Assembly: GCA_043718225.1 (NCBI GenBank) | Contig: JAYSWD010000100.1 | Location: 1 to 44,726, forward strand | DNA: 44,726 nucleotides | Origin: Candidatus Omnitrophota bacterium | GTDB taxonomy: Bacteria; Omnitrophota; Omnitrophia; Omnitrophales; Aquincolibacteriaceae | Direction: 5' to 3' | In this document: positions 1 through 44,726 of the stretch, piece after piece | How the letters are laid out: the number at the start of each line of letters is the position of its first letter | Numbering within the stretch: position 1 is the stretch's first letter | The notes under the pieces: generated by a model | Seen by the model: only the letters and a program-made list of their open reading frames with translations | The model's database searches: none | Told to the model about the DNA's origin: nothing | Translations under genes and position numbers: made by a program

Positions 1-506
1 ACCGCACGGCGCTTTTGCGCAATTTAGCGAAAAGCCTTATTCATCGCAAGAGCATCGTAACTACTTATGCAAAAGCACGTGAAACCAGCGCTTTTGTGGA
101 TAGTGTAGTGACGATTGCCAAACGCGGTGGTTTACATGCACGCCGTTTGCTGATTTCAGAATTGGGGTGTGCACGGGCAGCTGAACAAGTTGTCACTCAA
201 ATCTTGCCAAAATTCGGTGAGCGCAAAGGTGGTTATACCCGTGTTCTAAAAACGACAGTGCGGACAGGCGATGGTGCCCAGCGCGCTTTGCTTGAATTTA
301 CGGAAGTTTTTGACGCTCCGGTTTACAAGAAAAAAGCAAAAAAAGCTCCCGCTAAAAAAGAAGCCGTAGCTGAAGTAACGACGACGGAAAAGAAATCCAA
401 AAAAGCTGAGGAAGTGCAAGCTTCCGAGAAGGCCGTGGATAAGGACCCTGAAAAGAAAAAGGGTTTTGTCGGCAATCTGCGCAAGTTCTTCAAACGCGAA
501 CAGTAA
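1..506 (+). CDS. rplQ: 50S ribosomal protein L17 (bL17), 5'-partial; Lys-rich C-terminal tail
   Basis: Translation 'LRNLAKSLIHRKSIVTTYAKARE...GLHARRL...RTGDGAQRALLEFTE' fits the bL17 core. The frame is open to the window start, so the N-terminus lies upstream of the window. The C-terminal 'KKKAKKAPAKKEA...' tail is a low-complexity extension. Confidence 0.85.
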   Translation, partial: RTALLRNLAKSLIHRKSIVTTYAKARETSAFVDSVVTIAKRGGLHARRLLISELGCARAAEQVVTQILPKFGERKGGYTRVLKTTVRTGDGAQRALLEFTEVFDAPVYKKKAKKAPAKKEAVAEVTTTEKKSKKAEEVQASEKAVDKDPEKKKGFVGNLRKFFKREQ

Positions 507-521
507 TCACAATTTTGTTTT

Positions 522-564
522 TGCTCTGTGCTGCGCACAACCGCGGCACAGAGCATTTGGTTTT
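522..564 (+). terminator. Rho-independent terminator after rplQ
   Basis: 10-bp perfect stem TGCTCTGTGC / GCACAGAGCA with a 14-nt loop, followed directly by TTTGGTTTT. Confidence 0.6.
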
Positions 565-580
565 AACGGGTGGTTAAGTC

Positions 581-1786
581 ATGAATTCAATTAGACTTTC
601 GGACCGTGTTACAGCTGTAAAACCTTCACTGACGCTTGGCATTGCCGCCAAAGCGAAAGCCATGCGCGCGCAGGGTTTAGACGTGATTTCTCTCAGCGCG
701 GGCGAGCCTGATTTCGACACGCCGCAATTCATAAAAGACTCCGCGATTCAAGCGCTTCAAAATGGCGCCACGAAATATACTCCCGAAACCGGCACGCCCG
801 AAATTAAACAAGCAGTCATCCGCAAATTTAAGCGCGACCAGGGGCTGACTTTCGAACCCGAACAAGTAGTGGTGGGCTGCGGCGCGAAGCATGTGATTTT
901 CAATGTGTTTTACGCTATGCTCAATCCCGGGGATGAAGTCCTGATTCCGTCTCCTTTTTGGCTGAGCTATCCCGAAATGGCGATTCTTTGCGGAGCGAAA
1001 AGCGTTTTGATTGAAACAACCGAAGCGACCGGTTTCAAGCTGACTCCCGCGATGCTTGAGAAAAGCATTACACCTCAAACCAAGCTCTTAATTTTAAATT
1101 CGCCTTCAAATCCGACCGGTGCGGTTTATTCCGAAAAAGAACTGCGCGATCTCATCCCGGTTTTGAAAAAAAATCCGCACGTACAGATTTTAAGCGATGA
1201 AATTTATGAGAAACTTATTTTTGGCGGCGCCAAAGCTGTTTCGATCGCGTCTTTGGATACTGAAATCGCCGCGCGTACAATCGTTGTAAACGGCCACAGC
1301 AAGGCCTACGCAATGACCGGCTGGCGTTTAGGATACGCGGGTATTCCCGATAAGCCGCTTGCCAAGGCCGTGGCCAGCTTTCAAAGCCATTCGACTTCAA
1401 ACCCCAACTCTTTCGCGCAGGCCGGGGGCATTACCGCGCTTGATCAAGGCGACGCCGAAGCGGCAAAAATGTGCGCGGTTTATGAAAAACGCCGCGATCT
1501 TTTTATCAATTTGCTGAAGACAATTCCTTCGTTGAAACCGTTCCGTCCCGAAGGCGCTTTTTATCTTTTTATCAATATTGAAGGTACCGGTATGACCGGT
1601 TTGCAGCTTTCTGAGCTCCTGCTTGAAAAAGCGCATTTAGCGGTGGTTCCGGGTGAGCCTTTTGGAAGCGCGAAACATATCCGCGTGAGCTATGCCACAT
1701 CCGAAAAAGATATTGAAGAAGCCGTTCGCCGCATGGCACAGCATATTCTGCCTCTGCGCCAAGGCGCAACCGGCGCTCGCGCATAA
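581..1786 (+). CDS. Class I/II (aspartate/aromatic) aminotransferase, PLP-dependent
   Basis: 'LSAGEPDFDTPQFIKDSAIQAL', 'ILNSPSNPTG', and the PLP-lysine context 'NGHSKAYAMTGWRLGYA'. Length is 401 aa. Confidence 0.8.
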   Translation: MNSIRLSDRVTAVKPSLTLGIAAKAKAMRAQGLDVISLSAGEPDFDTPQFIKDSAIQALQNGATKYTPETGTPEIKQAVIRKFKRDQGLTFEPEQVVVGCGAKHVIFNVFYAMLNPGDEVLIPSPFWLSYPEMAILCGAKSVLIETTEATGFKLTPAMLEKSITPQTKLLILNSPSNPTGAVYSEKELRDLIPVLKKNPHVQILSDEIYEKLIFGGAKAVSIASLDTEIAARTIVVNGHSKAYAMTGWRLGYAGIPDKPLAKAVASFQSHSTSNPNSFAQAGGITALDQGDAEAAKMCAVYEKRRDLFINLLKTIPSLKPFRPEGAFYLFINIEGTGMTGLQLSELLLEKAHLAVVPGEPFGSAKHIRVSYATSEKDIEEAVRRMAQHILPLRQGATGARA

Positions 1787-1839
1787 TCTCATCCATTTCC
1801 CCGATACAATTTTCTCCGATTATTTGCTAGGCTAACCAC

Positions 1840-3750
1840 ATGGATGTACACCGTTTACAAGTGGGTGATTCGATCCGGGTTGAAGAGCTGGAACAACAGC
1901 TGGGAGCGCTCCATTACCAGCCTGTAAGTGCGGTTGCCGCGCCGGGACAATACGCCCTGAGAGGCGCCGCGTTTGATATTTTCCCCGTTTCATACCGCTT
2001 GCCCGTACGCATCCGCATTACGGATGACAAAGTGGCGAATATTCGCGACTTCACGCTTTCTGACGGCCGCAACATGACCGTTTTTGATGAAGTCTTTCTG
2101 ATTCCCGTTTCCGATTTCTTTCAAAAAAAACTGGATAAGCTCGAGGAACAATTCGCTTTATTCGAACCGGTTTTTCGTGCCAAAGATCTGGAGCGCGGCG
2201 ACTATGTCGTGCATTCCAAATACGGTATCGGAAAATTTTTGGGCCTTAAAACGCTGGAAGACCGGGGTAAAAAAGAAAAGCATTTAGCGATTGAATATGC
2301 CGACAAGGAAATTCTTTATGTTTCGACGCGCGAACCCGTCGAGCGTTTTATTGGCGGGTCATATTCAAAACCCAAATTAACCAAGCTGCATTCGAAAGAT
2401 TGGGAACGCGTCCAGCAGCGCACTAAAAGCGCTTTGCACCGCGTAGCCTCCGACATGCTTGAAATCCAGGTCAAGCGCAATACGGAAAAAGGATTTGCTT
2501 TTACCGCGCAGCCTGAATGGGAAGAAAAATTTTCCGCCGGCTTTCAATTTGAACTTACCGCAGGCCAGGTGCGTTCCATCAACGAAGTGTATAAAGATAT
2601 GGAAGGCCTGCGCCCGATGGACCGGCTTTTATGCGGCGATGTCGGCTACGGCAAAACCGAAGTCGCGATTCGAGCCGCTTTTCGCGCGGCGCTTTGCGGT
2701 AAACAAGTCGCTTTTCTGGTTCCGACGACATTGCTCGCCGAACAACATTTTTTACGCCTGAAAGAGCGTTTACGGGATTTTCCTGTCCGCGTCCAGCTGC
2801 TTTCCAGGTTTCAAACCAAAGAAGAAATGAAACAAGTCGTGGCGGGTTTGAATACGGGTGAAGTCGATATCGTCGTAGGAACGCACCGGCTGCTTTCTAA
2901 AGACGTGCAATTCAAAGATTTAGGCCTTGTGATTATCGACGAAGAACAGCGGTTTGGCGTGGCGCATAAAGAACGGTTGAAAGCTATGCGCGCGATGGTG
3001 GATATTTTGACTTTGACCGCCACGCCGATTCCCAGAACGCTGCACCTTTCAATGCTCGGAGTCAGAGACATGTCTGTGATTGATACCGCGCCCAAAACGC
3101 GTTTGCCTGTCGAGACTTTTGTGACACCGTATCATGAGGGTTTGATTATTCAGGCCGTGCTCAAAGAAATGGAACGCGGCGGACAGATTTATTTTATTCA
3201 TAACCGCGTGATGGATATGGAAAAAATCTATTTACGGCTTAAAACAATTTTACCGGGCATAAGGCTGGGGGTAGCGCACGGGCAAATGCCGCCGTCTACG
3301 CTTGAGGTGGTGATGAAGAAATTCATGGAACATGAAATCGACTGTTTGATCGCGACGAATATTGTCGAATCGGGCATTGATATTCCGAATGTGAACACTT
3401 TGATTGTCGACCGCGCCGATTTATTCGGTTTGGCGGATCTGTATCAATTGCGCGGGCGTGTCGGGCGCTTCCACAAAGAACGCCAGGCTTACGCTTATTT
3501 GCTGATTCCGCCCCAGGCGGCTATGGGAGAAGAGGCTTCAAAACGCCTGAAGGCGATTGAGCGGTTTACAGATCTGGGGTCCGGCTTTAAAATTGCCGTC
3601 GAAGATTTGCAGATTCGGGGGGCGGGGAACCTGCTTGGCCACGAGCAAAGCGGCTTTATTCACGCGGTTGGATTTGACATGTATTGCCGGATGTTGAAAC
3701 AGGCAATCGAAGACGAAATGCATTCGCGTAAAAATTTAAGGAAAGCATAA
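1840..3750 (+). CDS. mfd: Transcription-repair coupling factor Mfd, unusually short (636 aa)
   Basis: CarD/RID motif 'RGDYVVHSKYGIGKFLGL'. SF2 translocase motifs are present: 'GDVGYGKTEVA', 'LVPTTLLAEQH', 'DEEQRFGV', 'LTLTATPIPRTL', 'QLRGRVGR', and the TRG region 'IRGAGNLLGHEQSGF'. The N-terminus carries a UvrB/Mfd-like 'RGAAFDIFP' motif. Only 53 nt separate it from the upstream gene, so the short N-terminus is real. The C-terminus ends about 20 aa after the TRG motif. Confidence 0.7.
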   Translation: MDVHRLQVGDSIRVEELEQQLGALHYQPVSAVAAPGQYALRGAAFDIFPVSYRLPVRIRITDDKVANIRDFTLSDGRNMTVFDEVFLIPVSDFFQKKLDKLEEQFALFEPVFRAKDLERGDYVVHSKYGIGKFLGLKTLEDRGKKEKHLAIEYADKEILYVSTREPVERFIGGSYSKPKLTKLHSKDWERVQQRTKSALHRVASDMLEIQVKRNTEKGFAFTAQPEWEEKFSAGFQFELTAGQVRSINEVYKDMEGLRPMDRLLCGDVGYGKTEVAIRAAFRAALCGKQVAFLVPTTLLAEQHFLRLKERLRDFPVRVQLLSRFQTKEEMKQVVAGLNTGEVDIVVGTHRLLSKDVQFKDLGLVIIDEEQRFGVAHKERLKAMRAMVDILTLTATPIPRTLHLSMLGVRDMSVIDTAPKTRLPVETFVTPYHEGLIIQAVLKEMERGGQIYFIHNRVMDMEKIYLRLKTILPGIRLGVAHGQMPPSTLEVVMKKFMEHEIDCLIATNIVESGIDIPNVNTLIVDRADLFGLADLYQLRGRVGRFHKERQAYAYLLIPPQAAMGEEASKRLKAIERFTDLGSGFKIAVEDLQIRGAGNLLGHEQSGFIHAVGFDMYCRMLKQAIEDEMHSRKNLRKA

Positions 3751-3754
3751 TTTT

Positions 3755-4765
3755 ATGAACCACGAGCCACGAGTCACGAATCACACCGCTGCTTTTCTTT
3801 GTCTTTGGTCTATGGTCTTTTGTCTTTTTTCAACTCCTGCGCAGGCAAAGCCGGAATTGCTCGACCGGCTTGTGGCGGTCGTGAACGATGATGTGATAAA
3901 TCAAAGCGAAGTTGATGGGCTGCTGCGCCCGCTTTATGAACAGTATTCGCGTGAATACAGCGGTGAAACAGTGATGAAAATGCTCGCGGGGGCGCAGGAG
4001 AAAATTCTGAGCCAGCTGATCGAAGACAGGCTTGTTTATCAAGAGGCCGTGAAGAAAAAAATAGAAGTGTCTGAAAGCGATATTGAAAAAGAAATGAATT
4101 TTTTTAAACAGCGTTTCGGAAGTTCGGTTGAATTGGAAAAAGCGCTCAAAAGCGAGAACGCAAGCGTAGCGGATTTGAAGGACCGCCTTAAAAAACAGGC
4201 GCTGATCCGAAAACTGCATGAAAGTGAAATCCGCTCAAAAACCATTGTTTCTCCTAAAGAACAGGAAGCTTATTATGCGGAACATAAAGACGAGTTCGCG
4301 GCGCAAGAGCAGGCGAAGATCAAGTCGCTAACGATAAAAAAGAGCGAGGAAACCCGCGAGAAAGGCATGGCGGACGAAGCCGCCCAGGCACGTTTAGCGG
4401 CTTTGCGCGACAGAATTTTAAAAGGCGAGGACTTTGATAAATTAACTGCGGAATCTTCCGAAGACAAGCATTCCGATGCAGAGGGAAAAGGAAATTGGAT
4501 TTTGCGAGGACAGATGATTCCGGCGGTGGACGAAATTATTTTTAAAACTAAAGCCGGGGAATTAACTGATGTAATTGAGACGCCGGTTGGCTACCATGTT
4601 TTTAAAGTGATCGAGCGCCAGGATCCCCTTCAGAAATCATACGAACAGGTACGTGACCAGATTTATGAGATTTTGTTCCGCAAAAAAAGCGAGGACCGTT
4701 TTACGATCTGGATGGATGGACTGAAGAAGAACGCGTACATCTCCATTAAAGGTAAACGTATTTGA
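3755..4765 (+). CDS. surA: SurA/PpiC-type peptidyl-prolyl isomerase / periplasmic chaperone (signal peptide)
   Basis: Signal peptide '...FLCLWSMVFCLFSTPAQA|KPE'. SurA N-domain-like region, then a parvulin motif 'TPVGYHVFKVIER'. The gene sits directly upstream of pdxA-ksgA, the classic surA-pdxA-ksgA order. Confidence 0.65.
   Translation: MNHEPRVTNHTAAFLCLWSMVFCLFSTPAQAKPELLDRLVAVVNDDVINQSEVDGLLRPLYEQYSREYSGETVMKMLAGAQEKILSQLIEDRLVYQEAVKKKIEVSESDIEKEMNFFKQRFGSSVELEKALKSENASVADLKDRLKKQALIRKLHESEIRSKTIVSPKEQEAYYAEHKDEFAAQEQAKIKSLTIKKSEETREKGMADEAAQARLAALRDRILKGEDFDKLTAESSEDKHSDAEGKGNWILRGQMIPAVDEIIFKTKAGELTDVIETPVGYHVFKVIERQDPLQKSYEQVRDQIYEILFRKKSEDRFTIWMDGLKKNAYISIKGKRI
3760..3787 (+). repeat. 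Tandem heptamer run (CCACGAG/CCACGAG/TCACGAA/TCACACC) inside the surA 5' end
   Basis: Read directly: accacgagccacgagtcacgaatcacacc. It encodes the n-region 'HEPRVTNH' of the signal peptide. It shares TCACGAATCAC with the repeat at 29825-29859. Confidence 0.6.
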
Positions 4766-4841
4766 CGAAAACTGCTGACGGTCTTATATTGCGCGCTCGA
4801 TAAAGCTCGCGCCGCATATCGACCCGTCTCAACTCAAAAAT

Positions 4842-5834
4842 ATGTCATCAAAATTAATTGCGCTAACGATGGGTGATCCGGGCGGAATAGGGCCTGAAAT
4901 TCTACTGAAAACTCTAAAGAAGAGAAGAAGTGCTGCCCGTTTTTTGGTCATAGGCTCGGAGCAGGCACTGAAGCTTCTCAAAGACAAGCTCGGATTAAAA
5001 CTTTCTTTTGAATTTGTTTCTTCTGCGGCGGAACTAAAAAAGACAAAAGCCGCTCTTCTTTTTTGGGATGTTGACCTGCAGATTTCCGGAAAAATTCAAG
5101 CCGGAAAATTATCCAAAACAAACGGCGCTAAAGCCCTGGAATCAATTCGAATCGCTGAAGGTCTTGCCCGCGGCGGGAATGTTGACGCGATTGTGACAGC
5201 GCCGCTCAATAAAACAGCCGTGCGATTGGTGGACGCGAAGTTTGTGGGGCATACCGAGTTTTTGGCCAAGCATGCGTGCGTTAAAAAGTACGGGATGATG
5301 TTTGTGGGATCCAAATTTTTAGTCACACTTGCGACCATACATTTACCGCTTAAAAAAGTGGCAGCGGCTATCACTAAAAAACTAATCACTGAAAAAATCG
5401 GGCTTACGGCAGCTTTCCTCAAAAAATATCGTTTTCCAAAACAGGATGTGGCAGTATGCGCTCTGAATCCGCACGGTCGCGAAACAGGTGGCGAGGAAGA
5501 CCGTATCATTACTCCGGCTGTGCGTGAAGCTCGCCGCCTGGGCCTGAAAGTCGCCGGGCCATATCCGGCGGACAGCCTTTTTTATGACGCTTATCACGGA
5601 AAACACGGAGCGATACTTGCCATGTATCATGATCAGGCTTTAGCCCCTTTTAAAATGATTTCTTTCAGAGACGGAGTAAATGTGACATTAGGACTGCCTT
5701 ATTTGAGAACTTCGCCCGACCACGGAACGGCGTTCGATATTGCCTATTCGGGAAAGGCCGATCCGGCGTCATTTCAAAGCGCGCTTGATTTGGCATTGCG
5801 CCTTCTCAGCGGATCAGCGGGGCCAAAGAGATGA
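4842..5834 (+). CDS. pdxA: 4-hydroxythreonine-4-phosphate dehydrogenase
   Basis: N-terminal 'IALTMGDPGGIGPEI' and 'HGRETGGEEDRIITPA...AMYHDQALAPFK' are PdxA signatures. Confidence 0.85.
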   Translation: MSSKLIALTMGDPGGIGPEILLKTLKKRRSAARFLVIGSEQALKLLKDKLGLKLSFEFVSSAAELKKTKAALLFWDVDLQISGKIQAGKLSKTNGAKALESIRIAEGLARGGNVDAIVTAPLNKTAVRLVDAKFVGHTEFLAKHACVKKYGMMFVGSKFLVTLATIHLPLKKVAAAITKKLITEKIGLTAAFLKKYRFPKQDVAVCALNPHGRETGGEEDRIITPAVREARRLGLKVAGPYPADSLFYDAYHGKHGAILAMYHDQALAPFKMISFRDGVNVTLGLPYLRTSPDHGTAFDIAYSGKADPASFQSALDLALRLLSGSAGPKR

Positions 5835-6697
5835 TGACGCAAACGGCGTTGCTTCAAAAGTACCGCATACAAATCAAAGGTGATTTGGGGCAGCATCTGC
5901 TTCTCGATGCGAATATCGTCCGGAAAATTGTCGGCGCGCTCAATCCTCAAATCGGACAAACGGTGGTTGAGATCGGCCCCGGGCTGGGCGCTTTAACAGT
6001 CGAGCTTTTACGGCATGGGATGAATGTCATCGCGATTGAAAAGGACCCAAAGTTCGTAAATATTCTCGAAAAAGAATTGCTGCCTGAGTTTCCCGATACT
6101 TTTCATCTCATCGAAGCGGATGTTTTGAAATGCAATTTTCGTGAAATATGCGAAGACCTTGAAGAGGTTCAGCTTGTTAGTAATCTGCCTTACTACATTA
6201 CAACGCCGATTCTTTTTAAATTAATCGAGGAAACGCCGGCGTTTTCTTCCGCGGTTTTAATGATGCAAAAAGAGGTCGCGGAAAAGATTGCCGCGGCTCC
6301 GGGTTCTCCTAAGTATGGACGTTTAGCTGCCGCTGCCGCCGCGGTAGGGCGTTCGGAACGCCTCTTCTCTGTCGCCAAAGGCTGTTTTACGCCCGCACCC
6401 GCGGTGGATTCGACGGTGATCAGGTTTAGTTTTAAACAGCGTGTTAAAATAGAACCCACAGACATGCCCGCTTTTCTTGAGTTCGTCAAATCGGCATTCA
6501 GTGAACGCCGAAAAACTTTGATTACATTATTGCTGAGCCAAAAAGGAGCCAAGCCTAATCGGCTTGATATGGAACTTATTTTTAAGGCTTGCGACCTCGA
6601 TTTGAAGCTTCGCGCGGACCAGCTTAAAATAGAACAATTCGCCGATTTATATTCAAAACTTTCCAACCGGGAAAGCAGGTTGAAACAAACGCCATGA
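5831..6697 (+). CDS. rsmA: 16S rRNA (adenine1518/1519-N6)-dimethyltransferase
   Basis: 'GQHLLLDANIVRKIV...VVEIGPGLGALT' is the SAM-binding motif. 'NLPYYITTPILFKL' is also present. ATGA overlap with pdxA. It contains a (GCYGCC)x3 poly-Ala insert 'RLAAAAAAVG'. Confidence 0.85.
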   Translation: MMTQTALLQKYRIQIKGDLGQHLLLDANIVRKIVGALNPQIGQTVVEIGPGLGALTVELLRHGMNVIAIEKDPKFVNILEKELLPEFPDTFHLIEADVLKCNFREICEDLEEVQLVSNLPYYITTPILFKLIEETPAFSSAVLMMQKEVAEKIAAAPGSPKYGRLAAAAAAVGRSERLFSVAKGCFTPAPAVDSTVIRFSFKQRVKIEPTDMPAFLEFVKSAFSERRKTLITLLLSQKGAKPNRLDMELIFKACDLDLKLRADQLKIEQFADLYSKLSNRESRLKQTP

Positions 6698-7689
6698 AAA
6701 CAGCCTCAATTTTAGATGAAATTTACGCCCCTATAGCGGGCCCTGTTAAAAACGTTCCCGGCCAAATTTTAAAAATTCTCGAATCATCCAATCCGCTGAT
6801 TCAAGATATTTTCCGGCATTTTTTTCAGGCGCAGGGGAAGATGCTGCGCCCTGCGATGACCTTTTTGGGGGCGGCGGTGGCGCGGCCTTCTTTTGAAATA
6901 AATGATAATGAAAAGCTGCTCAATCTCGCCGCGGCATTTGAAATTTTCCATGCCGCGACTTTGATTCACGACGATATCATTGACCGCGCGGAATTGCGGC
7001 GCGGCCTGGTGTCGGTCAATGCTCAATGGGGTTCGCCCGTCGCCGTGTTAGCGGGAGATTTTTTGCATGACCGCGCGCTGGTCACCATTTTTGAAAACAG
7101 TCACTCCGACATCATGCGCCTGTTTTTAAAAACCGCCGGCATTGTCTGTGACGGCGAAATTCACGAACTGCGGCGGGTTAGATTTTATGACTTAACGGAA
7201 GCGGAGTATTTTGAAATCATTTATAAAAAGACCGCCTCACTTCTGGCCTGTGTCTTGGAATCGGGTGCGCGTACTGCCGGCGCTACAGAAAGCGAAGCGC
7301 GGGCACTTGCGGAATTCGGGCGGCATTTTGGAAATGCCTTCCAAATGATCGATGATTGCCTTGATTTTACGGCGAATCAGGTTGAACTTGGAAAAACACT
7401 GGGGACGGATTTAGCCGCGGGTGTTTTGACTTTACCGCTGATTCGTTTGCTTGAAACCCGGCCTGATTTAAGACCGCAAATTTTAAATTTAATCGAGCAC
7501 AGCGCGTCGCGTGAAAATCTCAATCAATTAACCCGGCTGATTTTTGAAAATGGCGCGTTGGATTATGTTTTTCAGCGCGCGCGTGAATCAACCCAGCGCG
7601 CACTTTTGTCATTATCCGTTTTTCCCGATTCTGCTGCCCGTCAAAGCCTTGAAAAACTCGCGGGTTACATTCTTGAACGCACTAAATAG
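6694..7689 (+). CDS. ispB: All-trans polyprenyl diphosphate synthase (IspB-like)
   Basis: First DDxxD motif 'LIHDDIIDRAELRRG' and second 'FQMIDDCLDF'. ATGA overlap with rsmA. Confidence 0.75.
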   Translation: MKTASILDEIYAPIAGPVKNVPGQILKILESSNPLIQDIFRHFFQAQGKMLRPAMTFLGAAVARPSFEINDNEKLLNLAAAFEIFHAATLIHDDIIDRAELRRGLVSVNAQWGSPVAVLAGDFLHDRALVTIFENSHSDIMRLFLKTAGIVCDGEIHELRRVRFYDLTEAEYFEIIYKKTASLLACVLESGARTAGATESEARALAEFGRHFGNAFQMIDDCLDFTANQVELGKTLGTDLAAGVLTLPLIRLLETRPDLRPQILNLIEHSASRENLNQLTRLIFENGALDYVFQRARESTQRALLSLSVFPDSAARQSLEKLAGYILERTK

Positions 7690-7773
7690 TGACAGGTGAC
7701 AAGTGACGAGTGACCGGCAATCAAAAGTTAATGCGGCCATTTTTCTTGTCACCAGTCACCGGTTACCAGTCAC
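7689..7773. repeat. Inverted array of GTGACNN heptamers (4 direct + 4 inverted) between ispB and rsmI
   Basis: GTGACAG GTGACAA GTGACGA GTGACCGG, then a 27-nt spacer, then CTTGTCAC CAGTCAC CGGTTAC CAGTCAC. This makes an imperfect long hairpin. It starts at the ispB stop codon and ends 3 nt before the rsmI ATG. Confidence 0.6.
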
Positions 7774-7776
7774 TGT

Positions 7777-8526
7777 ATGTTAAGCATTATTTCCACACCG
7801 ATCGGAAATTTGGGGGATATCACTTTCCGCGCGGTGGAGACGCTCAAGAAATGCGATGTGATCGCCTGTGAAGATACGCGCCATACTCTGACGTTGCTTA
7901 AGCATTATCAAATTGAGAAACCGCTTATCAGTCATCACGACCATTCTTCGCCGGATAGCCGCCGTCGCTTGGCCGCGATGCTGCGCGAAGGCAAGCATGT
8001 GGCGCTTGTTTCAGACGGGGGAACGCCGCTTGTCAATGACCCCGGCTTTGAGCTGATGCGTTTTTCCCGCGAATTCAATATCGCGGTTGAAGTTTTGCCC
8101 GGCCCGTGTTCGATTATTTCAGGGCTTGTCTTAAGCGGCCTGGCGGTGGATTCCTTTTCATTTTTCGGATTTCTTCCTCAAAAATCATCGCAGCGCAAAA
8201 AAATATTTACGGATCTTGCGGGAAAAAGAGAAACCTTGATTTTTTTTGAATCACCTTTTCGAATCGAAAAAGCGGTTACGGATGCGCTTGAGATTTTAGG
8301 CGACCGGGAAGCCGCGATAGTGCGCGAAATAACAAAAAAATTCGAAGAGGCTTTGCGCGGGTCCTTAAGTCAATTGGTGAGTGCGCTTCAGAAAAGGCCG
8401 CGAAAAGGCGAAATGGTATTGGTCATTGCCGGTGTGGACCGTAAAAAACTATTCGCGGAAGGTAATTTTGAATCCGCCGAACAAGCGCCGGTGACGGAAG
8501 AGCCAAATTCGGAAGGGAATGAATGA
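7777..8526 (+). CDS. rsmI: 16S rRNA (cytidine1402-2'-O)-methyltransferase
   Basis: 'LSIISTPIGNLGDITFRAVETLKKCDVIACEDTRHT' is the tetrapyrrole-methylase-fold RsmI N-terminus. Confidence 0.85.
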   Translation: MLSIISTPIGNLGDITFRAVETLKKCDVIACEDTRHTLTLLKHYQIEKPLISHHDHSSPDSRRRLAAMLREGKHVALVSDGGTPLVNDPGFELMRFSREFNIAVEVLPGPCSIISGLVLSGLAVDSFSFFGFLPQKSSQRKKIFTDLAGKRETLIFFESPFRIEKAVTDALEILGDREAAIVREITKKFEEALRGSLSQLVSALQKRPRKGEMVLVIAGVDRKKLFAEGNFESAEQAPVTEEPNSEGNE

Positions 8527-9098
8527 GCCTTAAAAAAATCGTATTTCTAGTATCGGGCGGCGGTACCAACATGGAGAATTTGATTAAACGCATGCGCTTG
8601 GGTGAAATTCCCGCCGAACCGGTTTTGGTCATCTGCAACCGTCCGGAAGCCGGCGCACTGGACCGAGCCGCGCTTTTGAGAGTGCCCGCCTGCGTAATTG
8701 ATCATGAACAATTTTCATCCCGGCATGATTTTGATAAAGAGTTGGCATCGGTCATTGATTCGAGCGGGGCCGATTTAATTTGTTTGGCAGGCTTTATGCG
8801 TCTGCTTACAACCGAATTTGTGAGCCGTTATCCCAAAAAACTGATCAACATTCATCCGTCGTATTTGCCGGCATTTCCGGGCGCGCATGCAATCCGCGAC
8901 GCGTATATCGCCAAAGCAAAAGAAACCGGGGTCACGATTCATTATGTCGATACGGGCGTGGATACCGGGCCTATTATTCTGCAAAAAAAGGTGCCGATTT
9001 ATTTGGGTGAGACGCTGGAAGCAGTTGAAGCGCGCGTGCATGAAACCGAGTATGAAATTTATCCGGAAGCCCTCAAGTTGGTCTTGAAAAACGTTTAA
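8523..9098 (+). CDS. purN: Phosphoribosylglycinamide formyltransferase
   Basis: 'KIVFLVSGGGTNMENLI', 'INIHPSYLPAFPGAHA', 'HYVDTGVDTGPII'. ATGA overlap with rsmI. Confidence 0.85.
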   Translation: MSLKKIVFLVSGGGTNMENLIKRMRLGEIPAEPVLVICNRPEAGALDRAALLRVPACVIDHEQFSSRHDFDKELASVIDSSGADLICLAGFMRLLTTEFVSRYPKKLINIHPSYLPAFPGAHAIRDAYIAKAKETGVTIHYVDTGVDTGPIILQKKVPIYLGETLEAVEARVHETEYEIYPEALKLVLKNV

Positions 9099-9210
9099 CA
9101 GTTTTTCATTCACACTTCGTTTGCATGTCATTCTTATAATTCCACTTGTCATCCCAGCGTAGGCGGGGATCCAGTTCAATATTCTGCTTGGTTCAATCAA
9201 CTCTTTCGAT

Positions 9211-9315
9211 CTGCTCAAACAGCGGATACTTCGTTCCGAACTCGCATTTCAAAAGAATTGATTGAACCCCCTCGCGTAAAGGGGAGGTGAGGCTTAAAAA
9301 GGAGAAACAGGGCTG
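9211..9315 (+). repeat. Intergenic repeated element, copy A (of 3)
   Basis: Aligns with 10625-10728 and 18040-18143. Shared core: gctcaaacagcgGATactTCGtTCcGAACTCGCa ... gGGGAGg.GagGCT ... gGAGAAACAgGG. An 11-bp inverted repeat GGTTCAATCAA/TTGATTGAACC (9190-9200 / 9258-9268) encloses the 5' half. Confidence 0.55.
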
Positions 9316-9476
9316 AGTTTGCGGGGTTGCTCGAAGATGCTTTCATTTTATCTACTTATTTTCTGCCTCGAATCGCATTGCTAGTTTCCTGTTATATGGT
9401 TTTCCGCGATTCCCCGTGAATCGCGGAAAGCCCTGATGATTTTTCTCCGTACCGTTTTCCGTTTCCTTCGACTACA

Positions 9477-9881
9477 ATGCTTCAACCTTTGGCTAAAGAA
9501 AGGGTAGGCATGGATAAAAAACGAAAGCACCAAATAACTACGTGGGTTATTAATCTCTTAACGGTCATTTCTGTTTTCGTGAGTTTCTATTATTTTAAAA
9601 TAGTGGGTTTATTTGCAGTACTTTTAATTAGTTGGACTGTAAGTATATTTGTTGATTTATTAATGGGATTTACGAGATTAAGTTTGGGTTTGCGCGGGCT
9701 TTGGGTGGGGGTGTGGGATATTTCAAGACAAGGTAACCCAAAAAGGTATTGGGCAGTTATGGTTTTCCAAATGTTTGCCCTTGTTGCAGTTGCTGCTATT
9801 GTCTTTAGCATAAACAAACTTTTGAAACCTTTCCTCCAAAAATGTCGATTTTTGATCAACGTTCAGCTGAATAAAGGATAA
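9477..9881 (+). CDS. Hypothetical small membrane protein (3-4 predicted TM helices)
   Basis: Hydrophobic stretches 'LLTVISVFVSFYYFKIVGLFAVLLISWTVSIFVDLL' and 'AVMVFQMFALVAVAAIVF'. No recognisable motif. The start is ambiguous, with an alternative ATG at 9507. Confidence 0.4.
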   Translation: MLQPLAKERVGMDKKRKHQITTWVINLLTVISVFVSFYYFKIVGLFAVLLISWTVSIFVDLLMGFTRLSLGLRGLWVGVWDISRQGNPKRYWAVMVFQMFALVAVAAIVFSINKLLKPFLQKCRFLINVQLNKG

Positions 9882-9884
9882 GCA

Positions 9885-10529
9885 ATGAATACAAAAATAA
9901 TTTTAACTATTATTTCAGGCTTTCTGGTTCTTGGGTTCTTGTCCGGCTGCGCGACGAGTTACGGCCGGCAAAATGATCCGGTGCGCGTTTATTTCAAAAC
10001 CAACGCGCCGCAAGCGACGGTCAATTGCGGAGGCGAGGCCACGGAATTGCCGGGCAATATTTCGCTTAGGCGTGGGTCGAATCACGATTGCTTGGCTCAA
10101 GCCCCCGGCTTTGAGAAGTTAAATTTCCGGGTTTGGTCCAAAATTTCAGGTGAAGGTTTCAAATATTCCACCAAAGTAAATTGGCAGAAGTGGAGTAAAT
10201 GGACATTGGGAATCGGCAATCTCGTTGCCTGGCCGATTGATTTCTTTTCAGGCTCTATGAAAACACTGGAAAATGACCGTTATGATTTAAGGATGCGCTC
10301 TTCCGGTTCGGTTTCGACAAAGGATAAGGTTTTAGATAAGACAGCGAACATCACTAAAAAAATAGTTTCTATTCCCGCGGACGTGGTGGAGGAAACAACC
10401 GGCGCGGTCATGAATGGTGTGATCAAAAAGCCCGCGGAAGCTTTGGGGCTTGCCTCCAGTGAGCAGCGCGAAGAGACCGAAAAAGTGCTTGAGGGCCAAG
10501 CAGCCGCCGAGCATTTATCGGGAAAATAA
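9885..10529 (+). CDS. Hypothetical lipoprotein
   Basis: Signal peptide plus lipobox 'FLVLGFLSGC|ATS'. The rest shows no recognisable family. Confidence 0.5.
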   Translation: MNTKIILTIISGFLVLGFLSGCATSYGRQNDPVRVYFKTNAPQATVNCGGEATELPGNISLRRGSNHDCLAQAPGFEKLNFRVWSKISGEGFKYSTKVNWQKWSKWTLGIGNLVAWPIDFFSGSMKTLENDRYDLRMRSSGSVSTKDKVLDKTANITKKIVSIPADVVEETTGAVMNGVIKKPAEALGLASSEQREETEKVLEGQAAAEHLSGK

Positions 10530-10624
10530 GCTGATAATTTTTCGAAGTACTTGCGTGGTGACTTTTACTTTGTGCTCGATTTAAATCGATCCTTGTGTTG
10601 AGCTCATAAAAAGAATGGGCCCCG

Positions 10625-10728
10625 GCTCAAACAACCAATGCTTCGCTTGGAACTCGCCGGTCCCCACTCTTTTTTTGAGCGATCTTCGCAGTGTGGGGGA
10701 GGAGGGTAGAAGCAGAGAAACAAGGCGG
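10625..10728 (+). repeat. Intergenic repeated element, copy B
   Basis: gGCTCAAACAaCcaATGCTTCGCTtGGAACTCGCc ... GGGGGAGGAGGGTAGAAGCAGAGAAACAAGG. It is enclosed by the 7-bp inverted repeat GCTCAAA/TTTGAGC. Confidence 0.55.
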
Positions 10729-11065
10729 TGAATGAAAAGCGATAGAGAGCCGCAACCCTAATCTTTCCTACAATAGCCTTCAAGGCCTTCACAGTAGTTT
10801 CCCCTTATATCTTGTTTTATCTCAGCCAAGCGGAGATAAAAAAATGAATCGATAAATTCCGATATTTTTATTTAAATCTTTTCTCCTGGTGCGGTTGCAT
10901 TTATGGTCGAAGACCACCGAACCAGGAGAAAAGAATATGATAGGAAGCTAGCTTGCTGAGGTTAAGGCTCGGTGTGGCAAATTTAATGAAGGGCGGCTTC
11001 GATTAATTTAGATTTCTCTACCGTGCTTCTCCTTTCAAAGCCTCTCCACCCCCTTTAGCGCGGAT

Positions 11066-11152
11066 GTCATTAGAAAAGGATCTGAAATGCGAGTTCCGCA
11101 GGAGCGAAGCGACGAGGACTGCCTGAGCAGTTCAGGGGCCTTTTCTAATGAC
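11066..11152. repeat. 87-bp element bounded by a perfect 14-bp inverted repeat (GTCATTAGAAAAGG / CCTTTTCTAATGAC)
   Basis: Read directly. The interior holds TCTGAAATGCGAGTTCC, the reverse complement of the GGAACTCGCATTTCA core of element copy A, and a further CTGAA/TTCAG pairing. It sits in the 720-bp non-coding gap upstream of the peptidase gene. Confidence 0.5.
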
Positions 11153-11250
11153 CGACTCATTGTATGTTTCTAGTATAATAGAAATTACAAATTAACTTCT
11201 TATAGCGCTTATTTTTTTAAAAGACTCGGCACCAAGTTTGAGAGACATTA

Positions 11251-13440
11251 ATGGCTTCGCCGTCTCGTTTTTTTGAAACCCTGGTTTTGATTATTGGAAT
11301 TACGGCGTTAGGCATCGCTGTATGGATCAACATGAATGGAAGACAAATGAATTTTTCTCTTGAGCATGTGTTAAATGAACAACCTCCCGTAGCTGAAAAA
11401 AAAGCGCATGCCGTGAAGGCGCATGGCGAAACGTGGGAAGATCCTTATTTTTGGCTGCGCGAAAAAGAAAATCCCGAAGTAATCGATTATCTTAAGGCCG
11501 AGAATACTTACGCGGAAAAAATTCTCAAACCCACCGAGGATTTTCAGAAAAAAATTTATGCCGAAATGCTCGGGCGCATTAAAGAGGATGATCTGAGCGT
11601 GCCGGTCTATAAAAAAGGTTTTTTTTATTATTCGCGCACTGAAAAGGGCAAGTCCTACGCAATTTATTGCCGGAAAGCCGCGCCTGAGGTGCGCAATAAA
11701 ACACAGCCGGCTTTGGACGTGCCGGAAGAAATTCTGCTGGATGTGAATCAACTTGCCGCCGGTTCGGATGATTTTGCGCTGGGTGTTTTCAGCATCAGCC
11801 CCGATCAGAAACTGCTCGCGTATTCGTGGGATAACACAGGTTCCGAAACTTACACGTTGCAGGTAAAAAATCTGGAAACAGGCGCCCTACTATCCGAAAA
11901 AATTTTAGCCACCGGAACCAGTCTGGTTTGGGCGAATGATAACCGGACCTTTTTTTATAGCACGCTCGACACCATGAAACGGCCTTACAGGCTGTTCCGG
12001 CATTTGCTGGGTGCGGATTCCGCAAAGGATGCTTTGATTTACGAAGAAAAAGACGAGCGTTTTTTTTTAGCGGCGAATAAGAGCAAAGACGAACGCTATT
12101 TATTGATCGAGCTTCACAGTAAAAATACTTCAGAGGAACTTTTTCTTAATGCGAATACGCCGCAGGGAAAATTTGAAATTCTGGCGCCGCGCGAAGAGGG
12201 AATTGAGTATTCCGCCGAACATCAGGACGGAAACTTTCTGATTCTGACAAATTGGCAGGCGGTTAACTTTCGGGTTATGGCCGTGCCCGTCGCCGGCCCC
12301 GGCCGCGCGAATTGGAAAGAATGGTATGCCCACCGGCCCGAAGTGAAACTAGACGGGCTGGATGTATTTAAAAATTACGCGGTTCTTTACGAGCGCTCAA
12401 ACGGCAACACTGATATCCGGATCATTGATCTGAAAAACCGGGATGAAAAGCGCGTTGATTTCGGCGAAACGGTTTATACTTCGGGCGGGGGATCGAATCC
12501 GGAATATGGTTCCGAAATTCTGAGGATTGGATTCGCGTCCCTGCTTACGCCCTCTACTGTCTACGACTACAACATGCGTACGCGCGACCGCGAAGTTAAA
12601 AAGCGGCAGGAAGTTTTGGGTGGCTATGACCCCGCGCAGTATGCCTCGGAACGTGTTTTTGCAACTTCGCATGACGGCGCAAAAATTCCGATTTCTTTGG
12701 TTTACAAAAAGGGACTGAAGCGCGACGGTTCTTCAAAAGCCTGGATTTACGGCTACGGTTCCTACGGCATCAGCATGGACCCCGTTTTTTCTTCAAACCG
12801 TTTAAGCTTGCTTGACCGCGGATTTGTTTTCGCGATCGCGCATATCCGCGGCGGCGGCGATATGGGGCGGCCGTGGTATGACGCCGGCAAACTTAAAAAC
12901 AAAATGAATACCTTTCTTGATTTTATCGCCTGCGCCGAATTTTTAATTCGTGAAAAATATACTTCCGCGGACCGGCTTGTCACATCCGGCGGCAGCGCGG
13001 GCGGTCTTTTGATGGGGGCGGCGGCGAATCTGCGGCCCGATCTTTTCAAAGCCATGATTTTGGACGTACCGTTTGTCGACGCGTTAAACACAATGCTCGA
13101 TGCGTCTTTGCCGTTGACTGTCACCGAATATGACGAATGGGGCAATCCGGAAGAAATGGAATCTTTTAAAACGATACGGGCTTACGCGCCTTATGAAAAT
13201 ATCAAAGCGCAGAATTATCCGAACATGCTTGTAACAGGCGGCTTGAATGATCCGCGCGTGCAATATTGGGAGCCGGCGAAATGGACTGCAAAATTACGCG
13301 CGACAAAAACGGATAAAAATCTGCTCTTAATGATTATTCATATGGGTTCGGGCCATGGCGGCCCGTCTGGACGTTACGCGTATCTCAAAGAGATTGCGCG
13401 TGATTATACTTTTATGTTCGCGATGACAGACGGCCTTTGA
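11251..13440 (+). CDS. S9 family serine peptidase (oligopeptidase B / prolyl oligopeptidase-like), N-terminal membrane anchor
   Basis: Catalytic-triad contexts 'GGSAGGLLMGAAAN' (Ser), 'GGLNDPRV' (Asp) and 'GSGHGGPS' (His). The beta-propeller N-half is about 400 aa. The N-terminus has the TM helix 'LVLIIGITALGIAVWI'. Confidence 0.8.
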   Translation: MASPSRFFETLVLIIGITALGIAVWINMNGRQMNFSLEHVLNEQPPVAEKKAHAVKAHGETWEDPYFWLREKENPEVIDYLKAENTYAEKILKPTEDFQKKIYAEMLGRIKEDDLSVPVYKKGFFYYSRTEKGKSYAIYCRKAAPEVRNKTQPALDVPEEILLDVNQLAAGSDDFALGVFSISPDQKLLAYSWDNTGSETYTLQVKNLETGALLSEKILATGTSLVWANDNRTFFYSTLDTMKRPYRLFRHLLGADSAKDALIYEEKDERFFLAANKSKDERYLLIELHSKNTSEELFLNANTPQGKFEILAPREEGIEYSAEHQDGNFLILTNWQAVNFRVMAVPVAGPGRANWKEWYAHRPEVKLDGLDVFKNYAVLYERSNGNTDIRIIDLKNRDEKRVDFGETVYTSGGGSNPEYGSEILRIGFASLLTPSTVYDYNMRTRDREVKKRQEVLGGYDPAQYASERVFATSHDGAKIPISLVYKKGLKRDGSSKAWIYGYGSYGISMDPVFSSNRLSLLDRGFVFAIAHIRGGGDMGRPWYDAGKLKNKMNTFLDFIACAEFLIREKYTSADRLVTSGGSAGGLLMGAAANLRPDLFKAMILDVPFVDALNTMLDASLPLTVTEYDEWGNPEEMESFKTIRAYAPYENIKAQNYPNMLVTGGLNDPRVQYWEPAKWTAKLRATKTDKNLLLMIIHMGSGHGGPSGRYAYLKEIARDYTFMFAMTDGL

Positions 13441-13564
13441 GATTCAGCTTGGCGCGGGCTAGTTTGCCGTGTTAAATTTGCCCTTCCGAGTTTCGTTTTT
13501 GCATGTGCCGAGCTCATGCAAAGCGAGTTTTCGGGTGAAGGAAAATAAATTTTCAAGGAAGTTT

Positions 13565-13849
13565 ATGGATTTTGACATTAATAAAGTAGCCAAATTGTCG
13601 CGTTTGAAGCTGGCGCCCGAAGAAGGGGCTAAGCTGGCGCAGAATTTAAGCGCGATCCTGGATTATGTGAAAAATCTTGAGAAACTGGACACAAAAAATG
13701 TCGAGCCAACGAGCCATGTCCTTAATCTTGAGAATGTTTACCGTCCCGACGAAGTCAAAAAATCTTTGGCGCGCGACAAAGTTTTAAAACACGCGCCCGC
13801 AAGTGACGGGTTTTTCTTCAAAGTTCCCAAAACCGTCACGAGAGAATAA
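13565..13849 (+). CDS. gatC: Asp/Glu-tRNA(Asn/Gln) amidotransferase subunit C
   Basis: 'MDFDINKVAKLSRLKLAPEEGAKLAQNLSAILDYVKNLEKLDTKNVEPTSHVLNLENVYRPDEV' is a canonical GatC of about 94 aa. The listed ORF from 13469 is an upstream extension, and the real start is the ATG at 13565. Confidence 0.8.
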   Translation: MDFDINKVAKLSRLKLAPEEGAKLAQNLSAILDYVKNLEKLDTKNVEPTSHVLNLENVYRPDEVKKSLARDKVLKHAPASDGFFFKVPKTVTRE

Positions 13850-13887
13850 TGACTGATACGACTGACGACCGACGACTAACGACTAAC
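13850..13887 (+). repeat. Tandem heptamer run (ACGACTG/ACGACCG/ACGACTA/ACGACTA) between gatC and gatA
   Basis: Read directly, immediately after the gatC stop codon. Confidence 0.6.
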
Positions 13888-13896
13888 ATCGAGTTG

Positions 13897-13943
13897 CCCA
13901 ACACTCCCGGTGTTGGGAGCAGTCTCCCATCACCGGGAGTGTT
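13897..13943 (+). promoter_or_regulatory. Perfect 13-bp stem-loop with nested inner hairpin between gatC and gatA
   Basis: AACACTCCCGGTG ... CACCGGGAGTGTT. The loop itself folds as TGGGAG-cagt-CTCCCA. GGTTTTTAC begins 6 nt downstream of the stem. Confidence 0.45.
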
Positions 13944-13970
13944 CCTCAGGTTTTTACGTAAGGCTTCGAT

Positions 13971-15404
13971 ATGACTTCTGCTTTACACAGTCTGACATTC
14001 AAGCAGGCAGTTGAGCATGCGAAAAAAAATGGTGCGGCAGATTTAATCAAAGCCGTTAAAGAACGTGCGCAGAAATTAAATCCCTCGCTCAATGCTTTTT
14101 TGCGTTTGGACCAAACTGTTTCTTCCAACGGGAACGCTTCGGGAGCGTTTGGCGGTGTTCCGGTCGCGGTTAAAGATAATATTTGCGTCGAGGGGCAGGA
14201 GGCGACCTGCGCGTCTAAAATCCTAAAAGGGCATGTCGCACCTTACGATGCGACCGTAATTCAAAAATTAAAAAATTCCGGCGCGTCGATTTTCGGAACC
14301 TGCAATATGGATGAATTCGCATTCGGTTCTTCCTGCGAAACTTCGGCTTTCGGCCCGGCCAAGAATCCCTGGGATATCTCGCGCGTGCCGGGCGGTTCCA
14401 GCGGCGGTTCCGCGGCAGCGGTCGCGGCGGATATGGCTTATGCGGCGCTTGGCAGCGACACGGGCGGTTCCATCCGTCAGCCGGCGGCATTATGCGGTCT
14501 CGTCGGCCTGAAGCCTACTTATGGGCGCATTTCACGCAGCGGATTAATCGCTTTCGGTTCGAGCTTCGATCAAATCGGGCCGATCACAAAAACCGTCGAA
14601 GATTCCGCGATGCTGCTCGGCGCTATGGCGGGGCATGACATGATGGATTCGACTTCGGCGAATGTTTTTGTGCCTGATTACGCCAAAAATTTAAATGCTT
14701 CGATCAAGGGGCTCAAAATCGGATTACCGAAAGAATTTTTCCCGCAAGACGGCGGCGGGATGGACAAGGATGTTGAAAAATCCGTGCGCGAAGCGGTGGA
14801 GCAGCTGAAAAGTCTCGGCGCGGAAATCCGCGAAATGACGCTGCCGCATGTGAAGTATTCGGTGGAAGTTTATTATATTGTCGCGGTCGCGGAAGCGAGT
14901 TCGAATCTTGGACGGTTTGACGGCGTGCGTTTCGGCGCGCGCGCGGCGGCGAAAGATTTGAACGAAGTTTATTTCGCGAGTCGCAGCGAAGGCTTCGGCC
15001 AGGAAGCGAAGCGCCGCATTCTGCTCGGCACATTCGTGCTTTCGGCGGGGTATTACGAAGCTTATTATCTGAAAGGCCAGAAAGTCCGCACACTGATTAG
15101 AAATGACTTTGATCAAGCATTTAGGGAAGTCGATGTGATTTTATCGCCGACTTCGCCGACGCCCGCATTTAAAATCGGCGAGAAGTCGAATGACCCGCTC
15201 GCGATGTATTTATCCGATATTTATACGATTCCAGCGAATTTGGCGGGAATTCCGGCGTTGTCAGTTCCTTGCGGTTTTACGGGCGCGGGACTTCCGATCG
15301 GTTTACAGCTGATGGGCCGCGCGTTTGAAGAAGAAACAATTTTGAGGGTGGCGCATCAGTATGAACAGAAAACACAGTTTTATAAGAAGAAACCAAGTTT
15401 ATGA
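13971..15404 (+). CDS. gatA: Glu-tRNA(Gln)/Asp-tRNA(Asn) amidotransferase subunit A (amidase)
   Basis: Amidase signature '[13 protein letters not shown]...[12 protein letters not shown]', 477 aa. Confidence 0.9.
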
Positions 15405-15422
15405 ACAAAAATCAAAACTGTA

Positions 15423-15450
15423 GCGATCAGCGATCAGCGATCAGCGGACA
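15423..15450 (+). repeat. Tandem heptamer run (AGCGATC x3 + AGCGGAC) between gatA and gatB
   Basis: tagcgatcagcgatcagcgatcagcggacag, read directly. Confidence 0.6.
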
Positions 15451-15495
15451 GAATAATTCCCTGAACGCTGTACGCCGAACGCTGTGCGCTGTTTT

Positions 15496-16938
15496 ATGAA
15501 GTACGAACCCGTCATCGGACTTGAAGTCCACGTTCAGCTGGGCACAAATTCGAAGTTGTTCTGCGCCTGCGCGACAACGTTCGGCTCCGAGCCTAATGCC
15601 AACACCTGCCCGGTATGCCTCGGCATGCCGGGATCTTTACCAGTTTTAAATCAGCAGGCGCTGGAACTCGGGATGAAAGCGGGGCTTGCGCTCGATTGTG
15701 AAATCAACGCGCGGTTAAAATTTGACCGTAAAAATTATTTTTATCCCGACCTTCCGAAAGCGTATCAGATTTCGCAGTTTGATATGCCGATCAATAAGGG
15801 CGGGCATCTTTTAATTGAAACTAAGGGCGCCGACGGAAAATGGATTGAGAAAAAAATCGGCATTACGCGCGCGCATTTGGAAGAAGACGCCGGAAAACTT
15901 TTGCATGAAGGCATTGTGGACGGCACTTTAGTTGACTATAACCGCGGCGGCATTCCTTTGCTCGAAATTGTTTCAGAACCCGATATTCGTTCATCTGAGG
16001 AAGCTTATGCTTGTCTTTCCGCGTTGAAATCGGTTTTGCAATATGCGGGCGTCAGCGACTGTGACATGGAAATGGGCAAGCTGCGTTGCGATGCAAACGT
16101 TTCTGTGAGGCCCGTGGGCCAGGAAAAATTCGGCACGCGCACTGAAACCAAAAATCTGAATTCATTTCGCGCGGTACAAAAGGCGATTGATTATGAAATC
16201 GCGCGCCAGAGCCAAATCCTCGAAGACGGCGGCGTGGTCGAGCAGCAGACGCGTTTATGGAATGAAGCCAAGGGCGAGACCGCGTTGATGCGCTCCAAAG
16301 AAGACGCGCATGATTACCGTTATTTTCCGGAGCCGGATTTAGTGCCGTTTACGATCTCGCGCGATAAAGTCGAAACGATGCGAAAAACTTTGCCCGAACT
16401 TCCTCGCGCGCGCGCGAAGCGTTTTGTGGAAAAGTTGGGGTTGCCGCGCGCCGACGCGCATGTTTTGGTGGAGGACCAGCTTCTCGCCAAGTTTTTTGAA
16501 GCAACTATTGCCGAGGGGGCAAGCGCGAAACTCGCGAGCAATTGGCTGCTTAATGATTTGCTCGGAAGCTTAAACGAAAAAAAAATCAAGATTGAGAACT
16601 CACCGGTTTCGCCCAAATCGCTGGCGGGTTTAATTTCATTAATCGATAACAGCACAATAAATGGAAAAATCGCCAAAGACGTATTGCCTTTAATGCTTGC
16701 CGAAAATAAAACCGCGGATCAAATCGTAAAAGAAAAAGGCCTGGCGCAGGTTCAGGATACGGGGTTGCTTGAAGCCGCAGCGGACAAAATTATTGCCGCG
16801 AATCCGAAGTCAGTTGAAGATTTTAAGTCCGGTAAAAAACAGGCGCTTGGATTTTTGGTCGGACAAATCATGAAGGAAACCGGCGGCAAAGCCAATCCTA
16901 AAATGGTGAACGACCTTCTTGCAAAAAAACTTTCCTGA
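15496..16938 (+). CDS. gatB: Asp/Glu-tRNA amidotransferase subunit B
   Basis: 'KYEPVIGLEVHVQLGTNSKLFC', and 'NWLLNDLLG' in the C-terminal GatB/YqeY domain. The start is probably ATG 15496. The listed ORF begins at 15484. Confidence 0.9.
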   Translation: MKYEPVIGLEVHVQLGTNSKLFCACATTFGSEPNANTCPVCLGMPGSLPVLNQQALELGMKAGLALDCEINARLKFDRKNYFYPDLPKAYQISQFDMPINKGGHLLIETKGADGKWIEKKIGITRAHLEEDAGKLLHEGIVDGTLVDYNRGGIPLLEIVSEPDIRSSEEAYACLSALKSVLQYAGVSDCDMEMGKLRCDANVSVRPVGQEKFGTRTETKNLNSFRAVQKAIDYEIARQSQILEDGGVVEQQTRLWNEAKGETALMRSKEDAHDYRYFPEPDLVPFTISRDKVETMRKTLPELPRARAKRFVEKLGLPRADAHVLVEDQLLAKFFEATIAEGASAKLASNWLLNDLLGSLNEKKIKIENSPVSPKSLAGLISLIDNSTINGKIAKDVLPLMLAENKTADQIVKEKGLAQVQDTGLLEAAADKIIAANPKSVEDFKSGKKQALGFLVGQIMKETGGKANPKMVNDLLAKKLS

Positions 16939-16939
16939 T

Positions 16940-18004
16940 ATGGCTTCCGGCCCGCTTCTCGTTCTCGGTATCGAAACCTCCTGTGACGAGACCTCCGTTG
17001 CGGTATTGCGCGGCAAAGACGAAATACTCTCCAATGTTATTTCCTCCAGTCTTTTTCGCCACAAAGAGTGGGGTGGCGTTGTGCCGGAAATCGCATCGCG
17101 GCATTGCCTTGAGCAAATTGAAATAGTTTTTAATCAGGCGTTGAAAGAAGCAAATATCCGCGTTCAGGACTTAAATCTAATCGCCGTCACCGAAGGTCCG
17201 GGGCTTATCGGCTCGCTTTTCGTCGGTATGGGTTTTGGAAAATCGCTGAGTTACCGGTTGGGCATTCCGCTCGTTGCCGTCAATCATCTTGAAGCTCATT
17301 TTGCGGCGTGTTTTTTGCCCTCGGTTGGTGAGCAGTCCCAGAGAGGGCAAGATGTGATTAGCATTGGTAAGCCCGCGCCTGAAAAATATATCGGCCTGCT
17401 TGTTTCGGGCGGGCATACCTCGCTGACCTATTATGAAAAGGGAAAATATGAACTCTTGGGCGAAACCGAAGATGACGCCGTCGGCGAAGCCTATGACAAA
17501 GCCGCGAAAATTATCGGCCTTGATTATCCGGGTGGACCGCTGCTGGACAAACTCGCGGCGAAAGGCAATCCGCGCGCGATCATGTTCAAAAAACCCAAAC
17601 AGGAAAAGCCGCTTGATTTCAGTTTCAGCGGAATCAAAACAGCGGTCCTTTACGCGGTCAAAGATATGAAAACCGGATTGCGTAAAGCGGATGCGCCTTC
17701 CAATGAAGATTTGGCGGCCAGTTTTCAGTATTCGGTAGTGCGTTGGATTGTGGAAAAGGCTTTTGCCGCATGCGAGCTCAAAGGCGTGAAGCATTTGGTT
17801 GTCGGCGGCGGCGTCAGCGCGAATTCGCATTTGCGCGCGGAATTACTCAGGCACGCATCTGAAAAGGGGATTGAAGTTTCGATTCCGCCGCTTGGATTGA
17901 CCGGCGATAATGCTGCGATGATCGCGAGACGCGGCCTTGAGATTTTTGAGTCAGGCGGACAAGCTAATCTAAGTTTAACTGCTAAACCGAATCTTCGAAT
18001 TTAA
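16940..18004 (+). CDS. tsaD: tRNA N6-adenosine threonylcarbamoyltransferase (Kae1/Gcp family)
   Basis: 'LVLGIETSCDETSVAVL', 'GPGLIGSLFVGMGFGKSL', 'VVGGGVSANSHLR'. The start ATG at 16940 is 1 nt after the gatB stop. There is a roughly 20-aa insert 'GEQSQRGQDVISIGKPAPEKY'. Confidence 0.85.
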   Translation: MASGPLLVLGIETSCDETSVAVLRGKDEILSNVISSSLFRHKEWGGVVPEIASRHCLEQIEIVFNQALKEANIRVQDLNLIAVTEGPGLIGSLFVGMGFGKSLSYRLGIPLVAVNHLEAHFAACFLPSVGEQSQRGQDVISIGKPAPEKYIGLLVSGGHTSLTYYEKGKYELLGETEDDAVGEAYDKAAKIIGLDYPGGPLLDKLAAKGNPRAIMFKKPKQEKPLDFSFSGIKTAVLYAVKDMKTGLRKADAPSNEDLAASFQYSVVRWIVEKAFAACELKGVKHLVVGGGVSANSHLRAELLRHASEKGIEVSIPPLGLTGDNAAMIARRGLEIFESGGQANLSLTAKPNLRI

Positions 18005-18039
18005 ATTAATTGGATTGATCTTTAAAAAACATCCCGAAT

Positions 18040-18143
18040 TGCTCAGACAGCCGATGCTACGCTCGGAACTCGCAAGTCGGGATATTTTTTGAAGATTTTT
18101 TCGCAATGTTGGGGAGAGTAGGCTGAACATGGAGAAACAAAGT
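18040..18143 (+). repeat. Intergenic repeated element, copy C
   Basis: tGCTCAgACAGCcGATgCTaCGCTCGGAACTCGCAAG ... GGGGAGAGTAGGCTGAACATGGAGAAACAAAG. It is enclosed by a 13/14-bp stem AAAAAACATCCCGA / TCGGGATATTTTTT, which also looks like an intrinsic terminator for tsaD. Confidence 0.55.
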
Positions 18144-18190
18144 GCCCTGCCAAATTTCTCGAAAAGCAATCTTATCCGCGTCTCCATTTA

Positions 18191-18258
18191 GGTCTCCAGG
18201 ATTTCACTGAAGTTTCCGTTAATATCTTTTTCTTGCTCTGCTCGCCGAGCAAGAAAAA
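18191..18258 (+). repeat. Roughly 68-nt direct repeat, left copy, flanking the SPFH gene; contains a symmetric hairpin with A/T runs
   Basis: ggtctccaggatttcactgaagtttccgttaatatctttttcttgctctgctcgccgagcaagaaaaaa. The internal structure is TTTTTCTTGCTC-loop-GAGCAAGAAAAAA, which is bidirectional-terminator-like. It is about 85% identical to 19678-19746. Confidence 0.6.
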
Positions 18259-18353
18259 AGGATGAGGGGAAATTTATAATTATTTTAGCAGAATGAAATT
18301 GCTCACAGCTTTCATGCATGCTAAGCTTTCACCGAATTTTAAAAGGAGGCTTC

Positions 18354-19649
18354 ATGCAAGTGGTTTATTTATATCTTATTATTTTTGTTATCGTCCTCAT
18401 TCCGCTATTTTTTTTGCGGCACATTTTGGGCGGTATGCTTGGTCTTTATCGGATTGTCGCGCCCAACGAAGCCCATGTGAGAGTTTTACGCAACACTAAG
18501 GAAATATTTTCTATTCGAAGTGGTAAAACATGCTATTGGTATATTCCCTTCATTACAAAGCTCAATCGTTTACCGCTGAGTAACCTTACCATTCCCGTCG
18601 ACAATGTGAAACTGAACGACAAGAACATGGCGAAGTTTCAATGTGATCTGGTTTGCTTTGTTAATATTCAAAATTTAGAGTTGGCCGCGGAACGGCTAGC
18701 GCTTTCTAACCTTGAAAAAGAAATGGGCTTTGACTTTGTGAAGCTTTCCGAAGACTTTAGGTCGATTATGGAGAGTATCGGCCGAACCGTAGTAACGAAA
18801 CAAACGATTCTTGATATTTATATGAACCGCCATTTGATGAGCGATGCGATTATTAAAGAGGTTGGGAGCGTTTTCCCAAAATGGGGTATTGAACTCGTCA
18901 ATCTTGAACTTAAACATATCAAGGATACCGAGGGAAGCACCATTATTTCTGACATTGAAAGAAAAGTAGCGGCTGAAATCCGGCGCGACGCGGACATCAG
19001 AATTGCTGAAACAACAAAAGAAGCTGAAATTGCCAAGGCGCAGGCTGAAGAAATTTACCGCAAAAGACAAATTGAAAAAGAAAAGGCGATCGGGATTTCA
19101 GAGCAGCAGAAGAATCAAGAAATCGCGATGATGCGCGCGGAAGCGAATGTACGCGAAGTACAGGCTATGCGTGAAATTGAAGTCGGAAAAGCAGAGATTG
19201 AGAAGCAAAAAATTGAAAAGCTGGCGGATGCGGAAAAAAGCAAGTTGACACTCGAGGCCGAAGGGCAGGCCGCGCAGGTGAAAGCGGTCGGACAAGCCGA
19301 AGCCGATATTATTCGAATCAAAAAAGAAGCGGAAGCCGCGGGAACTTTAAAGCTTGCGGAAGCCCTCAAGCAGTTTAACGAAACAGCCTTAAATGTGAAG
19401 ATGCTCGATATTCAAAAAGACATCATGATTGAAAAGTTCAAAGCTCTGGCAATCGTTGCGGGAGAAGCGGATATCCGTTGGATTATGAGCGGCCAGAACG
19501 CGCAAGACTTTTTCGGGTTGAATTTAAATGCCGAGGGAGGCGCAAACCTAAAGCAATTTTTGGATGAGTCAGAAATCCCTTTTGATAAGTTAAAGAGTTT
19601 TATTTCGGCTAATAAGGCAGAATCAGATAAAAAGCAAAGTTTGAAATAA
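18354..19649 (+). CDS. SPFH/band-7 (flotillin-like) membrane protein with long coiled-coil
   Basis: N-terminal TM 'VVYLYLIIFVIVLIPLFF', an SPFH core, and the flotillin-type EA-rich coiled coil 'EAEIAKAQAEEIYRKRQIEKEKA...AEGQAAQVKAVGQAEADIIRIKKEAEAAG'. An AAGGAGG RBS precedes ATG 18354. The listed ORF start at 18318 is probably too early. Confidence 0.75.
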   Translation: MQVVYLYLIIFVIVLIPLFFLRHILGGMLGLYRIVAPNEAHVRVLRNTKEIFSIRSGKTCYWYIPFITKLNRLPLSNLTIPVDNVKLNDKNMAKFQCDLVCFVNIQNLELAAERLALSNLEKEMGFDFVKLSEDFRSIMESIGRTVVTKQTILDIYMNRHLMSDAIIKEVGSVFPKWGIELVNLELKHIKDTEGSTIISDIERKVAAEIRRDADIRIAETTKEAEIAKAQAEEIYRKRQIEKEKAIGISEQQKNQEIAMMRAEANVREVQAMREIEVGKAEIEKQKIEKLADAEKSKLTLEAEGQAAQVKAVGQAEADIIRIKKEAEAAGTLKLAEALKQFNETALNVKMLDIQKDIMIEKFKALAIVAGEADIRWIMSGQNAQDFFGLNLNAEGGANLKQFLDESEIPFDKLKSFISANKAESDKKQSLK

Positions 19650-19677
19650 TTTTCAAAAAACTCTCTTTTCCTTTTCG

Positions 19678-19746
19678 GGTCTCCAGGATTGCAAAGTAGT
19701 TTCCTTTGATACCTTTTTCTTGCTCTGCTGTGCCGAGCAAGAAAAA
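19678..19746 (+). repeat. Roughly 68-nt direct repeat, right copy, downstream of the SPFH gene
   Basis: ggtctccaggattgcaaagtagtttcctttgatacctttttcttgctctgctgtgccgagcaagaaaaa. Confidence 0.6.
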
Positions 19747-20063
19747 TGCATAACGGGAAGCTTCTTATGTTGAGCTTGATGCCGTGGATTTGTATATCAA
19801 ATGATTTGCTTCCTCAGCCGAATATATTTGGCCGCCTTGCTTCTCCTTTTATTGCCTCACCCCACACAGCGAAGCCGTCTTTGGAAGAAGGACTCAATCC
19901 GCGAGTTCTCCGCCATCGGGACGGAGCTGTTTGAGCGGGTGGAGTCCTTCTTTCAAAGACCAACCACTTACAAAGTTACTCATTTTTTAGTCTTTTCTGC
20001 CTTAACCCCGCCCTGGGTTTTTACTTTGACAGTTTCTATAGGCTTCGCTACAATTCGCCCTCT

Positions 20064-20936
20064 ATGCCGACACTTAAATTAGCGCTTCCCAAGGGTTCCC
20101 TCGAAGAATCGACCTTTGCCTTGTTCAAAAAGGCCGGTTTTGAAATTCGCAATAGTTCCCGTTCTTTTACACCTTCGGTGAACGATCCGGAGCTGGAAAT
20201 CATCCTTTTTCGCCCCCAGGAAATGTCCCGTTATATTGAAGACGGTATTGTGGATTGCGGCTTAACCGGCCATGACTGGATTGTCGAAAACAGTTCCAAA
20301 GTGACCGAACTTTGCCAGCTTCAATATTCCAAGCAAACCTCCAATCCGGTACGTTGGGTGCTTGCGGTGCATGAATCATCTAAAGTTCAAAATATTAAGG
20401 ATTTGCAGGGTAAGAAAATCGTGACTGAGCTAGTTAATGTCACCAAAGCTTATTTGAAGAAGAATAAGGTTAAAGCCGAAGTTGAATTTTCCTGGGGCGC
20501 TACCGAAGCTAAGCCGCCGCGGCTTGCTGACGCGATTGTGGAAGCCACTGAAACAGGTTCAAGCCTTAAAGCCAACCGCTTGCGCATCGTGGATACCGTG
20601 ATTGTTTCGATTCCTAAGTTTATTGCGAATAAAGACAGCATCAAAGACAATTGGAAAAGTAAAAAAATGGATCAGCTTGTCATGCTTTTGCAGGGTGCAA
20701 TCCGCGCGCAGGAAAAAGTCGGGCTGAAAATGAATGTCTCTCAAAAGAATTTAAAAGCCGTGATTGCTTTGCTTCCGGCGCTCAGAAAACCAACCGTATC
20801 TTCCTTGGCTGAAGACGGCTGGTTTGATGTCGATACTATTATTGATGAATCGATCGTGCGCAACCTGATTCCCGACCTGAAAATTGCGGGTGCGCATGGA
20901 ATCATCGAATATCCTTTGAACAAAGTAATTCCATAA
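20064..20936 (+). CDS. hisG: ATP phosphoribosyltransferase, long form
   Basis: 'MPTLKLALPKGSLEESTFALFKKAGFEI', and 290 aa with the C-terminal regulatory domain. Confidence 0.85.
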   Translation: MPTLKLALPKGSLEESTFALFKKAGFEIRNSSRSFTPSVNDPELEIILFRPQEMSRYIEDGIVDCGLTGHDWIVENSSKVTELCQLQYSKQTSNPVRWVLAVHESSKVQNIKDLQGKKIVTELVNVTKAYLKKNKVKAEVEFSWGATEAKPPRLADAIVEATETGSSLKANRLRIVDTVIVSIPKFIANKDSIKDNWKSKKMDQLVMLLQGAIRAQEKVGLKMNVSQKNLKAVIALLPALRKPTVSSLAEDGWFDVDTIIDESIVRNLIPDLKIAGAHGIIEYPLNKVIP

Positions 20937-20958
20937 TCATTGACTGAGGAGAACCCGA

Positions 20959-21057
20959 ATGCCCTGGGCAAAAAAACAGCGTAAGAAAAAGATGAATAAG
21001 CATAAGCGCAAAAAGAAGCTGCGCAAAAACCGTCACAAGAAAAAAGATTGGTCATAG
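20959..21057 (+). CDS. 32-aa highly basic peptide, bS22-like (ribosomal protein bS22 / AURKAIP1 family)
   Basis: It is not in the ORF track because it is under 60 aa. A GAGGAGAA RBS lies 8 nt upstream. Translation: MPWAKKQRKKKMNKHKRKKKLRKNRHKKKDWS. It matches the bS22 pattern, which I recall as K-[KR]-R-[KR]-x-M-x-K-K-x-x-R-K-L-L-R-x-x-R-x-x-R-[RK]-K. Confidence 0.5.
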   Translation: MPWAKKQRKKKMNKHKRKKKLRKNRHKKKDWS

Positions 21058-21058
21058 C

Positions 21059-21135
21059 AAATTCCGCCGTTGGCGGAATTTGCGTAGAGCGCATCTCGTG
21101 AAGCGTATATCGAAGAACAATTCACGAGATGCGCT
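21059..21135 (+). promoter_or_regulatory. Two consecutive perfect hairpins between the bS22-like ORF and ispE
   Basis: (1) AAATTCCGCC-gtt-GGCGGAATTT, 10-bp stem, 21059-21081. (2) AGCGCATCTCGTGAA-18 nt-TTCACGAGATGCGCT, 15-bp stem, 21088-21135. If ispE started at the listed ATG 21080, both would fall inside its coding sequence, which argues for a later start. Confidence 0.5.
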
Positions 21136-21151
21136 TAACGCTTCACCAAAA

Positions 21152-21967
21152 GTGCAGTCCCTTCGATTAGAATCTCCCGCGAAAGTTAATCTTTACCTTA
21201 GGATCACAGGCCGCCGTCCGGACGGTTATCATCTGCTCGATACGCTTTTTCACCGTATTTCCTTAGCCGATACATTGACGCTTTCGAAGCGCGGATTCGG
21301 ATTTTCTTTTGCCTCGAATGTCAAACTTCCGCCCCGCGAAGGCAATTTGCTTTTTAAAGCTTATCTTGAGCTTCAAAATAAATTTCCTGATTTAAAAGGT
21401 GTGCACGCTAAGCTTGTGAAACGCATTCCAATCGGCGCCGGCCTCGGTGGGGGATCCAGCAACGCGGCTTTTTTTTTGCTGGGCATGATTAAACTTTACG
21501 GATTGCGCATTTCAAAGCCGGAGCTTATGAGGATGGGATTGCGAATCGGGGCGGACGTTCCTTTTTTTCTGCTCCAAAAAACACAGGCGCGCGCTCAGGG
21601 TATCGGAGAAAAATTAAAGCCCGTTGCCTGCAAAAAGAAAAACCGGTTTTTGCTGATTACCGACCCGAAACCTTTATCTACAGTTCAGGTGTATAAACAT
21701 TATCGCAAGCAAGGCAGGCCTTTTTCCAAAGGGCTCTTCGCCTTGAATCAATTTGCAAATGACTTGCAGCCCTCCGCGATTGCATTGCGGCCCGCGATTA
21801 AAAAAACTCTTAATGAGTTGGTTGCCTTGGGCGCCGAATCGGTTTTAATGAGCGGAAGTGGGCCGACAGTCTTTGCGGTTTCTGCTTCTCAAAAACGGAT
21901 TCAAAAATTGCGCGCTTCGTTGCCCCCGGAAACAAAAAAACGCGCGATTCTTTGCCGGACGCTTTGA
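21152..21967 (+). CDS. ispE: 4-diphosphocytidyl-2-C-methyl-D-erythritol kinase
   Basis: 'PAKVNLYLRITGRRPDGYHLLDTLF' and 'IPIGAGLGGGSSNAA' are GHMP-kinase motifs. The proposed start is GTG 21152, in frame and just after the hairpins. The listed ORF starts at ATG 21080. The true start is uncertain. Confidence 0.7.
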   Translation: MQSLRLESPAKVNLYLRITGRRPDGYHLLDTLFHRISLADTLTLSKRGFGFSFASNVKLPPREGNLLFKAYLELQNKFPDLKGVHAKLVKRIPIGAGLGGGSSNAAFFLLGMIKLYGLRISKPELMRMGLRIGADVPFFLLQKTQARAQGIGEKLKPVACKKKNRFLLITDPKPLSTVQVYKHYRKQGRPFSKGLFALNQFANDLQPSAIALRPAIKKTLNELVALGAESVLMSGSGPTVFAVSASQKRIQKLRASLPPETKKRAILCRTL

Positions 21968-22049
21968 AATTCCGCCCAAAAAGACGTCAAAATCCGCTCT
22001 TGGGTAAATGAGTAAAATCGGGTAGATTATGCAGCCTGGCTAAGGTGTT

Positions 22050-22123
22050 TGGTTGCCCGACCAGGGTTCGAACCTGGAACCTTGCCTCCAAAGGGCAGTG
22101 TGATACCATTTCACCATCGGGCA
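22050..22123 (-). tRNA. tRNA, tentatively Gln (anticodon UUG); CCA encoded
   Basis: Reverse complement: TGCCCGA-T-GGTGAAATGGTATCACA-CTGCC-CTTTGGA-GGCAA-GGTT-CCAGG-TTCGAAC-CCTGG-TCGGGCA-A-CCA. It has a U1:A72 acceptor, a GG D-loop and a TTCGAA T-loop. The anticodon stem has one C.A mismatch, so Pro(UGG) cannot be fully excluded by hand. Confidence 0.65.
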
Positions 22124-22211
22124 GTGGAATGACAGGGCGATAATTTACAGGATTTTTAAAGAATTCCCAAGGACTGATTTTATTCTTTTTAGACAACGGT
22201 AGGTCCCAGTT

Positions 22212-22478
22212 TTGGCTTGGCTTGTCTATATTTTGGAATGCCGGAATGGAAGTTTATACACCGGAATAACCAATGACCTTGAGCGCCGCTTATGCCAGCA
22301 TCAAAAAGGCAAGGGTGCGAAGTATACGAGAGCTTTTGGCGCCGCAAAATTGATTTATCGGGAAAAGCGGCCGGACCGATCAGGCGCTTCCAAGCGAGAA
22401 GCCGAGATTAAGTCCTGGACGCGAAAACAAAAACTTGAATTTATAAAAAAGAAAACAAATGACCTTTCAAAAAGATAA
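22212..22478 (+). CDS. GIY-YIG nuclease superfamily protein (UPF0213-like, 88 aa)
   Basis: '[27 protein letters not shown]' is a GIY-YIG motif. TTG start. It overlaps the clpX start by 20 nt. Confidence 0.7.
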
Positions 22479-23721
22479 TTCGAACGAATCCTGTTCCTTT
22501 TGCGGGCGCAAAAAGGCCGAAGTTAAAAAGCTTTTCGCCGGTAACCAATCCTTTATCTGCGAAGTCTGCGTCCGTGTTTGTTATGACGCTTTTTTGAAAC
22601 AGCCCGCACCGGCGGCTGCTGACGCGAAAACTTTCAAAATCGAAGATTTTAAAGTTCCCAAACCGCACGATATTAAAATCAAACTCGACCAGCATGTTGT
22701 CGGGCAAAACCTTGCGAAAAAACGGCTTGCCGTAAGCGTCCATAATCATTACAAACGCATCACTTCCAAGAGCGAAGACGATGTCGAGATCGAAAAAAGC
22801 AATGTGCTTTTAATCGGCCCGACAGGATCGGGAAAAACTCTTTTCGCGCGGACTTTGGCAAAAATTTTGGATGTTCCTTTTGCGATCGCGGACGCCACCT
22901 CGCTGACCGAAGCGGGTTATGTCGGCGAAGACGTTGAAAATATTTTACTGCGGCTTTTGCAGTCCGCCAACTTTGACGTGAAGCGCGCCGAGATCGGAAT
23001 TGTTTATATCGATGAAATCGATAAGATCGCAAAGAAATCCGAGAACATGTCGATTACGCGCGATGTTTCGGGCGAAGGCGTGCAGCAGGCGCTCCTTAAA
23101 ATTTTAGAGGGCACAACGGCGAATGTGCCTCCGCAAGGCGGCCGCAAGCACCCGCATCAGGAATATATTACAGTCAATACACGCAATATTCTTTTCATTT
23201 GCGGCGGAATGTTTGGCGGCATCGAGGATTTGATTGAGCGGCGCATCGCGAGCAAGACGATGGGTTTTGGCGCGCAGAATTCTTCTCTCAAAAAAGAAAA
23301 AGATTTGGGACAATTAATTGACCGCCTTGAGCCCGAAGATTTGGTCAAATTCGGTTTGATTCCTGAATTTATCGGCCGTTTTCCGGTGGTAACGGGTTTG
23401 CATAAACTCACCGAAGATGATTTAGTGCGTGTTTTAACCGAGCCCAAAAATGCGATTGTGCGGCAGTATCAAAAATTATTTAAAATGGAAAACGTTGATT
23501 TGCGTTTTACGGACGGCGCCTTGCGCGAAGTCGCTCGCCGGGCATTGAAGAAGTCGACGGGGGCCCGCGCTTTACGTTCTATTCTTGAAGCCGCATTGCT
23601 TGATTTAATGTATGACATTCCGTCTACGCAGGATGCCGCCGAAGTTCTTATCACCGAAGACGTGATCGAGGGCAAAGTTCCTCCGGTTGTGACTATATCC
23701 GGCCTGGAGAAATCGGCATGA
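22459..23721 (+). CDS. clpX: ATP-dependent Clp protease ATP-binding subunit ClpX
   Basis: N-terminal zinc ribbon '[11 protein letters not shown]...FICEVC', Walker A '[15 protein letters not shown]', 'VYIDEIDKI', and the IGF-like loop 'GFGA'. No clpP is adjacent in this window. Confidence 0.9.
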
Positions 23722-23757
23722 GGAAACCATTCAACAGTAACATTTCGGAGAAATGAC

Positions 23758-24666
23758 ATGAAGCCATTTCTCAAGGACAAAACTAAAGAAATGCTCGCGG
23801 CCTACGCTTTCCTTGCGCCGAACCTGGTTGGTTTTCTTATTTTTACTTCTATTCCGGTTGTCGCGTCGCTTTTTTTAAGTTTTACGGATTGGAGTCTTTT
23901 TTCAGCGCCGAAATGGGTTGGGTTCCGGAATTTTATTGAACTTTTTCAGGATAAGCGTTTTTGGCAATATTGTTTAAATACAATTTACCTTATGGGCGCG
24001 ATTCCGATTTCAATGGCCGGGTCATTACTTCTCGCGCTTGCGCTGAATCAAAAATTAAAAGGCATGGTTATTTTTCGCACCATTTATTATTTGCCGACTA
24101 TCTGCGCAGGTGTCGCGATCTTTATGCTTTGGCGTTTGATGTACAACCCCGAATTCGGCGCTTTCAACACAATGATCGCGAAGCTGGGGCAAATATTGGG
24201 GCTGAAACTGCATGGGCCGAACTGGCTGACAGATGAGGTTTGGGCCAAGCCCGCGCTGATTTTGATGAGTGTCTGGCAAAGCGTCGGCGGGCAGAATATG
24301 ATTTTATATCTTGCCGCGCTGCAGGGCGTTCCGCGCGATTTGTATGACGCGGCGGAAGTTGACGGTGCCACGTCGATTCAAAAATTTTGGGCGGTGACTT
24401 GGCCGCAGATTTCACCCACGACTTTTTTTATCGGAATCATGAGCTTGATCGGCGGATTTCAGGCGGGTTTTGACCAGGCCTATATGATGACGGGCGGCGG
24501 GCCCAACGGATCAACCACAACGCTTATTTACTATCTCTATAACAACGCTTTCGTCTGGTATCACATGGGCTATGCCGCGGCCATTGCCTGGGTATTATTT
24601 TTGGTTATTTTTCTGATTACCTTTTTGAAATGGAAATTTTTTGGTAAAAATATTCACTACACTTAA
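23758..24666 (+). CDS. Carbohydrate ABC transporter permease (MalF/UgpA-like)
   Basis: 6 TM helices. EAA loop 'YDAAEVDGATSIQKFWAVTWPQISP'. Confidence 0.8.
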   Translation: MKPFLKDKTKEMLAAYAFLAPNLVGFLIFTSIPVVASLFLSFTDWSLFSAPKWVGFRNFIELFQDKRFWQYCLNTIYLMGAIPISMAGSLLLALALNQKLKGMVIFRTIYYLPTICAGVAIFMLWRLMYNPEFGAFNTMIAKLGQILGLKLHGPNWLTDEVWAKPALILMSVWQSVGGQNMILYLAALQGVPRDLYDAAEVDGATSIQKFWAVTWPQISPTTFFIGIMSLIGGFQAGFDQAYMMTGGGPNGSTTTLIYYLYNNAFVWYHMGYAAAIAWVLFLVIFLITFLKWKFFGKNIHYT

Positions 24667-24669
24667 ATT

Positions 24670-25563
24670 ATGAGTTATCAAGACGAAGTTATTTTAGCCC
24701 AGCAGCCCAACCCAAACCGCAAAAATCACCATTGGGGGCGTTTTTTCAGGAACGGTTTGGTTTATATCGGGCTTTCGATCGGCGCCCTCACGATGATCGC
24801 GCCGTTTATGTGGATGATCACCACTTCGCTTTCCGAACAGGGCGCTATTTTTTCCGCGAAAGCGTGGTGGAAAGAATGGATTCCCACCGCGTTTGTCTGG
24901 AAGAATTATGTGGATGTTTGGAAAGTGATTCCTTTCGGGCGTTTCTATCTGAATTCGATTTTTATTTCAGTGGCTTTGACCGCGGGACAGGTTGTAACGA
25001 GTTCGCTGGCGGCCTATGCTTTCGCGCGGCTTGAATTTCCGGGCCGCGATAAAATCTTTTTTGGTTATCTCGGCACGATGATGATTCCGGGCGCCGTGAC
25101 TATGATCCCCGTATTCATTTTATTGCGTTATTTGGGCTGGATTGACACCTACAAAGCCATGATTCTTCCGGGTATTTTTACGGCTTACGGCACTTTCATG
25201 CTGCGGCAGTTTTTTTTGACTATGCCCAAAGAGCTTGAGGACGCGGCAAAAATCGACGGCTGTTCTTATTTGAGAATTTTTTGGCATATTATCATTCCAC
25301 TTTCCGGTCCCGCGCTCGCGACGTTGACTACTTTTACTTTTATGGGTTCCTGGATGAGTTTGATGTGGCCTTTAATCGTTGTGAACAGCAACGCTAAATA
25401 TCCGCTGCCTGTCGGGCTTTCTTATTTCCAGGGGCTGCACAGCACGAACTGGGAGCTCTTGATGGCAGCAACTGTAATGATGATGATTCCTATCCTGGTT
25501 GTTTTTATTTTCTCTCAGCGTTTCTTTGTCGAAGGGATTAAACTATCGGGCATCAAAGGGTGA
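24670..25563 (+). CDS. Carbohydrate ABC transporter permease (MalG/UgpE-like)
   Basis: EAA loop 'EDAAKIDGCSYLRIFWHIIIPLSGP'. It lies 3 nt after the previous permease. Confidence 0.8.
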   Translation: MSYQDEVILAQQPNPNRKNHHWGRFFRNGLVYIGLSIGALTMIAPFMWMITTSLSEQGAIFSAKAWWKEWIPTAFVWKNYVDVWKVIPFGRFYLNSIFISVALTAGQVVTSSLAAYAFARLEFPGRDKIFFGYLGTMMIPGAVTMIPVFILLRYLGWIDTYKAMILPGIFTAYGTFMLRQFFLTMPKELEDAAKIDGCSYLRIFWHIIIPLSGPALATLTTFTFMGSWMSLMWPLIVVNSNAKYPLPVGLSYFQGLHSTNWELLMAATVMMMIPILVVFIFSQRFFVEGIKLSGIKG

Positions 25564-25700
25564 CTTTTGTTTGAAAACGGTTCATCTGCCGCGTTGTACG
25601 CGGCGCAGTTTTCGTGCGACGTATTTCGAATACGTCTCCTCAGAACTGCTTGCTAGCGCCTTGCATCTGAACCCTTTTGAATCAAAATTCAATAAAAATT

Positions 25701-26963
25701 ATGTCTAAAAAAGTAACTCTAAAATTGGATGCATTGGTGCTTGCTGCAGGCAAAGGCACGCGCATGCATTCTCATCTTCCGAAAGTCCTCCATCCGCTTT
25801 GGGAGCGCCCGCTTCTTGGGCATGTTCTTGATACGCTTCAAAGCCTTGGAATTAAAAAGCCGTGTGTTGTCGTCGGATACAGCGCCGGCGAAGTAAAAAA
25901 GTTCCTCGGAAGTTCCGCGACCACGGTTTTGCAAAAACCGCAAAAGGGAACGGGCCATGCCGTGATGGTGGCGGAGCGCGCCATGAAAAGCGCCGAAGAA
26001 GTTTTGATTTGGCCCGGCGATATGCCGCTTCTTAAAACGGAAACTCTGCGAAAATTTTTAAAAGACCACCGCGCGAGCGGAGCCGCGGCCAGCGTGCTGA
26101 CCTGCCGCCAGCCGAATCCTTTCGGCTACGGAAGAATCATCCGTGATTCTCATTGTGAATTTGTAGCAATCCGCGAAGAAGTAGACGCCAGCGAATCCGA
26201 GAAAAAGATTTGCGAAGTGAATACGGGAATTTACTTGTTCAATCGCAAAGATCTTTTTGAGGCGCTGCGCGAAATTCAGCCGAACAACCAAAAAGGCGAA
26301 TATTATTTAACCGATACGATTGAAATTCTGCGGGCTAAAAATTTAAGCGTGCGGGCCTGCTGTGCCGCTGCAGCGGAAGAAGCGCTGGGAGTGAATTCAA
26401 AAAGAGATTTAGCCGCGGCCATGCGCTCTCTGACGGACCGGGAAATTGACGCGCATTTAGCGGCGGGCGTAATCGTTGTTTCGCCGCGAGATACCTGGAT
26501 TGCGCCGCGTGTTAAAATCGGCGCGGGAACCGTGATTTATCCCTGGACCTGGATTGATTTAGGAACAGTCGTCGGCGCTAATTGCCAAATCGGCCCTTTC
26601 GCGAAAATCCGCGGCGGCTCAAAGATTGGCGATGGATCCATCGTCGGCAATTTTGTGGAAGTCAACCGCTCCAAACTGGGACGGTATGTGAACGCCAAAC
26701 ATTTAACTTATTTAGGCGATGCGGTTACCGGAGACTTTGTTAATTTCGGAGCGGGTTCAATTACCGCCAATTTTGACGGAAAAAATAAGCATACGACGCA
26801 TGTCGGCAAATCGGCAATGGTGGGTTCGAATACGGTCATGGTGGCGCCGGTGAATATTCCTGAGCGGGTCAAAACCGGAGCGGGTTCCGTCGTGACGAAA
26901 AAGACAAAAATGCGCGCGGGCGATATTATTGCGGGTGTTCCGGCGAAAGCCCTTAAGAAATAA
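25701..26963 (+). CDS. glmU: Bifunctional GlmU-like UDP-GlcNAc pyrophosphorylase / GlcN-1-P acetyltransferase
   Basis: N-terminal nucleotidyltransferase 'LVLAAGKGTRMHSHLPKVLHPL'. The C-terminus is a left-handed beta-helix of hexapeptide repeats '...GAGTVIYPWTWIDLGTVVGANCQIGPFAKIRGGSKIGDGSIVGNFVEV...'. prs lies immediately downstream, the conserved glmU-prs order. The start is likely ATG 25701. Confidence 0.75.
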   Translation: MSKKVTLKLDALVLAAGKGTRMHSHLPKVLHPLWERPLLGHVLDTLQSLGIKKPCVVVGYSAGEVKKFLGSSATTVLQKPQKGTGHAVMVAERAMKSAEEVLIWPGDMPLLKTETLRKFLKDHRASGAAASVLTCRQPNPFGYGRIIRDSHCEFVAIREEVDASESEKKICEVNTGIYLFNRKDLFEALREIQPNNQKGEYYLTDTIEILRAKNLSVRACCAAAAEEALGVNSKRDLAAAMRSLTDREIDAHLAAGVIVVSPRDTWIAPRVKIGAGTVIYPWTWIDLGTVVGANCQIGPFAKIRGGSKIGDGSIVGNFVEVNRSKLGRYVNAKHLTYLGDAVTGDFVNFGAGSITANFDGKNKHTTHVGKSAMVGSNTVMVAPVNIPERVKTGAGSVVTKKTKMRAGDIIAGVPAKALKK

Positions 26964-26998
26964 ATATTTAAATAGTCTTAATTAGAAACAGAGGTTTT

Positions 26999-27979
26999 AT
27001 GGCGACTAATTTTAAAGCAAAAAATCATGACGAGCTCATGCTTTTTTCCGGTAATTCCAATCCCGAACTTGCCAAAGAAGTGGCGCAATTATTAAACGTC
27101 AAATTGGGTGAAGTTCTCGTAGGCCGTTTTCCTGAAGGCGAAATTCATGTTCAAATCCGCGAAAATATCCGCGGTAAAGATGTTTTTTTGCTTCAGTCGA
27201 CATGCAATTCGCCAAACGATTATTTGATGGAGCTTTTGATTCTGGTGGATGCCGCGCGCCGCGCTTCCGCCCGCCGCATTACCGCCGTGCTTCCGTTTTA
27301 CGGTTATGCGCGTCAGGACCGCAAAGACCGTCCGCGTGTTCCGATTACCGCGAAACTCGTCGCCAATTTATTGGTGAGCGCCGGAGCGGACCGCGTTTTG
27401 ACCATGGATTTACATTCCGGGCAGATTCAAGGTTTTTTTGATATTCCCGTGGATCATCTTTATTCGATCAATATCATGGGCCAATATTTAAAGAAGAAAA
27501 AATTAAAAAATTTGGTTGTGGTTTCTCCCGATGTCGGCGGCATCAAAATGGCGCGCGCTTATTCGAAACTTTTAAACAGTAGTTTGGCGATCGTGGACAA
27601 GCGGCGCGAAGACGCGGCGAAAACTTCGGTGATGAATATTATCGGAGAAGTTAAAGGGAAGAATGTGGTCATCGTGGATGATTTGATTTCCACCGGCGGA
27701 TCCGTTGCCGAAGCTTCCAAGGCCTTGAAAGCGAACGGTGCTTTAGATATCTATGTGGTTGCCGTGCATCCGGTTTTGGCCGGTCCGGCGATCGAACGGT
27801 TACAGGGAGCTCCGATCAAAGAGCTGATTGTTTCCAACACGATTCCGATTTCCGCGAACAAGAAAATCAAAAAAATCACCCAGCTTTCCGTTGCGCCGCT
27901 TTTGGCCGATGCGATCGCGCGCATTCATTATAATGCGTCGGTAAGCGAACTATTCCGCCGCTCCGGTGTCGAAGCCTAA
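26999..27979 (+). CDS. prs: Ribose-phosphate pyrophosphokinase
   Basis: 'DLHSGQIQGFFDIPVDHLY', 'VVSPDVGGIKMARAY', and the PRPP-binding motif 'VVIVDDLISTGGS'. Confidence 0.9.
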   Translation: MATNFKAKNHDELMLFSGNSNPELAKEVAQLLNVKLGEVLVGRFPEGEIHVQIRENIRGKDVFLLQSTCNSPNDYLMELLILVDAARRASARRITAVLPFYGYARQDRKDRPRVPITAKLVANLLVSAGADRVLTMDLHSGQIQGFFDIPVDHLYSINIMGQYLKKKKLKNLVVVSPDVGGIKMARAYSKLLNSSLAIVDKRREDAAKTSVMNIIGEVKGKNVVIVDDLISTGGSVAEASKALKANGALDIYVVAVHPVLAGPAIERLQGAPIKELIVSNTIPISANKKIKKITQLSVAPLLADAIARIHYNASVSELFRRSGVEA

Positions 27980-27986
27980 CCTCATA

Positions 27987-28766
27987 CCTCCGTAGCCGCG
28001 TCGGCTCACATCCACGCAGGAGCCGACGCGGCTACGGAGGCCTGTTTTGCAAGTTGGCGTTGATACTCAATGTTTGAGTTAACAAAATAGGCGTAATTCT
28101 TCGGCTCAACGGAAATCCGGTTTTGAAAGCTGCAAATAGGAAGCTCCACGTTAGATTCGATGTATTCATGATAAGACGACCATTTCCATTCTTCCGGTTT
28201 ATCGACTAGATAAGCGGTGACCGGATTTAAATGAATGTAGCGCGTAAGATGTAGGACCTGCTCATCACTTTCACATAAAACTTTCTTGCTACGACCCTGC
28301 CATAATGGTCCTTTTCGATTGTGCAAAAAATTGAAATAGTGGGTATAACTGTTTAAGACATCATTTGAAAACTTTGATACAAACTCTTCTGAGTCAGCTT
28401 CCACGGCAATATGAAAATGAGTTGGCATGAGACAGTAAGCAAGGATGGTGATGGTTCTATTTTTATTGATGGGGAACGCCAGCAACGCGGAGAGGGAATT
28501 CTTTGTGTGTAATTCAAGAAATCGTGAGAAAGACACAAAAGCAGGTTTTGATTGATAAAATTTTAAAAGCATTTGCATTCGTAGGAAATCTTGAGGCCTA
28601 CAAAAAACTTCGTAACCCGCAATGCTCTTGTTGAATAAGTGGTAAACGAGGGGTGGCATGTATTCATTATAATCATAATATAATTATATTTAAATAAATA
28701 TTATGCTCTTTTCCACCGTAACCGCGTCGGCTCCGCTCTACGTGTGAGCCGACGCGGTTACGGTGG
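27987..28766 (-). mobile_element. RAYT/IS200-like unit: Y1 (HUH) transposase gene flanked by two near-identical REP-type hairpins
   Basis: Left hairpin 27987-28040: CCTCCGTAGCCGCGTCGGCTC-12-nt loop-GAGCCGACGCGGCTACGGAGG. Right hairpin 28713-28766: CCACCGTAACCGCGTCGGCTC-12-nt loop-GAGCCGACGCGGTTACGGTGG. The stems match at 19 of 21 positions. The transposase gene lies between them. Confidence 0.7.
28006..28659 (-). CDS. REP-associated tyrosine transposase (Y1 HUH, IS200-like family)
   Basis: HUH motif 'PTHFHIAVEA' and catalytic Tyr context 'RYIHLNPV', 217 aa. The 3' end of the ORF runs into the left hairpin. Confidence 0.75.
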   Translation of the reverse strand: MPPLVYHLFNKSIAGYEVFCRPQDFLRMQMLLKFYQSKPAFVSFSRFLELHTKNSLSALLAFPINKNRTITILAYCLMPTHFHIAVEADSEEFVSKFSNDVLNSYTHYFNFLHNRKGPLWQGRSKKVLCESDEQVLHLTRYIHLNPVTAYLVDKPEEWKWSSYHEYIESNVELPICSFQNRISVEPKNYAYFVNSNIEYQRQLAKQASVAASAPAWM

Positions 28767-28957
28767 TTATGAATTGATAGATGGCACTCTTTTTTTATGC
28801 TTATAGAGATTTTTTAAATTAAATTGAACCGACATTAGTTTTTTCGCTAGATTTAATTCTCAAATCTAAATTTTTTTTCATTTTCACTCTTGTTTTAAAC
28901 CCTCTCTACGAGTACATTTTTGGAACCTTTTTCCACTCTTTTTAAAAACGTTTTGTT

Positions 28958-31900
28958 TTGAAGGATTTCATGTTTCAAAAATGCTTCGGAAAATTTCTGC
29001 GGGCCACGGCAATCGTGACGCTTGTGACTTATATTCCGACTAATTTTTCTTATGCAGGTGTGACAGGGGCCGCGCCCGAAATTTCACTGCCCGCCGCATG
29101 GCAATTGAGTCAAAGTCTTGCGCTTGGATTGCCCGCTGAATTAGGCCGCATTGAAAGTTTGTCGCCCGGCCGCAAAGGCATTATTTTTCATCTTCAAACT
29201 GCGCACGGACATTATGAGGCGCAGGTCAAAATTCAAAAAATTCTCGAACAATTTGCCGGGCAATACGGATCCTATCCCGTGCTTCTGGAAGGTGCAGCCG
29301 GCAGGCTCAATGCCGAGCGCATTAATTTCTTTCCCAAAAATCCCGAACGCACAAAAGCAGCGGCGCATTTGCTTGCAAAAAAAGCGTTGGTCAAAGGGCC
29401 GGAACTTTACTTACTTGATCATCCCTCCGCTTTGGTGCAGGGCATCGAAAACGAAGCGGCGTACTGGGACAATCATCATCAATTTACATCGGTTTTACGC
29501 GCGCGTGAAGCGACGCAAACATTTTCAGAGGAATTCGACCGTGAGATGGAAAAAACAGCGGCCATTTTCGCGCCGGCTTTGCGCGGCTTTCTCAAAAGAG
29601 CCGAGCAGCATGAATTAGGAATTGTTTCTTACGAAAGCTGGATCGAAGAATTGCGCAACGCGGCCCAAAAGCATCTGAAAGTTGATTTAACGGACGCGGC
29701 CTGGCAGCTGCCGTGGCCGATGCTGGTGCGGTTTTTTAAAATTCAAAAAATTTCCAAAGCGTGGGATTCTCAAAAATATGAAAAAGAGAAGCCGCTTTTT
29801 ATTCGGGATGTCGAAAAGTATTTGACGAATCACAAAGTCCGAATCACGAATCACGAATTGTTTGATCGAATCAAACAATTGCTTGATTCCGCAGGGAAGA
29901 ATGTGCAGCTGCCTGAGCCCGAAACGGAAAATGCATTCGCCGAAATGCTGCGTTATTTGCCGCGCGATTTTGATTTTAAAACTTATCCGAATGTAACGCG
30001 CTTCATGGGGCTGCTTATCTTACAAAGCGAATTGCGCCCCGCCGCGCTCGTGTCTGAAATGCAGCGGATAGAACAGCTTGTCATGAATCAACTTGCGCGG
30101 GATGAAAGTGAAAAAGAAATTGGCACTGTTTTTTCTGATTACCGTCTGCTGAAAAAAACACTCGCATTGCAGTTGACACCGGATGATTTTAGAAAAATTA
30201 TTGAGCGTACAGCGACCAGCGTACAGCGTGCAGCGAAAATGCAGCCTTCTCAAATTACAGAGCGGCTTAAAGCGCTCAACAATCAACGCCGCGCTCAATA
30301 CTCGGTACGGGGTACGGGGTACGCAGAACCCTCTTCGAATTCAGTTCATGAGATTAAGGTTAAGTATCTCAAAGAGTTGGATGGGCTATTTAATCTTGCA
30401 ATTGAATTCTATCAGGGTGCGAAAAAGCGCGACGAACTCATGATTCAAAACACGGAGAATTATTTACAAAAAAATCCCGCGAAGTTTGCGGTTCTGGTGA
30501 CCGGGGGATTTCATACCGATGCCATGCGCAAGCAATTTGAAAAAGAGGGTTATGCCTACGCAGTCGTGACGCCCGCCATTTCCGGTCCCGATGAAGAGGG
30601 ATACAAAGCATATTTGAAAAATATGCTACAAAGCAGCACAGCGTACAGCGTACAACGTACCGCGCAAACGACATCGGGGTCTGTCCTTGGCGCGAATGCG
30701 ACGGGGACTGACCCCCATGCTCTTTTCAATCGCAACCAAAATCTTGAATCTGCTTATGGCACCGATATTTTGGGAGAAGCGACGCGTCGTTCTGAATTTA
30801 GAATGCTCGTGCAAGCTGCGCGTGACGGGAATTTAAGCTTACCGCACCGCTCTGAAAACCGCGCTTCCGCCGAACCTGCCGAAGAAGAGCTTCCTGCCCC
30901 AAGGACGTCAGCAGAATTAGCACAAAGAACAACTTGGCCTACCAGCAGAATTTCAAAAGCAGCGTATTCGGCCAAAATAGAGAAACGCAGAGGGCGCTCT
31001 GAAGCGCGGGATAAGAGACCGGATCCTGCCGGTGAGTTGGTGACCCAGGATGAAAAGAGGCGTAGAGCTTTTTCGAATCAAGCAACGAATCGCTTGAACA
31101 GCAAGACAGCCTTGCTTGTGGTCGTTTTTGCGACGGCATTTTTGATTTTTGGGCCATTGTGGCTTTATTTAGATTCAGTCACAACGAAAATGGCCGCGGT
31201 TGATGCGCAGAAAAAGCAATATTTTTTGGATGGGGGGCCGGATGCACTAGGTGAATTCAAGCCGGTTGTACCGCATACGTTTTGGGACACGCTGGTTGAA
31301 ATTTGGCAGTGGGTCTTGGTTGCAGGGCAATATGTTTTAGCGGCGGGCATCGCGGTTGTTGTTCTCAAAATTGTTTCCTCGCTGTATTTTTCTTTTCGCG
31401 CCATGCGTGATGCGCGCGTGGGATATGTCATGCTCCCGGACAGCGATAATCTTGAAGCGGCATTCGATCGGCTTTTGTGGTATCGCGATGAAAAGCATTT
31501 TCAGGTTTCAATACGCCTGAATGGCGACGGAGAGCATGTTTTAGATTCGCAGGCCGTTTCCGAACGTTTTTTTGCAGCAATTAAACGGGCCCTTATTTCC
31601 GATTACGGAGCCGGCAGAAAAAATCCTATTTCAGCCAGCTATTTATTTGACAATGCCGCCAAAAAAGTGACTTTGCATTTAAAGACGCGCCGCCAAAATC
31701 CGAAGGATCGCGGCGAGTTCGAAGCGACGAACTTGATCGAGGGAACTTTTTTATTCACACCGCCTTGGCACCGTCGAAGCTGGATTACAAAAAACTTAAA
31801 CCGCCTTGCCGATCAAATGAGCGCAGCGCATGACGAAAAGCAGACGCGTGTTATTCGCGGCATGCCGCGGTCCGCGACGAAGCAGAATGATATGGTTCTG

Positions 31901-34900
31901 GTTTTTCGTCCCGATACGAAAGCATTATCAAATGTGGCTATGTATATGCGTGTGCTGCTTGCGATATGGCGCCATGGTTACGCTGTCGTCGAAAGCCGGG
32001 CTTATTCAGCGGCTGATTTAAGATACGGCATTATTAATCAGCCGTCTATTCTTGCGCAATTGTCTCCGGCCATGGAGGCTCTTTCAGCGGGTAAAATAAC
32101 CGGCAATAAGGATGGGGGTGAAGCTTTATTTTTTACTCCGGAGCAACGGAGCCTATTTCAGCGGGAAGCCCTTCCGTTTATGGCGGAGAAAGGTACCGAT
32201 GAGGAAAACTTGATTGGCGCGGGAGCATTATTACAGAAGTCCGGTTTAAAATTGCGCGATTTGAAAGCTTTATATCAAAAAGCACCGCAGGATATTTTCG
32301 GAGAAGGTGATGAACGTTTTGAAATCTCTATTTTGACTTTGCCCGATGCTGAGCATATTCAGCCCCAATTCAGAAACCGAACACTAGCCGTTTTGAACGT
32401 GTTTTATGAAATTGAAAAAGCGCGATTTATAGAAAGTTCCGATTCCACGGTGGTTTTGCGCCTCCGGCCCTTGAGAAAATTTCCGCTTCCGGTTTCAGAA
32501 CGGCAAGTAGCGCTTCTTCGCCATTTTGGTTTTCAGAATACAACACAGATGTCGGTCGATTCCTGGTCTTGGCGCGCGCAAGAAGATGATCCTTTGCTTG
32601 GATTGGGCCCCTATTACAGCTTTGATTCTCAGCGCCCATTTATCGAGATTATGTTAGCGGAGGAAGTTGCCGTTGCGCTGCGCGCCTGGTTTACCCCGCA
32701 AATAACTTCGCTGCGTTCCGAAATGAGGGTGGAGCTGCAGGGAAGCGAGCCTACTTTTAAAGCGGGGTCTTTACCGCCGGGCTACAAACTTTTGAAATTC
32801 GATTTTACGGAAGAAGATAGGGAAAAGGTTTCAGAACTGTTTTCCGGCATGAAGCAGAATCTTCTCGCGCACCCAGGCCACAACGCACAAAGAAGATTCA
32901 CGAATCATATTGTCAAAAAAGTTTTTGGGCTGGCTGTTGCTCCGAAGCCGGGCGTTGCGCGGCATGCTGTTTATTTTGTGATTACGGATAAAAATCAAAT
33001 CGCGGCGGTTTATTTGCCCGCGTCTCAGCAGGAAGGCCTGGTAAAAGAAATCGCTGCCGGACATATTTTTTTGCCGAAACGAACCACGGAGTTTGGGCCT
33101 GTCAAAAAACATTTAGAGCGTCAGGGAATTGACAAAAAAGACATTTCTTCCTCTGCTGAAAGTTCAGCCGCGTACCTTGAATCCCAAAACCAGTCCAGTT
33201 TCGTTTTTGCTTCCCCCGCACGCTCCGAAATGCGGGAGTTTAAGCATGATAATTTAAACTGGAAAATTGCCGCTGACGAAGAAGTCTTATCGAAGGCTGC
33301 TGTGGATGCGATTGCAAAAGTGCTACTGGCGAAACCCAAAGCTGTTTTTCTTTTACCGGCGGGCAAAACGTCAGTGCGCATGTATGAGATTTTAGCGGAG
33401 CGAGCTAATGAAGAAGAAATCGATTTGACGCCGGCTACGATTTTTATGCTCACGGAGTATCGTGCAGGCAAAACCGCCCGCGCCTTTATTGACGAACATA
33501 TGAACAGCCCCATTGCTAGATTGAAAAGGCCCTCTGCGATTTATGTTTTGGATGGCACGACGAGGGAACCACAGAAAGAGGCGGAACAATACGAAAGAAT
33601 GATAGCCGAAGCAGGCGGTGTGGATCTTGCCGTATTAGAAATCGGTAATCAGGGTGAAATCGGTTTTAACGAAGTGGGCGCGTCTTTTGATTCCCCGGCG
33701 CGCGAAGTTACTTTGTCCGACACTTTACGAGCAGAGCACCAGGTGAGTTCTATGAAAGGGTTTACGGTGGGCATGCGAGTCATTCTTGATTCCAGAAAAA
33801 AAATTCTTTTGATCAGCGGTGCATCCAAAGCCAAAATTGCCGGAAAACTTTTTGGTCAAAAACCGGACCTATCTCTTCCCGCAAGCGTGCTGAAGCAGAG
33901 GGGGAATACAGATGTTTTGATTACAGAAGATGCCGAAATGAACATGGGTTTGCCGGAAAAAATGCAGGGCGCCCCGGGTTTTGAAGTTTATCAAGAAAGA
34001 GTGCATGCCGTGTTGGCGCAGGTTGTTGATCGGTGGATTGAGTCGGATAATAGTTACAAAGCGTATTTAAAAATATTGATCGAACTTGTTAAGAAAAATT
34101 TGAGAGTTGCGCCATTTTATACATTTTCAGAAATTGCGAGCGCGCCCGTGTTTAAGGAAGCAAAAAACATTCATCTTTTGCCTGAAATACTTGGCAATGC
34201 TGAGGTTGGCATGCGCGAAATAAATGTTTTTAAAACCGCTCCAGCATTACCCCCAAGTGATGAGGATCTAGCGGATGCATTGCGCGTCAAACGCGACACC
34301 GAACTTTTGGCTGCAACAACGATTTCGCGCGCGGAACTCGAAAAAGTCAATACTTCACAGGAGCCGTTGGGAATCAGCTTTAGCGGGCGCGAACAAAAAA
34401 TACATGCTGTTTGGTGGGGGCTAACAGAGATTCAACGCTCAGATTTTTCAAATTATTATGGAATCGGTACGCCGGAGACACCGCTTGCTCCGGCTGCATC
34501 GCAAATGGATATTGCAAAAGCACGCGGAAATGTTACGTCGGCGAATGTAGGCGCATCGATAAGAGTAGCAATAAGGAAACTGCGCGCGTTTGACGAACAG
34601 CCAGCTGTGGATGGGGCGCCTGAAGAATTGGGGCTGGCGCTAACTGATTTAATTGCTGAGATTTTGGCTGCTATGCCGGCAGGGACGGAGCTGGATGCGC
34701 AGCTATTAGCACGGCTTAAGAAGGCCGGACCCAAAGATGATCGCACTTGGCTCGAAGTTATTTTATTTAGCCGTCAAAAAGCTCTTTTAAAAATGTATGC
34801 CGACAAGCCGTTTGCAGCGGATGAAAAAGTTTCTCTCAAAGATCTTGTCGATGCTGCGCGAGGGAGTGATTCCGTCGGCAAATCTGTTTTGAAAAAAAGC

Positions 34901-37900
34901 ATCCTAAAATTTGTTGCAGAGAAAGGAATTGCCTGGGATTTGCTGTTTTTAAATGATCCGAATTTTGTGGAAAAAGCGGCTGGACCCTCTGCCGGAAAAG
35001 GATTGCGGGGCATAAGCACGAATCTTAAATGGACGCTTGCTAAGTTTTTAGAGCATGCGGACACGGATCGCGCATCGCTTGAAGAGGCAATAAAAAGCAA
35101 AACGGGAATTTTCGCGAAACCGCATGTTCGCATGTATTTTGGGTTGCGATTTTTGGGAAAAACCGAACGCGAAAATAAGGAAGTTATTGATTACCTTGCC
35201 AGAAGATACAAAGGGCAATATAAAATTGATGATGAATGGGCGCATGATTCCATTAAGCTTGCGAAAACCCAGTTTCATGGCATCAAAGAATTGCCGAAAG
35301 CCGAAACCGCGGCGAAGGAAGTTCCAGCTCCGGCGGCGGCAGAGTTGCAGGCTGACCCAAATCCCGCGGCGCCTCCTATGGAAATAACACCAATTGCGGC
35401 ACCTGATGGAATTCTTCCGGTTGAGGGGGCAGCTGCAGAACATGATGAGCCAGCCGCGGCGCCGCTCACTACTGATGCACCAGCAGGGAATGATTCTGAG
35501 CCAATAGCCGCGATTGCCGCTCCACCCGAATCTTATTCCGTTCTACGCGAGATGATGCAAAGGTCAAAACTTGCTTCGCCGCATCTTGACGAAATTCTCG
35601 CCTTAAGACGCAAAAATTGGATAAGAAAAATTCTGGAATTGGATTTAGTCGGTTATGAAGCGCGGTTAGCAGATTCTGCGCAGAAGGCACAGGCAACGCG
35701 GGAAATTCGAGGAATTATTGTCGAAGCAAAAATTGAGCGTTTGATTGAAAGTCCACATGGCGCGGCCGAAGAGCAAGCACGAGAAGTCGTAATTAAATTG
35801 AAAGAAATGATTCATTGGGAAGATCATGCCGGCGACATTGTTAAAATTGTCGCGCCTGAGCCGAAGCCTCGCGCGCCACAACCTGCTGCCGCGCCCTCTC
35901 CCTTGGCCGCCGCACCTGCTGAGCCGGAACTTCCGCCGGTTGATAGTGCGACAACAAAAGATTTTCAAAGCGACTTGCGTAAATGGCTGAATCTCGCTGA
36001 CCACAACTCTTTGGCACGGTTACTTCAGGATGCGTTTTTGAATCCTGCGGATGAAGTGAAAGTGAGTAAATGGGTGAGAGATAATCCGGATGCCGAAATC
36101 AAACTACGTTATTTGGAAAAACACAGCGCATCCCCGAGACAACAGCGTGAACTTTTTGCCAAGGCCCAAGCTATTTATAAAAGGTCCGATTACCCCCTTC
36201 TCGATCAGTTAAACGCGTTGAAATCAGAATTAGACGCTTTAATTGTGGATGCTAAAAGAACGGGCGCAGATTTAAACCCACTACTCAATTGGATGGGAAC
36301 AAAAGGTGCTGGGTTTAAACACAATGCGGACTATTTAGCAGGCAAAGGCTTTCCAGTTCGAGAGCATTTAGAAGCTCATGCTAACGCTGAAGATTTGTTT
36401 GTCGGCCGTTCCGAAATGCGAGAAATATTAATAGAAGCAGTCTCTCTCGACCCCATCGTTTTAGACGACGGCCGGGAAATTCAAATGTTTGCGATTGATC
36501 CGAACGATGATCTTAATTGGAACGCGATACGCGAAGAAGGGGGATTGAGTGACGTTATTGATGAATTAATACCCGAAGACTTTCCGTCACCCTCACTTCT
36601 TTTTACTGAGATACAATTTCGTCTTGGAATATTGGATGGCCGTCTTGTTTTGATAGATGATGTGGATGGTCATGAACACAGAGGATCAACGACTCATAGA
36701 GGGATGGCTTTGGGTTTAAACGGTGAAAAGGCACAAATAGAAGCTGCCACGCGAGGCGCGCAGCTCACAATAATCGATCTTCCCGCAATCGAGCTTCCAG
36801 TGCGCATTGGTACCCCGGCTGCTGCTGGCGGGTACACTCCGATTACCTTTGAAGTTTCTAAGGCCCGCTCCGAATTCCGTTTCGCGCCGATGGCCACTTT
36901 TTCCGTGCTAGCAAAAAAAATTAGAGGCATCGATCCTTTTTATGCGGTCTTATTAGGTTTAGTTGGAGTGATTTTTTGGTTGAATGATCACAATTGGGGC
37001 GGTGCGGGAGTAATCGTCGCGCTTTTACTTCTTATAGCTAGAAAAGCAGGTGACAGAAAATTGCCGGATCAAACAAAAGAGCTGCTGGCAAATATTTTTT
37101 GGGAAATAAACGCTCGCAATATAAAAACAATTGTCTTTTATGTTAATGGGAACAAACGCGCGCACCAAATTGAGGTTGATCGGGATTTTGAACCGATTCT
37201 CAGGAAATCAATCCGTGAGGTTTTGGCACTTGCCACAAACAATGGGAACAATGGAATTGCCTGGGATTTCCCTGCCCCTGACGTGCGAGATTCCACTATT
37301 TTAACGGTAAACGTTTCCACTTCGCGCTCCGAAATGCGTACTGCGGATGAAAAAGTTCAAGATTTTATTACGACACTGCGAATGAAGCGGGCTGCCGTTG
37401 ATTTTACGAACAATGACATTCGTATTGCTTTGAATCCGTCCGAAGTCGCAATTGATGAAAGCCGTATTCCTACATTTACGGGACGATCAAAGGAAATTTT
37501 TGATATTTTTTCATTCATTGCTTATCGGCTCGGCTTAACGGTGGATCTTGTGTCTCTGGGTGAGCCTAAGACTGAGGAGCAATGGCTTGTTTTGACATCG
37601 CAACCCTCCGACACTGCCTTCCTGGAAAAATTGAAGACGACAGTCGAAACGCGCTATCCAAATTTGTTGTATAAAAATCAACTCGCGGCATCTGATCAAG
37701 ATTTTTATGCACCAACTAAAAAGCGGCCTTTTCTAGTCGCCCTGATGACTTTATTTGTTTCTATTGGGGGGATGATTTTAAATTTGCCCGCTCTATCTAA
37801 TTGGATGAAAAGCCGGGGTTGGACGAGTGCAAATGATCTTGTTTCAAGCATGCCTTTAATTTTCATTTTTGTGGCTAGCGCGGTTGTTGCGGGTGCTACT

Positions 37901-40900
37901 TACTTCGTCTCAAGTTTCATCGCCCGGAAATTTGCCCAACATCGTTCCGCAAAAAATTTGCGCAAAGCCGAACGTTTAGACGTCGCCAATGAAAAATGGC
38001 CGCACAATTTTAACAAAACACAACGCTCTGAATTACGCGAAGCGCAGCTCCGGCCCATTTTGGAAGGAAGCACGGATGCTTTAACCTGGTTTCAGGCATT
38101 CAGTGAATTTGAGCCCGCACAACCAAGCGACAAAGTGATTGTCACGATTCAGATTGCGCGCGGCATTCGAATGCAAGTCCCGATCTGGCGCGCAGCGCTC
38201 ACCGACCCTGAACTTCAAGAATCCGCTTACCGCTATCTTTCGACCTGGACTTATAATCTTTCCGCGCGATACGGGACTTCGTTTGCTGCGATCGGGACAG
38301 AAGGTACGGCAGAGTTGATTGATGTTGCAAGAATTGAGCATTTGTTAACTCGAGAGAATTTAGCCGCAGTTCATCAAAGCTACGAAGCATCCGGCGGTGT
38401 TAGTTCCTTTGGCATTAGTAATTATGCAAACGGAGGCGAGTCCGTTGAATTTAAAAAACTTTCGGAATTAACAGACGCAGAAAAAGAAGAAAAACCGCTG
38501 AGTTTAAATATCAAATTACGTACGGATGCGCCCGGATCTTATCTAGGCGTTGATATTGGCGGCGGTTCTGCGAAATTTGCTGTAATTCGAAACGGAAAAA
38601 TTTTAGATATTCCCGAAGAATTTCAAAGTCTTCCAACCGTTCTTTTAAATACCGCTAACGTAGAAGTTCAAGAAACGCCCCAACAATATTCCGAACGAAT
38701 CGCAGGGCATATTGAAAAAATTGGGAAAGCGCTTGGTATCAGATTCGACGGTATTGGAATCGATACTCCCGGAGCCAAACATTTGACTGAAAATAAGATG
38801 GTGACACTAGGGCAGCTTCCCGTTGTTAAGAAATGGGACATGGGCGCGGTTAAAGAGTTTGGCCGCTTACTTCCTCTTACTGTTGCGCAGAAACAAGGGC
38901 TGGATTCTGAAAAAGTGATGATTCGCAACGATATGGACGGCGTGCTTCCGGGCGTAGCCTCGGTGCTGCCGCAAATTGTGCCTGAATTTTGGAAAAGAAC
39001 CGGCGGTAATTTCCGTTTCGATTGGATGGGGACGGGGCATGGCAATCAGGACGCGATCGGCGGCCTTCCCATGAATGCGCCAACAGAGGCCGGTCATTTT
39101 GTGCATGATTTTGCACGCCCCGGCGCAAAAGTTTTTGACACCGAAGCTTCTACGAGCATTCCCGGAATGATACTCGATGCAATCACGCAGGTGAGTGGCA
39201 GCAGGAGTCGCTGGGATGAATTACTGCAAGGAAAATTTAAACCATTGGCCGAGGAGATTGCTAAACGTCCAGTTGATGCAAATTATGAAAGAGGAATGAT
39301 TGCTGCGAGGACTTTACGCCGCTTTGCTAACGAGTATGCCGCAAATTTAGCAATCCATTACTGGATGACTCAATCCACGGGGAAGGGCAGTCCGGATGAA
39401 ATTGTTTTTGGCGGCGGAATTGTCCGTAAAGGTAGAGAAGATTATTTTAAAAATTTGATACTTGAAGCGCTTAAAAAATATGATTTGCAGGATAAAATTC
39501 GCATTACGGTCATATCTGATGAGGACCTCAAAAAAGCAAATATGAGCCCGGACAATGCCGGCCCCATCGGAATGGCGATGTTTATTCAAAGCGTTCTCGC
39601 GTCGAACCAAGCCACGACAACGTTAGAGCCCAATCCTATTACTGCAGCCGAATGGGCAGCGGTAAGAAAAGATTTTAAAGTTGATGATGACGCGCGGATA
39701 CCTCTCGCGCTAGCGGGAGTCTCTGAAACGGATGCCCAGAGAATTTACAGTCATCTCTTTCGTTATGATGGGCCGATTCAGCGTGTCATGGCCGCATTAC
39801 ATAAATTGGACCCAAGGCGATTTGACCTTCACCCTATCCTTTTCCTTGTGAATGATGATTTGTCAGACTATGACCCAAATTGGGGGCCAATTGTGCAAAG
39901 AACCCCACTTAAAGTAATTGTCGTTCCTGTCTCGACAGCATTTTTACAGAAAGTGAAAGCTGCACCTGCCGGTACTTTGTCAGAAGCTGAAATGGAGTTG
40001 TATTCCCGCTTTGCGTTTTCACTTACGGTTGCCCGCATGAGCCCCGCTGTGCATATGATTTTAAATACAGAAAACGTCTCGATTTCATTACCGGTGGAAA
40101 TTATTTTGAAAATGGCCTCCTGGGATGCCGCAGCATTGCGCAACTTTGAAGAGGTTCTTGGCTATAAAGTGGATGAGGGACTTGGGCAAAGCAATATTCC
40201 AGCACCCGCTTATTTAGATCCCAATGTTATAGATGCCCTTCGGCAAATGAATCTTGGTGATGGAAGAGCGGATTTCTTAGAGGTAAGCGATGCATTAGCA
40301 GCTTTTGTGAACGCCGAAGAAATTCGAACGGCAATCCGTTCAGGAGCATTGGATCATGCCCGCCAAATATTTTTGGGGCTTAAAGAAACCAAGGGCTGGC
40401 CTATGAATTATCTATTACCGCAGCAAATTGATCCGGCGGGGGTGCTTTATCAAGATGAAATGCATGCTTACCTGGGGATTATGAACCATTTAATTCTCAT
40501 TGAACAGTTTCGTGATGCTTTGCCGGCATTTTACGAAGAACAAATTCGCGCGTTGGAAAACGCGCAGGGCTTTTCTGCCGAAAAAGTCGCGCTTGCACGT
40601 AAGTATTTGGAACAATCGCCGGTATTGCGCGAGATGGCGGTGAAACAGACGGAACTTTCTGTGAGTCATATCACACAAAAATATCTTTTACCGGTGTCTC
40701 GCTTAATCGGGCGTGAAATTTTGCGCGAAAAAATAAGACAACAGCTAAATATGGGCCAGGAAGCGGCAAGTAAACTTGTTTTCACAGGATTGACCGAAGA
40801 ACTTTTCGAACGTGCCGCACAATTAGCGGGTAAACCGACCGCTCAGGATGTTGGAGTAGACCTTTCACATGCGAGCATTAGCGCAAAGCGGAATTCTGGC

Positions 40901-43009
40901 GGCGAGCCAGTTGTCATACCGTTTGCCCAATGGGATGCCACAACTCAGGCTGATTACCGCGAGCTCGCAATCGAAGGTGTTGAATTCGCCAAACGCTCTG
41001 AATTTCGTGTCTCGAACCACCAATCACCAATCACGAACAACGTCAAAGCCCGCTCCGAAATGCGGGAATCAGTCAATTACGAAGAAACTCTCGCGTTGAT
41101 TAGAAGCGCAACGCGAACCAAAGTTGAAAATGTGCCCGATACCAATCTTGAGTTATGGAAGTTTTACGGCGGCGCAAATGGCGATGAGCGTTTAGTTCAA
41201 GTTGAAGTCTTTCCAAAGAAAGGCCGCAGTGTTCAATTTAGCGGAATCAAGGTTTTTGGCCGTGGGGCAGGGGGATATTTGAATGATCCATGGAATGCGG
41301 CCTTGTTTGCTGATTCGCAAGTAGGCGCAAACGGGGAAGTAGCAGGTCTGGTTTCCCAGCATGTCGCCGATCAGCGTAAAGCAAAGTTAATAGCAGCGGC
41401 GCGCAAGAAAATTCAATCCCGTTCCGAAATGCGGGAAGTTGAGGTGGAAGTCAACAAGGTGGCAAGAAATCAAATATTAGCGGCGATTGTTACTGGGCTT
41501 GTTAAGGACGATAAAGGCGGATCTGTTCATCTGACTGTTAATACAGCATCCGTTAAGGCGGAGGAAGAATTAAAAGCGCTTGGCTTTAGTTTTAAACCAG
41601 TTGATGCTTTGCAATGGTTGCGTGAAAGCCTTTCCTCGGTGACAAAAGTTGTTCCCAAGCCCGGACAAATGCAAATTCACGCATTTGTTGGTGAGATCAA
41701 ATTAGTCATACAGTTAACAGAAGAACCTTCTGCGTTCGGCGATGGAGTTCGGCATTCTACTTATTTGCTTCCGATTATTACTCGGGGGCCGCCGGTTCAT
41801 TTTGAGAATCTTTATCCTGCCGAACTTAAAGTTCAAGGTGTTCTTCAAACCGCAGAGGCTCTTCGTGCTTTTTTAACCAACACAGAAGTTGCTGCTTATG
41901 ACGGTAGAATTATTTCCGAAGACGGAGTAGCTGCTGCTCAGCGAGAACAAGAAGTACGCAAGCGGTTAGGAACTAGCGCCACAGCTCTTTTAGAAAAGAT
42001 CCAAGCCATGCAGGCGGTTGTGCAAAGATTGAAACAACTCTTTGAGGGTACTCGGTCCGGCCTTTTAGAATGGACAGAGATTGAACAGCGTACCGCCGGT
42101 TTGAACGGCCAAAAAGATTTACTCGCAGCTGCTGAAGCTTTTCTTTCCAGGGCAAACCGCGTACCCGTGACAGAAAAAATTGAAAGTGTTCGAACTTACG
42201 CCAGCGAGATTCAAGGTTTTCGAACAACACTGAACGCTGCCATTCGCGCGCGCCTTGAAGAGGATCAAAAAGCAGTTGCTGAAAAAATTAACGCGCTTGG
42301 AGTTTCTGCTGTCGACCTTGCGATTCTCGGCGAAGTAAATGTTGATTTGATTACCGCTAAGGTTGCAAAGGATTGGGATTGGGGCAAGCGTTTGCTCGCG
42401 AAAGCTATGACTCTTTCAGCAGCCATTGACGGTCTTTCGCCAAGTTATGATCAATTTTCCACGCGAGCACAAGCGAATAGTTTTCAATACGCAGATTTAG
42501 AAAATAAAATCTTAGCCTTGCGTCAAATGAAAGAGCATTTGGAAAATGGTTTGCTGAACGCGGTGAAAGCCTATACTCCGGTGTCCGCATGGCAGCACAG
42601 TTTGCGTGGGGCCCAAAATTGGGCAAGAACACATCCTCGAAGCACCCGTTTTATTGTTGTGAGCATTGCCGTTTTTATCGGACTTACCGTGTTTTTTATA
42701 ATGACCATTCCTGAGCGCCGGGAAAAAGCCCGAGCTGCCGCGGCTCGCGCACAGGAAGCGGCCGTTTTAAAGCCGATTCGTGATTTTGTGAATGAAACCG
42801 CCGGCAACAAAAGCGAAACCTATTTTTCACAAGAGGTGGAACGCCAGGGTATTAACAATCTGAAATCAGCAGAAATTGCGCGGACGAGCGATCAAGTTGA
42901 TGCTTTTCGCGGAGTTACCTATCAAAATTGGAAAGGATTCGTTTTAAAAGACGGCAGAAACATCAAATTTATGATAATCAATTTTATAAGTTTGGCGGAA
43001 AATATTTAA
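28958..43009 (+). CDS. Giant multi-pass membrane/surface protein (4683 aa) with embedded NagB-like and ROK/ASKHA kinase-like domains
   Basis: Single uninterrupted frame of 14,052 nt. Signal peptide 'FLRATAIVTLVTYIPTNFSYA|GV'. TM clusters near aa 705-790, 2625-2665, 2895-2960 and 4595-4620. Ala/Pro-rich linkers at 35330-35520 and 35860-35940. The RSE(M/F)R motif recurs. The start could be TTG 28958 or ATG 28970. Confidence 0.8.
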   Translation: MKDFMFQKCFGKFLRATAIVTLVTYIPTNFSYAGVTGAAPEISLPAAWQLSQSLALGLPAELGRIESLSPGRKGIIFHLQTAHGHYEAQVKIQKILEQFAGQYGSYPVLLEGAAGRLNAERINFFPKNPERTKAAAHLLAKKALVKGPELYLLDHPSALVQGIENEAAYWDNHHQFTSVLRAREATQTFSEEFDREMEKTAAIFAPALRGFLKRAEQHELGIVSYESWIEELRNAAQKHLKVDLTDAAWQLPWPMLVRFFKIQKISKAWDSQKYEKEKPLFIRDVEKYLTNHKVRITNHELFDRIKQLLDSAGKNVQLPEPETENAFAEMLRYLPRDFDFKTYPNVTRFMGLLILQSELRPAALVSEMQRIEQLVMNQLARDESEKEIGTVFSDYRLLKKTLALQLTPDDFRKIIERTATSVQRAAKMQPSQITERLKALNNQRRAQYSVRGTGYAEPSSNSVHEIKVKYLKELDGLFNLAIEFYQGAKKRDELMIQNTENYLQKNPAKFAVLVTGGFHTDAMRKQFEKEGYAYAVVTPAISGPDEEGYKAYLKNMLQSSTAYSVQRTAQTTSGSVLGANATGTDPHALFNRNQNLESAYGTDILGEATRRSEFRMLVQAARDGNLSLPHRSENRASAEPAEEELPAPRTSAELAQRTTWPTSRISKAAYSAKIEKRRGRSEARDKRPDPAGELVTQDEKRRRAFSNQATNRLNSKTALLVVVFATAFLIFGPLWLYLDSVTTKMAAVDAQKKQYFLDGGPDALGEFKPVVPHTFWDTLVEIWQWVLVAGQYVLAAGIAVVVLKIVSSLYFSFRAMRDARVGYVMLPDSDNLEAAFDRLLWYRDEKHFQVSIRLNGDGEHVLDSQAVSERFFAAIKRALISDYGAGRKNPISASYLFDNAAKKVTLHLKTRRQNPKDRGEFEATNLIEGTFLFTPPWHRRSWITKNLNRLADQMSAAHDEKQTRVIRGMPRSATKQNDMVLVFRPDTKALSNVAMYMRVLLAIWRHGYAVVESRAYSAADLRYGIINQPSILAQLSPAMEALSAGKITGNKDGGEALFFTPEQRSLFQREALPFMAEKGTDEENLIGAGALLQKSGLKLRDLKALYQKAPQDIFGEGDERFEISILTLPDAEHIQPQFRNRTLAVLNVFYEIEKARFIESSDSTVVLRLRPLRKFPLPVSERQVALLRHFGFQNTTQMSVDSWSWRAQEDDPLLGLGPYYSFDSQRPFIEIMLAEEVAVALRAWFTPQITSLRSEMRVELQGSEPTFKAGSLPPGYKLLKFDFTEEDREKVSELFSGMKQNLLAHPGHNAQRRFTNHIVKKVFGLAVAPKPGVARHAVYFVITDKNQIAAVYLPASQQEGLVKEIAAGHIFLPKRTTEFGPVKKHLERQGIDKKDISSSAESSAAYLESQNQSSFVFASPARSEMREFKHDNLNWKIAADEEVLSKAAVDAIAKVLLAKPKAVFLLPAGKTSVRMYEILAERANEEEIDLTPATIFMLTEYRAGKTARAFIDEHMNSPIARLKRPSAIYVLDGTTREPQKEAEQYERMIAEAGGVDLAVLEIGNQGEIGFNEVGASFDSPAREVTLSDTLRAEHQVSSMKGFTVGMRVILDSRKKILLISGASKAKIAGKLFGQKPDLSLPASVLKQRGNTDVLITEDAEMNMGLPEKMQGAPGFEVYQERVHAVLAQVVDRWIESDNSYKAYLKILIELVKKNLRVAPFYTFSEIASAPVFKEAKNIHLLPEILGNAEVGMREINVFKTAPALPPSDEDLADALRVKRDTELLAATTISRAELEKVNTSQEPLGISFSGREQKIHAVWWGLTEIQRSDFSNYYGIGTPETPLAPAASQMDIAKARGNVTSANVGASIRVAIRKLRAFDEQPAVDGAPEELGLALTDLIAEILAAMPAGTELDAQLLARLKKAGPKDDRTWLEVILFSRQKALLKMYADKPFAADEKVSLKDLVDAARGSDSVGKSVLKKSILKFVAEKGIAWDLLFLNDPNFVEKAAGPSAGKGLRGISTNLKWTLAKFLEHADTDRASLEEAIKSKTGIFAKPHVRMYFGLRFLGKTERENKEVIDYLARRYKGQYKIDDEWAHDSIKLAKTQFHGIKELPKAETAAKEVPAPAAAELQADPNPAAPPMEITPIAAPDGILPVEGAAAEHDEPAAAPLTTDAPAGNDSEPIAAIAAPPESYSVLREMMQRSKLASPHLDEILALRRKNWIRKILELDLVGYEARLADSAQKAQATREIRGIIVEAKIERLIESPHGAAEEQAREVVIKLKEMIHWEDHAGDIVKIVAPEPKPRAPQPAAAPSPLAAAPAEPELPPVDSATTKDFQSDLRKWLNLADHNSLARLLQDAFLNPADEVKVSKWVRDNPDAEIKLRYLEKHSASPRQQRELFAKAQAIYKRSDYPLLDQLNALKSELDALIVDAKRTGADLNPLLNWMGTKGAGFKHNADYLAGKGFPVREHLEAHANAEDLFVGRSEMREILIEAVSLDPIVLDDGREIQMFAIDPNDDLNWNAIREEGGLSDVIDELIPEDFPSPSLLFTEIQFRLGILDGRLVLIDDVDGHEHRGSTTHRGMALGLNGEKAQIEAATRGAQLTIIDLPAIELPVRIGTPAAAGGYTPITFEVSKARSEFRFAPMATFSVLAKKIRGIDPFYAVLLGLVGVIFWLNDHNWGGAGVIVALLLLIARKAGDRKLPDQTKELLANIFWEINARNIKTIVFYVNGNKRAHQIEVDRDFEPILRKSIREVLALATNNGNNGIAWDFPAPDVRDSTILTVNVSTSRSEMRTADEKVQDFITTLRMKRAAVDFTNNDIRIALNPSEVAIDESRIPTFTGRSKEIFDIFSFIAYRLGLTVDLVSLGEPKTEEQWLVLTSQPSDTAFLEKLKTTVETRYPNLLYKNQLAASDQDFYAPTKKRPFLVALMTLFVSIGGMILNLPALSNWMKSRGWTSANDLVSSMPLIFIFVASAVVAGATYFVSSFIARKFAQHRSAKNLRKAERLDVANEKWPHNFNKTQRSELREAQLRPILEGSTDALTWFQAFSEFEPAQPSDKVIVTIQIARGIRMQVPIWRAALTDPELQESAYRYLSTWTYNLSARYGTSFAAIGTEGTAELIDVARIEHLLTRENLAAVHQSYEASGGVSSFGISNYANGGESVEFKKLSELTDAEKEEKPLSLNIKLRTDAPGSYLGVDIGGGSAKFAVIRNGKILDIPEEFQSLPTVLLNTANVEVQETPQQYSERIAGHIEKIGKALGIRFDGIGIDTPGAKHLTENKMVTLGQLPVVKKWDMGAVKEFGRLLPLTVAQKQGLDSEKVMIRNDMDGVLPGVASVLPQIVPEFWKRTGGNFRFDWMGTGHGNQDAIGGLPMNAPTEAGHFVHDFARPGAKVFDTEASTSIPGMILDAITQVSGSRSRWDELLQGKFKPLAEEIAKRPVDANYERGMIAARTLRRFANEYAANLAIHYWMTQSTGKGSPDEIVFGGGIVRKGREDYFKNLILEALKKYDLQDKIRITVISDEDLKKANMSPDNAGPIGMAMFIQSVLASNQATTTLEPNPITAAEWAAVRKDFKVDDDARIPLALAGVSETDAQRIYSHLFRYDGPIQRVMAALHKLDPRRFDLHPILFLVNDDLSDYDPNWGPIVQRTPLKVIVVPVSTAFLQKVKAAPAGTLSEAEMELYSRFAFSLTVARMSPAVHMILNTENVSISLPVEIILKMASWDAAALRNFEEVLGYKVDEGLGQSNIPAPAYLDPNVIDALRQMNLGDGRADFLEVSDALAAFVNAEEIRTAIRSGALDHARQIFLGLKETKGWPMNYLLPQQIDPAGVLYQDEMHAYLGIMNHLILIEQFRDALPAFYEEQIRALENAQGFSAEKVALARKYLEQSPVLREMAVKQTELSVSHITQKYLLPVSRLIGREILREKIRQQLNMGQEAASKLVFTGLTEELFERAAQLAGKPTAQDVGVDLSHASISAKRNSGGEPVVIPFAQWDATTQADYRELAIEGVEFAKRSEFRVSNHQSPITNNVKARSEMRESVNYEETLALIRSATRTKVENVPDTNLELWKFYGGANGDERLVQVEVFPKKGRSVQFSGIKVFGRGAGGYLNDPWNAALFADSQVGANGEVAGLVSQHVADQRKAKLIAAARKKIQSRSEMREVEVEVNKVARNQILAAIVTGLVKDDKGGSVHLTVNTASVKAEEELKALGFSFKPVDALQWLRESLSSVTKVVPKPGQMQIHAFVGEIKLVIQLTEEPSAFGDGVRHSTYLLPIITRGPPVHFENLYPAELKVQGVLQTAEALRAFLTNTEVAAYDGRIISEDGVAAAQREQEVRKRLGTSATALLEKIQAMQAVVQRLKQLFEGTRSGLLEWTEIEQRTAGLNGQKDLLAAAEAFLSRANRVPVTEKIESVRTYASEIQGFRTTLNAAIRARLEEDQKAVAEKINALGVSAVDLAILGEVNVDLITAKVAKDWDWGKRLLAKAMTLSAAIDGLSPSYDQFSTRAQANSFQYADLENKILALRQMKEHLENGLLNAVKAYTPVSAWQHSLRGAQNWARTHPRSTRFIVVSIAVFIGLTVFFIMTIPERREKARAAAARAQEAAVLKPIRDFVNETAGNKSETYFSQEVERQGINNLKSAEIARTSDQVDAFRGVTYQNWKGFVLKDGRNIKFMIINFISLAENI
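29825..30666 (+). repeat. Cluster of four in-frame tandem-heptamer runs in the 5' part of the giant gene
   Basis: 29825-29859: ACGAATC ACAAAGT CCGAATC ACGAATC ACGAATT. 30205-30239: GCGTACA GCGACCA GCGTACA GCGTGCA GCGAAAA. 30303-30324: CGGTACG GGGTACG GGGTACG. 30634-30666: CAGCGTA CAGCGTA CAACGTA. They encode 'TNHKVRITNHE', 'ERTATSVQRAAK', 'YSVRGTGYA' and 'STAYSVQRTAQ'. Confidence 0.6.
33250..33940 (+). other. NagB/glucosamine-6-phosphate deaminase-like domain inside the giant ORF
   Basis: 'AVDAIAKVLLAKPKAVFLLPAGKTSVRMYE...ATIFMLTEYRAG...GGVDLAVLEIGNQGEIGFNEVGASFDSPAREVTLSDTLRAEHQ...GFTVGMRVILDSRKKILLISGASKAKIAGKLFG' follows the NagB order (LGLATGSTP / FNLDEY / [24 protein letters not shown] / SG.GKA). 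Here GEDGH reads GNQGE. Confidence 0.55.
38535..39480 (+). other. ROK/ASKHA sugar-kinase-like domain inside the giant ORF
   Basis: 'SYLGVDIGGGSAKFAVIRNGKIL' is a phosphate-1 motif. 'IRFDGIGIDTPGA' is a phosphate-2 / GIGxPG motif. 'IRNDMDGVLPGV', 'GTGHGNQDAIGG' and 'DEIVFGGGIVRKG' are adenosine-motif-like. No Zn-binding cysteines are present. Confidence 0.5.
41013..41046 (+). repeat. In-frame tandem heptamer run (TCGAACC ACCAATC ACCAATC ACGAACA) in the giant gene
   Basis: Read directly. It encodes 'SNHQSPITNNV' and lies between two RSE(F/M)R motifs at 40988 and 41051. Confidence 0.55.
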
Positions 43010-44726
43010 GTCCCGATGAACTTAAAGCGGTTACGCGGATTATTTTTGAAAGAAAGATCTTGGACGGGAAAGCCGAAGACGCGGGTTTGTTTGAACGGGA
43101 CCTAGCGCTTTTCGTGCTCAAAGAAAGTTTTAATCCAGATTCCGTAGCCGCGCTGGAAAACATCCGCCGGTTTTGGAAAATAATTCTAAAGGCGGGCGAA
43201 TTCCAACCGCAAAATCTTGTTATTTCAGAGCCTGAGCAGCCCTTAAAAACTTTTATATGGAATCTCACAGAAGGGCAGAAGGCGGCAGGGCCTGTCAGCC
43301 CGGGCGATTTAGTGATCGTGGGTTTAACGCCGTCGACGGCCGGCGAGCTTCTGGTTGGCAGTAGTTCGGAAAAGATTTTGTTTTCTTCCCCGCTTACTTT
43401 ATTAAGGGGCGCCACTCCGTCCGGGTTGAACAAAGTTAAGGTGGTTCAAGGCGGGCCGGTAACCTTTGCCATGCAGAATTCTGATACGGTTGTGGCCGCC
43501 CAAGTCGAGTCGGGAGGCATTGCGAACATCGCTTTTATTCAAATATCTGATTCGGTGAAACGTTTAGCCGCGAATCTTGGTGTGATGGTAAATGATGTTG
43601 CGGGTATTAGCCCATGGATGATTTATAAGTATGGCCAAGCGTTCCTAGCTTTAGAAACAATCGACCCCAAGACAAGGCAGATGTACATTGTGATTGCTGA
43701 TATTTCGAATCATTTCGGACTGCCTTCACCGATGAAGCCAGCGAGTGAAATGGTTATCGCGAAAATCGCAGGTGATTCTTTTAAAATGGACGTGAATAAG
43801 CAGATCGTTCGAATTTTTATAGGTGATCACGCCACTGCGCTTGTGGATTTAAAAACAAGTGCGATATACGGCGATGAAAGATTAGTTCCTAACGCCATCA
43901 GAAATCACAAGGGTGAAATTCTCGATCCCGAAAAGATCTTTCAGACACGCGATCTCCAGAAAATGATCGCGCTGCTGAATCAAATGGCAAACGAAAATCA
44001 AGTTGCTATCGTTGCTAAAGAACTTTTTGAGCAAGCCATTTACTTTCTTTATAAGGAGCCTTCATTTGAGGCGATGCAGGCTTGGGCTAAAAAACAAAAG
44101 CATGAGCAGGACAAGCGTGACGCAAACAGCACTTACACCGCAGCGTTTTTAAACGCGGATCAAGAACAGCTGGTCGCTTCGCAGCTTATGCGGAATCCCT
44201 TTCAAAATTTTTATCCTCCTGTTACGCAAATCATTCATTTTAAAAATGATGTTGATGCGAACCACAGTTTTGTGATTTCGTATACGCGCAATGCCGACGC
44301 TCCGGCGGAGGGCATTTTCCGAATTCTGGAAATGCTTCCAGGCGGCGGAATGACGATTCGGCAGGAGCGTACCGGTATTTATACCGGTTTTTCAATTACC
44401 ACCCTGGGAGTTGTAACGCTTCTGAATCAAGCCGGAGGTGTCGCGCATTTTGATTTGCGCAAAGGCATCGACTTGAGTAAGGGGTCTATGATCCCCAAGC
44501 GCTCCGAAATGCGCATTGACCTTGGTGCCATGCCGCGGACCATGAGCATTATTCCGGGCCATGACTATTGGGAGATTGTCGTGCCAGCGGGGGAAACACG
44601 CGCGAGGCTTTTGCTCGCCGTCATTGCAAATATGGTCAATCCACTCAACTCTGCCAGGATTGCGGAAGTTACGAAACGCATTCAGGGCGCGTTCGCGGGA
44701 GGATTTGATAGAGTTGTGGTGATCGC
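42901..44726 (+). CDS. Open reading frame continuing in the -1 frame past the giant ORF stop (at least 608 codons, 3'-partial)
   Basis: Frame 1 is open from the stop at 42898-42900 to the window end. It overlaps the last 109 nt of the giant ORF, which is in frame 2. The first in-frame ATG is at 43468. It contains 'PKRSEMRIDLG' with the same CGCTCCGAAATGCG nucleotide motif as the giant ORF. Confidence 0.45.

Follow-up and report, generated by a model that had tools for sequence, protein, structure and literature searches.

The window, by which we mean the whole analysed stretch of 44,726 nt, belongs to a Candidatus Omnitrophota bacterium and not to a cyanobacterium. It carries surA, a polyprenyl synthase gene followed by a TP_methylase gene, gatC, gatA and gatB, prs, a RAYT-like gene and a giant ORF of 4683 aa. 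Short tandem heptamers are found both between and within these genes (Table 1).

Table 1. Heptamer arrays and associated hairpin parts of the window (TRF, Tandem Repeats Finder row).
Feature	Position	Strand	Remarks
Array CCACGAG ×2.9	3760–3784 (TRF 3760–3779)	+	CCACGAG CCACGAG TCACGAA TCAC; SurA codons 2–10
Array TTTGTCT/TGGTCT ×4.4	3798–3828	+	TRF; hydrophobic core of SurA signal peptide, LCLWSMVFCLF
Array AGTGACA ×3.9	7688–7714	+	TRF; 5′ arm, GTGACAG GTGACAA GTGACGA GTGAC
Hairpin loop, 33 nt	7715–7747	+	predicted fold of the 7688–7773 hairpin
Array GTCACCA ×3.7	7748–7773	+	TRF; 3′ arm, GTCACCA GTCACCG GTTACCA GTCAC, pairs with 7688–7714
Array ACGACTA ×4.3, solitary	13858–13887	+	TRF; ACGACTG ACGACCG ACGACTA ACGACTA AC, without partner
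Array AGCGATC ×3.6	15422–15446	+	TRF, 100% matches; 5′ arm of gatA–gatB ladder hairpin
3′ arm of gatA–gatB hairpin	15463–15489	+	TRF period-14 row; reverse complement consists of CAGCGNN units
Array ACGAATC ×4.9	29825–29858	+	TRF; giant ORF, encodes LTNHKVRITNHE
Array CAGCGNN ×4.9	30204–30237	+	TRF; giant ORF
Array GGTACGG ×2.9	30304–30323	+	TRF, 100% matches; giant ORF, VRGTGYA
Array ACAGCGT ×3.9	30638–30664	+	TRF; giant ORF, TAYSVQRTA
Array CACCAAT ×2.4, perfect	41018–41034	+	TRF; giant ORF, NHQSPITN

The window was searched with TRF and with our own period scan (score ≥10, periods 4–15), for which second-order Markov shuffles of the window defined the chance level. The own scan returned eight runs at period 7 where 0.04 were expected, and none at the other periods from 4 to 15 save one at period 14. 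After de-duplication TRF gave 11 arrays at period 7 compared to 0, 4 and 2 at periods 6, 8 and 9, corresponding to a period-7 density of 24.6 per 100 kb. In comparison DNA, TRF found no period-7 array in E. coli (50 kb) and 8.7 per 100 kb in a Nostoc PCC 7120 plasmid (150 kb). All nine heptamer loci listed in a preliminary description of this DNA were recovered by TRF at, or a few bases off, the positions given there. Three arrays had been overlooked, namely those starting at 3798, 7748 and 15463, the latter two being the inverted partners of the 7688 and 15422 arrays. One further period-7 row (27251–27277) lies in an ordinary prs, where it encodes 'DAARRASARRITAV' of the conserved Pribosyltran_N domain, and was therefore set aside as not being part of the phenomenon.

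The comparative sample consisted of one syntenic region from 81 genomes, in which the closest array-bearing genome pairs are about 88% identical. Among the relatives L001–L040, TRF detected 85 period-7 arrays (12.2 per 100 kb), while periods 6 and 8 yielded 26 and 30, so that the excess over these periods, which the preliminary description had proposed to look for, is present in close relatives as in the window. The more distant L041–L080 contain 5.5 period-7 arrays per 100 kb without an excess over other periods. The heptamer runs characterise one Omnitrophota clade and are not peculiar to the window. With a tandem 7-nt unit that is over-represented relative to neighbouring periods and dispersed over many, preferentially intergenic loci, they belong to the generic class of heptameric SSRs or STRRs. 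An origin by chance or from assembly or sequencing errors is effectively refuted by the number of runs compared to the shuffles, by the like architecture in dozens of MAGs that were assembled independently in different studies with different assemblers, and by the long ORFs that stay open through the coding arrays.

The main structural feature, overlooked in the preliminary description, is inverted pairing anchored at stop codons. An inverted partner at most 150 nt away was found for 30/73 arrays, compared to 0/73 in the reversed-sequence control. The typical element exhibits a purine-rich array, then a short, usually A-rich loop and then a complementary pyrimidine-rich array, with three to five heptamers per arm. 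Since each unit consists of 5–6 conserved and 1–2 variable positions, the arms pair as helices of 5–6 bp that are split by 1×1 or 2×2 mismatches every 7 nt, like the rungs of a ladder. In 35 such ladder hairpins the helix lengths accordingly peak at 5–6 bp and the internal loops are mainly 1×1 (70) and 2×2 (19). The purine-richer arm is the 5′ arm in 30 of them (p = 2e-5), and the hairpin loops contain 162 A versus 59 T. Solitary arrays without partner are also present. Within arrays, 37 of 52 mismatches fall on one unit phase (permutation maximum 34), which is suggestive only, since the detector favours arrays with mismatches in a common phase and may inflate the clustering; it hints at a constraint on the core and hence at function. 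Some arrays show three or four different bases at a single variable position.

Although only 9% of the sequence is non-coding, 41% of the arrays (30/73) are intergenic, and for many arrays counted as coding the start of an over-extended ORF is no more than about 100 nt away. The gatB and tsaD ORF calls, for instance, extend too far into arrays. At 13 homology-anchored junctions the first array begins at a median of −1 nt relative to the stop codon. The elements lie in co-directional operons, sometimes end at the next start codon, and recur as hairpins at the gatB–tsaD and gatA–gatB junctions of many genomes though the sequences have been replaced.

This geometry is seen at two junctions of the window. 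The 7688 array begins within the TAG stop codon (7687–7689) of the polyprenyl synthase gene, and its 3′ arm ends 3 nt upstream of the TP_methylase ATG (7777) with no Shine–Dalgarno (SD) sequence visible. The segment 7684–7782 has a predicted folding energy of −36.4 kcal/mol (z −4.65), a stability reached by 0/200 shuffles; at the same junction L001–L003 have a 16-nt spacer. The stem between gatA and gatB extends to the gatB ATG at 15496, and the predicted fold of 15402–15498 (−35.5 kcal/mol, z −5.27) is likewise more stable than all 200 shuffles. The solitary 13858 array is located 8 nt past the gatC stop codon (13847–13849). Downstream of it lies an unrelated palindrome (13900–13943, 20-nt arms, 95% complementary), and the gatC–gatA spacers of L001 and L002 measure 14 and 6 nt.

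Other elements are translated in frame. Usual SurA orthologues start with MKK followed by the hydrophobic core. In the window the 3760 array translates to NHEPRVTNH and lengthens the n-region of the signal peptide, and surA of L001 carries another array (AGACCAG ×4) at the equivalent place. The second surA array of the window matches the 3′ arm of the L001 hairpin, where 212–299 folds as a ladder hairpin with −31.7 kcal/mol; the left array of the window is no longer complementary, and the predicted fold of 3745–3835 is not significant versus shuffles (z +0.74).

In the giant ORF four arrays cluster within the first 1.7 kb. The one at 29825 has the unit TCACGAA in common with the surA array, and the subsequence which the preliminary description had reported for both genes, TCACGAATCAC, indeed occurs exactly twice (3774 and 29844) versus 0.02 times expected. 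The surrounding region is 7 aa longer than homologue P0001 and gave no significant fold (z +2.17). The odd peptides pointed out earlier (TATSVQRAA, TAYSVQRTA, TNH...TNH) are present in the translations, and the suggestion that orthologues might lack such inserts is borne out for at least one array: 'ERTATSV', encoded by the 30204 array, is an exact insertion of 7 aa (21 nt) that is absent from all seven homologues. Where measurable, 21 nt is the net coding insert; the statement that frame is kept by 21- or 35-nt units was mistaken, 35 not being a multiple of 3. The 30638 array repeats the family and reading phase of the 30204 array. The 30304 array coincides with indels in the alignment of the homologues, and its unit belongs to the GTACGGN/CCGTACN family also found in L011, L012, L021 and L029. 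The weakest member is the 41018 array (score 34). Pairing of 30204 with 30304 in the minimum-energy fold is no better than in shuffles (z −1.19), and folding versus shuffles yielded no significant structure for the coding arrays in surA and the giant gene. The homologues are 20–27% identical, no hit of the protein search exceeded 28% identity, and a metagenome scan found no close relatives of the 5′ region of the giant gene.

In nine genomes one GatB loop carries elements, all of them stop-free and multiples of 3 nt in length, with inserts of 7–23 aa, and further in-frame elements occur in a GatA linker. Permissive coding sites for in-frame elements thus comprise the SurA signal peptide, a putative surface loop of GatB, the linker in GatA and, in the giant gene, its fast-evolving 5′ part. 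About 29 nt are replaced by the GatB elements, which are not simple insertions; in distant genomes the same loop is occupied by non-heptamer palindromes. As the NJ tree, on which the GatB insert is patchy, carries no support values, recurrent gain or loss in this loop is read from sister-pair contrasts and from a trio of 88%-identical genomes.

Since 7 is not divisible by 3, a single unit gained or lost would shift the frame and could switch the giant surface-type protein on or off. The four arrays at the beginning of its ORF would suit such phase variation, as would the enrichment of SSRs near ORF N-termini that a passage in PMC4692102 cites in connection with frameshift switching. However, the tracts comprise 2.4–4.9 mostly imperfect units, well under the typical phase-variable length. 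Similar arrays lie in the essential single-copy genes gatB, gatA and surA, where switching off would kill, and the intergenic share of 41% lies between housekeeping genes. We consider phase variation very improbable.

The position of the hairpins raises the question of whether they act in cis as functional RNA elements of polycistronic mRNAs. A hairpin could set the stop codon beside the next start, with the terminating ribosome melting the 5′ arm and freeing the start (coupling). The hairpins could also stabilise 3′ ends or serve as processing sites, or arrays in single-stranded form could bind a protein with a 7-nt footprint, e.g. one with a cold-shock domain. In line with this are the array start at the stop codon, the end of both window hairpins 0–3 nt from the next ATG with no SD visible, the recurrence at the gatB–tsaD and gatA–gatB junctions despite sequence replacement, the A-rich sense-strand loops and the conserved cores with one or two free positions. 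A precedent is given by TAACTGA, for which translational regulation and binding of CSP, S1 or CsrA were put forward (MacGregor 2015, PMC4679880). On the other hand, the G.U/A.C and strand-energy tests gave no evidence of RNA-level selection: neither a G.U bias of the sense strand (56 G.U pairs in the sense fold vs 80 in the antisense fold) nor a stability advantage was found, the sense strand being more stable in only 13/32 hairpins, so that the complementarity looks symmetric at the DNA level. In the closest relatives these junctions are free of the elements and have spacers of 16 nt; the elements are therefore dispensable. Within coding sequence a role in coupling or termination would be senseless. 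In intrinsic-terminator and promoter scans the ladder hairpins were not terminator-like and the counts not above those of shuffles, and the Rfam covariance models gave a tRNA at 22053–22123 as sole match at gathering score. An SD was present in 1/6 array-bearing spacers vs 11/36 (p = 0.66), with six usable junctions and unreliable start calls. Overall, a function at the RNA level appears rather unlikely as the reason for the elements.

Further hints on the origin come from the unit families. Within a genome, 6.0% of the pairs separated by more than 300 nt had identical units, as did 1.0% of pairs between genomes, compared to 0.08% of random pairs. In L012, L023 and L024, with an identity of about 88.5%, the flanks align normally, as do a neighbouring hairpin and a small ORF, but the elements that follow the stop codons come from different families, which are also present at other places. 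Such swaps at the same site, together with the recurrence at other sites, point to dispersed cassette-like elements. Perfect arrays (AGCGATC ×3.6, GGTACGG ×2.9, CGTTCCC ×4.5, GGGACTC ×4) in turn indicate recent 7-nt expansion. Copies of one family have only the heptamer core in common and differ in loops and unit numbers, and no target-site duplications were seen at the compared elements. With these features, and with the GatB elements replacing sequence at their site, the elements are not classical MITE copies; terminal inverted repeats with target-site duplications and clean filled and empty sites, as in MITEs, were not observed.

Slippage in situ would manage without movement: a replication or repair property of the clade would duplicate local 7-nt seeds where tolerated, and inverted pairs might form by template switching at existing palindromes. 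For heptameric SSRs slippage has been hypothesised before, with the footprint of the polymerase active site as proposed cause (PMC4692102). The strict period-7 specificity, the perfect short arrays and the lack of target-site duplications and the apparent lack of a constant full-length consensus agree with it, and the non-heptamer palindromes in the GatB loop of distant genomes could be seeds. Yet identical units at separate loci are about 75× (within a genome) and 12× (between genomes) more frequent than at random, sister genomes hold a family at different junctions while the orthologous junction holds another family, and opposite each other in the stem the variable positions are mismatched, where template switching would have produced complements. 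Slippage alone is therefore an unlikely explanation.

We favour, with about even chances of being right, an STRR-type trait of the clade in which dispersal of cassette-like palindromic elements is combined with period-7 slippage. A limited repertoire of unit families would be dispersed and exchanged among sites as small palindromic cassettes, in a manner comparable to REP or MITE elements or to the GGGAATC pairs of Xanthomonas. Replication slippage biased to period 7 would then expand, contract and homogenise the arms. The elements would probably be selfish or near-neutral DNA that is filtered by the tolerance of the site, any mRNA-hairpin effect being secondary. The data show the enrichment, the architecture and positions of the elements, their in-frame translation, the sharing of families and their wholesale replacement; mobility, slippage and near-neutrality are what we infer, and the earlier proposal of slippage or a small insertion element comes near to it, except that probably both are at work. 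Several points stand against this explanation: no transposition machinery tied to the ladder elements was found, copies of a family differ from classical MITE copies as described, the clustering of mismatches at one unit phase hints at a function of the core, and the stop anchoring, the A-rich sense loops and the purine-first polarity could result from selection at the level of RNA or translation.

Alternatively, the ladder hairpins might be a distinct element class, produced by a dedicated clade-specific activity that adds short templated units, each a core plus an untemplated or wobble position, in tandem at stop-proximal hairpins. A Y1/HUH-type or reverse-transcriptase-like enzyme with a few 7-nt templates might be responsible. 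This would account for why the period is strict, why each genome has its own repertoire of unit families, why a single phase per unit is hypervariable and why elements at fixed sites are replaced like cassettes, and the hairpins might then be co-opted for stop–start coupling in SD-poor operons. We regard such an activity as quite improbable.

Reports of over-represented heptameric repeats in many bacteria go back to 2007, with cyanobacteria, Xanthomonas and Beggiatoaceae as conspicuous examples. Omnitrophota, an uncultured phylum whose genomes are small and compact and have a higher array density, would offer a useful comparative system, with many families per genome, a regular stop-anchored ladder geometry and translated copies in gatB and other essential genes. 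The strong synteny of the operons allows each site to be scored for gain, loss and replacement over hundreds of MAGs, which could separate slippage, mobility and selection. In practice, the elements mislead start-codon calling, inflate the apparent variation of protein length and are likely break points in MAG assembly.

Among known palindromic systems, REPs and REPINs resemble the ladder elements as short palindromes that are dispersed intergenically past gene 3′ ends in genome-specific families. In the syntenic region sampled, members of a ladder family appear to have the 7-nt core in common without a full-length consensus, their loops and unit numbers being different. On either side of the RAYT-like gene of the window (28006–28659) lies a cognate hairpin with a 21-bp stem. 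As driver of the arrays seen here the gene was rejected, its own REP being not heptamer-periodic and found nowhere else in the data, though further RAYT copies may exist outside the window. A tblastn search for RAYT in 80 loci gave no hit, and no RAYT was found beside a ladder element. Rickettsia palindromic elements are located in frame in coding genes, essential ones included, and are translated as surface segments; they measure roughly 100–150 bp and have a family-wide consensus without heptamer periodicity. The Omnitrophota elements are shorter (50–90 nt), built from heptamers and mostly intercistronic.

The TAACTGA direct repeats of Beggiatoaceae, some Cyanobacteria and Bacteroidetes (MacGregor 2015, PMC4679880) occur in 2–6 copies, are almost all intergenic and adjoin start codons, the spacers lacking a canonical ribosome-binding site. 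Some reach into the 3′ end of the preceding ORF, and the units carry stops in all frames. The position just upstream of starts is shared only partly by the Omnitrophota arrays. In the TAACTGA system there is a single unit with one inverted set among 170 and RNA predicted to be unstructured, whereas the Omnitrophota arrays are built from many different units, are often paired in inverted orientation and have a strong predicted structure.

The cyanobacterial STRR1–3 have the units CCCCAGT, TTGGTCA and CAACAGT. For Calothrix PCC 7601, three heptamers are mentioned in a passage of PMC4692102 that cites the original work. Similar to the Omnitrophota arrays, STRRs are dispersed tandem heptamers, mainly intergenic, with several families per genome. 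With the same pipeline, Nostoc plasmid alpha gave arrays including one inverted pair (L083 45681/45834). Differences lie in the phylum, in a window density about three times that of the Nostoc plasmid, and in the much more prominent inverted pairing and in-frame coding copies of Omnitrophota. The preliminary description was correct in calling the runs STRR-like and the host non-cyanobacterial, but heptamer repeats are not specific to cyanobacteria. Tandem copies of STRR1–3 (units as listed above), TAACTGA, GGGAATC and GGGGAYT are absent from the 1.36 Mb of sequence searched, and the Omnitrophota units are therefore separate families and not transferred copies.

The closest counterpart in architecture is the (GGGANTN)n/GGGAATC system of Xanthomonas, described together with the GGGGA(C/T)T repeats of Nostoc (Rehm et al. 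2015, PMC4692102). Both share with our arrays a heptamer with conserved core and variable positions, mostly about four units and a strongly intergenic location. In Xanthomonas, too, the arrays lie near the upstream ORF end, mostly between co-directional genes, and many of them are arranged as convergent inverted pairs that could adopt stem-loops or cruciforms (70–75 pairs per genome). There, length and sequence vary between close species, and the arrays are not tied to a particular gene function. Frequent convergent inverted pairs near ORF 3′ ends, as in the 30/73 arrays above, are likewise typical of that system, and one family, GGGACTC (L008, L023, L029), is the only one to fit the GGGANTN consensus. 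In contrast to the one dominant G-rich unit of Xanthomonas, many unrelated families occur per Omnitrophota genome, and most of their units, including all of the window, cannot form G-quadruplexes. The arrays are not characterised by G-rich GGGANTN units with at least four G-tracts, GGGAATC being absent and no window unit having a G3 tract. The distance to the stop codon, on average 28 nt in Xanthomonas, has a median of −1 nt in Omnitrophota, where moreover a sizeable fraction of arrays is translated in frame within housekeeping genes and orthologous sites show replacement by other families. With these features, the heptamer-repeat type known from cyanobacteria and Xanthomonas gains a new phylum, Omnitrophota.

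Period-7 tandem arrays are strongly enriched in the window. TRF returned 29 rows in the 44.7 kb, 12 of them with period 7; after de-duplication, 11 period-7 arrays stood against 0, 4 and 2 at periods 6, 8 and 9. A lag-autocorrelation scan over periods 4-15, independent of TRF and thresholded at a score of at least 10, gave eight runs at period 7 and, apart from a single one at period 14, no others, with 0.04 period-7 runs per window expected from second-order Markov shuffles. No period-7 array was found in 50 kb of E. coli K-12. With 24.6 arrays per 100 kb the window exceeds plasmid alpha of Nostoc PCC 7120, a classical STRR host, for which 8.7 were obtained (150 kb). We consider the chance of an artefact practically negligible.

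All nine loci named in the preliminary description were recovered by TRF. The peptides quoted there are correct, and the 11-mer TCACGAATCAC, described as shared by two loci, occurs exactly at 3774 and 29844 (expected 0.02). Three arrays had been overlooked (Table), and the statement that a 35-nt unit keeps the frame is arithmetically wrong. The observation itself is confirmed; its interpretation as an independent heptamer-generating process, such as slippage or a small insertion element, is partly supported. A further period-7 row of TRF, in prs at 27251, represents conserved coding sequence and not a heptamer array.

The genes of the window are housekeeping genes, nearly all on the same strand: aminotransferase, mfd-like helicase, surA, pdxA, ksgA, polyprenyl synthase, TP_methylase and purN, followed by prolyl oligopeptidase, gatCAB, tsaD, an SPFH protein, hisG, ispE and clpX, and finally two ABC permeases, glmU, prs and a 4683-aa ORF, the giant gene. 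With GatA as query, 80 syntenic loci were found, numbered here from closer (L001) to more distant (L080); nearly all of them carry the label Candidatus Omnitrophota. The best of them shows 94% protein identity and a DNA identity of only 80%. In 1.32 Mb of relatives, 46 runs at period 7 (and 18 at period 14) were found versus 0-15 at other periods. By TRF, the excess over neighbouring periods is seen in the window and is strong in L001-L040 (85 period-7 arrays versus 26 and 30 for periods 6 and 8), whereas L041-L080 show none (34 versus 39 at period 8), so that the arrays are a trait of the clade. Real and shared across the lineage, the phenomenon is densest in the window among the loci examined.

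Arrays are concentrated between genes, with 41% of them intergenic compared to a non-coding share of 9%. Relative to the upstream stop codon, the start of the first array lies at a median of -1 nt (13 homology-anchored junctions), hence often inside the stop, as shown by TAG-TGAC in the window and, in other genomes, by TAAGTGN or TAACGGG. In many genomes the orthologous spacers of gatA-gatB, gatB-tsaD and gatC-gatA contain an array, followed by a short, mostly A-rich loop and the reverse-complement array. The units vary by genome (GCGCAAC, GGGACTC, GGAACGN, GTACGGN, GAACCAA, AGGCCCG, CGGATGN, TAAGTGN and others). Of the 73 arrays in the full data set, 30 have an inverted partner no more than 150 nt away, compared to 0 of 73 in the reversed-sequence control. 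The resulting ladder hairpins (35 in number) are built from helices peaking at 5-6 bp, interrupted mainly by 1x1 (70) or 2x2 (19) internal loops. Clustering of within-array mismatches at one unit phase is suggestive (37 of 52, permutation maximum 34, with detector bias).

Both hairpins of the window end 0-3 nt before the next ATG, where a Shine-Dalgarno motif is not visible; in the closest relatives the ispB-tpm spacer (between the polyprenyl synthase and TP_methylase genes) measures 16 nt, with a clear motif in L002 and L003. With six usable array-bearing junctions and unreliable start calls, a comparison for depletion of the motif gave 1 of 6 versus 11 of 36 (p = 0.66). A role as functional RNA, translational-coupling or protein-binding elements is unlikely in our view. 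Complementarity between the arms is symmetric at the DNA level: the sense folds contain 56 G.U pairs and the antisense folds 80, and only 13 of 32 hairpins are more stable on the sense strand, which gives no evidence for selection on an mRNA fold. The ladder elements are not terminator-like in a terminator scan and match no Rfam family. The purine-richer arm is the 5' arm in 30 of 35 hairpins (p = 2e-5), a polarity unaltered by reverse-complementing, and sense-strand loops are A-rich (162 A versus 59 T).

Automatic annotation tends to over-extend N-termini at array-bearing junctions. Longest-ORF starts reach into arrays at 15484-15498 and 16919 and at tsaD and gatB of relatives; gatB is called from GTG 15484 within the 3' arm, and its conserved N-terminus MKYEPVIGLE begins at ATG 15496.

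Positions of arrays, hairpins and further features, in the window unless a relative locus (L) is named
Feature	Position	Strand	Remark
Heptamer array	3798-3828		overlooked previously
Heptamer array	7748-7773		overlooked previously; inverted partner of 7688-7714
Heptamer array	15463-15489		overlooked previously; inverted partner of 15422-15446
Ladder hairpin	7688-7714 + 7748-7773		-36.4 kcal/mol, z -4.65, 0/200 shuffles as stable
Ladder hairpin	15422-15446 + 15463-15489		-35.5 kcal/mol, z -5.27, 0/200 shuffles as stable
GatB-loop perfect hairpins	L006, L034		A-rich loops
GatB-loop heptamer ladders	L012, L016, L020
GatB-loop array with A-rich tract	L013
GatB-loop solitary arrays	L010, L023, L029
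GatB-loop palindrome	L048 10962-11078		-50 kcal/mol
GatB-loop palindrome	L071 1652-1762		-76 kcal/mol
Palindrome	13900-13943		non-heptamer, 20-nt arms
Imperfect palindromes	18210-18275, 19694-19766		related, ~66 nt
SPFH/Band-7 gene	18318-19649
32-aa ORF	20959-21057	+	hisG-ispE spacer, unannotated
tRNA gene	22053-22123	-	ispE-clpX spacer
RAYT-like HUH/Y1 transposase gene	28006-28659 (region 27987-28766)	-
Cognate hairpins of RAYT-like gene	27987-28040, 28713-28766		one per side; near-identical, perfect 21-bp stems
4683-aa ORF	28958-43009	+

Genes themselves also contain copies. In nine genomes, in-frame elements lie in a GatB surface loop (FDMPxNG ... GITRAHLEED) that is 20 aa long in the window; since all have lengths of multiples of 3 nt and no stop codons, they are translated. 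Distant Omnitrophota (L048, L071) bear large, G/C-rich, non-heptamer palindromes of the type CCCCTCACCC...GGGTGAGGGG there, also translated in frame, and palindromic elements appear to have a hot spot in this loop throughout the phylum. The GatA linker contains arrays in L008, L035 and L017. The SurA signal peptide is lengthened by arrays right behind the ATG in the window and L001, with units that differ between the two: L001 encodes the charged n-region and the hydrophobic core in the arms of one ladder hairpin, and in the window the 3' arm is retained beside a different, non-pairing 5' array. In the giant gene, the array at 30204 encodes ERTATSV, an exact 7-aa insert missing in seven of seven homologues (20-27% identical); those at 29825 and 30304 lie within indel regions of the alignment. 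Closer orthologues were not found by protein search and metagenome scan. Coding arrays showed no significant fold in the shuffle comparison.

Perfect arrays are present in lineages with otherwise saturated spacers, which implies recent expansion or homogenisation of 7-nt units. Disregarding rotation and strand, two arrays of one genome lying more than 300 nt apart have identical units in 6.0% of cases, arrays of different genomes in 1.0% and random pairs in 0.08%; the units are therefore not random local sequence. The coding flanks align normally in L012, L023 and L024, which are ~88.5% identical to one another, and so do a spacer hairpin nearby and a small conserved ORF. Right behind the stops of gatB and of this ORF, however, the three genomes carry wholly different array families, each present at other sites in the sister genomes. 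The GatB-loop insert is likewise unlike between sister taxa. Perfect arrays, non-random units and family swaps together indicate, on sequence comparison, a probable cassette-like turnover from a shared repertoire with local slippage rather than gradual divergence. Slippage purely in situ we regard as improbable, and phase variation as very improbable. The best reading, which we rate at about an even chance, is that dispersed palindromic repeat families, selfish or near-neutral, would be subject to period-7 slippage and would persist where they are tolerated. Neither target-site duplications nor a full-length consensus were seen among the elements compared.

The window contains a RAYT-like gene with HUH and Tyr motifs (PTHFHIAVE, RYIHLNPV). 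It matches Pfam Y1_Tnp (E 2.9e-5) and, at E 3.4e-15, NCBIfam REP_Tyr_transpos, where its 56 bits stay below the curated 80-bit cutoff. With a hairpin on either side, the gene shows the classic layout of RAYT and REP. The REP lacks heptamer periodicity, and no further copies were found in the rest of the window or in 84 loci.

Intergenic hairpin elements are generally abundant in this clade. Non-heptamer palindromes (AACACTCCCGGTGTTGGGAG / CTCCCATCACCGGGAGTGTT at 13900 in the window) are gained or lost between relatives in the pop-gatC spacer of L001 and the gatC-gatA spacers of L005, L020 and L029, with GTCATCGCGAG/GTCATTGCGA-type repeats in L005 and L029. Two palindromes with the common core CTTTTTCTTGCTCTGC / GCCGAGCAAGAAAAA flank the SPFH gene, which has no match in L001-L003 and on these grounds may be an insertion bounded by them; hisG directly follows tsaD in L002 and L003, and L001 has a 573-nt spacer with one similar copy. 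The Lys/Arg-rich 32-aa ORF (MPWAKKQRKKKMNKHKRKKKLRKNRHKKKDWS), preceded by a GGAG-type motif, is conserved nearly residue for residue in L001-L003, L012, L023 and L024 and may encode a small ribosomal-type or nucleic-acid-binding protein. The tRNA gene lies on the plus strand in L001-L003 and is thus locally inverted; the same spacers of L001 and L002 hold one to two extra partial tRNA 5'-half copies, resembling integration-site remnants. An uncharacterised conserved reading frame lies just 5' of clpX in the window and L001-L003. The only Pfam domain of the giant gene is Glucosamine_iso/6-phosphogluconolactonase-like (aa 1445-1650). Its N-terminal ~500 aa fall within an uncharacterised family in which a GGFH motif is invariant (window: VLVTGGFHTD); the members found are 420-720-aa proteins of at most 28% identity, with those named coming from Omnitrophota.

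Many bacteria show an excess of heptameric SSRs, for which a polymerase-footprint slippage hypothesis has been cited (PMC4692102). Xanthomonas (GGGANTN)n arrays, mostly of four units, are 89-93% intergenic, lie near the upstream ORF, form 70-75 convergent inverted pairs per genome and differ between close species; their function is unknown (PMC4692102). In Beggiatoaceae, some Cyanobacteria and Bacteroidetes, spacers poor in RBS carry TAACTGA direct repeats adjacent to start codons (PMC4679880). The literature searched held no mention of heptamer repeats in Omnitrophota. Tandem copies of the published units were absent from the window and its relatives, the sole match being one family in three relatives that fits the degenerate GGGANTN consensus. 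The class is already known, though unexplained, and the present case is not categorically new; it offers a useful comparative system. What sets the Omnitrophota arrays apart is the large number of unit families within a genome, their anchoring at stop codons, the high regularity of their ladder hairpins and the frequency of copies translated as part of essential genes. In this last respect they resemble the Rickettsia palindromic elements, generally known for translated copies within genes.

Follow-up and report, generated by a model that had tools for sequence, protein, structure and literature searches.

The repeated units of the window, as the whole 44,726-nt stretch of Candidatus Omnitrophota DNA analysed here is called, belong to a family, not described before, of modular, structured repeats of about 250 nt that lie interspersed between genes. 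Its distribution is limited to a small clade of Candidatus Omnitrophota, and relatives at 83-90% GatB identity do not carry it. All copies are intergenic; they occur in either orientation, and many are arranged as tail-to-tail pairs. The original prediction described three plus-strand copies of a 105-nt element, and these lie where it placed them and align with one another over their full length. However, the window holds five copies, c1 to c3 on the plus strand and c4 and c5 on the minus strand (Table 1). The latter two escaped the first reading, as did the two tail-to-tail pairs, c2/c5 and c3/c4. Moreover, the unit measures about 250 nt rather than 105 nt, conservation running some 150 nt further downstream through AGYTTCC-nn-TTATAT and a second hairpin.

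Table 1. Repeat units, their parts and neighbouring features (positions in the window unless L001 is named)
Feature	Position	Strand	Remarks
Unit c1	9186..9432	+	covariance model 121.5 bits
c1 H1	9190-9268	+	outer stem 9190-9212 / 9246-9268; core 9213-9245
c1 G-rich linker	9269-9300	+	
c1 P3	9302-9308 / 9383-9389	+	5' strand GAGAAAC / 3' strand AGTTTCC
c1 TGTTATAT	9390-9397	+	
c1 H2	9398-9432	+	
REP-like short palindrome TGTCATCCCAGCGTAGGCGGGGATCCAG	9150..9172	+	directly 5' of c1 H1
134-aa predicted membrane protein gene	9477..9881	+	after c1
Unit c2	10598..10843	+	covariance model 116.8 bits; left arm of c2/c5 tail-to-tail pair
c2 H1	10602-10680	+	stem 10602-10624 / 10658-10680; core 10625-10657
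c2 P3	10715-10721 / 10796-10802	+	GAGAAAC / AGTTTCC
c2 H2	10815-10843	+	
Unit c5	10872..11155	-	covariance model 99.1 bits; right arm of c2/c5 pair
c5 H1	11066-11153	-	core about 11089-11128
c5 P3	11025-11031 / 10943-10949	-	GAGAAGC / AGCTTCC
c5 H2	10872-10940	-	
Unit c3	18014..18261	+	covariance model 117.3 bits
c3 H1	18018-18096	+	stem 18018-18040 / 18074-18096; core 18041-18073
c3 P3	18132-18138 / 18211-18217	+	GAGAAAC / AGTTTCC
c3 H2	18226-18261	+	
c3 orthologue	L001 12615-12767		
Direct repeat, left copy, ~95 nt	18191..18285	+	GGTCTCCAGGATT through AGTTTCC and H2 to mirrored block
SPFH/Band 7 gene	18318..19649	+	between arms c3 and c4; missing at same site in closest relative L001
Direct repeat, right copy	19679..19775	+	AGTTTCC at 19698-19704
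Unit c4	19713..19963	-	covariance model 118.9 bits
c4 H1	19877-19962	-	core about 19901-19936
c4 P3	19839-19845 / 19756-19762	-	GAGAAGC / AGCTTCC
c4 H2	19713-19746	-	
c4 orthologue	L001 12917-13072		

The 17-mer CTTCGCTCGGAACTCGC occurs four times with at most three mismatches, against 0.18 expected. We built a covariance model from 24 family members. It scores the five window copies between 99 and 122 bits (E 1e-26 to 1e-32), and the best non-family match in the 44.7-kb window reaches 11.5 bits. The model also finds 23 copies in loci of three other genomes and 8-9 on six metagenome contigs, one of the latter being hairpin-only; full copies score 54-136 bits and chance pattern hits at most 19 bits. 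Identity with a known RNA family was rejected, as no Rfam 15 model matches the units at gathering or E-value thresholds. The sole match of the gathering-threshold search is a tRNA at 22053-22123, and E-value scans of 9100-11260 and 17990-20070 brought up nothing beyond hairpin resemblances to miRNA precursor models that stay below threshold (one of them at 35 bits vs a gathering score of 60).

Each unit begins with H1, a long hairpin composed of a copy-specific outer stem of 20-25 bp, an asymmetric internal loop that hardly varies (5' CUCARRCAR, 3' GAACUCG; CTCARRCAR / GAACTCG in DNA) and a small variable inner hairpin. The outer stem encloses a conserved core of 31-38 nt. In the alignments, variation is greatest at the outer base of H1, and the invariant positions lie in the internal loop, near the tip. 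H1 is followed by a purine/G-rich linker, unpaired in structure prediction, then by P3, a long-range helix of GAGAARC with GYTTC enclosing 3-80 nt (closed over a loop of 3-4 nt in L112 and L047a), and finally by the second hairpin, H2. The copy-specific enclosing inverted repeats proposed at first are real for c1 and c3; for c2, the pairing GCTCAAA/TTTGAGC makes use of the conserved core, and the true stem is that of Table 1. A T-run stands behind H1 in some copies only. A canonical intrinsic terminator was also considered and rejected: H1 has no consistent U-tract, and scanning 8900-19900 for terminators gave none at H1.

The expectation that conserved sequence would be combined with non-conserved yet maintained pairing is borne out by covariation on 28 copies. 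Homologues without compensatory changes had been named beforehand as the contrary outcome; compensatory double changes are present in 22 of the 26 pairs, and RNAalifold places such changes in 17 of 19. Pairs were counted over 28 long arms from at least four Omnitrophota genomes and metagenome contigs, with 500 shuffles and slid partners as controls. Over these arms, 88.1% of cells are paired, vs 62.4% in shuffles (none of the 500 reached the observed value) and 35-48% with slid partners. Cells with double changes number 195 vs 59 in shuffles, and the covariation score is 0.662 vs 0.192 in shuffles and at most 0.22 with slid partners. At P3 pair 136-219, for example, A-U is found in 17 copies, G-C in nine and A.C in two, the variants being spread across subfamilies, and L033- carries a second compensated P3 position. 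The inner hairpin shows compensatory changes even among c1, c2 and c3 (CGGA/TCCG, CCAA/TTGG, CCGA/TCGG), a feature overlooked in the first reading. Between the orthologues c3/L001+ and c4/L001- the core is kept and the stems have diverged with compensation; pairing maintained in this way in two species suggests selection on each copy. Helices that covary beyond controls are what would be expected of a structured RNA in general, although single-stranded DNA folding or templated palindrome repair could also account for them. Templated (quasipalindrome) repair can indeed yield compensatory changes in DNA palindromes without selection on RNA.

The two strand signals within H1 conflict. Wobble pairs of H1 make the reverse strand the better folder in 24 of the 28 copies (p = 3e-5; G.U 54 vs 21), whereas for the inner hairpin by itself the forward strand is preferred in 26 of 28, one subtype having a conserved U.G.

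We tentatively propose, with something short of even confidence, that the units are REP/BOX/Correia-like structured modules, co-transcribed with their neighbours and selected as a protein-recognised RNA punctuation element. We infer co-transcription, and its direction, because H1 starts 10-16 nt behind a stop codon at several independent loci (c3, where it begins 13 nt past the tsaD stop, L001+, L048, L067 and L073+) and because short forms fill intercistronic gaps, that of L112 taking up nearly the whole gap between co-directional genes in an apparent operon. In RNA, the units would serve as general punctuation marks at gene boundaries. A putative host protein that sets mRNA 3'-end stability, processing or insulation would bind or cleave at the invariant internal loop of H1, and P3 and H2 could give structure to the 5' side of the following cistron. 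Spread of the family would occur through duplication and recombination; the units would constitute portable homology and may therefore promote insertion or loss of neighbouring genes. Some observations fit this punctuation role poorly. The H1 wobble pairs favour the strand opposite to the one proposed to be co-transcribed. In addition, about a third of the copies (c4, c5, L028, L047b, L063, L079 and others) turn their hairpin end toward a gene 5' end, which a 3'-end role leaves unexplained; in the window, that of c4 points to the hisG promoter and that of c5 to the S9 peptidase gene.

The genes downstream are functionally unrelated (SufE, YebC, DJ-1, SDR, Doc, DUF4062 and small membrane proteins). 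They have no common function, and the units are therefore not a gene-specific leader; a riboswitch or similar cis-regulatory leader was rejected, since orientation and neighbours vary as well. Of the suggestions in the original prediction, a mobile mini-element built round a structured core and a small ncRNA gene family keep some probability (see below), whereas a shared promoter module or cis-regulatory leader RNA for the downstream plus-strand genes, like a regulator-binding module, now appears very improbable. The motif AGTTTCC-nn-TTATAT followed by a hairpin does precede the 134-aa and SPFH genes, 60-90 nt ahead of their start codons; one subtype has a TCGAAY box about 17 nt before TTATAT, and the S9 peptidase upstream region contains a similar GTTTC-tag-TATAAT. 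However, GYTTC covaries with a GAGAARC located about 70 nt ahead of it, so that the -10-like AGTTTCC..TTATAT corresponds at least in part to a helix 3' strand; the -35-like box is missing from the second subtype, and a sigma-70 consensus scan gives no site there. Moreover, copies lie in both orientations, some face gene 3' ends, some pairs are empty of any gene, and two window copies point away from the adjoining gene.

Transcription in the opposite direction has also to be considered. Each arm could be a small-RNA gene read from the H2/TATAAC side toward H1. The RNA would carry the P3 domain at its 5' end, an unpaired C/U-rich stretch GCCCCCACCCCA able to pair with Shine-Dalgarno sequences (UCACCUCC in c1, CCUCCUCCCCC in c2) and H1 as 3' terminal hairpin. 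The pairs would then be divergent genes of a multi-copy anti-Shine-Dalgarno family resembling LhrC, RsaE/RoxS and CcsR; C-rich families of this type, with several copies per genome, are known. The greater stability of H1 on the reverse strand, the predicted unpaired linker and the two P3 exceptions, whose A.C on the forward strand becomes G.U on the reverse, are in keeping with such genes. We nevertheless judge them improbable. The conserved U.G and the inner hairpin as a whole favour the other strand, no U-tract follows H1 on the reverse strand, and the transcript would be antisense to an operon in most loci. Unlike a seed, the C-rich stretch differs between copies in both length and sequence, and L033- has none. 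Inspection by eye revealed no convincing -35/-10 pair upstream of the arms in that direction; around the units, neither inspection nor a consensus scan of the window region brought out a convincing promoter in either direction.

The units vary in presence between close relatives and mark sites of accessory gene gain and loss. Their copies are scattered over the neighbourhoods of housekeeping genes (purN, S9 peptidase, gatCAB, tsaD, hisG, nrdAB and sufE). L001, L002 and L003 lack c1, c2, c5 and the 134-aa gene, c1 and that gene being missing between purN and a 214-aa gene. The SPFH gene sits between duplicated central blocks, bracketed by a direct repeat of about 95 nt, of which L001 has a single copy and no SPFH gene. 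In L114, a T5orf172/MUG113 gene lies between the arms, beside a tRNA 3' end. Inverted pairs are found in the window (two), L001, L033, L057, L073, L088 and L114, with H1 outermost and with arms of different subtypes. Unit c1 has its H1 stem and REP-like flank in common with L015 and L113, copies found downstream of nrdB at another locus; the palindrome TGTCATCCCAGCGTAGGCGGGGATCCAG itself also flanks related copies in L015, L041, L047, L113 and L115.

These features are compatible with a non-autonomous mobile DNA, a possibility to which we give somewhat less credence than to RNA punctuation. The complete element would be a tail-to-tail pair of left arm, centre and right arm, 450-650 bp long and sometimes with cargo such as the SPFH or T5orf172/MUG113 gene, solo arms being remnants. 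Folding of its hairpins would take place in single-stranded DNA, and a recombinase or transposase encoded in another part of the genome would recognise the invariant H1 loop, on a principle like that of REPIN/RAYT, IS200/IS605 ends or integron attC sites. Multiple copies in a narrow clade, their absence from the GatB-defined relatives, the differing presence between the window and L001-L003, arm subtypes that differ like left and right ends and the kinship of c1 with a copy at another locus would all follow. So would the H1 wobble asymmetry, which is strong whatever the gene orientation, as expected of strand-specific single-stranded DNA folding; moreover, the subtype-A inner hairpin tip reads GCGNAGC on the reverse strand, a very stable DNA mini-hairpin motif. 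Against mobility, the inner hairpin favours the other strand and the arms of a pair would need to fold on opposite strands. Termini are not conserved, the outermost H1 stems being the least conserved part, and no transposase or integrase adjoins any of about 35 copies. Orthologous cores and pairing kept since the species split also suggest a host function or very long persistence. No target-site duplication is visible at the boundaries of c1 or c2/c5, where the closest empty sites, at about 78% gene identity, are too diverged for exact ends. Among recombinases, just one XerD-like gene lies nearby, in L063, an assignment based solely on its N-terminal sequence.

Several known systems resemble the units in part. 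BOX of Streptococcus pneumoniae and ERIC/IRU of enterobacteria are interspersed, intergenic, non-coding repeats with modular boxes and predicted stable stem-loops in either orientation; they share transcripts with neighbouring genes, reach tens to hundreds of copies per genome and lack their own transposase. The Omnitrophota units share this organisation: they too are interspersed, intergenic, non-coding, modular and predicted to form stem-loops, in either orientation, and would likewise be co-transcribed, present in tens to hundreds of copies per genome and devoid of a transposase. However, BOX and ERIC copies have a stem sequence in common, whereas here each copy has its own stems, conservation being limited to the internal loop, linker boxes and P3, with compensatory changes even between orthologues; sequence similarity is lacking and the phylum is another. 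Correia elements (CREE, Neisseria) and MITEs are likewise small non-coding repeats of inverted-repeat architecture whose presence varies between strains; they are embedded in transcripts, their hairpin can be processed and neighbour expression can change. The units are indeed small, non-coding and multi-copy, with presence/absence polymorphism. MITEs, however, have conserved terminal inverted repeats and target-site duplications, whereas the Omnitrophota termini are the most variable part, no duplication shows at the boundaries of c1 or c2/c5 and pair arms are related at the family level only. A MITE defined by such terminal repeats was rejected, as H1 outer stems differ between copies, even between the orthologues c3 and L001+.

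Integron attC sites also conserve structure rather than sequence, apparently favour folding of one strand, can occur in isolation and lie beside variable accessory genes (toxin-antitoxin genes, small unknown proteins). Their R/L boxes (RYYYAAC...GTTRRRY) are at the base of a single hairpin of 57-141 nt with a variable tip, whereas the Omnitrophota units have a variable base, a conserved tip and three helices, and form no arrays, with no intI nearby. An attC identity was rejected: the R''/R' boxes (RYYYAAC, GTTRRRY) are not at the H1 base, which is the most variable part, copies are dispersed without cassette arrays, and no integrase was seen among the neighbours scanned. Multi-copy RNA motifs of the Weinberg type (Rfam) have covariation-supported helices, invariant loop nucleotides, a narrow range and no assigned function, as here; most keep a consistent orientation to a gene class, which this family does not, and no Rfam 15 model matches it.

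REP/BIME and REPIN sequences are extragenic palindromes, often just past stop codons; they are found singly or as inverted doublets, and roles have been suggested for them in stabilising mRNA 3' ends and as substrates of recombination, all points of likeness. REPs, however, are 20-40 nt long, conserved in sequence within a genome and marked by a 5' GTAG, whereas the Omnitrophota unit has about 250 nt, three helices and a conserved internal loop. Identity with REP/REPIN was rejected on its length and variable stems, and no RAYT gene was seen in the 8-kb genome pieces. A genuine short REP-like palindrome, TGTCATTCCCGCGnAGGCGGGAATCCAG, adjoins several Omnitrophota copies.

The window holds five copies of a repeat unit of about 250 nt, each opening with a long hairpin (H1) and closing with a second one (H2), and all lying between 9.2 and 20 kb. 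Three same-strand copies of about 105 nt had been described; these stretches are present as named and alignable, and a conserved 17-mer occurs four times with up to three mismatches against 0.18 expected. Their limits did not hold, since conservation runs about 150 nt further. A relaxed pattern with a stem test added two copies on the minus strand, and the units form tail-to-tail pairs (c2/c5 and c3/c4) with the hairpins outermost. With a covariance model built on 24 family members, the five score 99-122 bits, and no other match in the window exceeds 11.5 bits. Mechanical ORFs of 62-147 aa cross units on the other strand; probably spurious, they carry a risk of automatic gene miscalls.

Coordinates of the repeat units and of neighbouring features (window positions unless a locus, L, from another genome or metagenome contig is named)
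Feature	Location	Strand	Remark
Unit c1	9186-9432	+	first described as 9211-9315
Unit c2	10598-10843	+	first described as 10625-10728
Unit c3	18014-18261	+	first described as 18040-18143
Unit c4	19713-19963	-	core 19902-19935
Unit c5	10872-11155	-	core 11090-11127
H2 palindrome TTTCCGCGATTCCnCGnGAATCGCGGAAA	9398-9432
Hairpin-only copy	L114 3090-3200		H1, no tail
REP-like palindrome TGTCATTCCCGCGnAGGCGGGAATCCAG	9150-9172		window copy
Same palindrome	L015 803-820, 1860-1877
Same palindrome	L041 7828-7845
Same palindrome	L047 632-649
Same palindrome	L057 7277-7336
Same palindrome	L113 6029-6046
Same palindrome	L115 1350-1367
ORFs crossing units	8775-9218; 10604-10792; 17975-18187	-	probably spurious
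Heptamer AGTGACA	7688-7714, 7748-7773		~4 copies, then inverted form GTCACCA
Heptamer ACGACTA	13858-13887		~4 copies
Heptamer AGCGATC	15422-15446		~3.6 copies
Lys/Arg-rich ORF	20959-21057	+	32 aa
tRNA gene	22053-22123	-	Rfam 60.6 bits
GC-rich palindrome	28714-28765		perfect, 50 nt
Long ORF	28958-43009	+	4,683 aa

Folding of each copy places a conserved core of 31-33 nt (GCTCAAACAGC...GAACTCGC) within H1, whose outer stem (P1, 20-25 bp) differs in sequence in every copy. The pairing initially given for c2 needs correcting in detail: the real stem joins 10602-10624 with 10658-10680. A small inner hairpin (P2) inside the core is already compensated among c1-c3 (CGGA/TCCG, CCAA/TTGG, CCGA/TCGG), with A-T exchanged for G-C beside the loop. 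In the alignment extended past the original limits, H1 is followed by a G-rich linker (CGCAAAG, GGGGTGGGGGC, GAAGC), a GAGAARC box, a variable insert with TCGAA boxes, an AGYTTCC-nn-TTATAT box and H2. One H2 subtype is a recurrent palindrome, TTTCCGCGATTCCnCGnGAATCGCGGAAA, common to several genomes (H2 positions of L115, L047, L020 and L071), unlike the other subtype, TTTTTC...GCWAAGC...GAAAAA. Inspection by eye did not uphold a short reading frame in the tail (no conserved start codon follows AGGAG, the frames being 5 codons in c2, 20 in c3 and none in c1) or a K-turn at the internal loop (no GA adjoins the outer stem on the 3' strand in alignment A2). The idea that the core had inserted into terminator loops already in place was ruled out because the conserved tail sits outside the stem; a scan of 8900-19900 found no intrinsic terminator at the element.

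RNAalifold on 24 copies predicted P1, the closing helix and P2, with compensatory changes in 17 of 19 pairs; the pair closing the internal loop varies (G-C, U-A, A-U, G-U) beside an invariant C-G pair. A third, long-range helix, P3, joins GAGAA[A/G]C with a covarying AG[U/C]UUCC some 70 nt downstream, the varying pair being A-U in 17 copies, G-C in nine and A.C in two, across different subfamilies. The minus-strand copy of L033 has a second compensated P3 position (GAAAAAC with GUUUUC), and in L112 and L047a, which are short forms, P3 closes on a loop of 3-4 nt. Over 26 pairs of the three helices in 28 long arms, 88.1% of cells were paired, compared with 62.4% after shuffling (0 of 500 shuffles reached the observed value) and 35-48% with slid partners; double-change cells numbered 195 against 59 and 34-67, and the covariation score was 0.662 against 0.192 and 0.22 or less, respectively. 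The three-helix structure is therefore well supported, and the maintenance of pairing despite differing sequence, anticipated from the first three copies, is confirmed among homologues. No clean helix besides P1, P2 and P3 emerged when all positions were naively scanned against all for covariation. Because orthologues retain core and pairing while their stems diverge, the compensation suggests selection on individual copies. Some compensatory changes could come from templated repair in DNA palindromes, with no selection involved; such repair fits the conserved loop and the 70-nt range of P3 covariation less well.

GatB homologues assign the window to Candidatus Omnitrophota, and the genes around the units are housekeeping ones (purN-like, S9 peptidase, gatCAB, tsaD, hisG). 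The matches listed by a gapped-pattern scan of 185,579 species genomes were mostly chance, and the covariance model separates the real copies cleanly: among those listed there are at least 12 in MAG GFS_2494 (GCA_043732705.1), at least five in CAZLTL (SRP300315_co1_21) and at least three in CAZSVD (SRP135725_co2_92). JGI metagenomes, scanned more strictly, yielded seven stretches; the six real ones lie on six further contigs. A phage origin was rejected, the 11 pattern matches in viral contigs all scoring 16 bits or less by the covariance model. No report of the family was found in full-text searches of the literature on Omnitrophica/Omnitrophota RNA motifs or MITEs. As a description the case is firm: these structured intergenic repeats are modular and interspersed, and they make up a new family within a narrow clade of Omnitrophota.

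Every copy is intergenic. In c3, its orthologue on the plus strand of L001, L048, L067 and the plus-strand copy of L073, H1 starts 10-16 nt past a stop codon, the gene that ends there being co-directional; L112 takes up nearly all of the space separating co-directional genes in apparent operons, and convergent genes (L057, L088) each have their own H1. The hairpin end points toward a gene 5' end in about one third of copies. The reading preferred here, held with something short of even confidence, is a generic punctuation of gene boundaries at the RNA level. The unit would be co-transcribed with its neighbours, and the invariant internal loop could serve as a site of protein recognition or cleavage; the family would propagate by duplication and recombination, its copies acting as portable homology that may aid gene gain and loss. 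The original prediction of a promoter module or leader RNA now appears highly improbable. A -10-like motif is present; the pair counts, which include P3, make this motif at least partly a strand of a covarying helix. A sigma-70 scan of 8900-19900 found no site at the element, and promoter and terminator counts over the scanned region did not exceed shuffle expectation. A gene-specific leader or riboswitch is ruled out because the downstream genes are unrelated (SufE, YebC, DJ-1, SDR, Doc, MazF-like, DUF4062, T5orf172 and small membrane proteins).

Assignment of a strand from folding energy was abandoned, the signals being in conflict. The complete H1 folds more stably on the strand opposite that first read (24 of 28 copies; Wilcoxon p = 3e-5; mean 4.6 kcal/mol), where it contains 54 G.U wobbles against 21. 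This bias is mostly independent of neighbour-gene orientation, being present in six of the nine divergent copies within the first 24. The inner hairpin alone, in contrast, is more stable on the strand first read (26 of 28 copies, p = 2e-5), with a conserved U.G in subtype B, and H2 has no bias. A multi-copy family of anti-Shine-Dalgarno small RNAs transcribed from the opposite strand would agree with the first of these signals and not with the second; it is considered unlikely. Opposed signals within one hairpin admit several readings: both strands could matter, through transcription of each or as cruciform DNA; A.C mismatches could themselves be tolerated or selected; or the element could act as DNA. 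Among the main rivals to RNA-level punctuation is a non-autonomous mobile element folding as single-stranded DNA, a less probable explanation. No target-site duplications were found at the boundaries of c1 and c2/c5, and no transposase or integrase among the neighbour genes scanned.

Comparison with relatives ties the family clearly to sites where gene content differs. In the closest, L001 (GatB 95% identical), the tsaD-hisG spacer likewise carries c3 and c4. What the window has in addition is an SPFH gene separating the two; it is bracketed by a direct duplication of about 95 nt of the central block, and its protein had no match in an exact look-up. Neither c1 with its 134-aa gene nor the c2/c5 pair occurs in L001-L003, and the syntenic region of L002-L004 (83-90% GatB identity) has no copy. 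The H1 stem and 5' REP-like palindrome of c1 recur in L015 and L113, from two other genomes, where the copies lie downstream of nrdB, a likeness of sequence marking c1 as a paralogue that arrived at a new locus. In L114 the hairpin-only copy, about 25 nt past a putative tRNA 3' end (GGGAGTTCGATCCTCCCCCCCGTCA), and a full copy flank a T5orf172 gene, which suggests a tRNA-adjacent island boundary. The units might be the recombination sites of an undescribed gene-cassette system: three-helix sites would fold in single-stranded DNA, a putative recombinase would read the invariant H1 loop, and SPFH, toxin-antitoxin, DUF4062, T5orf172 and small-membrane-protein genes would enter or leave between or beside the arms. 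By analogy these would parallel integron attC and pdif modules in function while being structurally unrelated; the alignments lack R/L boxes at the hairpin base. This explanation is improbable, as is a second one that sees in the conserved H1 loop and the linker a self-cleaving ribozyme or a processing site of a new type.

BOX/ERIC, REP/BIME/REPIN and Correia-type MITEs come closest, as do attC sites in functional terms. The unit fails the defining features, among those tested, of each: unlike Correia-type MITEs it has no conserved termini, with no target-site duplication visible at the c1 and c2/c5 boundaries, and in size and architecture it differs from REP. Rfam 15, scanned at gathering and E-value thresholds as originally advised, gave no real match. 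The unit is therefore classed as a variant of interspersed structured extragenic repeat, set apart by stems that vary, an internal loop that is invariant and a long-range helix that covaries. Omnitrophota are uncultured and their non-coding sequences almost undescribed; here is a family with unusually clean covariation, long-range helix included, whose invariant loop suggests a specific protein partner. Action at the RNA level, if true, would provide a clade-wide generic operon-punctuation signal and a way to a new protein that binds or cleaves RNA; action at the DNA level would make the unit a structured site for recombination or transposition of a new kind. In both cases the covariance model would improve MAG annotation, copies being currently unannotated or overlapped by spurious ORFs.

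Other features lie nearby. The REP-like palindrome TGTCATTCCCGCGnAGGCGGGAATCCAG, often immediately 5' of H1, is a separate recurring family in these genomes and resembles in sequence the Neisseria dRS3 repeat ATTCCC-N8-GGGAAT. Several operon spacers are occupied by heptamer tandem repeats resembling cyanobacterial short tandemly repeated heptamers. Ahead of the 4,683-aa ORF lies an AT-rich spacer of 300 bp (GC 0.38), which contains the GC-rich palindrome. Between hisG and the next gene, the 32-aa ORF (MPWAKKQRKKKMNKHKRKKKLRKNRHKKKDWS) may encode a small ribosomal-type basic protein, and L001 has a called gene of 32 aa at the matching position. The tRNA gene is 100% identical to that of L001 over 72 nt, its flanking genes only 72-85%.

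Follow-up and report, generated by a model that had tools for sequence, protein, structure and literature searches.

Genes and features of the locus

The window analysed here is an entire NCBI contig of 44,726 bp, on which nearly all genes are located on the plus strand. The spacer between prs and a giant gene is occupied by a cassette with a single RAYT-class gene on the opposite strand and a palindrome at either end, and the positions of these features and of the promoter-like sites are given in Table 1. The interior of the cassette has a GC content of 37–39% against about 45–55% in the flanks. The 3' end of the RAYT ORF, with its final 11 codons and the stop, lies within the prs-side palindrome, and the C-terminal tail encoded by this overlap is variable among relatives and is the part of the protein where model confidence is lowest. 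In a preliminary description made from the sequence of the window, the distance from the prs stop to the left hairpin was given as 8 nt and that from the right hairpin to the giant gene downstream as about 190 nt, and both agree with the coordinates, the second being 191 nt to the TTG and 203 nt to the ATG. The same description took the unit to be the only mobile-element signature in the window, which does not hold, since an SPFH gene at 18191–19768 with 90-nt direct repeats on both sides is also cassette-like.

Table 1. Positions of the cassette, its parts and its neighbours on the contig.
Feature	Position	Strand	Remarks
prs	26999–27979	+	5' neighbour of the cassette; stop codon ends at 27979
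Cassette	27987–28766		780 bp, between prs and the giant gene; one RAYT-class gene and two matching 54-nt palindromes
prs-side palindrome	27987–28040	.	21-bp stem, 12-nt loop; cassette end adjoining the prs stop
RAYT-class Y1 HUH transposase/nuclease gene	28006–28659	-	217 aa; H81-F-H83, Y141 in YIHLNP, WQ and WSS motifs
RAYT promoter-like site	28666–28694	-	TTTAAA, 17 nt, TATAAT; 10 of 12 consensus positions
Giant-gene-side palindrome	28713–28766	.	21-bp stem, 12-nt loop; between the RAYT promoter and the giant-gene promoter-like site
Giant-gene promoter-like site	28774		-35-like TTGATA; 7 nt from the end of the giant-side hairpin
Giant ORF	most likely start ATG 28970; first possible start TTG 28958		4,679 aa; ATG start conserved in relatives

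The transposase

The translation of the RAYT ORF contains MPTHFHIAVEA with the HUH motif and RYIHLNPV with the catalytic tyrosine, and the minus-strand Y1 HUH transposase with HFHIAVEA and YIHLNPV of the preliminary description is therefore present as stated. Residues H81, H83, Y141, H143 and N145 are invariant among 55 homologs, and P146 is shared by at least 90% of them. A profile search for the Y1_Tnp and RAYT families had also been proposed, and in Pfam the protein passes the gathering score of Y1_Tnp (PF01797) marginally, with 24.6 bits against 23; no domain besides Y1_Tnp, and no C-terminal HTH or DnaA_C-like domain, was found in the 217 residues by this search. The sole match in NCBIfam is the RAYT model REP_Tyr_transpos (NF047646) with 56.2 bits, which misses the equivalog cutoff (80 bits) by 24, and no IS200-type model of this collection matches the protein. 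NF047646 is likewise the only NCBIfam match for all 55 aligned homologs.

The only significant match in a sequence search of the PDB is TnpA_REP of E. coli (4ER8, E=1e-4), and the HUH, WQ, YxxxNP and W-x-S motifs all line up in the alignment, the tyrosine motif of 4ER8 being YIYINP. An AF2 model built on the 55 homologs reached a pLDDT of 89.8, and its best fold match is again 4ER8 (E=3e-6, TM 0.67 on the target), with the TnpA proteins of ISDra2, IS608 and IS200 ranked lower (2XM3, 2A6O and 2F4F, E about 4e-4 to 8e-4); the top 30 fold matches in the PDB are all Y1 transposases. These results support the RAYT ORF as encoding a Y1 HUH protein that is nearer to RAYT/TnpA_REP than to the TnpA of IS200. 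According to Quentin et al. 2018 (PMC6006769) the tyrosine motif is YxxxNP in class 2, the RAYTs, and YxxxQ in the IS200 TnpA. The set of motifs in the window protein (T-HFH, WQ, YIHLNP and an SS tail), together with its size of more than 200 aa, fits class 2, and by the tyrosine motif the protein is nearest to subclass 2.1 (PMC6006769).

Counted as representatives of 50%-identity clusters, the family has 20,841 members at E≤1e-3, 5,614 at E≤1e-10 and 92 at E≤1e-30, and the named members are 'transposases' of Omnitrophota or Elusimicrobia. A protein identical to that of the window is not on record in an exact look-up, and the assignment to Omnitrophota follows the names of the homologs. No relatives were found when the IMG/VR viral contigs were searched with the family alignment. 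The GC3 of the RAYT gene is below that of the neighbouring genes in all nine lineages examined, for example 31% against 62–66% in L130, indicating a distinct cassette.

The palindromes

The arms of the two inverted repeats (27987–28007/28020–28040 and 28713–28733/28746–28766) are 100% complementary over 21 nt and enclose loops of 12 nt. The preliminary description had the gene bracketed by two hairpins with 21-bp stems that differ at two stem positions, and this was borne out; the differences are at position 3 (T/A) and position 9 (G/A), and both are compensated on the opposite arm. As single-stranded DNA each palindrome folds with about -31 kcal/mol (z -10 to -12), and none of 200 shuffled sequences was as good. 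The covariance model scores are 71 bits for the prs-side and 69 bits for the giant-side palindrome. The two 54/55-nt ends of the cassette are mutually complementary to 80% in the window and to 84–91% in L124 and L001, and comparison of the loops gives no orientation of the window hairpins relative to each other, as they match at 5 of 12 positions either way. A stem 16-mer, GTARCCGCGTCGGCTC, is found within the 44.7-kb window at the two hairpins only, in a search that allowed 3 mismatches and for which 0.54 chance matches are expected.

The core of the palindromes is CCGCGTCGG in the window and CCGCGTAGG in most relatives, with CCGCGT[A/C]GG as the common form, and in the window clade each long palindrome is made up of two inverted copies of this core. 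The core of most relatives contains GTAG where that of the window has GTCG. What defines a canonical REP is a GT[AG]G tetranucleotide that stays unpaired at the 5' foot of its hairpin. Such an unpaired foot is absent in the window palindromes and is not conserved in the relatives: the GTAG of the prs-side copy is base-paired with CTAC inside the stem, the giant-side copy has GTAA, and the relatives have GCGA, GCAA or GTCA. The window palindromes have no run of GGGG, and hence no GGGGWSAS motif of the TIR type.

Some other matches to the hairpins were considered and rejected. Models of miRNA precursors in Rfam gave sub-threshold matches only in the region 27800–29100, as expected of generic long hairpins. 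Across 596 Gb of genome contigs GTARCCGCGTCGGCTC has at least 120 single matches in high-GC genomes, which were put down to chance, a 16-mer being too short for such a search.

The junction in related genomes

The order giant gene, hairpin-RAYT-hairpin, prs is also found in L001, L129, L124/L125 and L145/L146, with RAYT proteins that are 70, 69, 67 and 58% identical to that of the window respectively. The RAYT ORFs of these cassette-bearing relatives are intact and full-length when the true start is used, and a homologous hairpin is equally placed on the prs side in L001, L129, L124 and L145. In L142, L143/L144 and L147 the cassette is absent and prs is directly followed by the giant gene, and the claim that the unit is an insert is thus supported by three related lineages. 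The spacer is 358 nt long in L142 (GCA_043732705.1), a sister of the window genome, and contains an inverted repeat of 19–22 bp, 276 nt in L143/L144 with a textbook intrinsic terminator, and 241 nt in L147.

In a six-way alignment of occupied and empty junctions the homology ends at the prs stop codon and comes back at ATRAATTGAT, about 2–3 nt past the outer foot of the giant-side palindrome. As the homology breaks at the outer feet, the palindromes are the ends of the indel, and they delimit exactly the block that some related Omnitrophota have at the prs/giant-gene junction and others lack. The empty sites differ from each other in content (45 nt, a terminator, and an inverted-repeat element), and for this reason no clean excision scar or target site is definable at the three empty junctions. 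A recurring (T)AA/CC at the upstream outer junctions was rejected as a cleavage or target motif since it is too weak and AT-biased.

Pooled over five neighbouring proteins, the window and L142 are 93% identical and L129 and L143 96% identical, while L001 reaches 91–92% and L124 shows 84–87% to all others. By this grouping the cassette-less genomes are nested among the cassette-bearing ones. The nucleotide identity of prs among the compared genomes is 77–88%, indicating that all of them are diverged at the species level.

The -10 hexamer of the window RAYT gene ends 7 nt ahead of the ATG, and in L001, L124 and L129 a TATAAT is likewise located 7–9 nt before the RAYT start, which is not the case in L145. 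Judged from this spacing, the RAYT mRNA may perhaps be leaderless, which fits four of the genomes and not L145.

The prs-side hairpin is followed by TTTT within 4 nt, and a classic terminator is found at the same position in the cassette-less L143/L144, so a role for this hairpin as terminator of the convergent prs and RAYT transcripts, proposed for prs in the preliminary description, is plausible; a consensus terminator scan of the window called none. Both hairpins might even be thought of as ordinary terminators or regulatory structures of the host that lie beside a transposase gene by coincidence, for which the position of the first directly after the prs stop, its TTTT and the canonical terminator at the equivalent place in a relative could be quoted. 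Such a coincidence is hardly credible, as no transcript ends at the position of the giant-side hairpin, which lies ahead of the RAYT promoter, neither hairpin is present in L142, L143 and L147, where the gene is missing too, a shared core is present at both ends of homologs at unrelated loci (see below), and the terminator scan is negative.

The preliminary description also suggested that the cassette may influence the giant gene. Nothing indicates this, and the region upstream of the giant gene, from ATRAATTGAT onward, is conserved to the same degree in cassette-bearing and cassette-less genomes.

Homologs at other loci and the search for dispersed copies

Homologs with about 50% identity are found in four other contexts, namely nadC/RAYT/uvrB in L126-128, His_Phos/RAYT/radical SAM in L130, cinA/RAYT/recA in L131-133, and FAD oxidoreductase/RAYT/maf in L134-141. 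Each homolog that is found on several contigs always has identical neighbours there, and no second copy of the cassette was seen at any of the loci examined. The cassette units span 728–808 bp across the family. All four distant contexts have their own variant of the core at both ends of the RAYT gene: L126 has two tandem AACCTACGCGGTT units at each end, L130 has arrays of 3–4 units, L131 has GGCGACCGACGCGGTCGCC and in addition an extra inverted copy 78 nt upstream, and L134 has ACATAACCCCGGAGGTTATGT at the upstream end and, with one difference, ACACAACCCCGGAGGTTATGT at the 3' end of the gene.

A covariance model trained only on the palindromes of the window clade (R1) was run against 226 kb from 13 sources, comprising the 44.7-kb window and about 180 kb of related loci with four cassette-less relatives included. 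Besides the training copies the model picked up the flanks of L145, L131 and L130, which it had not been trained on, and there was no further match at E<5 in the 226 kb, so that no solo copy was found away from the RAYT flanks. The cassette-bearing loci amount to about 160 kb, and the lack of any solo copy there gives a density of roughly 1 per 50 kb as the 95% upper bound. The full hairpin core was also searched in metagenome contigs, where two high-GC soil contigs were matched; these carry a different hairpin with a 23-bp stem and were rejected as unrelated.

The preliminary description regarded the hairpins as REPs that can be dispersed, and neither the window nor the 226 kb has a copy outside the RAYT flanks. 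A classical REP/RAYT system, in which a single-copy RAYT would spread a REP or REPIN population through the genome and the two hairpins would be its members at this locus, has several points in its favour. The RAYT model is the sole NCBIfam match, the best structural match is TnpA_REP with a bound REP hairpin, and the flanking arrangement equals that of a REPtron (PMC6006769). The extra inverted copy in L131 resembles a REPIN doublet, and together with the arrays in L130 it indicates that the units are able to multiply locally. Against this stand the lack of any solo copy within the bound given above, the 5' GT[AG]G foot that is missing or not conserved, and the metagenome scan with its two unrelated contigs only, and a dispersed population is considered unlikely. 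That the hairpins belong with the RAYT gene is supported by their presence only beside it, at both ends, in every cassette-bearing relative and in the distant homologs.

Selection and co-evolution of gene and ends

The dN/dS of the RAYT gene is 0.088 between L001 and L129, the only pair with unsaturated synonymous sites, and the saturated pairs show a pN of 0.19–0.24 against a pS of 0.77–0.83. The RAYT gene is under purifying selection. The RAYT dS between L001 and L129 is 0.73, which is about half of that of the flanking genes (1.26–1.51), and the RAYT protein of L145 is the most divergent (55–58%) although its prs is 93% identical to that of the window. As to whether the cassette was inherited vertically or was repeatedly exchanged or re-inserted site-specifically, this RAYT dS, the case of L145 and the low, foreign-looking GC3 hint at some exchange.

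Covariation in the stems was analysed with eight palindromes from four genomes aligned as one helix of 22 pairs, in which 94.7% of the cells are paired and both sides change in 8 of the 22 pairs. This gives a covariation score of 0.328, where shuffled alignments give 0.136 and none of 500 reaches the observed value, and the score falls to 0.07 or less when the 3' partners are slid by 1–3 columns. Over the inner 15 bp the two palindromes of one genome are 87–100% identical, against 50–93% between genomes, or 50–87% leaving out the close pair L001/L129, and palindromes on orthologous sides are no more alike than those on opposite sides. The palindromes of one genome thus stay matched while they drift between genomes by compensatory changes. 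The match within a genome reflects either concerted evolution of the two ends or exchange of whole cassettes. The orientation of the loop also flips between genomes, on the prs side between L001 and L129 and on the giant side between L001 and L124.

Several features of the cassette are those of an active IS200-like insertion sequence that has recently jumped into the prs/giant-gene spacer and has several identical copies elsewhere: it is a discrete unit in which one Y1 gene lies between hairpin ends, it is polymorphic for presence and absence, its GC3 is under that of the neighbours in all lineages, and members of the family are located at five different chromosomal sites. A recent jump is improbable, as the one site is occupied in five species-level lineages whose RAYT proteins are 55–70% identical with saturated synonymous sites, and proteins found on more than one contig are always accompanied by identical neighbours. 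In addition the tyrosine motif is YxxxNP as in class 2 and not the YxxxQ of IS200 (PMC6006769), tnpB is absent, and the viral contigs of IMG/VR hold no relative.

Purifying selection and the long residence at one junction would also be expected if the gene were fully domesticated by the host and its protein controlled prs or the giant gene through its own palindromes, by reversible excision or nicking for instance. The matched palindromes, with no other detectable substrate, and the short distance of 7 nt between the giant-side hairpin and the -35-like TTGATA upstream of the giant gene would agree with such a function. On the other hand close relatives are devoid of the gene, its homologs adjoin unrelated genes (uvrB, recA, maf), the upstream region of the giant gene is as well conserved in the one case as in the other, and the persistently low GC3 argues against full domestication, so that such a function has a distinctly small probability.

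Nature of the cassette

Taken together, the cassette is best explained as a self-contained single-gene unit of the REPtron/TIRtron type, of about 780 bp, with a RAYT-class enzyme and its cognate palindromic ends, and a probability of about 75% is given to this reading. By analogy with TnpA_REP and with the TnpA proteins of IS608 and ISDra2, the RAYT protein would most likely bind the hairpin form of the palindromes in single-stranded DNA, and cleavage and rejoining at the feet of the hairpins would follow via a 5'-phosphotyrosine intermediate. The block that is present or absent as a whole, the purifying selection on its gene, the matched ends and the cores of the distant homologs indicate an old, low-copy element that is occasionally lost or exchanged, and not a recent insertion. 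In the literature on REPtrons and TIRtrons, a RAYT-like gene is found between cognate palindromic or inverted repeats, which sometimes reach into its 3' end, and a repeat family elsewhere is often absent (PMC3733652, PMC6006769, PMC5581495).

A more far-reaching possibility, which is put forward tentatively and with low confidence, is that an Omnitrophota-wide RAYT subfamily exists (T-HuH, YIHLNP, about 205–235 aa, at least 92 clusters) whose cognate mini-palindromes of the CCGCGTAGG type, in inverted, tandem or single arrangement, would be present only at the ends of their own gene with no REP population. Such a subfamily would persist over species-level timescales as a single-copy, self-directed cassette by purifying selection and homogenisation of its ends, and if this is true it would be an uncharacterised intermediate between an insertion sequence and a domesticated RAYT.

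Among transposases that remain in a single lineage for long, those of RAYT/REP systems have been studied best, and most descriptions of them are from Proteobacteria, Cyanobacteria and Bacteroidetes. The locus and its relatives extend this theme to Omnitrophota. They offer a natural series, with one junction that is occupied in some genomes and empty in others, five diverged pairs of protein and palindromes, and distant homologs in which the 9-nt core is variously arranged, and the series is suited for the study of the co-evolution of a Y1 enzyme with its hairpins and of the persistence of a RAYT without dispersed repeats. For annotation, the label 'transposase' hides a conserved and selected gene, and the end palindromes should not be called REPs before genome-wide copies are shown.

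Comparison with known systems

With IS200, IS608 and ISDra2 of the IS200/IS605 family (class 1.1) the cassette shares a minimal size of about 0.7–0.8 kb, one Y1 HUH gene, a hairpin at each end and the appearance of a discrete indel. It differs from the IS200/IS605 elements in the tyrosine motif, YxxxNP instead of YxxxQ, and in the length of the protein, which is 217 aa against about 150 aa for TnpA; the protein has no sequence-level match in the PDB to the TnpAs of the three elements, there is no tnpB, and multiple near-identical copies are lacking among the loci examined. The ends also differ, being perfect palindromes that match each other, whereas IS200/IS605 elements have an imperfect hairpin at each end and the left one differs from the right one.

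The prs-side palindrome reads GTAG-stem-loop-stem-CTAC, like the 'double-foot' REPs of Cyanobacteria and Bacteroidetes (subclass 2.4 of Quentin), with a tetranucleotide at one foot and its complement at the other, as would be expected if an inverted REP dimer had lost its centre. Unlike in the double-foot REPs, the GTAG of the window is paired inside a longer stem and the other copy has GTAA. Subclass 2.4 proteins have YIxNNP and REP insertions inside the gene, and the window protein differs from them.

TnpA_REP of E. coli (RAYT, YafM; 4ER8; subclass 2.2 of Quentin and Group 2 of Bertels) has in common with the window protein the Y1 HUH fold, YxxxNP, WQ and the W-x-SS tail. It is shorter, 165 aa against 217, and has D or N before HuH where the window protein has T; the host is here a member of Omnitrophota and not of the Proteobacteria, and the score is below the NCBIfam equivalog cutoff (56 against 80 bits). 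As in the E. coli REPtron, cognate palindromes are located on both sides of the gene, which is apparently present in a single copy. In contrast to the REPtron, the 21-bp stems are perfect, the unpaired GTAG foot is missing and no dispersed REPs were detected.

The TIRtrons or TIRYTs of Di Nocera et al. 2013 (PMC3733652) are RAYT-like genes with long terminal inverted repeats, some of which are self-complementary and some of which overlap the 3' end of the gene, often with no repeat family elsewhere in the genome (PMC3733652). The window palindromes lack the GGGGWSAS motif of most TIRs, and the protein lacks a C-terminal HTH or DnaA_C-like domain detectable by Pfam. Subclass 2.1, to which the TIRtrons belong, is reported to be without REP-like secondary structures, whereas the ends of the window cassette are strong hairpins, and the residue before HuH is N in this subclass and T in the window protein. 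With the TIRtrons (subclass 2.1 of Quentin, Group 1 of Bertels) the cassette has in common the long terminal inverted repeats, the Y[IV]HLNP motif, the SS tail and a protein of more than 200 aa.

The RAYT gene and its end repeats

The RAYT gene lies below its neighbours in GC and GC3 in nine of nine lineages, namely the window (28041–28659), four relatives with the cassette at the same junction between prs and the giant gene (L001, L124, L129 and L145) and four distant homologs at other loci (L126, L130, L131 and L134). The GC3 gap is about 1–4 points in the four relatives, about 10 points in the window and above 30 points, the widest of the range, in L130, and the lower values persist even where the RAYT gene overlaps the start codon of the next gene. 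Between L001 and L129 the RAYT genes show a dS of 0.73, about half of that found for the prs, glmU and permease genes alongside (1.26–1.51), which hints at an exchange of the cassette more recent than that of its flanks.

The end repeats of L130 are tandem 12-nt arrays with three direct units and one inverted, and those of L131 form an inverted doublet, 78 nt apart; the unit can therefore multiply locally. No distant copies of it were seen in 226 kb comprising the window and the related loci. Two high-GC soil metagenome contigs (L122 and L123) share with each other a hairpin with a 23-bp stem (GGCCCGACGCTCCGCGTCGGCTC...), downstream of unrelated genes, which is probably a true REP family from another organism. 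It is unrelated to the window hairpin; the 12-nt core common to both was imposed solely by the search pattern, which demanded it. In the closest relative, L142, the position of the cassette is occupied by an inverted repeat of 19–22 bp with the arms AAAACCGATCCAAAGGCTT...AAGCCTTTGGATCGGTTTT and a spacer of 83 nt, possibly a small element of another kind.

The giant gene

Among close relatives the product of the giant gene that lies downstream of prs varies from 3,996 to 5,525 aa, and its Pfam content also varies, with sets such as UDPG dehydrogenase, LysM and hexokinase, or Glyco_transf_5 and NDK, or Glucosamine_iso, PGI and DHDPS. The only Pfam domain detected in the window's protein is Glucosamine_iso (residues 1441–1646). 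The pentapeptide RSE[M/F/L/A]R occurs there in 11 copies between residues 607 and 4151, with 0.02 expected from 2,000 shuffles, and may mark module junctions or polyprotein processing sites. Five independent assemblies (contig ends of L124, L125, L129, L145 and L146) break close to where the giant gene begins, roughly 100–300 nt past the giant-side palindrome, suggesting strain-level variability at this place.

Coordinates of the features in the window and in related or matched loci
Feature	Locus	Position	Remark
SPFH/Band_7 unit with flanking repeats	window	18191–19768	
SPFH/Band_7 gene	window	18318..19649	between tsaD and hisG
Giant gene	window	28970–43009	+ strand, 4,679-aa protein
Giant gene	L001	1–9707	
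Giant gene	L142	11339–20981	
Giant gene	L143	11257–20981	
Giant gene	L147	6265–16023	
RAYT gene (dS)	L001	10019–10654	
RAYT gene (dS)	L129	415–1050	
End-repeat arrays	L130	9935–9987, 10618–10662	
End-repeat doublet	L131	9861–9985	
Inverted repeat	L142	10981–11107	
Hairpin	L122	120–185	
Hairpin	L123	220–285	

The SPFH/Band_7 unit

The SPFH/Band_7 gene is flanked on either side by a copy of a roughly 90-nt direct repeat, which contains a terminator-like hairpin; the copies are 78–87% identical. In L142, L143 and L124 tsaD adjoins hisG and the unit is absent; it is a second cassette-like indel in the window, beside the RAYT cassette.

Follow-up and report, generated by a model that had tools for sequence, protein, structure and literature searches.

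The giant open reading frame (ORF) of this Candidatus Omnitrophota contig is punctuated by a recurrent pentapeptide, R-S-E-x-R, which forms the boundary of evolutionarily mobile modules and may mark where these giant proteins are cut. A string of separate proteins in one ORF fits the data better than a single fusion protein, and we lean towards a polyprotein that is cut at the motif in the cytoplasm as the best explanation; the occurrence of cutting, its exact site and the responsible enzyme are what we infer from sequence comparisons. All features described below are located on the forward strand of the window, which is the whole stretch of 44,726 nucleotides that was analysed.

The Giant Gene and Its Family

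The giant ORF (28958..43009) codes for 4683 amino acids if read from a TTG codon and ends at a TAA stop codon (43007-43009); its probable start is the ATG at 28970, resulting in a product of 4679 amino acids that is identical to P0002. The first-pass annotation had taken this 14-kb gene to be real, and it is. Although the contig is of metagenome origin and the next ORF overlaps the giant ORF in a different frame, an assembly chimera or a set of ordinary genes joined through sequencing errors is a very improbable source of the gene: the 14 kb contain neither an in-frame stop codon nor a competing long ORF, the DNA is free of repeats and shows even GC content and GC skew along its length, and the same architecture recurs in 31 genome loci and in thousands of proteins from independent assemblies. 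No relics of start codons, stop codons or Shine-Dalgarno sequences were found at the module junctions, where the strict pentapeptide alone is present.

With respect to the giant ORF, the next ORF (42901..44726) is shifted to the -1 frame; it overlaps the stop codon of the giant ORF and stays open to the end of the contig. An ATG is lacking close to its start, and it contains a copy of the motif (RSEMR, 44500-44514); it is a separate gene with the motif, or else the giant gene continues in it. Inspection of the junction between both ORFs by eye revealed no canonical -1 slippery heptamer.

The N-terminal head domain of the giant protein defines a large, undescribed family of Omnitrophota proteins with at least 6391 cluster representatives, which was detected only by a genome scan and an exhaustive HMMER search. 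Word-index protein searches with the head domain retrieved a single fragment (P0001), even when a 25-sequence profile was used, and those with the kinase region described below retrieved no match. The uncultivated lineage suggested in the first-pass annotation is indeed Omnitrophota: all 31 of the related genome loci with a taxon name belong to Candidatus Omnitrophota/Omnitrophica metagenome-assembled genomes (MAGs). In the nearest of them, L002, the upstream genes clpX, two ABC permease genes, glmU and prs are the same as in the window, at 85-97% amino acid identity. The giant gene is located on a cellular chromosome, in the neighbourhood of clpX, glmU and prs. What the family genes share as neighbours are housekeeping genes (clpX, ABC permeases, glmU, prs), and no conserved protease gene was found beside them. 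The best 150 family members range from 388 to 7823 amino acids in length. Some members of 1.5-3 kb are without the motif, which counts against the polyprotein reading.

The Head Domain

The encoded protein starts with a Sec-type signal peptide (28970..29056), recognised by inspection from its K/R-containing n-region, its hydrophobic core and the S-Y-A preceding the predicted cut; by the same means, it was seen to be kept in all homologues. It is followed by the conserved head domain (aa 34-568; 29057..30661) with a TIKI/TraB/ChaN/erythromycin-esterase-like alpha/beta core, which is interrupted by a large helical insertion of about 300 amino acids. Invariant residues are H78, Q80-T-A-H-G-H85, E111-G112 and T515-G-G-F-H519, and H78, H83, H85, E111 and G-G-F-H519 are unchanged across 25 sequences. 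The domain shares the fold of the TIKI/TraB/ChaN/erythromycin-esterase superfamily, and the TraB/GumN-like N-terminus proposed in the first-pass annotation with low confidence has thus been substantiated; it may be considered a putative hydrolase-like domain. Pfam searches gave no TraB match and only weak matches to ChaN, DUF5694 and DUF5682, and PDB sequence searches with the head domain gave nothing significant. The likeness to the TIKI/TraB/PrgY/GumN - ChaN - erythromycin-esterase superfamily applies to the head domain only, at about 10% identity, and the domain differs from the superfamily by an HxQTAHGH motif where GxxH is usual, by the extra helical insertion and, apart from the short motif-free members, by its fusion to a motif-punctuated tail. 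The linker that connects the head domain to motif 1 (30662..30787) is predicted to be disordered (low confidence, pLDDT below 50), which counts for the polyprotein reading.

The Pentapeptide Motif

RSE[M/F/L]R occurs ten times in the giant ORF compared to 0.017 copies expected from shuffled sequences, and, apart from the copy in the ORF at 42901-44726, it is absent from the other genes of the window. The first-pass annotation was right that boundary motifs are present. In 32 related ORFs (79,782 aa), we counted 210 RSExR copies versus 1.8 expected; among the variants only RAExR was enriched too, K, T and D substitutions were absent, and the conservation was limited to the five residues. The 150 family representatives (426,635 aa) contained 924 copies of R[S/A]ExR versus 24 expected, with the first one at a median position of 612, right behind the head domain, and the flanking ORFs of the family loci contained the motif at chance level. 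Its general form is R-[S/A]-E-(hydrophobic or small)-R, with lineage dialects at x and sometimes at position 2 (RSELR, RSEAR, RPEAR, R[NPKQ]ELR), as expected if the motif co-evolves with a recognition factor.

The first copy in the giant ORF is RSEFR at aa 611 (30788..30802), with the degenerate copies RSENR (30848-30862) and RSEAR (30995-31009) located downstream. RSEMR is present at aa 1253 (32714..32728) and at aa 1422 (33221..33235), 15 amino acids ahead of the NagB-like domain. Three further copies open modules with homologues in L002, namely RSEMR at aa 2484 (36407..36421; homologous to L002 aa 3527-3708), RSEFR at aa 2637 (36866..36880; L002 aa 663-833) and RSEMR at aa 2790 (37325..37339; L002 aa 2409-2555). 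RSELR at aa 3023 opens the kinase-like module, RSEFR at aa 4013 and RSEMR at aa 4032 form a pair with a spacing of 19 amino acids (40994..41065), and RSEMR at aa 4155 (41420..41434) opens the last module.

The codons of the motif are biased at the first two positions (P about 1e-23 to 1e-40). The first Arg is encoded by CGY in 88% of the cases versus 43% in the background, with AGR at only one of 198 sites, and the Ser is encoded by TCN in 98%, with AGY at four of 198 sites. For the Glu and the last Arg, every synonymous codon occurs as often as in the background, position 4 is constrained in its residue class but not in its codon, and nucleotide conservation is confined to the 15 nt of the motif. 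The bias at the first Arg and Ser counts against the polyprotein reading because recognition at the protein level alone does not predict it. Several other roles or origins of the motif were considered and rejected. An internal translation start at the x codon does not agree with x being frequently Ala, Ser or Thr, autoproteolysis via the motif Ser is unlikely because position 2 tolerates Ala, Pro and Asn, and an origin by internal duplication is at odds with segments that lack mutual similarity and with the absence of DNA repeats. A search of the literature for the motif, or for polyproteins in Omnitrophota, returned nothing relevant.

Modules and Their Exchange

The segments between the motifs are mutually non-homologous, and the homology between family members is modular, with blocks bounded exactly by the motif. 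In the MAG-locus set, 19 of 36 HSPs started no more than 8 amino acids from a motif in both partners (0.13 expected), and the same was true for 62 of 318 HSPs in the 150-protein set (0.54 expected); the offsets to the motif peaked at exactly 0 for HSP starts and at +4/+5 for HSP ends. The order of the modules is scrambled even among close relatives: the modules at aa 2484, 2637, 2790 and 3023 of the giant ORF match those at aa 3527, 663, 2409 and 818 of L002, and exchange at the motif was seen even where the neighbouring genes of two genomes share 85-97% identity. Some modules contain entire enzymes. P0009 contains a complete glutamate dehydrogenase and a phosphoglucomutase, each within a single module, and P0003 contains a NagB-sized unit enclosed by two motifs. 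Two Ala/Pro/Glu-rich linkers are present in the giant protein (aa 2111-2190 and 2291-2330; 35288..35947). The ORF consists, as polyproteins do, of several unrelated units split by a recurring specific site.

The NagB fold predicted in the first-pass annotation was recovered as a NagB/6-phosphogluconolactonase-fold domain at aa 1437-1663 (33266..33946), which matched PF01182 with 39.3-43.3 bits versus a gathering score of 27 (aa 1445-1650; profile positions 11-222 of 225). The equivalogs for NagB proper (TIGR00502/NF001684) scored 88-108 bits, below their cut-offs of 237-326. At the positions corresponding to Asp72, Asp141, His143 and Glu148 of E. coli NagB, which we take to be the catalytic residues, the giant ORF has T, Q, E and E. 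Because the first three are replaced, the NagB fold of this copy may be a binding module or a pseudoenzyme. For this copy, the idea that the embedded fold serves as a binding module thus gains some support. The homologous modules of P0003 and L020 retain D, D, H and E.

The module opened by RSELR (38024..39616) contains a divergent ASKHA/ROK-like sugar-kinase core at about aa 3190-3553 and is homologous to L002 aa 824-1370 and P0024 aa 1860-2378; its closing motif is missing in the giant ORF but present in L002. A ROK-like sugar-kinase fold is probable. The hhalign comparison of A5 with E. coli NagK/NagC/Mlc covered 250 columns with a probability of 62.5% and an E-value of 7.3e-5, and the ASKHA motifs (DxGG, G-x-PG, ND, GTGxG, ExGH, GGG) were collinear with those of ROK proteins in this alignment. 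The best Foldseek matches were ROK GlcNAc kinases and a ROK hexokinase (E about 1e-4), obtained with a poor model whose pLDDT of 49.7 is due to the lack of homologues. A PDB profile search with this region ranked a ROK sugar kinase first (E=0.42), and PDB sequence searches gave nothing significant. The kinase assignment of the first-pass annotation thus remains weak overall: alignment, motifs and structure comparison agree with it, whereas PF00480 (ROK) matched the C-terminal part only, with 12.2 bits versus a gathering score of 22.9 (E=0.13), and the zinc-binding CxCGxxGCxE motif is absent from the aligned region of the giant ORF, L002 and P0024.

Membrane Helices and Internal Export Signals

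Four transmembrane (TM) clusters were predicted, as claimed before, but the alternating topology assigned to them found no support, since in three of the four the helices form a hairpin, by which the chain comes back to the side it started from. These hairpins are located at aa 716-738 and 787-812 (31103..31393), with K/R-rich outer flanks that are both predicted to be cytoplasmic, at aa 2660-2699 (36935-37054) and at aa 2926-2985 (37733-37912); the fourth cluster is a single C-terminal helix at aa 4563-4585 (42644..42712). The flanking charges of the hairpins place the bulk of the protein in the cytoplasm, according to prediction. No TM helix was found between aa 34 and aa 715, and a Sec-exported head together with cytoplasmic hairpin flanks is consistent only with a chain that is severed near aa 611.

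In the family, TM helices are over-represented in the first tenth of the modules (50 of 225), and textbook Tat (RRxFL, h-region and AxA), lipoprotein (LVGC) and Sec signal peptides occur directly behind internal motifs of family ORFs. Tat-like signals followed the motif at 11 of 940 sites versus 0.11% in controls. Such signals are established to function where they form the N-terminal end of a precursor. Export signals stand at the beginning of only a few percent of the modules and could have been left over from genes that were captured, which counts against the polyprotein reading. The first-pass annotation had pictured a single multi-pass envelope protein, which might process glycans at the surface. 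This picture found no support in view of the hairpins with cytoplasmic flanks, the enzyme-like modules bounded by a strict pentapeptide at which unrelated modules are reshuffled, and the relatives in which some modules begin with Tat, lipoprotein or Sec signal peptides of their own.

Comparison with Known Systems

Giant genes of Omnitrophota have been described as 'Archaeovorin' and Dockerin-type genes, with their cleavage points stated as unknown (West-Roberts et al. [quoted passage not shown] The latter preprint treats the giants as single polypeptides with signal peptide and TM helices, drops internal signal-peptide calls as artefacts, and already describes embedded sugar-metabolism enzymes including ROK kinases, so that, contrary to the first-pass annotation, such embedding is nothing unusual within the phylum. 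The gene of this study resembles the published giants in phylum, very long single ORF, many TM helices, N-terminal signal peptide, mostly Pfam-dark sequence and cytoplasm-type sugar enzymes (ROK kinase, phosphoglucomutase), and post-translational cleavage is suspected for those as well. It differs in its 4683 amino acids, which are below the size cut-offs (at least 10,000 aa in the 2026 preprint, tens of thousands in West-Roberts et al.), and in the absence of the C39 or S8 peptidase domains proposed there. Neither paper reports the recurrent boundary motif, the TIKI/TraB-like head or the motif-bounded shuffling.

MARTX toxins are likewise proteins of several thousand residues with unrelated, interchangeable modules that are reshuffled between strains and released by site-specific cuts in the inter-module linkers, and one of their effectors, RRSP, has a TIKI fold (PMC6254334). 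They possess a host-activated internal cysteine protease domain cutting after Leu, as well as RTX repeats and type I secretion, whereas no Pfam or NCBIfam match to RTX repeats or such a protease domain was obtained anywhere in the giant protein, type I secretion was not detected for it either, its cargo includes housekeeping-type enzymes and membrane hairpins, and a strict pentapeptide serves as its boundary. Among viral polyproteins, it is above all those of flaviviruses that share the single ORF with alternating cytoplasmic and translocated units and internal signal sequences, and are cut at short basic-rich motifs in the cytoplasm and by signal peptidase across the membrane. In contrast, the giant gene is a cellular chromosomal one next to clpX, glmU and prs, without viral hallmarks. 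RgpA, Kgp and HagA of Porphyromonas gingivalis are exported adhesin/protease precursors with repeated homologous domains; the gingipains themselves cleave them at Arg or Lys, and the several resulting domains stay together non-covalently. The giant protein would likewise be a bacterial precursor that is cut into several parts, but its units are non-homologous, bounded by RxExR and include cytoplasm-type enzymes; to our knowledge, the P. gingivalis proteins contain neither an RxExR motif nor cytoplasmic enzymes.

Proposed Processing and Alternatives

According to our proposal, the giant ORF would be a polyprotein gene, in effect an operon in one reading frame. Its first unit would comprise the signal peptide and the TIKI/TraB-fold hydrolase-like domain, followed by about ten unrelated units, among them the membrane hairpins, a NagB-fold unit, a ROK-like kinase unit and several units without recognised fold, each introduced by R-[S/A]-E-(hydrophobic or small)-R. 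Most likely, while the chain is being translated or shortly afterwards, a sequence-specific endopeptidase facing the cytoplasm would cut at or beside this signal. The first cut at aa 611 would release the head unit for subsequent Sec export, and the other freed units would stay in the cytoplasm, insert into the inner membrane or be exported via their own signal peptides. The head domain would be the only universally linked candidate for the protease, yet it is predicted to reside across the membrane from the motifs.

This conflict bears on the version in which the head domain, as a TIKI-family endopeptidase specific for R-x-E-x-R, processes the polyprotein in cis or in trans, either before its own export or on the exported chain. 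We consider it unlikely: judged by its conserved Sec signal peptide, the head domain is expected in the periplasm, whereas n-regions and enzymes of the cytoplasm are what comes behind the motifs, and many members of the superfamily are not proteases (ChaN binds haem, and the Ere enzymes are esterases). A similarly doubtful alternative is a giant multidomain inner-membrane protein that is never cleaved and in which the pentapeptide between the domains has some different function, for instance in docking, in chaperone/insertase hand-off, in regulation by Ser modification or as a structural cap. It is the default reading of Omnitrophota giants in the literature, a membrane-tethered enzyme assembly is conceivable, the motif is always in frame within an intact ORF, and cleavage is predicted only. 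However, deep internal Tat and lipoprotein signal peptides would be functionless in such a protein, the exported head is topologically incompatible with the cytoplasmic flanks of the first hairpin in one chain, and the module order is free; modification of the Ser is disfavoured because Ala, Pro or Asn replaces it in many copies.

It is still less probable that the signal acts mainly at the nucleic-acid or translation level, e.g., as an in-frame cassette recombination joint, an RNA processing site or a 2A-like 'stop-go' element, with a partly secondary conservation of the peptide. The codon bias at the first two positions and the module exchange exactly at the motif, even where neighbouring genes are 85-97% identical, would fit such a function. 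Against it stand the unbiased codons of the Glu and the last Arg, the constraint on residue class rather than codon at position 4, the dialects RPEAR and RNELR that retain R/E/R, and the lack of nucleotide conservation beyond the 15 nt. We know of no 2A-like mechanism in bacteria.

Implications

The giant genes of Omnitrophota are a recognised puzzle, and the boundary signal makes the question of their cleavage testable at the R-S-E-x-R termini; it also provides a computational recipe for splitting giants into units for structure prediction and annotation. If cutting takes place, cells would possess, in this family, a widespread equivalent of viral polyproteins, along with a new code between protease and substrate and a new way of co-expressing proteins at a fixed ratio, and the reading of internal signal-peptide calls and whole-chain topology predictions would change. 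Modules could then also be exchanged rapidly and in frame, in a lineage regarded as predators or parasites of other microbes. In the broadest form of the proposal, to which we assign an even chance, single reading frames of Omnitrophota would each hold an operon-like set of cytoplasmic, membrane and exported proteins that are separated at R-[S/A]-E-x-R, a cellular punctuation system used in thousands of genes and permitting in-frame module swaps. In the most radical version, the separation would be coupled to translation and involve no proteolysis, and this would explain why the first two codons of the signal are biased.

The Giant Gene and Its Family

The giant open reading frame (ORF) was found where the first-pass annotation had placed it, at 28958-43009 on the forward strand of the window (4683 codons from the first TTG), without any rival long ORF. 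Translation more likely begins at the ATG at 28970, and the 4679-aa product read from there is identical to the database protein P0002. GC content and GC skew are uniform along the gene, a search for tandem or dispersed DNA repeats within it found none, and its architecture was found again in many independent assemblies; nothing suggests that the ORF is a chimera. The other genes of the window are those of an ordinary bacterial housekeeping set (rplQ, mfd-like, surA, pdxA, ksgA, gatA/B, tsaD, hisG, clpX, two ABC permeases, glmU-like and prs), and the sole RNA gene detected is a tRNA-Gln(TTG) at 22050-22123 on the reverse strand. The window also holds a gene of the prolyl-oligopeptidase (S9) family at 11251-13440 (forward strand); Arg-specific oligopeptidase B is a member of the S9A family. 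An IS200/Y1-transposase-like (RAYT-like) ORF (28006-28659, reverse strand) sits between prs and the giant gene; it is flanked by REP-like palindromes at 28000-28040 and 28713-28766 (78% matching), and the syntenic loci L002 and L003 of related genomes lack it.

Scanning one genome per species with the first 427 residues of the giant protein yielded 31 loci, and all of those with a taxon name belong to Candidatus Omnitrophota/Omnitrophica MAGs. At the closest locus, L002, the upstream clpX, two permease, glmU and prs genes share 85-97% protein identity with those of the window, whereas the conserved N-terminal domain of the giant protein (aa 34-568, referred to as the head domain) shares only about 60%; the giant gene is thus evolving far more rapidly than the genes next to it. 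An exhaustive HMMER search of 1.84 billion cluster representatives returned 6391 proteins at E values up to 1e-3 (3637 up to 1e-10 and 680 up to 1e-30). The best 150 of these 6391 matches, which we examined as family members, range from 388 to 7823 aa and carry the matching domain N-terminally in every case. One MAG, GFS_2494, contains three paralogues (L002, L007 and L019), and locus L001 (JAHZTJ010346280.1, 2676 bp, from the very fragmented assembly GCA_020051655.1) consists of a 426-aa head-domain fragment followed by a frameshift and another ORF.

A Recurrent Pentapeptide Behind the Head Domain

The internal domain-boundary motifs mentioned without detail in the first-pass annotation proved to be real, and they correspond to a pentapeptide, RSE[M/F/L]R, present in 10 copies in the giant ORF (aa 611, 1253, 1422, 2484, 2637, 2790, 3023, 4013, 4032 and 4155) as compared to 0.017 in shuffled sequences. 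RSENR and RSEAR occur at aa 631 and 680, and any R-x-E-x-R in the giant protein is RSExR without exception. In the 32 ORFs of the MAG loci including the window (79,782 aa), RSExR was observed 210 times against 1.8 expected and RAExR, the sole other enriched form, 36 times against 2.7, while KSExR, RTExR, RSDxR and RSExK stayed at or below chance. The logo shows five conserved positions with V/A/M/L/I at position 4, mildly favoured small residues at -1 and -2, and otherwise no conservation in the flanks. Position 4 is protein-specific, the commonest residue accounting for 0.575 of a protein's motifs versus 0.368 after shuffling. Among the best 150 representatives (426,635 aa), we counted 924 R[S/A]ExR motifs versus 24 expected; their number grows with protein length (r = 0.72), and the first one lies right behind the head domain (median position 612). 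Some lineages use dialects replacing RSExR, such as RPEAR in P0088 and R[N/P/K/Q]ELR in P0029, and a few family members of 1.5-3 kb are without any recognisable motif.

Outside the family genes, motif counts in the other flanking ORFs (127,000 aa) were at chance level, save for locus L016. There, the tail of a motif-bearing ORF (2-3010, five RSExR) is separated by 346 nt from the following head-domain ORF (3356 onward), and the two are tandem genes of the motif-bearing kind. Elsewhere in the window, the motif is found only in the ORF following the giant gene (42901-44726, forward strand), as RSEMR at 44500. Compared with the giant gene, this ORF is shifted to the -1 frame; it spans the giant gene's stop codon at 43007-43009 and is open up to the contig end. 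It has no ATG near its start, where only TTG/GTG candidates are present (42928, 43060, 43087 and 43114), no Pfam match and no homologue among the sets examined. Either the giant gene continues here across a frameshift, or the ORF is a second gene with the motif and no head domain; it hints that the motif may also occur in giant genes lacking the head domain.

Motif-Bounded Modules

The motif bounds independent and mobile modules; whole enzymes are among them, and some bring export signals of their own. Segment length from motif to motif has a median of 175 aa (range 5 to 2113 aa), and the segments within the giant ORF show no similarity to each other. Homology between different ORFs outside the head domain is patchy and motif-bounded. 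Between the giant protein and that of L002, residues 2484-2666 align with 3527-3708, 2637-2799 with 663-833, 2787-2917 with 2409-2555, and 3017-3551 with 818-1368, each alignment starting at a motif on both sides; as these coordinates show, the shared modules are differently ordered. A motif no more than 8 aa away from the HSP start in each of the two proteins was seen for 19 of 36 HSPs in the MAG-locus set (0.13 expected) and for 62 of 318 in the 150-protein set (0.54 expected). Relative to the motif, HSP starts have a sharp maximum at offset 0 and HSP ends a maximum at +4/+5, where the next motif has its last residue.

Whole enzymes fit into single modules: P0003 contains a 260-aa NagB unit between RSELR and RSEFR, P0009 a complete glutamate dehydrogenase (GDH) in segment 1630-2548 and a phosphoglucomutase (PGM) domain in segment 2680-3480, and P0013 PGM domains I to III. 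The NagB-like domain proposed for the giant protein is secure at the fold level by Pfam, although it stays under every NCBIfam equivalog cut-off. The module (aa 1422-1674) again aligns from a motif with L020 (853-1195) and P0003 (567-827). In the window copy (33266-33946), the catalytic residues Asp72, Asp141 and His143 of E. coli NagB are replaced by Thr, Gln and Glu; the homologous modules of P0003 and L020 retain them. The window copy is probably not a canonical deaminase, and its sequence suggests a possible pseudoenzyme or altered chemistry.

The proposed ROK-like kinase (aa about 3190-3553) held up less fully: the region did not pass Pfam ROK (E 0.13), a sequence comparison with the PDB found no relative, and the hhalign alignment lacks the ROK zinc motif. 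On the other hand, a three-sequence profile aligned with E. coli NagK/NagC/Mlc over 250 columns by hhalign (probability 62.5%, E 7.3e-5), with DxGG, PG, ND, GTGxG, ExGH and GGG in register, and the best Foldseek matches of a poor structure model (pLDDT 49.7) were ROK GlcNAc kinases and a ROK hexokinase (E about 1e-4). The region is thus probably a divergent ROK-like ASKHA kinase fold. In L002 the kinase module ends with RSELR; this closing motif is absent in the window, where about 460 aa (39617-40993, aa about 3554-4012) extend beyond the module until the next motif. This stretch is a case of motif loss or module fusion.

Export Signals and Topology

Signal peptides and TM helices were called by hydropathy and inspection. 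TM-like helices are more frequent than expected in the first tenth of the modules (50 of 225) and underrepresented in the final tenth (4 of 225), and textbook signal peptides occur right behind motifs that lie thousands of residues inside the ORFs. Examples are of the Tat type (RSESR-FLKRRDFISLTALAGAVAFVSRLVSAAES and RTEMR-SAVNRRDFMKTYLFLAAVLAGIPG...), the lipoprotein type (RSELR-VRSVIQRVTIFAAVAAMAGLVGC and RSEMR-...LTLAVSGLVGC) and the Sec type (RSEVR-TVTLRVLTAAIMGFAFSAIA-EQ). Of 940 motifs, 11 are followed by Tat-like signals and 3 by lipobox signals, versus 0.11% and 0.04% of control positions, respectively. Tat, lipoprotein and Sec signals function N-terminally on a precursor, and the Tat route takes folded proteins post-translationally; the presence of such signals behind internal motifs argues that a new N-terminus is made at the motif, in which case the positive n-region would come from the arginines of the motif itself.

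The giant protein contains seven hydrophobic helices, six of which pair into three hairpins (716-738/787-812, 2660-2677/2683-2699 and 2926-2946/2963-2985) with K/R-rich outer flanks and K/R-poor connecting loops. Under the positive-inside rule, a cytoplasmic position is predicted for the long stretches that flank each hairpin, so the alternating topology suggested earlier was not borne out, the flank charges leaving the bulk of the protein on one side. This placement suits modules of the NagB, ROK, GDH and PGM types but clashes with an exported head, since the region from aa 34 to aa 715 contains no TM helix; a cut at aa 611 prior to export of the head would resolve the clash.

Head Domain and Possible Mechanism

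The N-termini of all homologues show by inspection a K/R-rich stretch, a 12-17-residue hydrophobic core and an AxA-like site, a pattern matching that of a Sec signal peptide. Residues invariant in 25 head-domain sequences include H78, Q80-T-A-H-G-H85, E111-G112 and T515-G-G-F-H519. An AlphaFold2 model from 38 family sequences is confident (pLDDT 84.8, pTM 0.80), except for its last 42 residues just upstream of the first motif (pLDDT below 50). Foldseek returned nothing significant for the model (best E 0.43), with EreC, ChaN, HopBA1 and BcR135 recurring in the list, and Pfam gave weak matches to DUF5682 (6 of 25), ChaN (2) and DUF5694 (1). At the fold level, the low-confidence TraB/GumN assignment of the first-pass annotation is thus supported. 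The head domain could be a protease, an esterase or a binding protein.

The motif is a strict signal acting at the protein level, because its Glu and last Arg show background usage of all their synonymous codons and residue class constrains position 4. We cautiously favour, as somewhat better than an even chance, that a sequence-specific endopeptidase cuts at the motif on the cytoplasmic side and frees the units. That the head domain itself is this protease appears unlikely: it is the sole universal partner of the motif genes, and site-specific endopeptidases are known for its fold (TIKI; RRSP, PMC6254334), but the signal peptide suggests that its final location is outside the cytoplasm. A conserved protease gene adjoining the family genes was not found. 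Selection on the peptide alone does not explain the codon usage of the first two positions in the window and loci L002-L032, where the first Arg is encoded by CGN in 207 of 208 cases (AGR in 1 of 198) and by CGY in 88% (background 43%), and Ser by TCN in 98% (background AGY 33%; P about 1e-23 to 1e-40), with no nucleotide conservation beyond the 15 bases of the motif. This bias leaves room for a nucleic-acid- or translation-level component, and a recombination joint, avoidance of a Shine-Dalgarno-like AGGAG before ATG/GTG/TTG at position 4, and decoding effects are all in play.

The nearest functional counterparts are MARTX toxins, whose exchangeable modules are freed by autoprocessing, and flavivirus-type polyproteins with cytoplasmic cuts at basic motifs and signal-peptidase cuts, the giant gene belonging to neither. 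Giant genes are known from Omnitrophota, some tiling sugar-metabolism enzymes and ROK kinases on a membrane-anchored chain (West-Roberts et al. 2023, bioRxiv 10.1101/2023.11.21.568195; 2026 preprint, bioRxiv 10.64898/2026.06.07.730766). These papers treat them as single proteins with a signal peptide and TM helices and suspect C39 or S8 domains of cleavage; one of them states the cut points to be unknown, and the 2026 preprint discards internal signal-peptide calls. The recurrent motif, the TIKI/TraB-like head and motif-bounded shuffling appear in neither, and literature on the motif, or on 'polyprotein' together with Omnitrophota, was not found. The giant gene described here lies below the size thresholds of these published giants, and its very large family may represent the same phenomenon at its 'small' end.

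Follow-up and report, generated by a model that had tools for sequence, protein, structure and literature searches.

This locus raises the question of why a short peptide, R-S-E-x-R, recurs with nearly fixed codons along a giant open reading frame (ORF). The window is the whole stretch of DNA that was analyzed, 44,726 nucleotides of a Candidatus Omnitrophota contig. We read the giant ORF as a bacterial polyprotein and R-S-E-x-R as its separator, most likely recognized by a processing endopeptidase, and give this interpretation about an even chance of being right. Cleavage at the motif, the position of the cut, and the enzyme that makes it are three things that we infer.

Organization of the giant ORF

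The giant ORF and its features were located as follows.

28970..43009, + strand: giant ORF, 4,679 aa from the ATG at 28970; candidate polyprotein, multi-module, membrane-associated
28970..29059, + strand: N-terminal signal-peptide-like or anchor segment (MFQKCFGKFLRATAIVTLVTYIPTNFSYA/GV), assigned by inspection only
29132..30634, + strand: conserved N-terminal domain (N-domain), aa ~55–555; divergent TIKI/TraB/EreA/ChaN-fold hydrolase, candidate processing protease
31094..31396, + strand: first hydrophobic pair, transmembrane-like, aa 713–739 and 784–813 (hydropathy scan)
33266..33946, + strand: NagB-like module, glucosamine-6-phosphate deaminase/isomerase fold (Pfam, NCBIfam, and PDB matches)
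36926..37039, + strand: second hydrophobic pair, aa ~2657–2694 (first segment by hydropathy scan, second by sequence inspection)
37724..37921, + strand: third hydrophobic pair, aa 2923–2946 and 2960–2988 (hydropathy scan)
38012..39589, + strand: conserved module common to P0028, with a weak ROK-kinase-like region (BLASTP, Pfam)
42641..42715, + strand: single C-terminal hydrophobic segment, aa 4562–4586 (hydropathy scan)
42901..44724, + strand: downstream ORF in the -1 frame, open from 42901 and running off the contig end

GAAGGA stands 5 nt ahead of the ATG at 28970, and the ORF listing offers an alternative TTG at 28958. The product is identical to P0001 of the protein collection, and residues 2–25 form a helix in the AF2 model. 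The protein is assembled from unrelated modules, comprising the N-domain, membrane hairpins, the NagB-like and ROK-like modules, and unassigned others, with no internal repeats. The NagB-like domain is the only domain that Pfam reports for the giant ORF (PF01182, E 8.6e-10), and it also matches NCBIfam NF001684 (E 5.7e-31) and PDB 2bkv (E 4e-19). The module at 38012..39589 aligns with P0028 by BLASTP (E 1.6e-72), and its ROK-like region falls under the Pfam family cut-off (E 0.0073). The downstream ORF shares 108 nt with the 3' end of the giant ORF and has no match in Pfam, NCBIfam, or PHROG; it represents either a substrate of its own, with one motif, or the polyprotein continued by a frameshift or indel.

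The giant gene is chromosomal and lies in a conserved housekeeping neighborhood. Rfam found only one tRNA in the window and no rRNA. The best match to the window's prs, at 64%, comes from a Ca. Omnitrophota MAG, and the next ones are labeled Planctomycetia and FCPU426.

The R-S-E-x-R motif recurs with near-fixed codons

Six-frame and pattern searches found R-S-E-x-R in frame 13 times, 12 in the giant ORF and one in the downstream ORF.

30788..30802, + strand: copy 1, RSEFR, CGT TCT GAA TTT AGA; in the disordered tail behind the N-domain
30848..30862, + strand: copy 2, RSENR, CGC TCT GAA AAC CGC
30995..31009, + strand: copy 3, RSEAR, CGC TCT GAA GCG CGG
32714..32728, + strand: copy 4, RSEMR, CGT TCC GAA ATG AGG
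33221..33235, + strand: copy 5, RSEMR, CGC TCC GAA ATG CGG; directly at the start of the NagB-like module
36407..36421, + strand: copy 6, RSEMR, CGT TCC GAA ATG CGA
36866..36880, + strand: copy 7, RSEFR, CGC TCC GAA TTC CGT; followed by a hydrophobic hairpin
37325..37339, + strand: copy 8, RSEMR, CGC TCC GAA ATG CGT
38024..38038, + strand: copy 9, RSELR, CGC TCT GAA TTA CGC; at the start of the module common to P0028
40994..41008, + strand: copy 10, RSEFR, CGC TCT GAA TTT CGT
41051..41065, + strand: copy 11, RSEMR, gcC CGC TCC GAA ATG CGG; full nucleotide consensus
41420..41434, + strand: copy 12, RSEMR, tcC CGT TCC GAA ATG CGG
44500..44514, + strand: copy 13, RSEMR, CGC TCC GAA ATG CGC; in the downstream ORF

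The first-pass annotation had counted eleven RSE(M/F/L)R copies. All eleven were confirmed, and RSENR at 30848 and RSEAR at 30995, which it missed, bring the RSExR total to 13. Most of its coordinates were exact and four were off by 2–6 nt. It correctly placed the last copy, RSEMR at 44500, in the downstream -1-frame ORF. It credited seven copies with a common 14-mer; CGYTCCGAAATGCG is exact in six, and the copy at 32714 ends in ...ATGAG.

Residue counts predict ~0.09 RSExR in 4,683 aa. In the giant ORF, xR follows every RSE tripeptide. Only two RSE occur in the 21 housekeeping ORFs of the window; neither has xR behind it, and both have other Ser codons. Control searches of 80 unrelated loci (~1.3 Mb, six frames) gave only 9 RSE[MFLIV]R, with mixed codons.

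The invariance of CGY-TCY-GAA that had been reported extends to both additional copies, and the first Arg is CGY, Ser is TCY, and Glu is GAA in 13/13. The second Arg codon is mixed across the same copies (AGA, AGG, CGA, CGC, CGG, and CGT). Arg and Ser codons are mixed elsewhere in the same ORF, as had been claimed (CGY 0.51, TCY 0.39), but GAA, the preferred Glu codon, stands at 0.71, so that GAA at the motif is by itself close to background. The proposed codon-usage check gave a joint probability of ~5e-10 for 11 copies. The 9-mer CGYTCYGAA has 18 occurrences where 2.9 are expected; the in-frame copies account for 13 of them.

The motif marks module starts across a protein family

The first ~570 aa of the giant protein are the defining part of a family with over 5,700 cluster representatives, most of them 2,000–7,800 aa long. 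Its members, read as polyproteins, probably belong to Omnitrophota. The search in relatives that the first-pass annotation called for recovered hundreds of copies of the motif in distant homologues, drawn from many metagenomes. Among the best 150 matches, 745 of 875 RSE tripeptides are RSExR. Members of at least 2,000 aa contain 895 R[SATNP]ExR where 39 are expected, with at least 3 copies in 92 of 99, and the median spacing is 214 aa in family members. Motif density per 1,000 aa is 2.39 in N-domain ORFs versus 0.17 in other ORFs of the same loci. Some N-domain giants (L138, L149, and L153) lack any motif, and some ORFs carry the motif without the N-domain; both kinds of exception count against the polyprotein reading.

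Position 2 varies by lineage, with RAExR, RTExR, RNExR, or RPExR replacing RSExR. Several giants can occur in one genome. The two giants on contig Ga0080064_1000003 (L117 and L152) both use RAExR, and those on Ga0172379_10000848 (L091 and L128) have a common mixed A/T/P pattern. These concerted variants within genomes suggest one shared recognizer per genome.

The earlier proposal that the motif sits at module boundaries holds specifically for N-terminal edges. All-vs-all BLAST outside the N-domain placed 30% of HSP starts within 10 aa of a motif, compared to 6.4% of random points; 11.5% of HSP ends lie near a motif. The HSP to P0028 opens 4 aa ahead of copy 9. The NagB module opens at a motif in the window protein, P0002, and P0041, and a second motif closes it in P0002 and P0041. 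Relatives carry NagB, PGI, FBPase, DHDPS, PGM, GDH, URO-D, GHMP-kinase, and ACP domains within one ORF, and motifs form the N-terminal edge of conserved modules (NagB-like, ROK-like, GDH) behind Pro/Ser/Thr-rich linkers.

The motif is sharp at five residues and its flanks are not conserved. Ahead of the motif, at -4 to -1, P/S/T/A are overrepresented and D/E underrepresented. M/V/L/A occupy position x, and S/T/A/N occupy +1, where Pro and aromatics are underrepresented. In the AF2 models, confidence is low in the chain leading to the motif, and a confidently predicted fold follows directly. At copy 5, pLDDT rises from below 50 to above 78 at the motif. Copy 1, at a position where a motif is a consensus of the family, lies in the disordered tail, and residues 556–606 of the model have pLDDT below 50.

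The N-terminal domain and the polyprotein reading

The N-domain is a divergent TIKI/TraB/EreA/ChaN-fold hydrolase. It has the alpha/beta fold and parallel beta-sheet core of the family structures, and its key residues lie in HLQTAH79G, LLE107G, and TGGFH515. H79 and E107 are nearly invariant. They stand 28 aa apart, the spacing also seen in H85/E113 of Bcr135 and H3902/E3930 of RRSP. H515, in TGGFH, supplies a second His; the second Glu of the RRSP 2His/2Glu set has no located counterpart. Curated models gave only sub-threshold hits (PF04187 in 3 of 21 members, best E 0.0046; DUF5694 in 3 of 21), and there was no NCBIfam match. Compared with the TIKI superfamily, the N-domain is very divergent, has a helical insertion of ~350 aa, and is fixed at the N terminus of giant proteins. 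Protease activity is not guaranteed, since esterases and a haem binder also belong to the superfamily; the N-domain is the best candidate for the processing protease.

In the proposed mechanism, an endopeptidase would recognize R-[S/A/T]-E-[hydrophobic]-R and might cut after the second Arg, where small residues dominate +1. The N-domain lies ahead of the first site and might be the first part to free itself. The motif lies between a disordered Pro/Ser/Thr/Ala-rich linker and a folded module, so cutting would release modules with short, clean N termini. The peptide layer of the motif is supported by the retention of Arg5 through both CGN and AGR codons, Glu codons (GAA/GAG) at background, the module edges, the position-2 variants, and the N-terminal TIKI-fold domain.

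Simple topology reasoning would put the N-domain and the enzyme modules outside the cytoplasmic membrane, an odd location for sugar-phosphate enzymes and a point against the polyprotein reading.

A short linear motif that is never cut, serving as a docking or assembly site for a partner at every module start or as a modification site, is an unlikely explanation, but the sharp motif, its linker context, the lineage variants, and the co-occurrence with the N-domain fit binding equally well. In the docking variant, the N-domain is possibly a noncatalytic binder like ChaN or PMT, in keeping with the nonprotease members of the superfamily. A modified Ser is unlikely to be required, given that entire lineages have Ala, Thr, Asn, or Pro at that position. 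H79, E107, and H515 are kept as in active enzymes, which argues against a binder. Metabolic enzymes of stand-alone type are chained with a marker exactly at their N-terminal edges, and release is the simpler reading of that arrangement.

A nucleotide layer within the motif

The motif codons also carry a secondary nucleotide preference, C CGY TCC GAR NNG CGG. Across 72 genes (259 sites), synonymous positions are biased to this consensus. The favored third bases are C at codon -1, C/T at R1, C at S2, G at x, and G at R5, with no bias at codons farther out. The preference is seen strictly in the reading frame, and neighbor-dependent codon usage does not account for it. These data establish a real, motif-specific nucleotide layer. 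Proteolysis alone leaves the synonymous-site bias unexplained. The first-pass annotation suggested a nucleotide function layered on a peptide function, and this outline fits; a methylation site, one of its options, and a stand-alone site in DNA or RNA are unsupported because enrichment is confined to the reading frame on the coding strand.

A small hairpin at the motif is partly supported. Base-pair probabilities averaged over 385 sites are highest for pairs 1:12, 0:13, 2:11, and -1:14. Native motif segments fold at -7.0 kcal/mol versus -5.1 kcal/mol for synonymous recodings (mean z -0.73, p 6e-26), and control sites give z 0.03. RAEVR lineages have a near-invariant C CGC GCC GAG GTG CGG, a perfect 6-bp hairpin of -9.5 kcal/mol.

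These pairs, the added stability, the RAEVR hairpin, and the third-position biases would all be expected if the primary element resided in the mRNA or single-stranded DNA as an in-frame hairpin or linear RNA motif, CCGY-KCCGARNN-GCGG, with the peptide partly a by-product. Ribosome pausing for co-translational folding or insertion is one role that such an element could have; stabilizing segments of a very long transcript is another. We also consider this improbable. The amino acids are kept across codon families (AGR, AGY, and GAA/GAG): R5 is AGR at ~20% of sites, Ser is AGY at 5%, and GAA/GAG stay at background. AGR at R5 breaks the stem, yet the biases at R1, x, and -1 remain. A 4-bp stem is possible at only 28% of sites (3 of 13 in the window, by reading of the sequences), the S2 bias falls in the proposed loop, and, within genes, the inner pair shows no covariation and the outer pair only weak covariation (p ~0.015).

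A tentative combination of the two layers is that R-[S/A/T]-E-x-R is dual-coded, being both the cleavage site of an unrecognized TIKI-fold leader protease and a 16-nt mRNA signal, kept by selection, with a role while the junction is being translated.

Module exchange and duplication

The close relative L081 has similar flanks (flanking proteins 79–95% identical; 76% nt identity over 5.8 kb), yet its giant gene shares with that of the window only the N-domain (49% aa) and one module, differently placed. This difference in placement, the opening of homology between giants at motifs, and the possible presence of several giants in a genome would suit an in-frame cassette-exchange junction, at which modules are shuffled among giant genes through a conserved ~15-nt sequence whose consensus is kept since junctions form there. 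We consider this very unlikely. The loci have no linked recombinase, no recently exchanged segment of high identity with motifs at its borders was observed, and HSP ends are not enriched at motifs. The variable x codon breaks the microhomology, selection for evolvability is a weak force, and the strict Glu and Arg5 favor a protein-level reading.

Recent duplication of a boundary segment, as the first-pass annotation had suggested, tandem domain repeats, or chance with codon bias could invoke three consecutive copies exactly 153 aa apart and the favored GAA codon, but these readings are refuted, with negligible probability left to them, by the codon and composition statistics, by hundreds of conserved copies across distant genomes, by the diverse x and fifth codons, and by self-BLAST of the giant protein, in which no internal repeats were found and the motif flanks were unrelated, so the copies are not a duplication. 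A repeat search in the window returned families that cover the motif itself only.

Comparison with known systems

Omnitrophota giants have been described as ‘Archaeovorins’ (West-Roberts et al. 2023, bioRxiv 10.1101/2023.11.21.568195) and among ‘multi-enzyme metabolic clusters’ (Nielsen & Lui 2026, bioRxiv 10.64898/2026.06.07.730766), the latter a catalogue that scans and plots proteins of at least 10 kaa. These giants resemble the window protein in having one very long ORF, many TM segments, and scattered sugar-metabolism domains (PGM, ROK, PGI, FBPase, and others), and cleavage into products was suspected. West-Roberts et al. give the cleavage points as unknown. These papers point to C39 and S8 peptidase domains, and term searches of both turned up no separator motif. 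C39 and S8 peptidases are absent among the Pfam matches to the giant ORF. The window protein (4,679 aa) is far shorter than the proteins on which both papers concentrate (at least 10 kaa), and the family members span 2–7.8 kaa.

MARTX is a giant modular bacterial protein that carries a protease for cutting the linkers that separate its unrelated effector modules, and its module content differs among close strains. Its effector RRSP has the TIKI fold. MARTX is a secreted toxin with RTX repeats, and its InsP6-activated cysteine protease domain cleaves after Leu. In contrast, the modules here are metabolic enzymes and membrane hairpins, the site is R-x-E-x-R, and neither RTX repeats nor the cysteine protease domain gave a Pfam or NCBIfam match in the giant ORF.

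Viral polyproteins with a leader or embedded protease (such as flavivirus NS2B-NS3, picornavirus 3C, and potyvirus NIa) have, at every junction of unrelated mature products, a short lineage-specific recognition peptide that co-varies with the protease between lineages, and flavivirus sites have a basic P1 and a small P1'. The giant ORF differs as a chromosomal bacterial gene among housekeeping genes with a candidate protease of another fold class, and a PHROG search gave no matches. Furin (R-x-x-R), kexin, and the Arg-gingipain system (RgpA/Kgp/HagA) release domains from precursors at Arg-defined sites, whereas the site here has R-x-E-x-R spacing with an invariant Glu and the enzyme families are other; no furin-, kexin-, or gingipain-type protease was detected here. 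REP-type or intercistronic hairpins are short GC-rich palindromes between functional units that stabilize segments of polycistronic mRNA. The palindrome here, unlike these, is in the reading frame, is much shorter at 4–6 bp, is tied to a conserved peptide, and has weak covariation support.

Implications

Cutting of giant multi-enzyme proteins was suspected earlier, and the sites were never located. The position of the motif at the start of each module makes it most likely the place where such proteins are cut. If the dual-coded reading with a TIKI-fold leader protease is true, the motif would be the missing cut map for Omnitrophota-type giant proteins, and thousands of giant bacterial ORFs would be virus-like polyproteins of ordinary metabolic enzymes, ‘operons in one reading frame’.

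Thirteen R-S-E-x-R separators in the window

The first-pass annotation described eleven copies of an RSE[MFL]R peptide with near-invariant codons. All eleven are present, most at the coordinates assigned to them and four displaced by 2-6 nt. Two overlooked copies, RSENR at 30848 and RSEAR at 30995, bring the R-S-E-x-R total to 13, compared to ~0.09 copies expected from composition. Each RSE in the giant ORF continues as RSExR without exception. The uniform CGY-TCY-GAA codons hold in 13 of 13 copies, and the second Arg is specified by six different codons. Codon usage in the same ORF is mixed, as had been supposed: CGY accounts for 51% of the Arg, TCY for 39% of the Ser, and GAA for 71% of the Glu codons. 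A 14-mer attributed to seven copies is exact in six. The motifs at 36407, 36866, and 37325 are spaced exactly 459 nt (153 aa) twice, and the two intervening segments do not align. The idea that the copies arose by intragenic duplication is rejected because the sequences on either side of them are unrelated and no internal repeats occur in the protein.

The motif is conserved in a family of giant proteins

An exhaustive HMMER search of representatives using residues 1-1200 as the query (E < 1e-3) identified a family of 5,783 cluster representatives. Most are 2,000-7,800 aa, and their common region is limited to the N-terminal ~570 residues. Word-indexed homology searches found no match with 588-aa and 1,067-aa internal segments of the giant protein and only two with its conserved N-terminal domain (N-domain). 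Whole-protein pattern scans of GTDB species genomes and JGI metagenomes found no close relatives, and the tighter alignment A2 used as the scan query gave 73 metagenome loci.

The motif was borne out in related genomes. The best 150 of the 5,783 matches (430,099 aa) contain 875 RSE tripeptides, 745 of them within RSExR; the residue at x in these matches is L, V, A, M, S, or I, and the flanks are essentially unconserved. At least three copies are found in 92 of the 99 members that are 2,000 aa or longer, and R[SATNP]ExR was observed 895 times in these 99 (39 expected), the copies lying a median of 214 aa apart. Giants poor in RSExR have RAExR, RTExR, RNExR, or RPExR instead. RAExR is the variant in both giants of one contig, L117 and L152, and L091 and L128 on another have a mixed A/T/P pattern in common. 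Motif density in the fetched loci is 14 times higher in N-domain ORFs than in other ORFs. Three motif-less giants with the same N-domain (L138, L149, and L153) have neither R-x-E-x-R nor any other over-represented short motif. Two of the three, L149 and L153, come from a single 2.17-Mb contig of ~40% GC.

The motif marks module starts

The proposal that the motif sits at module boundaries was tested with BLAST HSPs of family members outside the N-domain. HSP starts fell within 10 aa of a motif in 30% of cases compared to 6.4% for random points, and HSP ends did so in 11.5%. These data locate the motif at module starts. A NagB-like module begins at a motif in the window protein and in the homologous giants P0002 and P0041, and a second motif closes it in P0002 (RSEFR) and P0041 (RSEGR). 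The corresponding site in the window protein is GLPEKM (33946-33990, residues ~1655-1670), which appears to be a decayed separator that joins NagB to the next ~800 aa. The residues upstream of the motif are rich in Pro, Ser, Thr, and Ala and depleted in acidic residues, and position +1 is a small residue. AF2 models predict disorder as far as the motif, with a confidently modeled fold straight after it. The first motif lies at a conserved distance behind the N-domain.

A nucleotide constraint specific to the motif

Synonymous sites were pooled from 259 RSExR sites in 72 genes, drawn from the window, the 73 metagenome loci, and three contigs retrieved by exact look-up. Third-position expectations were conditional on the amino acid and each gene's codon usage.

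Third-position bias at the motif codons (codon, favored base, observed, expected)
Codon -1, C, 131, 72
Codon Arg1, C or T, 225, 112
Codon Ser, C, 164, 102
Codon x, G, 147, 92
Codon Arg5, G, 130, 83

There was no bias at Glu or from codon +1 on in this pool, and codons -4 to -2 deviate only marginally (p ~0.005-0.03). RAExR sites have the same bias (CGY 70%, GCC 70%). These data establish a motif-specific nucleotide constraint.

The consensus C CGY KCC GAR NNG CGG is an inverted repeat, and its formation of a small hairpin is partly supported. Averaged pairing probabilities are highest at exactly the inverted-repeat pairs, although a 4-bp stem is possible at only 28% of the sites. The native sequences at the sites are more stable than synonymous recodings (mean z -0.73 compared to 0.03 at control sites), whereas within-gene covariation is weak or absent and the biases remain where Arg5 is AGR. 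In RAEVR lineages the hairpin is nearly invariant, with a perfect 6-bp stem and a stability of -9.5 kcal/mol. The RAEVR separator in L117, L120, L133, and L136 is an almost invariant 16-mer, C CGC GCC GAG GTG CGG, with a CGAG loop closing the 6-bp stem and a Shine-Dalgarno-like GAGGUG.

GC-biased conversion is unlikely because the Glu codon is not shifted, and neighbor-dependent codon bias is excluded by controls. Initiation of translation at the x codon was rejected, as NTG makes up only ~37% of the codons at this position, where Ala, Ser, and Thr are frequent. A free-standing DNA site for methylation, an option raised in the first-pass annotation, or for restriction or binding is rejected because enrichment of the 9-mer CGYTCYGAA is confined to the coding strand and the reading frame. 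Within the giants, 234 copies are in frame, 5 and 6 are in the two alternative frames, and 14 are antisense. The 557 kb outside the giants hold 37 copies on one strand and 38 on the other, about twice the 17 estimated for each strand without regard to composition; neighboring giant genes account for some of this excess.

The N-domain as a candidate processing protease

N-domain residues H79 and E107 are nearly invariant and spaced 28 residues apart, as is the catalytic His-Glu pair of Bcr135 and RRSP. A third conserved His lies within TGGFH. Neither Foldseek against the PDB nor a sequence-profile search of PDB sequences gave a significant match to the N-domain, so its assignment to the TIKI superfamily fold is of moderate confidence. 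The superfamily members Tiki and RRSP are sequence-specific endopeptidases.

The observation on the motif is confirmed and extended, and the simplest reading is a polyprotein. The modules of the giant chain would be cut free at R-[S/A/T]-E-x-R, and the N-domain would be the candidate protease that performs the processing. A processing site with a nucleotide function laid over it, as first proposed, is the best supported interpretation; its nucleotide constraint is observed, and we infer the cleavage and the identity of the protease. A polyprotein agrees with the literature on Omnitrophota giant genes, which reports ORFs rich in TM segments and tiled with enzymes of sugar metabolism, and in which proteolysis is suspected (West-Roberts et al. 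2023, bioRxiv 10.1101/2023.11.21.568195; Nielsen & Lui 2026, bioRxiv 10.64898/2026.06.07.730766). The former calls the cleavage points unknown, and a term search of the latter found no word beginning with 'cleav' or 'motif'. The motif was not mentioned in the literature searched for RSEMR or for Omnitrophota with polyprotein or cleavage site.

The hydrophobic segments between 28970 and 42715 consist of a signal-like N-terminal helix, three hairpin pairs, and one last single segment. This layout would place all 12 giant-ORF motifs, together with the enzyme-like modules, on the N-domain side of the membrane. The positive-inside rule would make this the noncytoplasmic side, an odd location for sugar-phosphate enzymes.

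A variable gene in a stable locus

The giant ORF (28970-43009, 4,679 aa) starts at ATG 28970 with GAAGGA 5 nt upstream, in agreement with the database gene call P0001. It comes after a run of ordinary bacterial housekeeping genes: rplQ, an aminotransferase, surA-pdxA-ksgA, purN, a prolyl oligopeptidase, gatCAB, tsaD, hisG, ispE, clpX, two ABC permeases, a glmU-like gene, and prs. Exact look-ups with the ClpX and giant protein sequences matched no recorded contig. The top prs match in GTDB species genomes is a Candidatus Omnitrophota MAG (64% identity), so that membership of this phylum is probable. The order permease-permease-glmU-prs-giant was found again at more distant loci.

The close relative L081 has a gene order identical to the window (22224-43009 aligned with L081 278-21471). 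The flanking proteins of the two loci share 79-95% identity, and their DNA is 76% identical across 5.8 kb. The 5,068-aa giant of L081 has only the N-domain (49% amino acid, 66-70% nucleotide identity) and the NagB module in common with the window giant, and NagB is in a different place. Conserved flanks around giants that share so little indicate that the giant gene is a hypervariable cassette array within a stable locus. The motif might also act as a junction at which modules are exchanged.

Between prs and the giant gene, two REP-like palindromes (27987-28040 and 28713-28766), both with GTAG and a perfect 21-bp stem, bracket a minus-strand ORF (28006-28659) for an IS200-like Y1 transposase. 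The segment 27986-28767 looks like a RAYT/REPtron-like insertion and is missing in L081. A ~52-nt intergenic repeat family (10776-10827, 18191-18242, and 19678-19729; 67-87% identity) has an inverted partner next to the 18.2 kb and 19.7 kb copies, forming a long hairpin at each; they could act as terminators or represent a small mobile repeat on either side of the SPFH gene. Two intergenic regions are connected by a 21-nt inverted repeat (86% complementary), of which the arm at 9231-9251 carries CGTTCCGAA and the arm at 11083-11103 overlaps a noncoding 'GSEMR' (11078-11092). This GSEMR at 11081 is incidental as a motif copy, since it is in noncoding sequence (a short ORF between stop codons).

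A downstream ORF in the -1 frame is open from 42901, an overlap of 108 nt with the end of the giant ORF. At 42943-42949 the giant's frame contains the canonical -1 slippery heptamer T_TTA_AAA, and no convincing structure was found 3' of it (z -1.0). Separate-gene starts are possible at TTG 42928, 43060, and 43087 or GTG 43114. The downstream ORF could reflect programmed frameshifting, an assembly indel, or a separate gene.

Discussion

Whether the giant genes of Omnitrophota and related uncultured bacteria yield one chain or a cut product is a standing puzzle. A sharply defined separator at module starts in a family of >5,700 cluster representatives provides a concrete, testable cut map. With it, giant proteins can be divided computationally before their structures and functions are predicted, and a specific candidate enzyme can be put forward, its catalytic residues named. 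The synonymous constraint at the motif is of separate interest as an example in which a peptide code and a nucleotide code overlap. If confirmed, processing at the motif would mean that virus-like polyprotein expression also serves cellular organisms, in the production of housekeeping-type enzymes.
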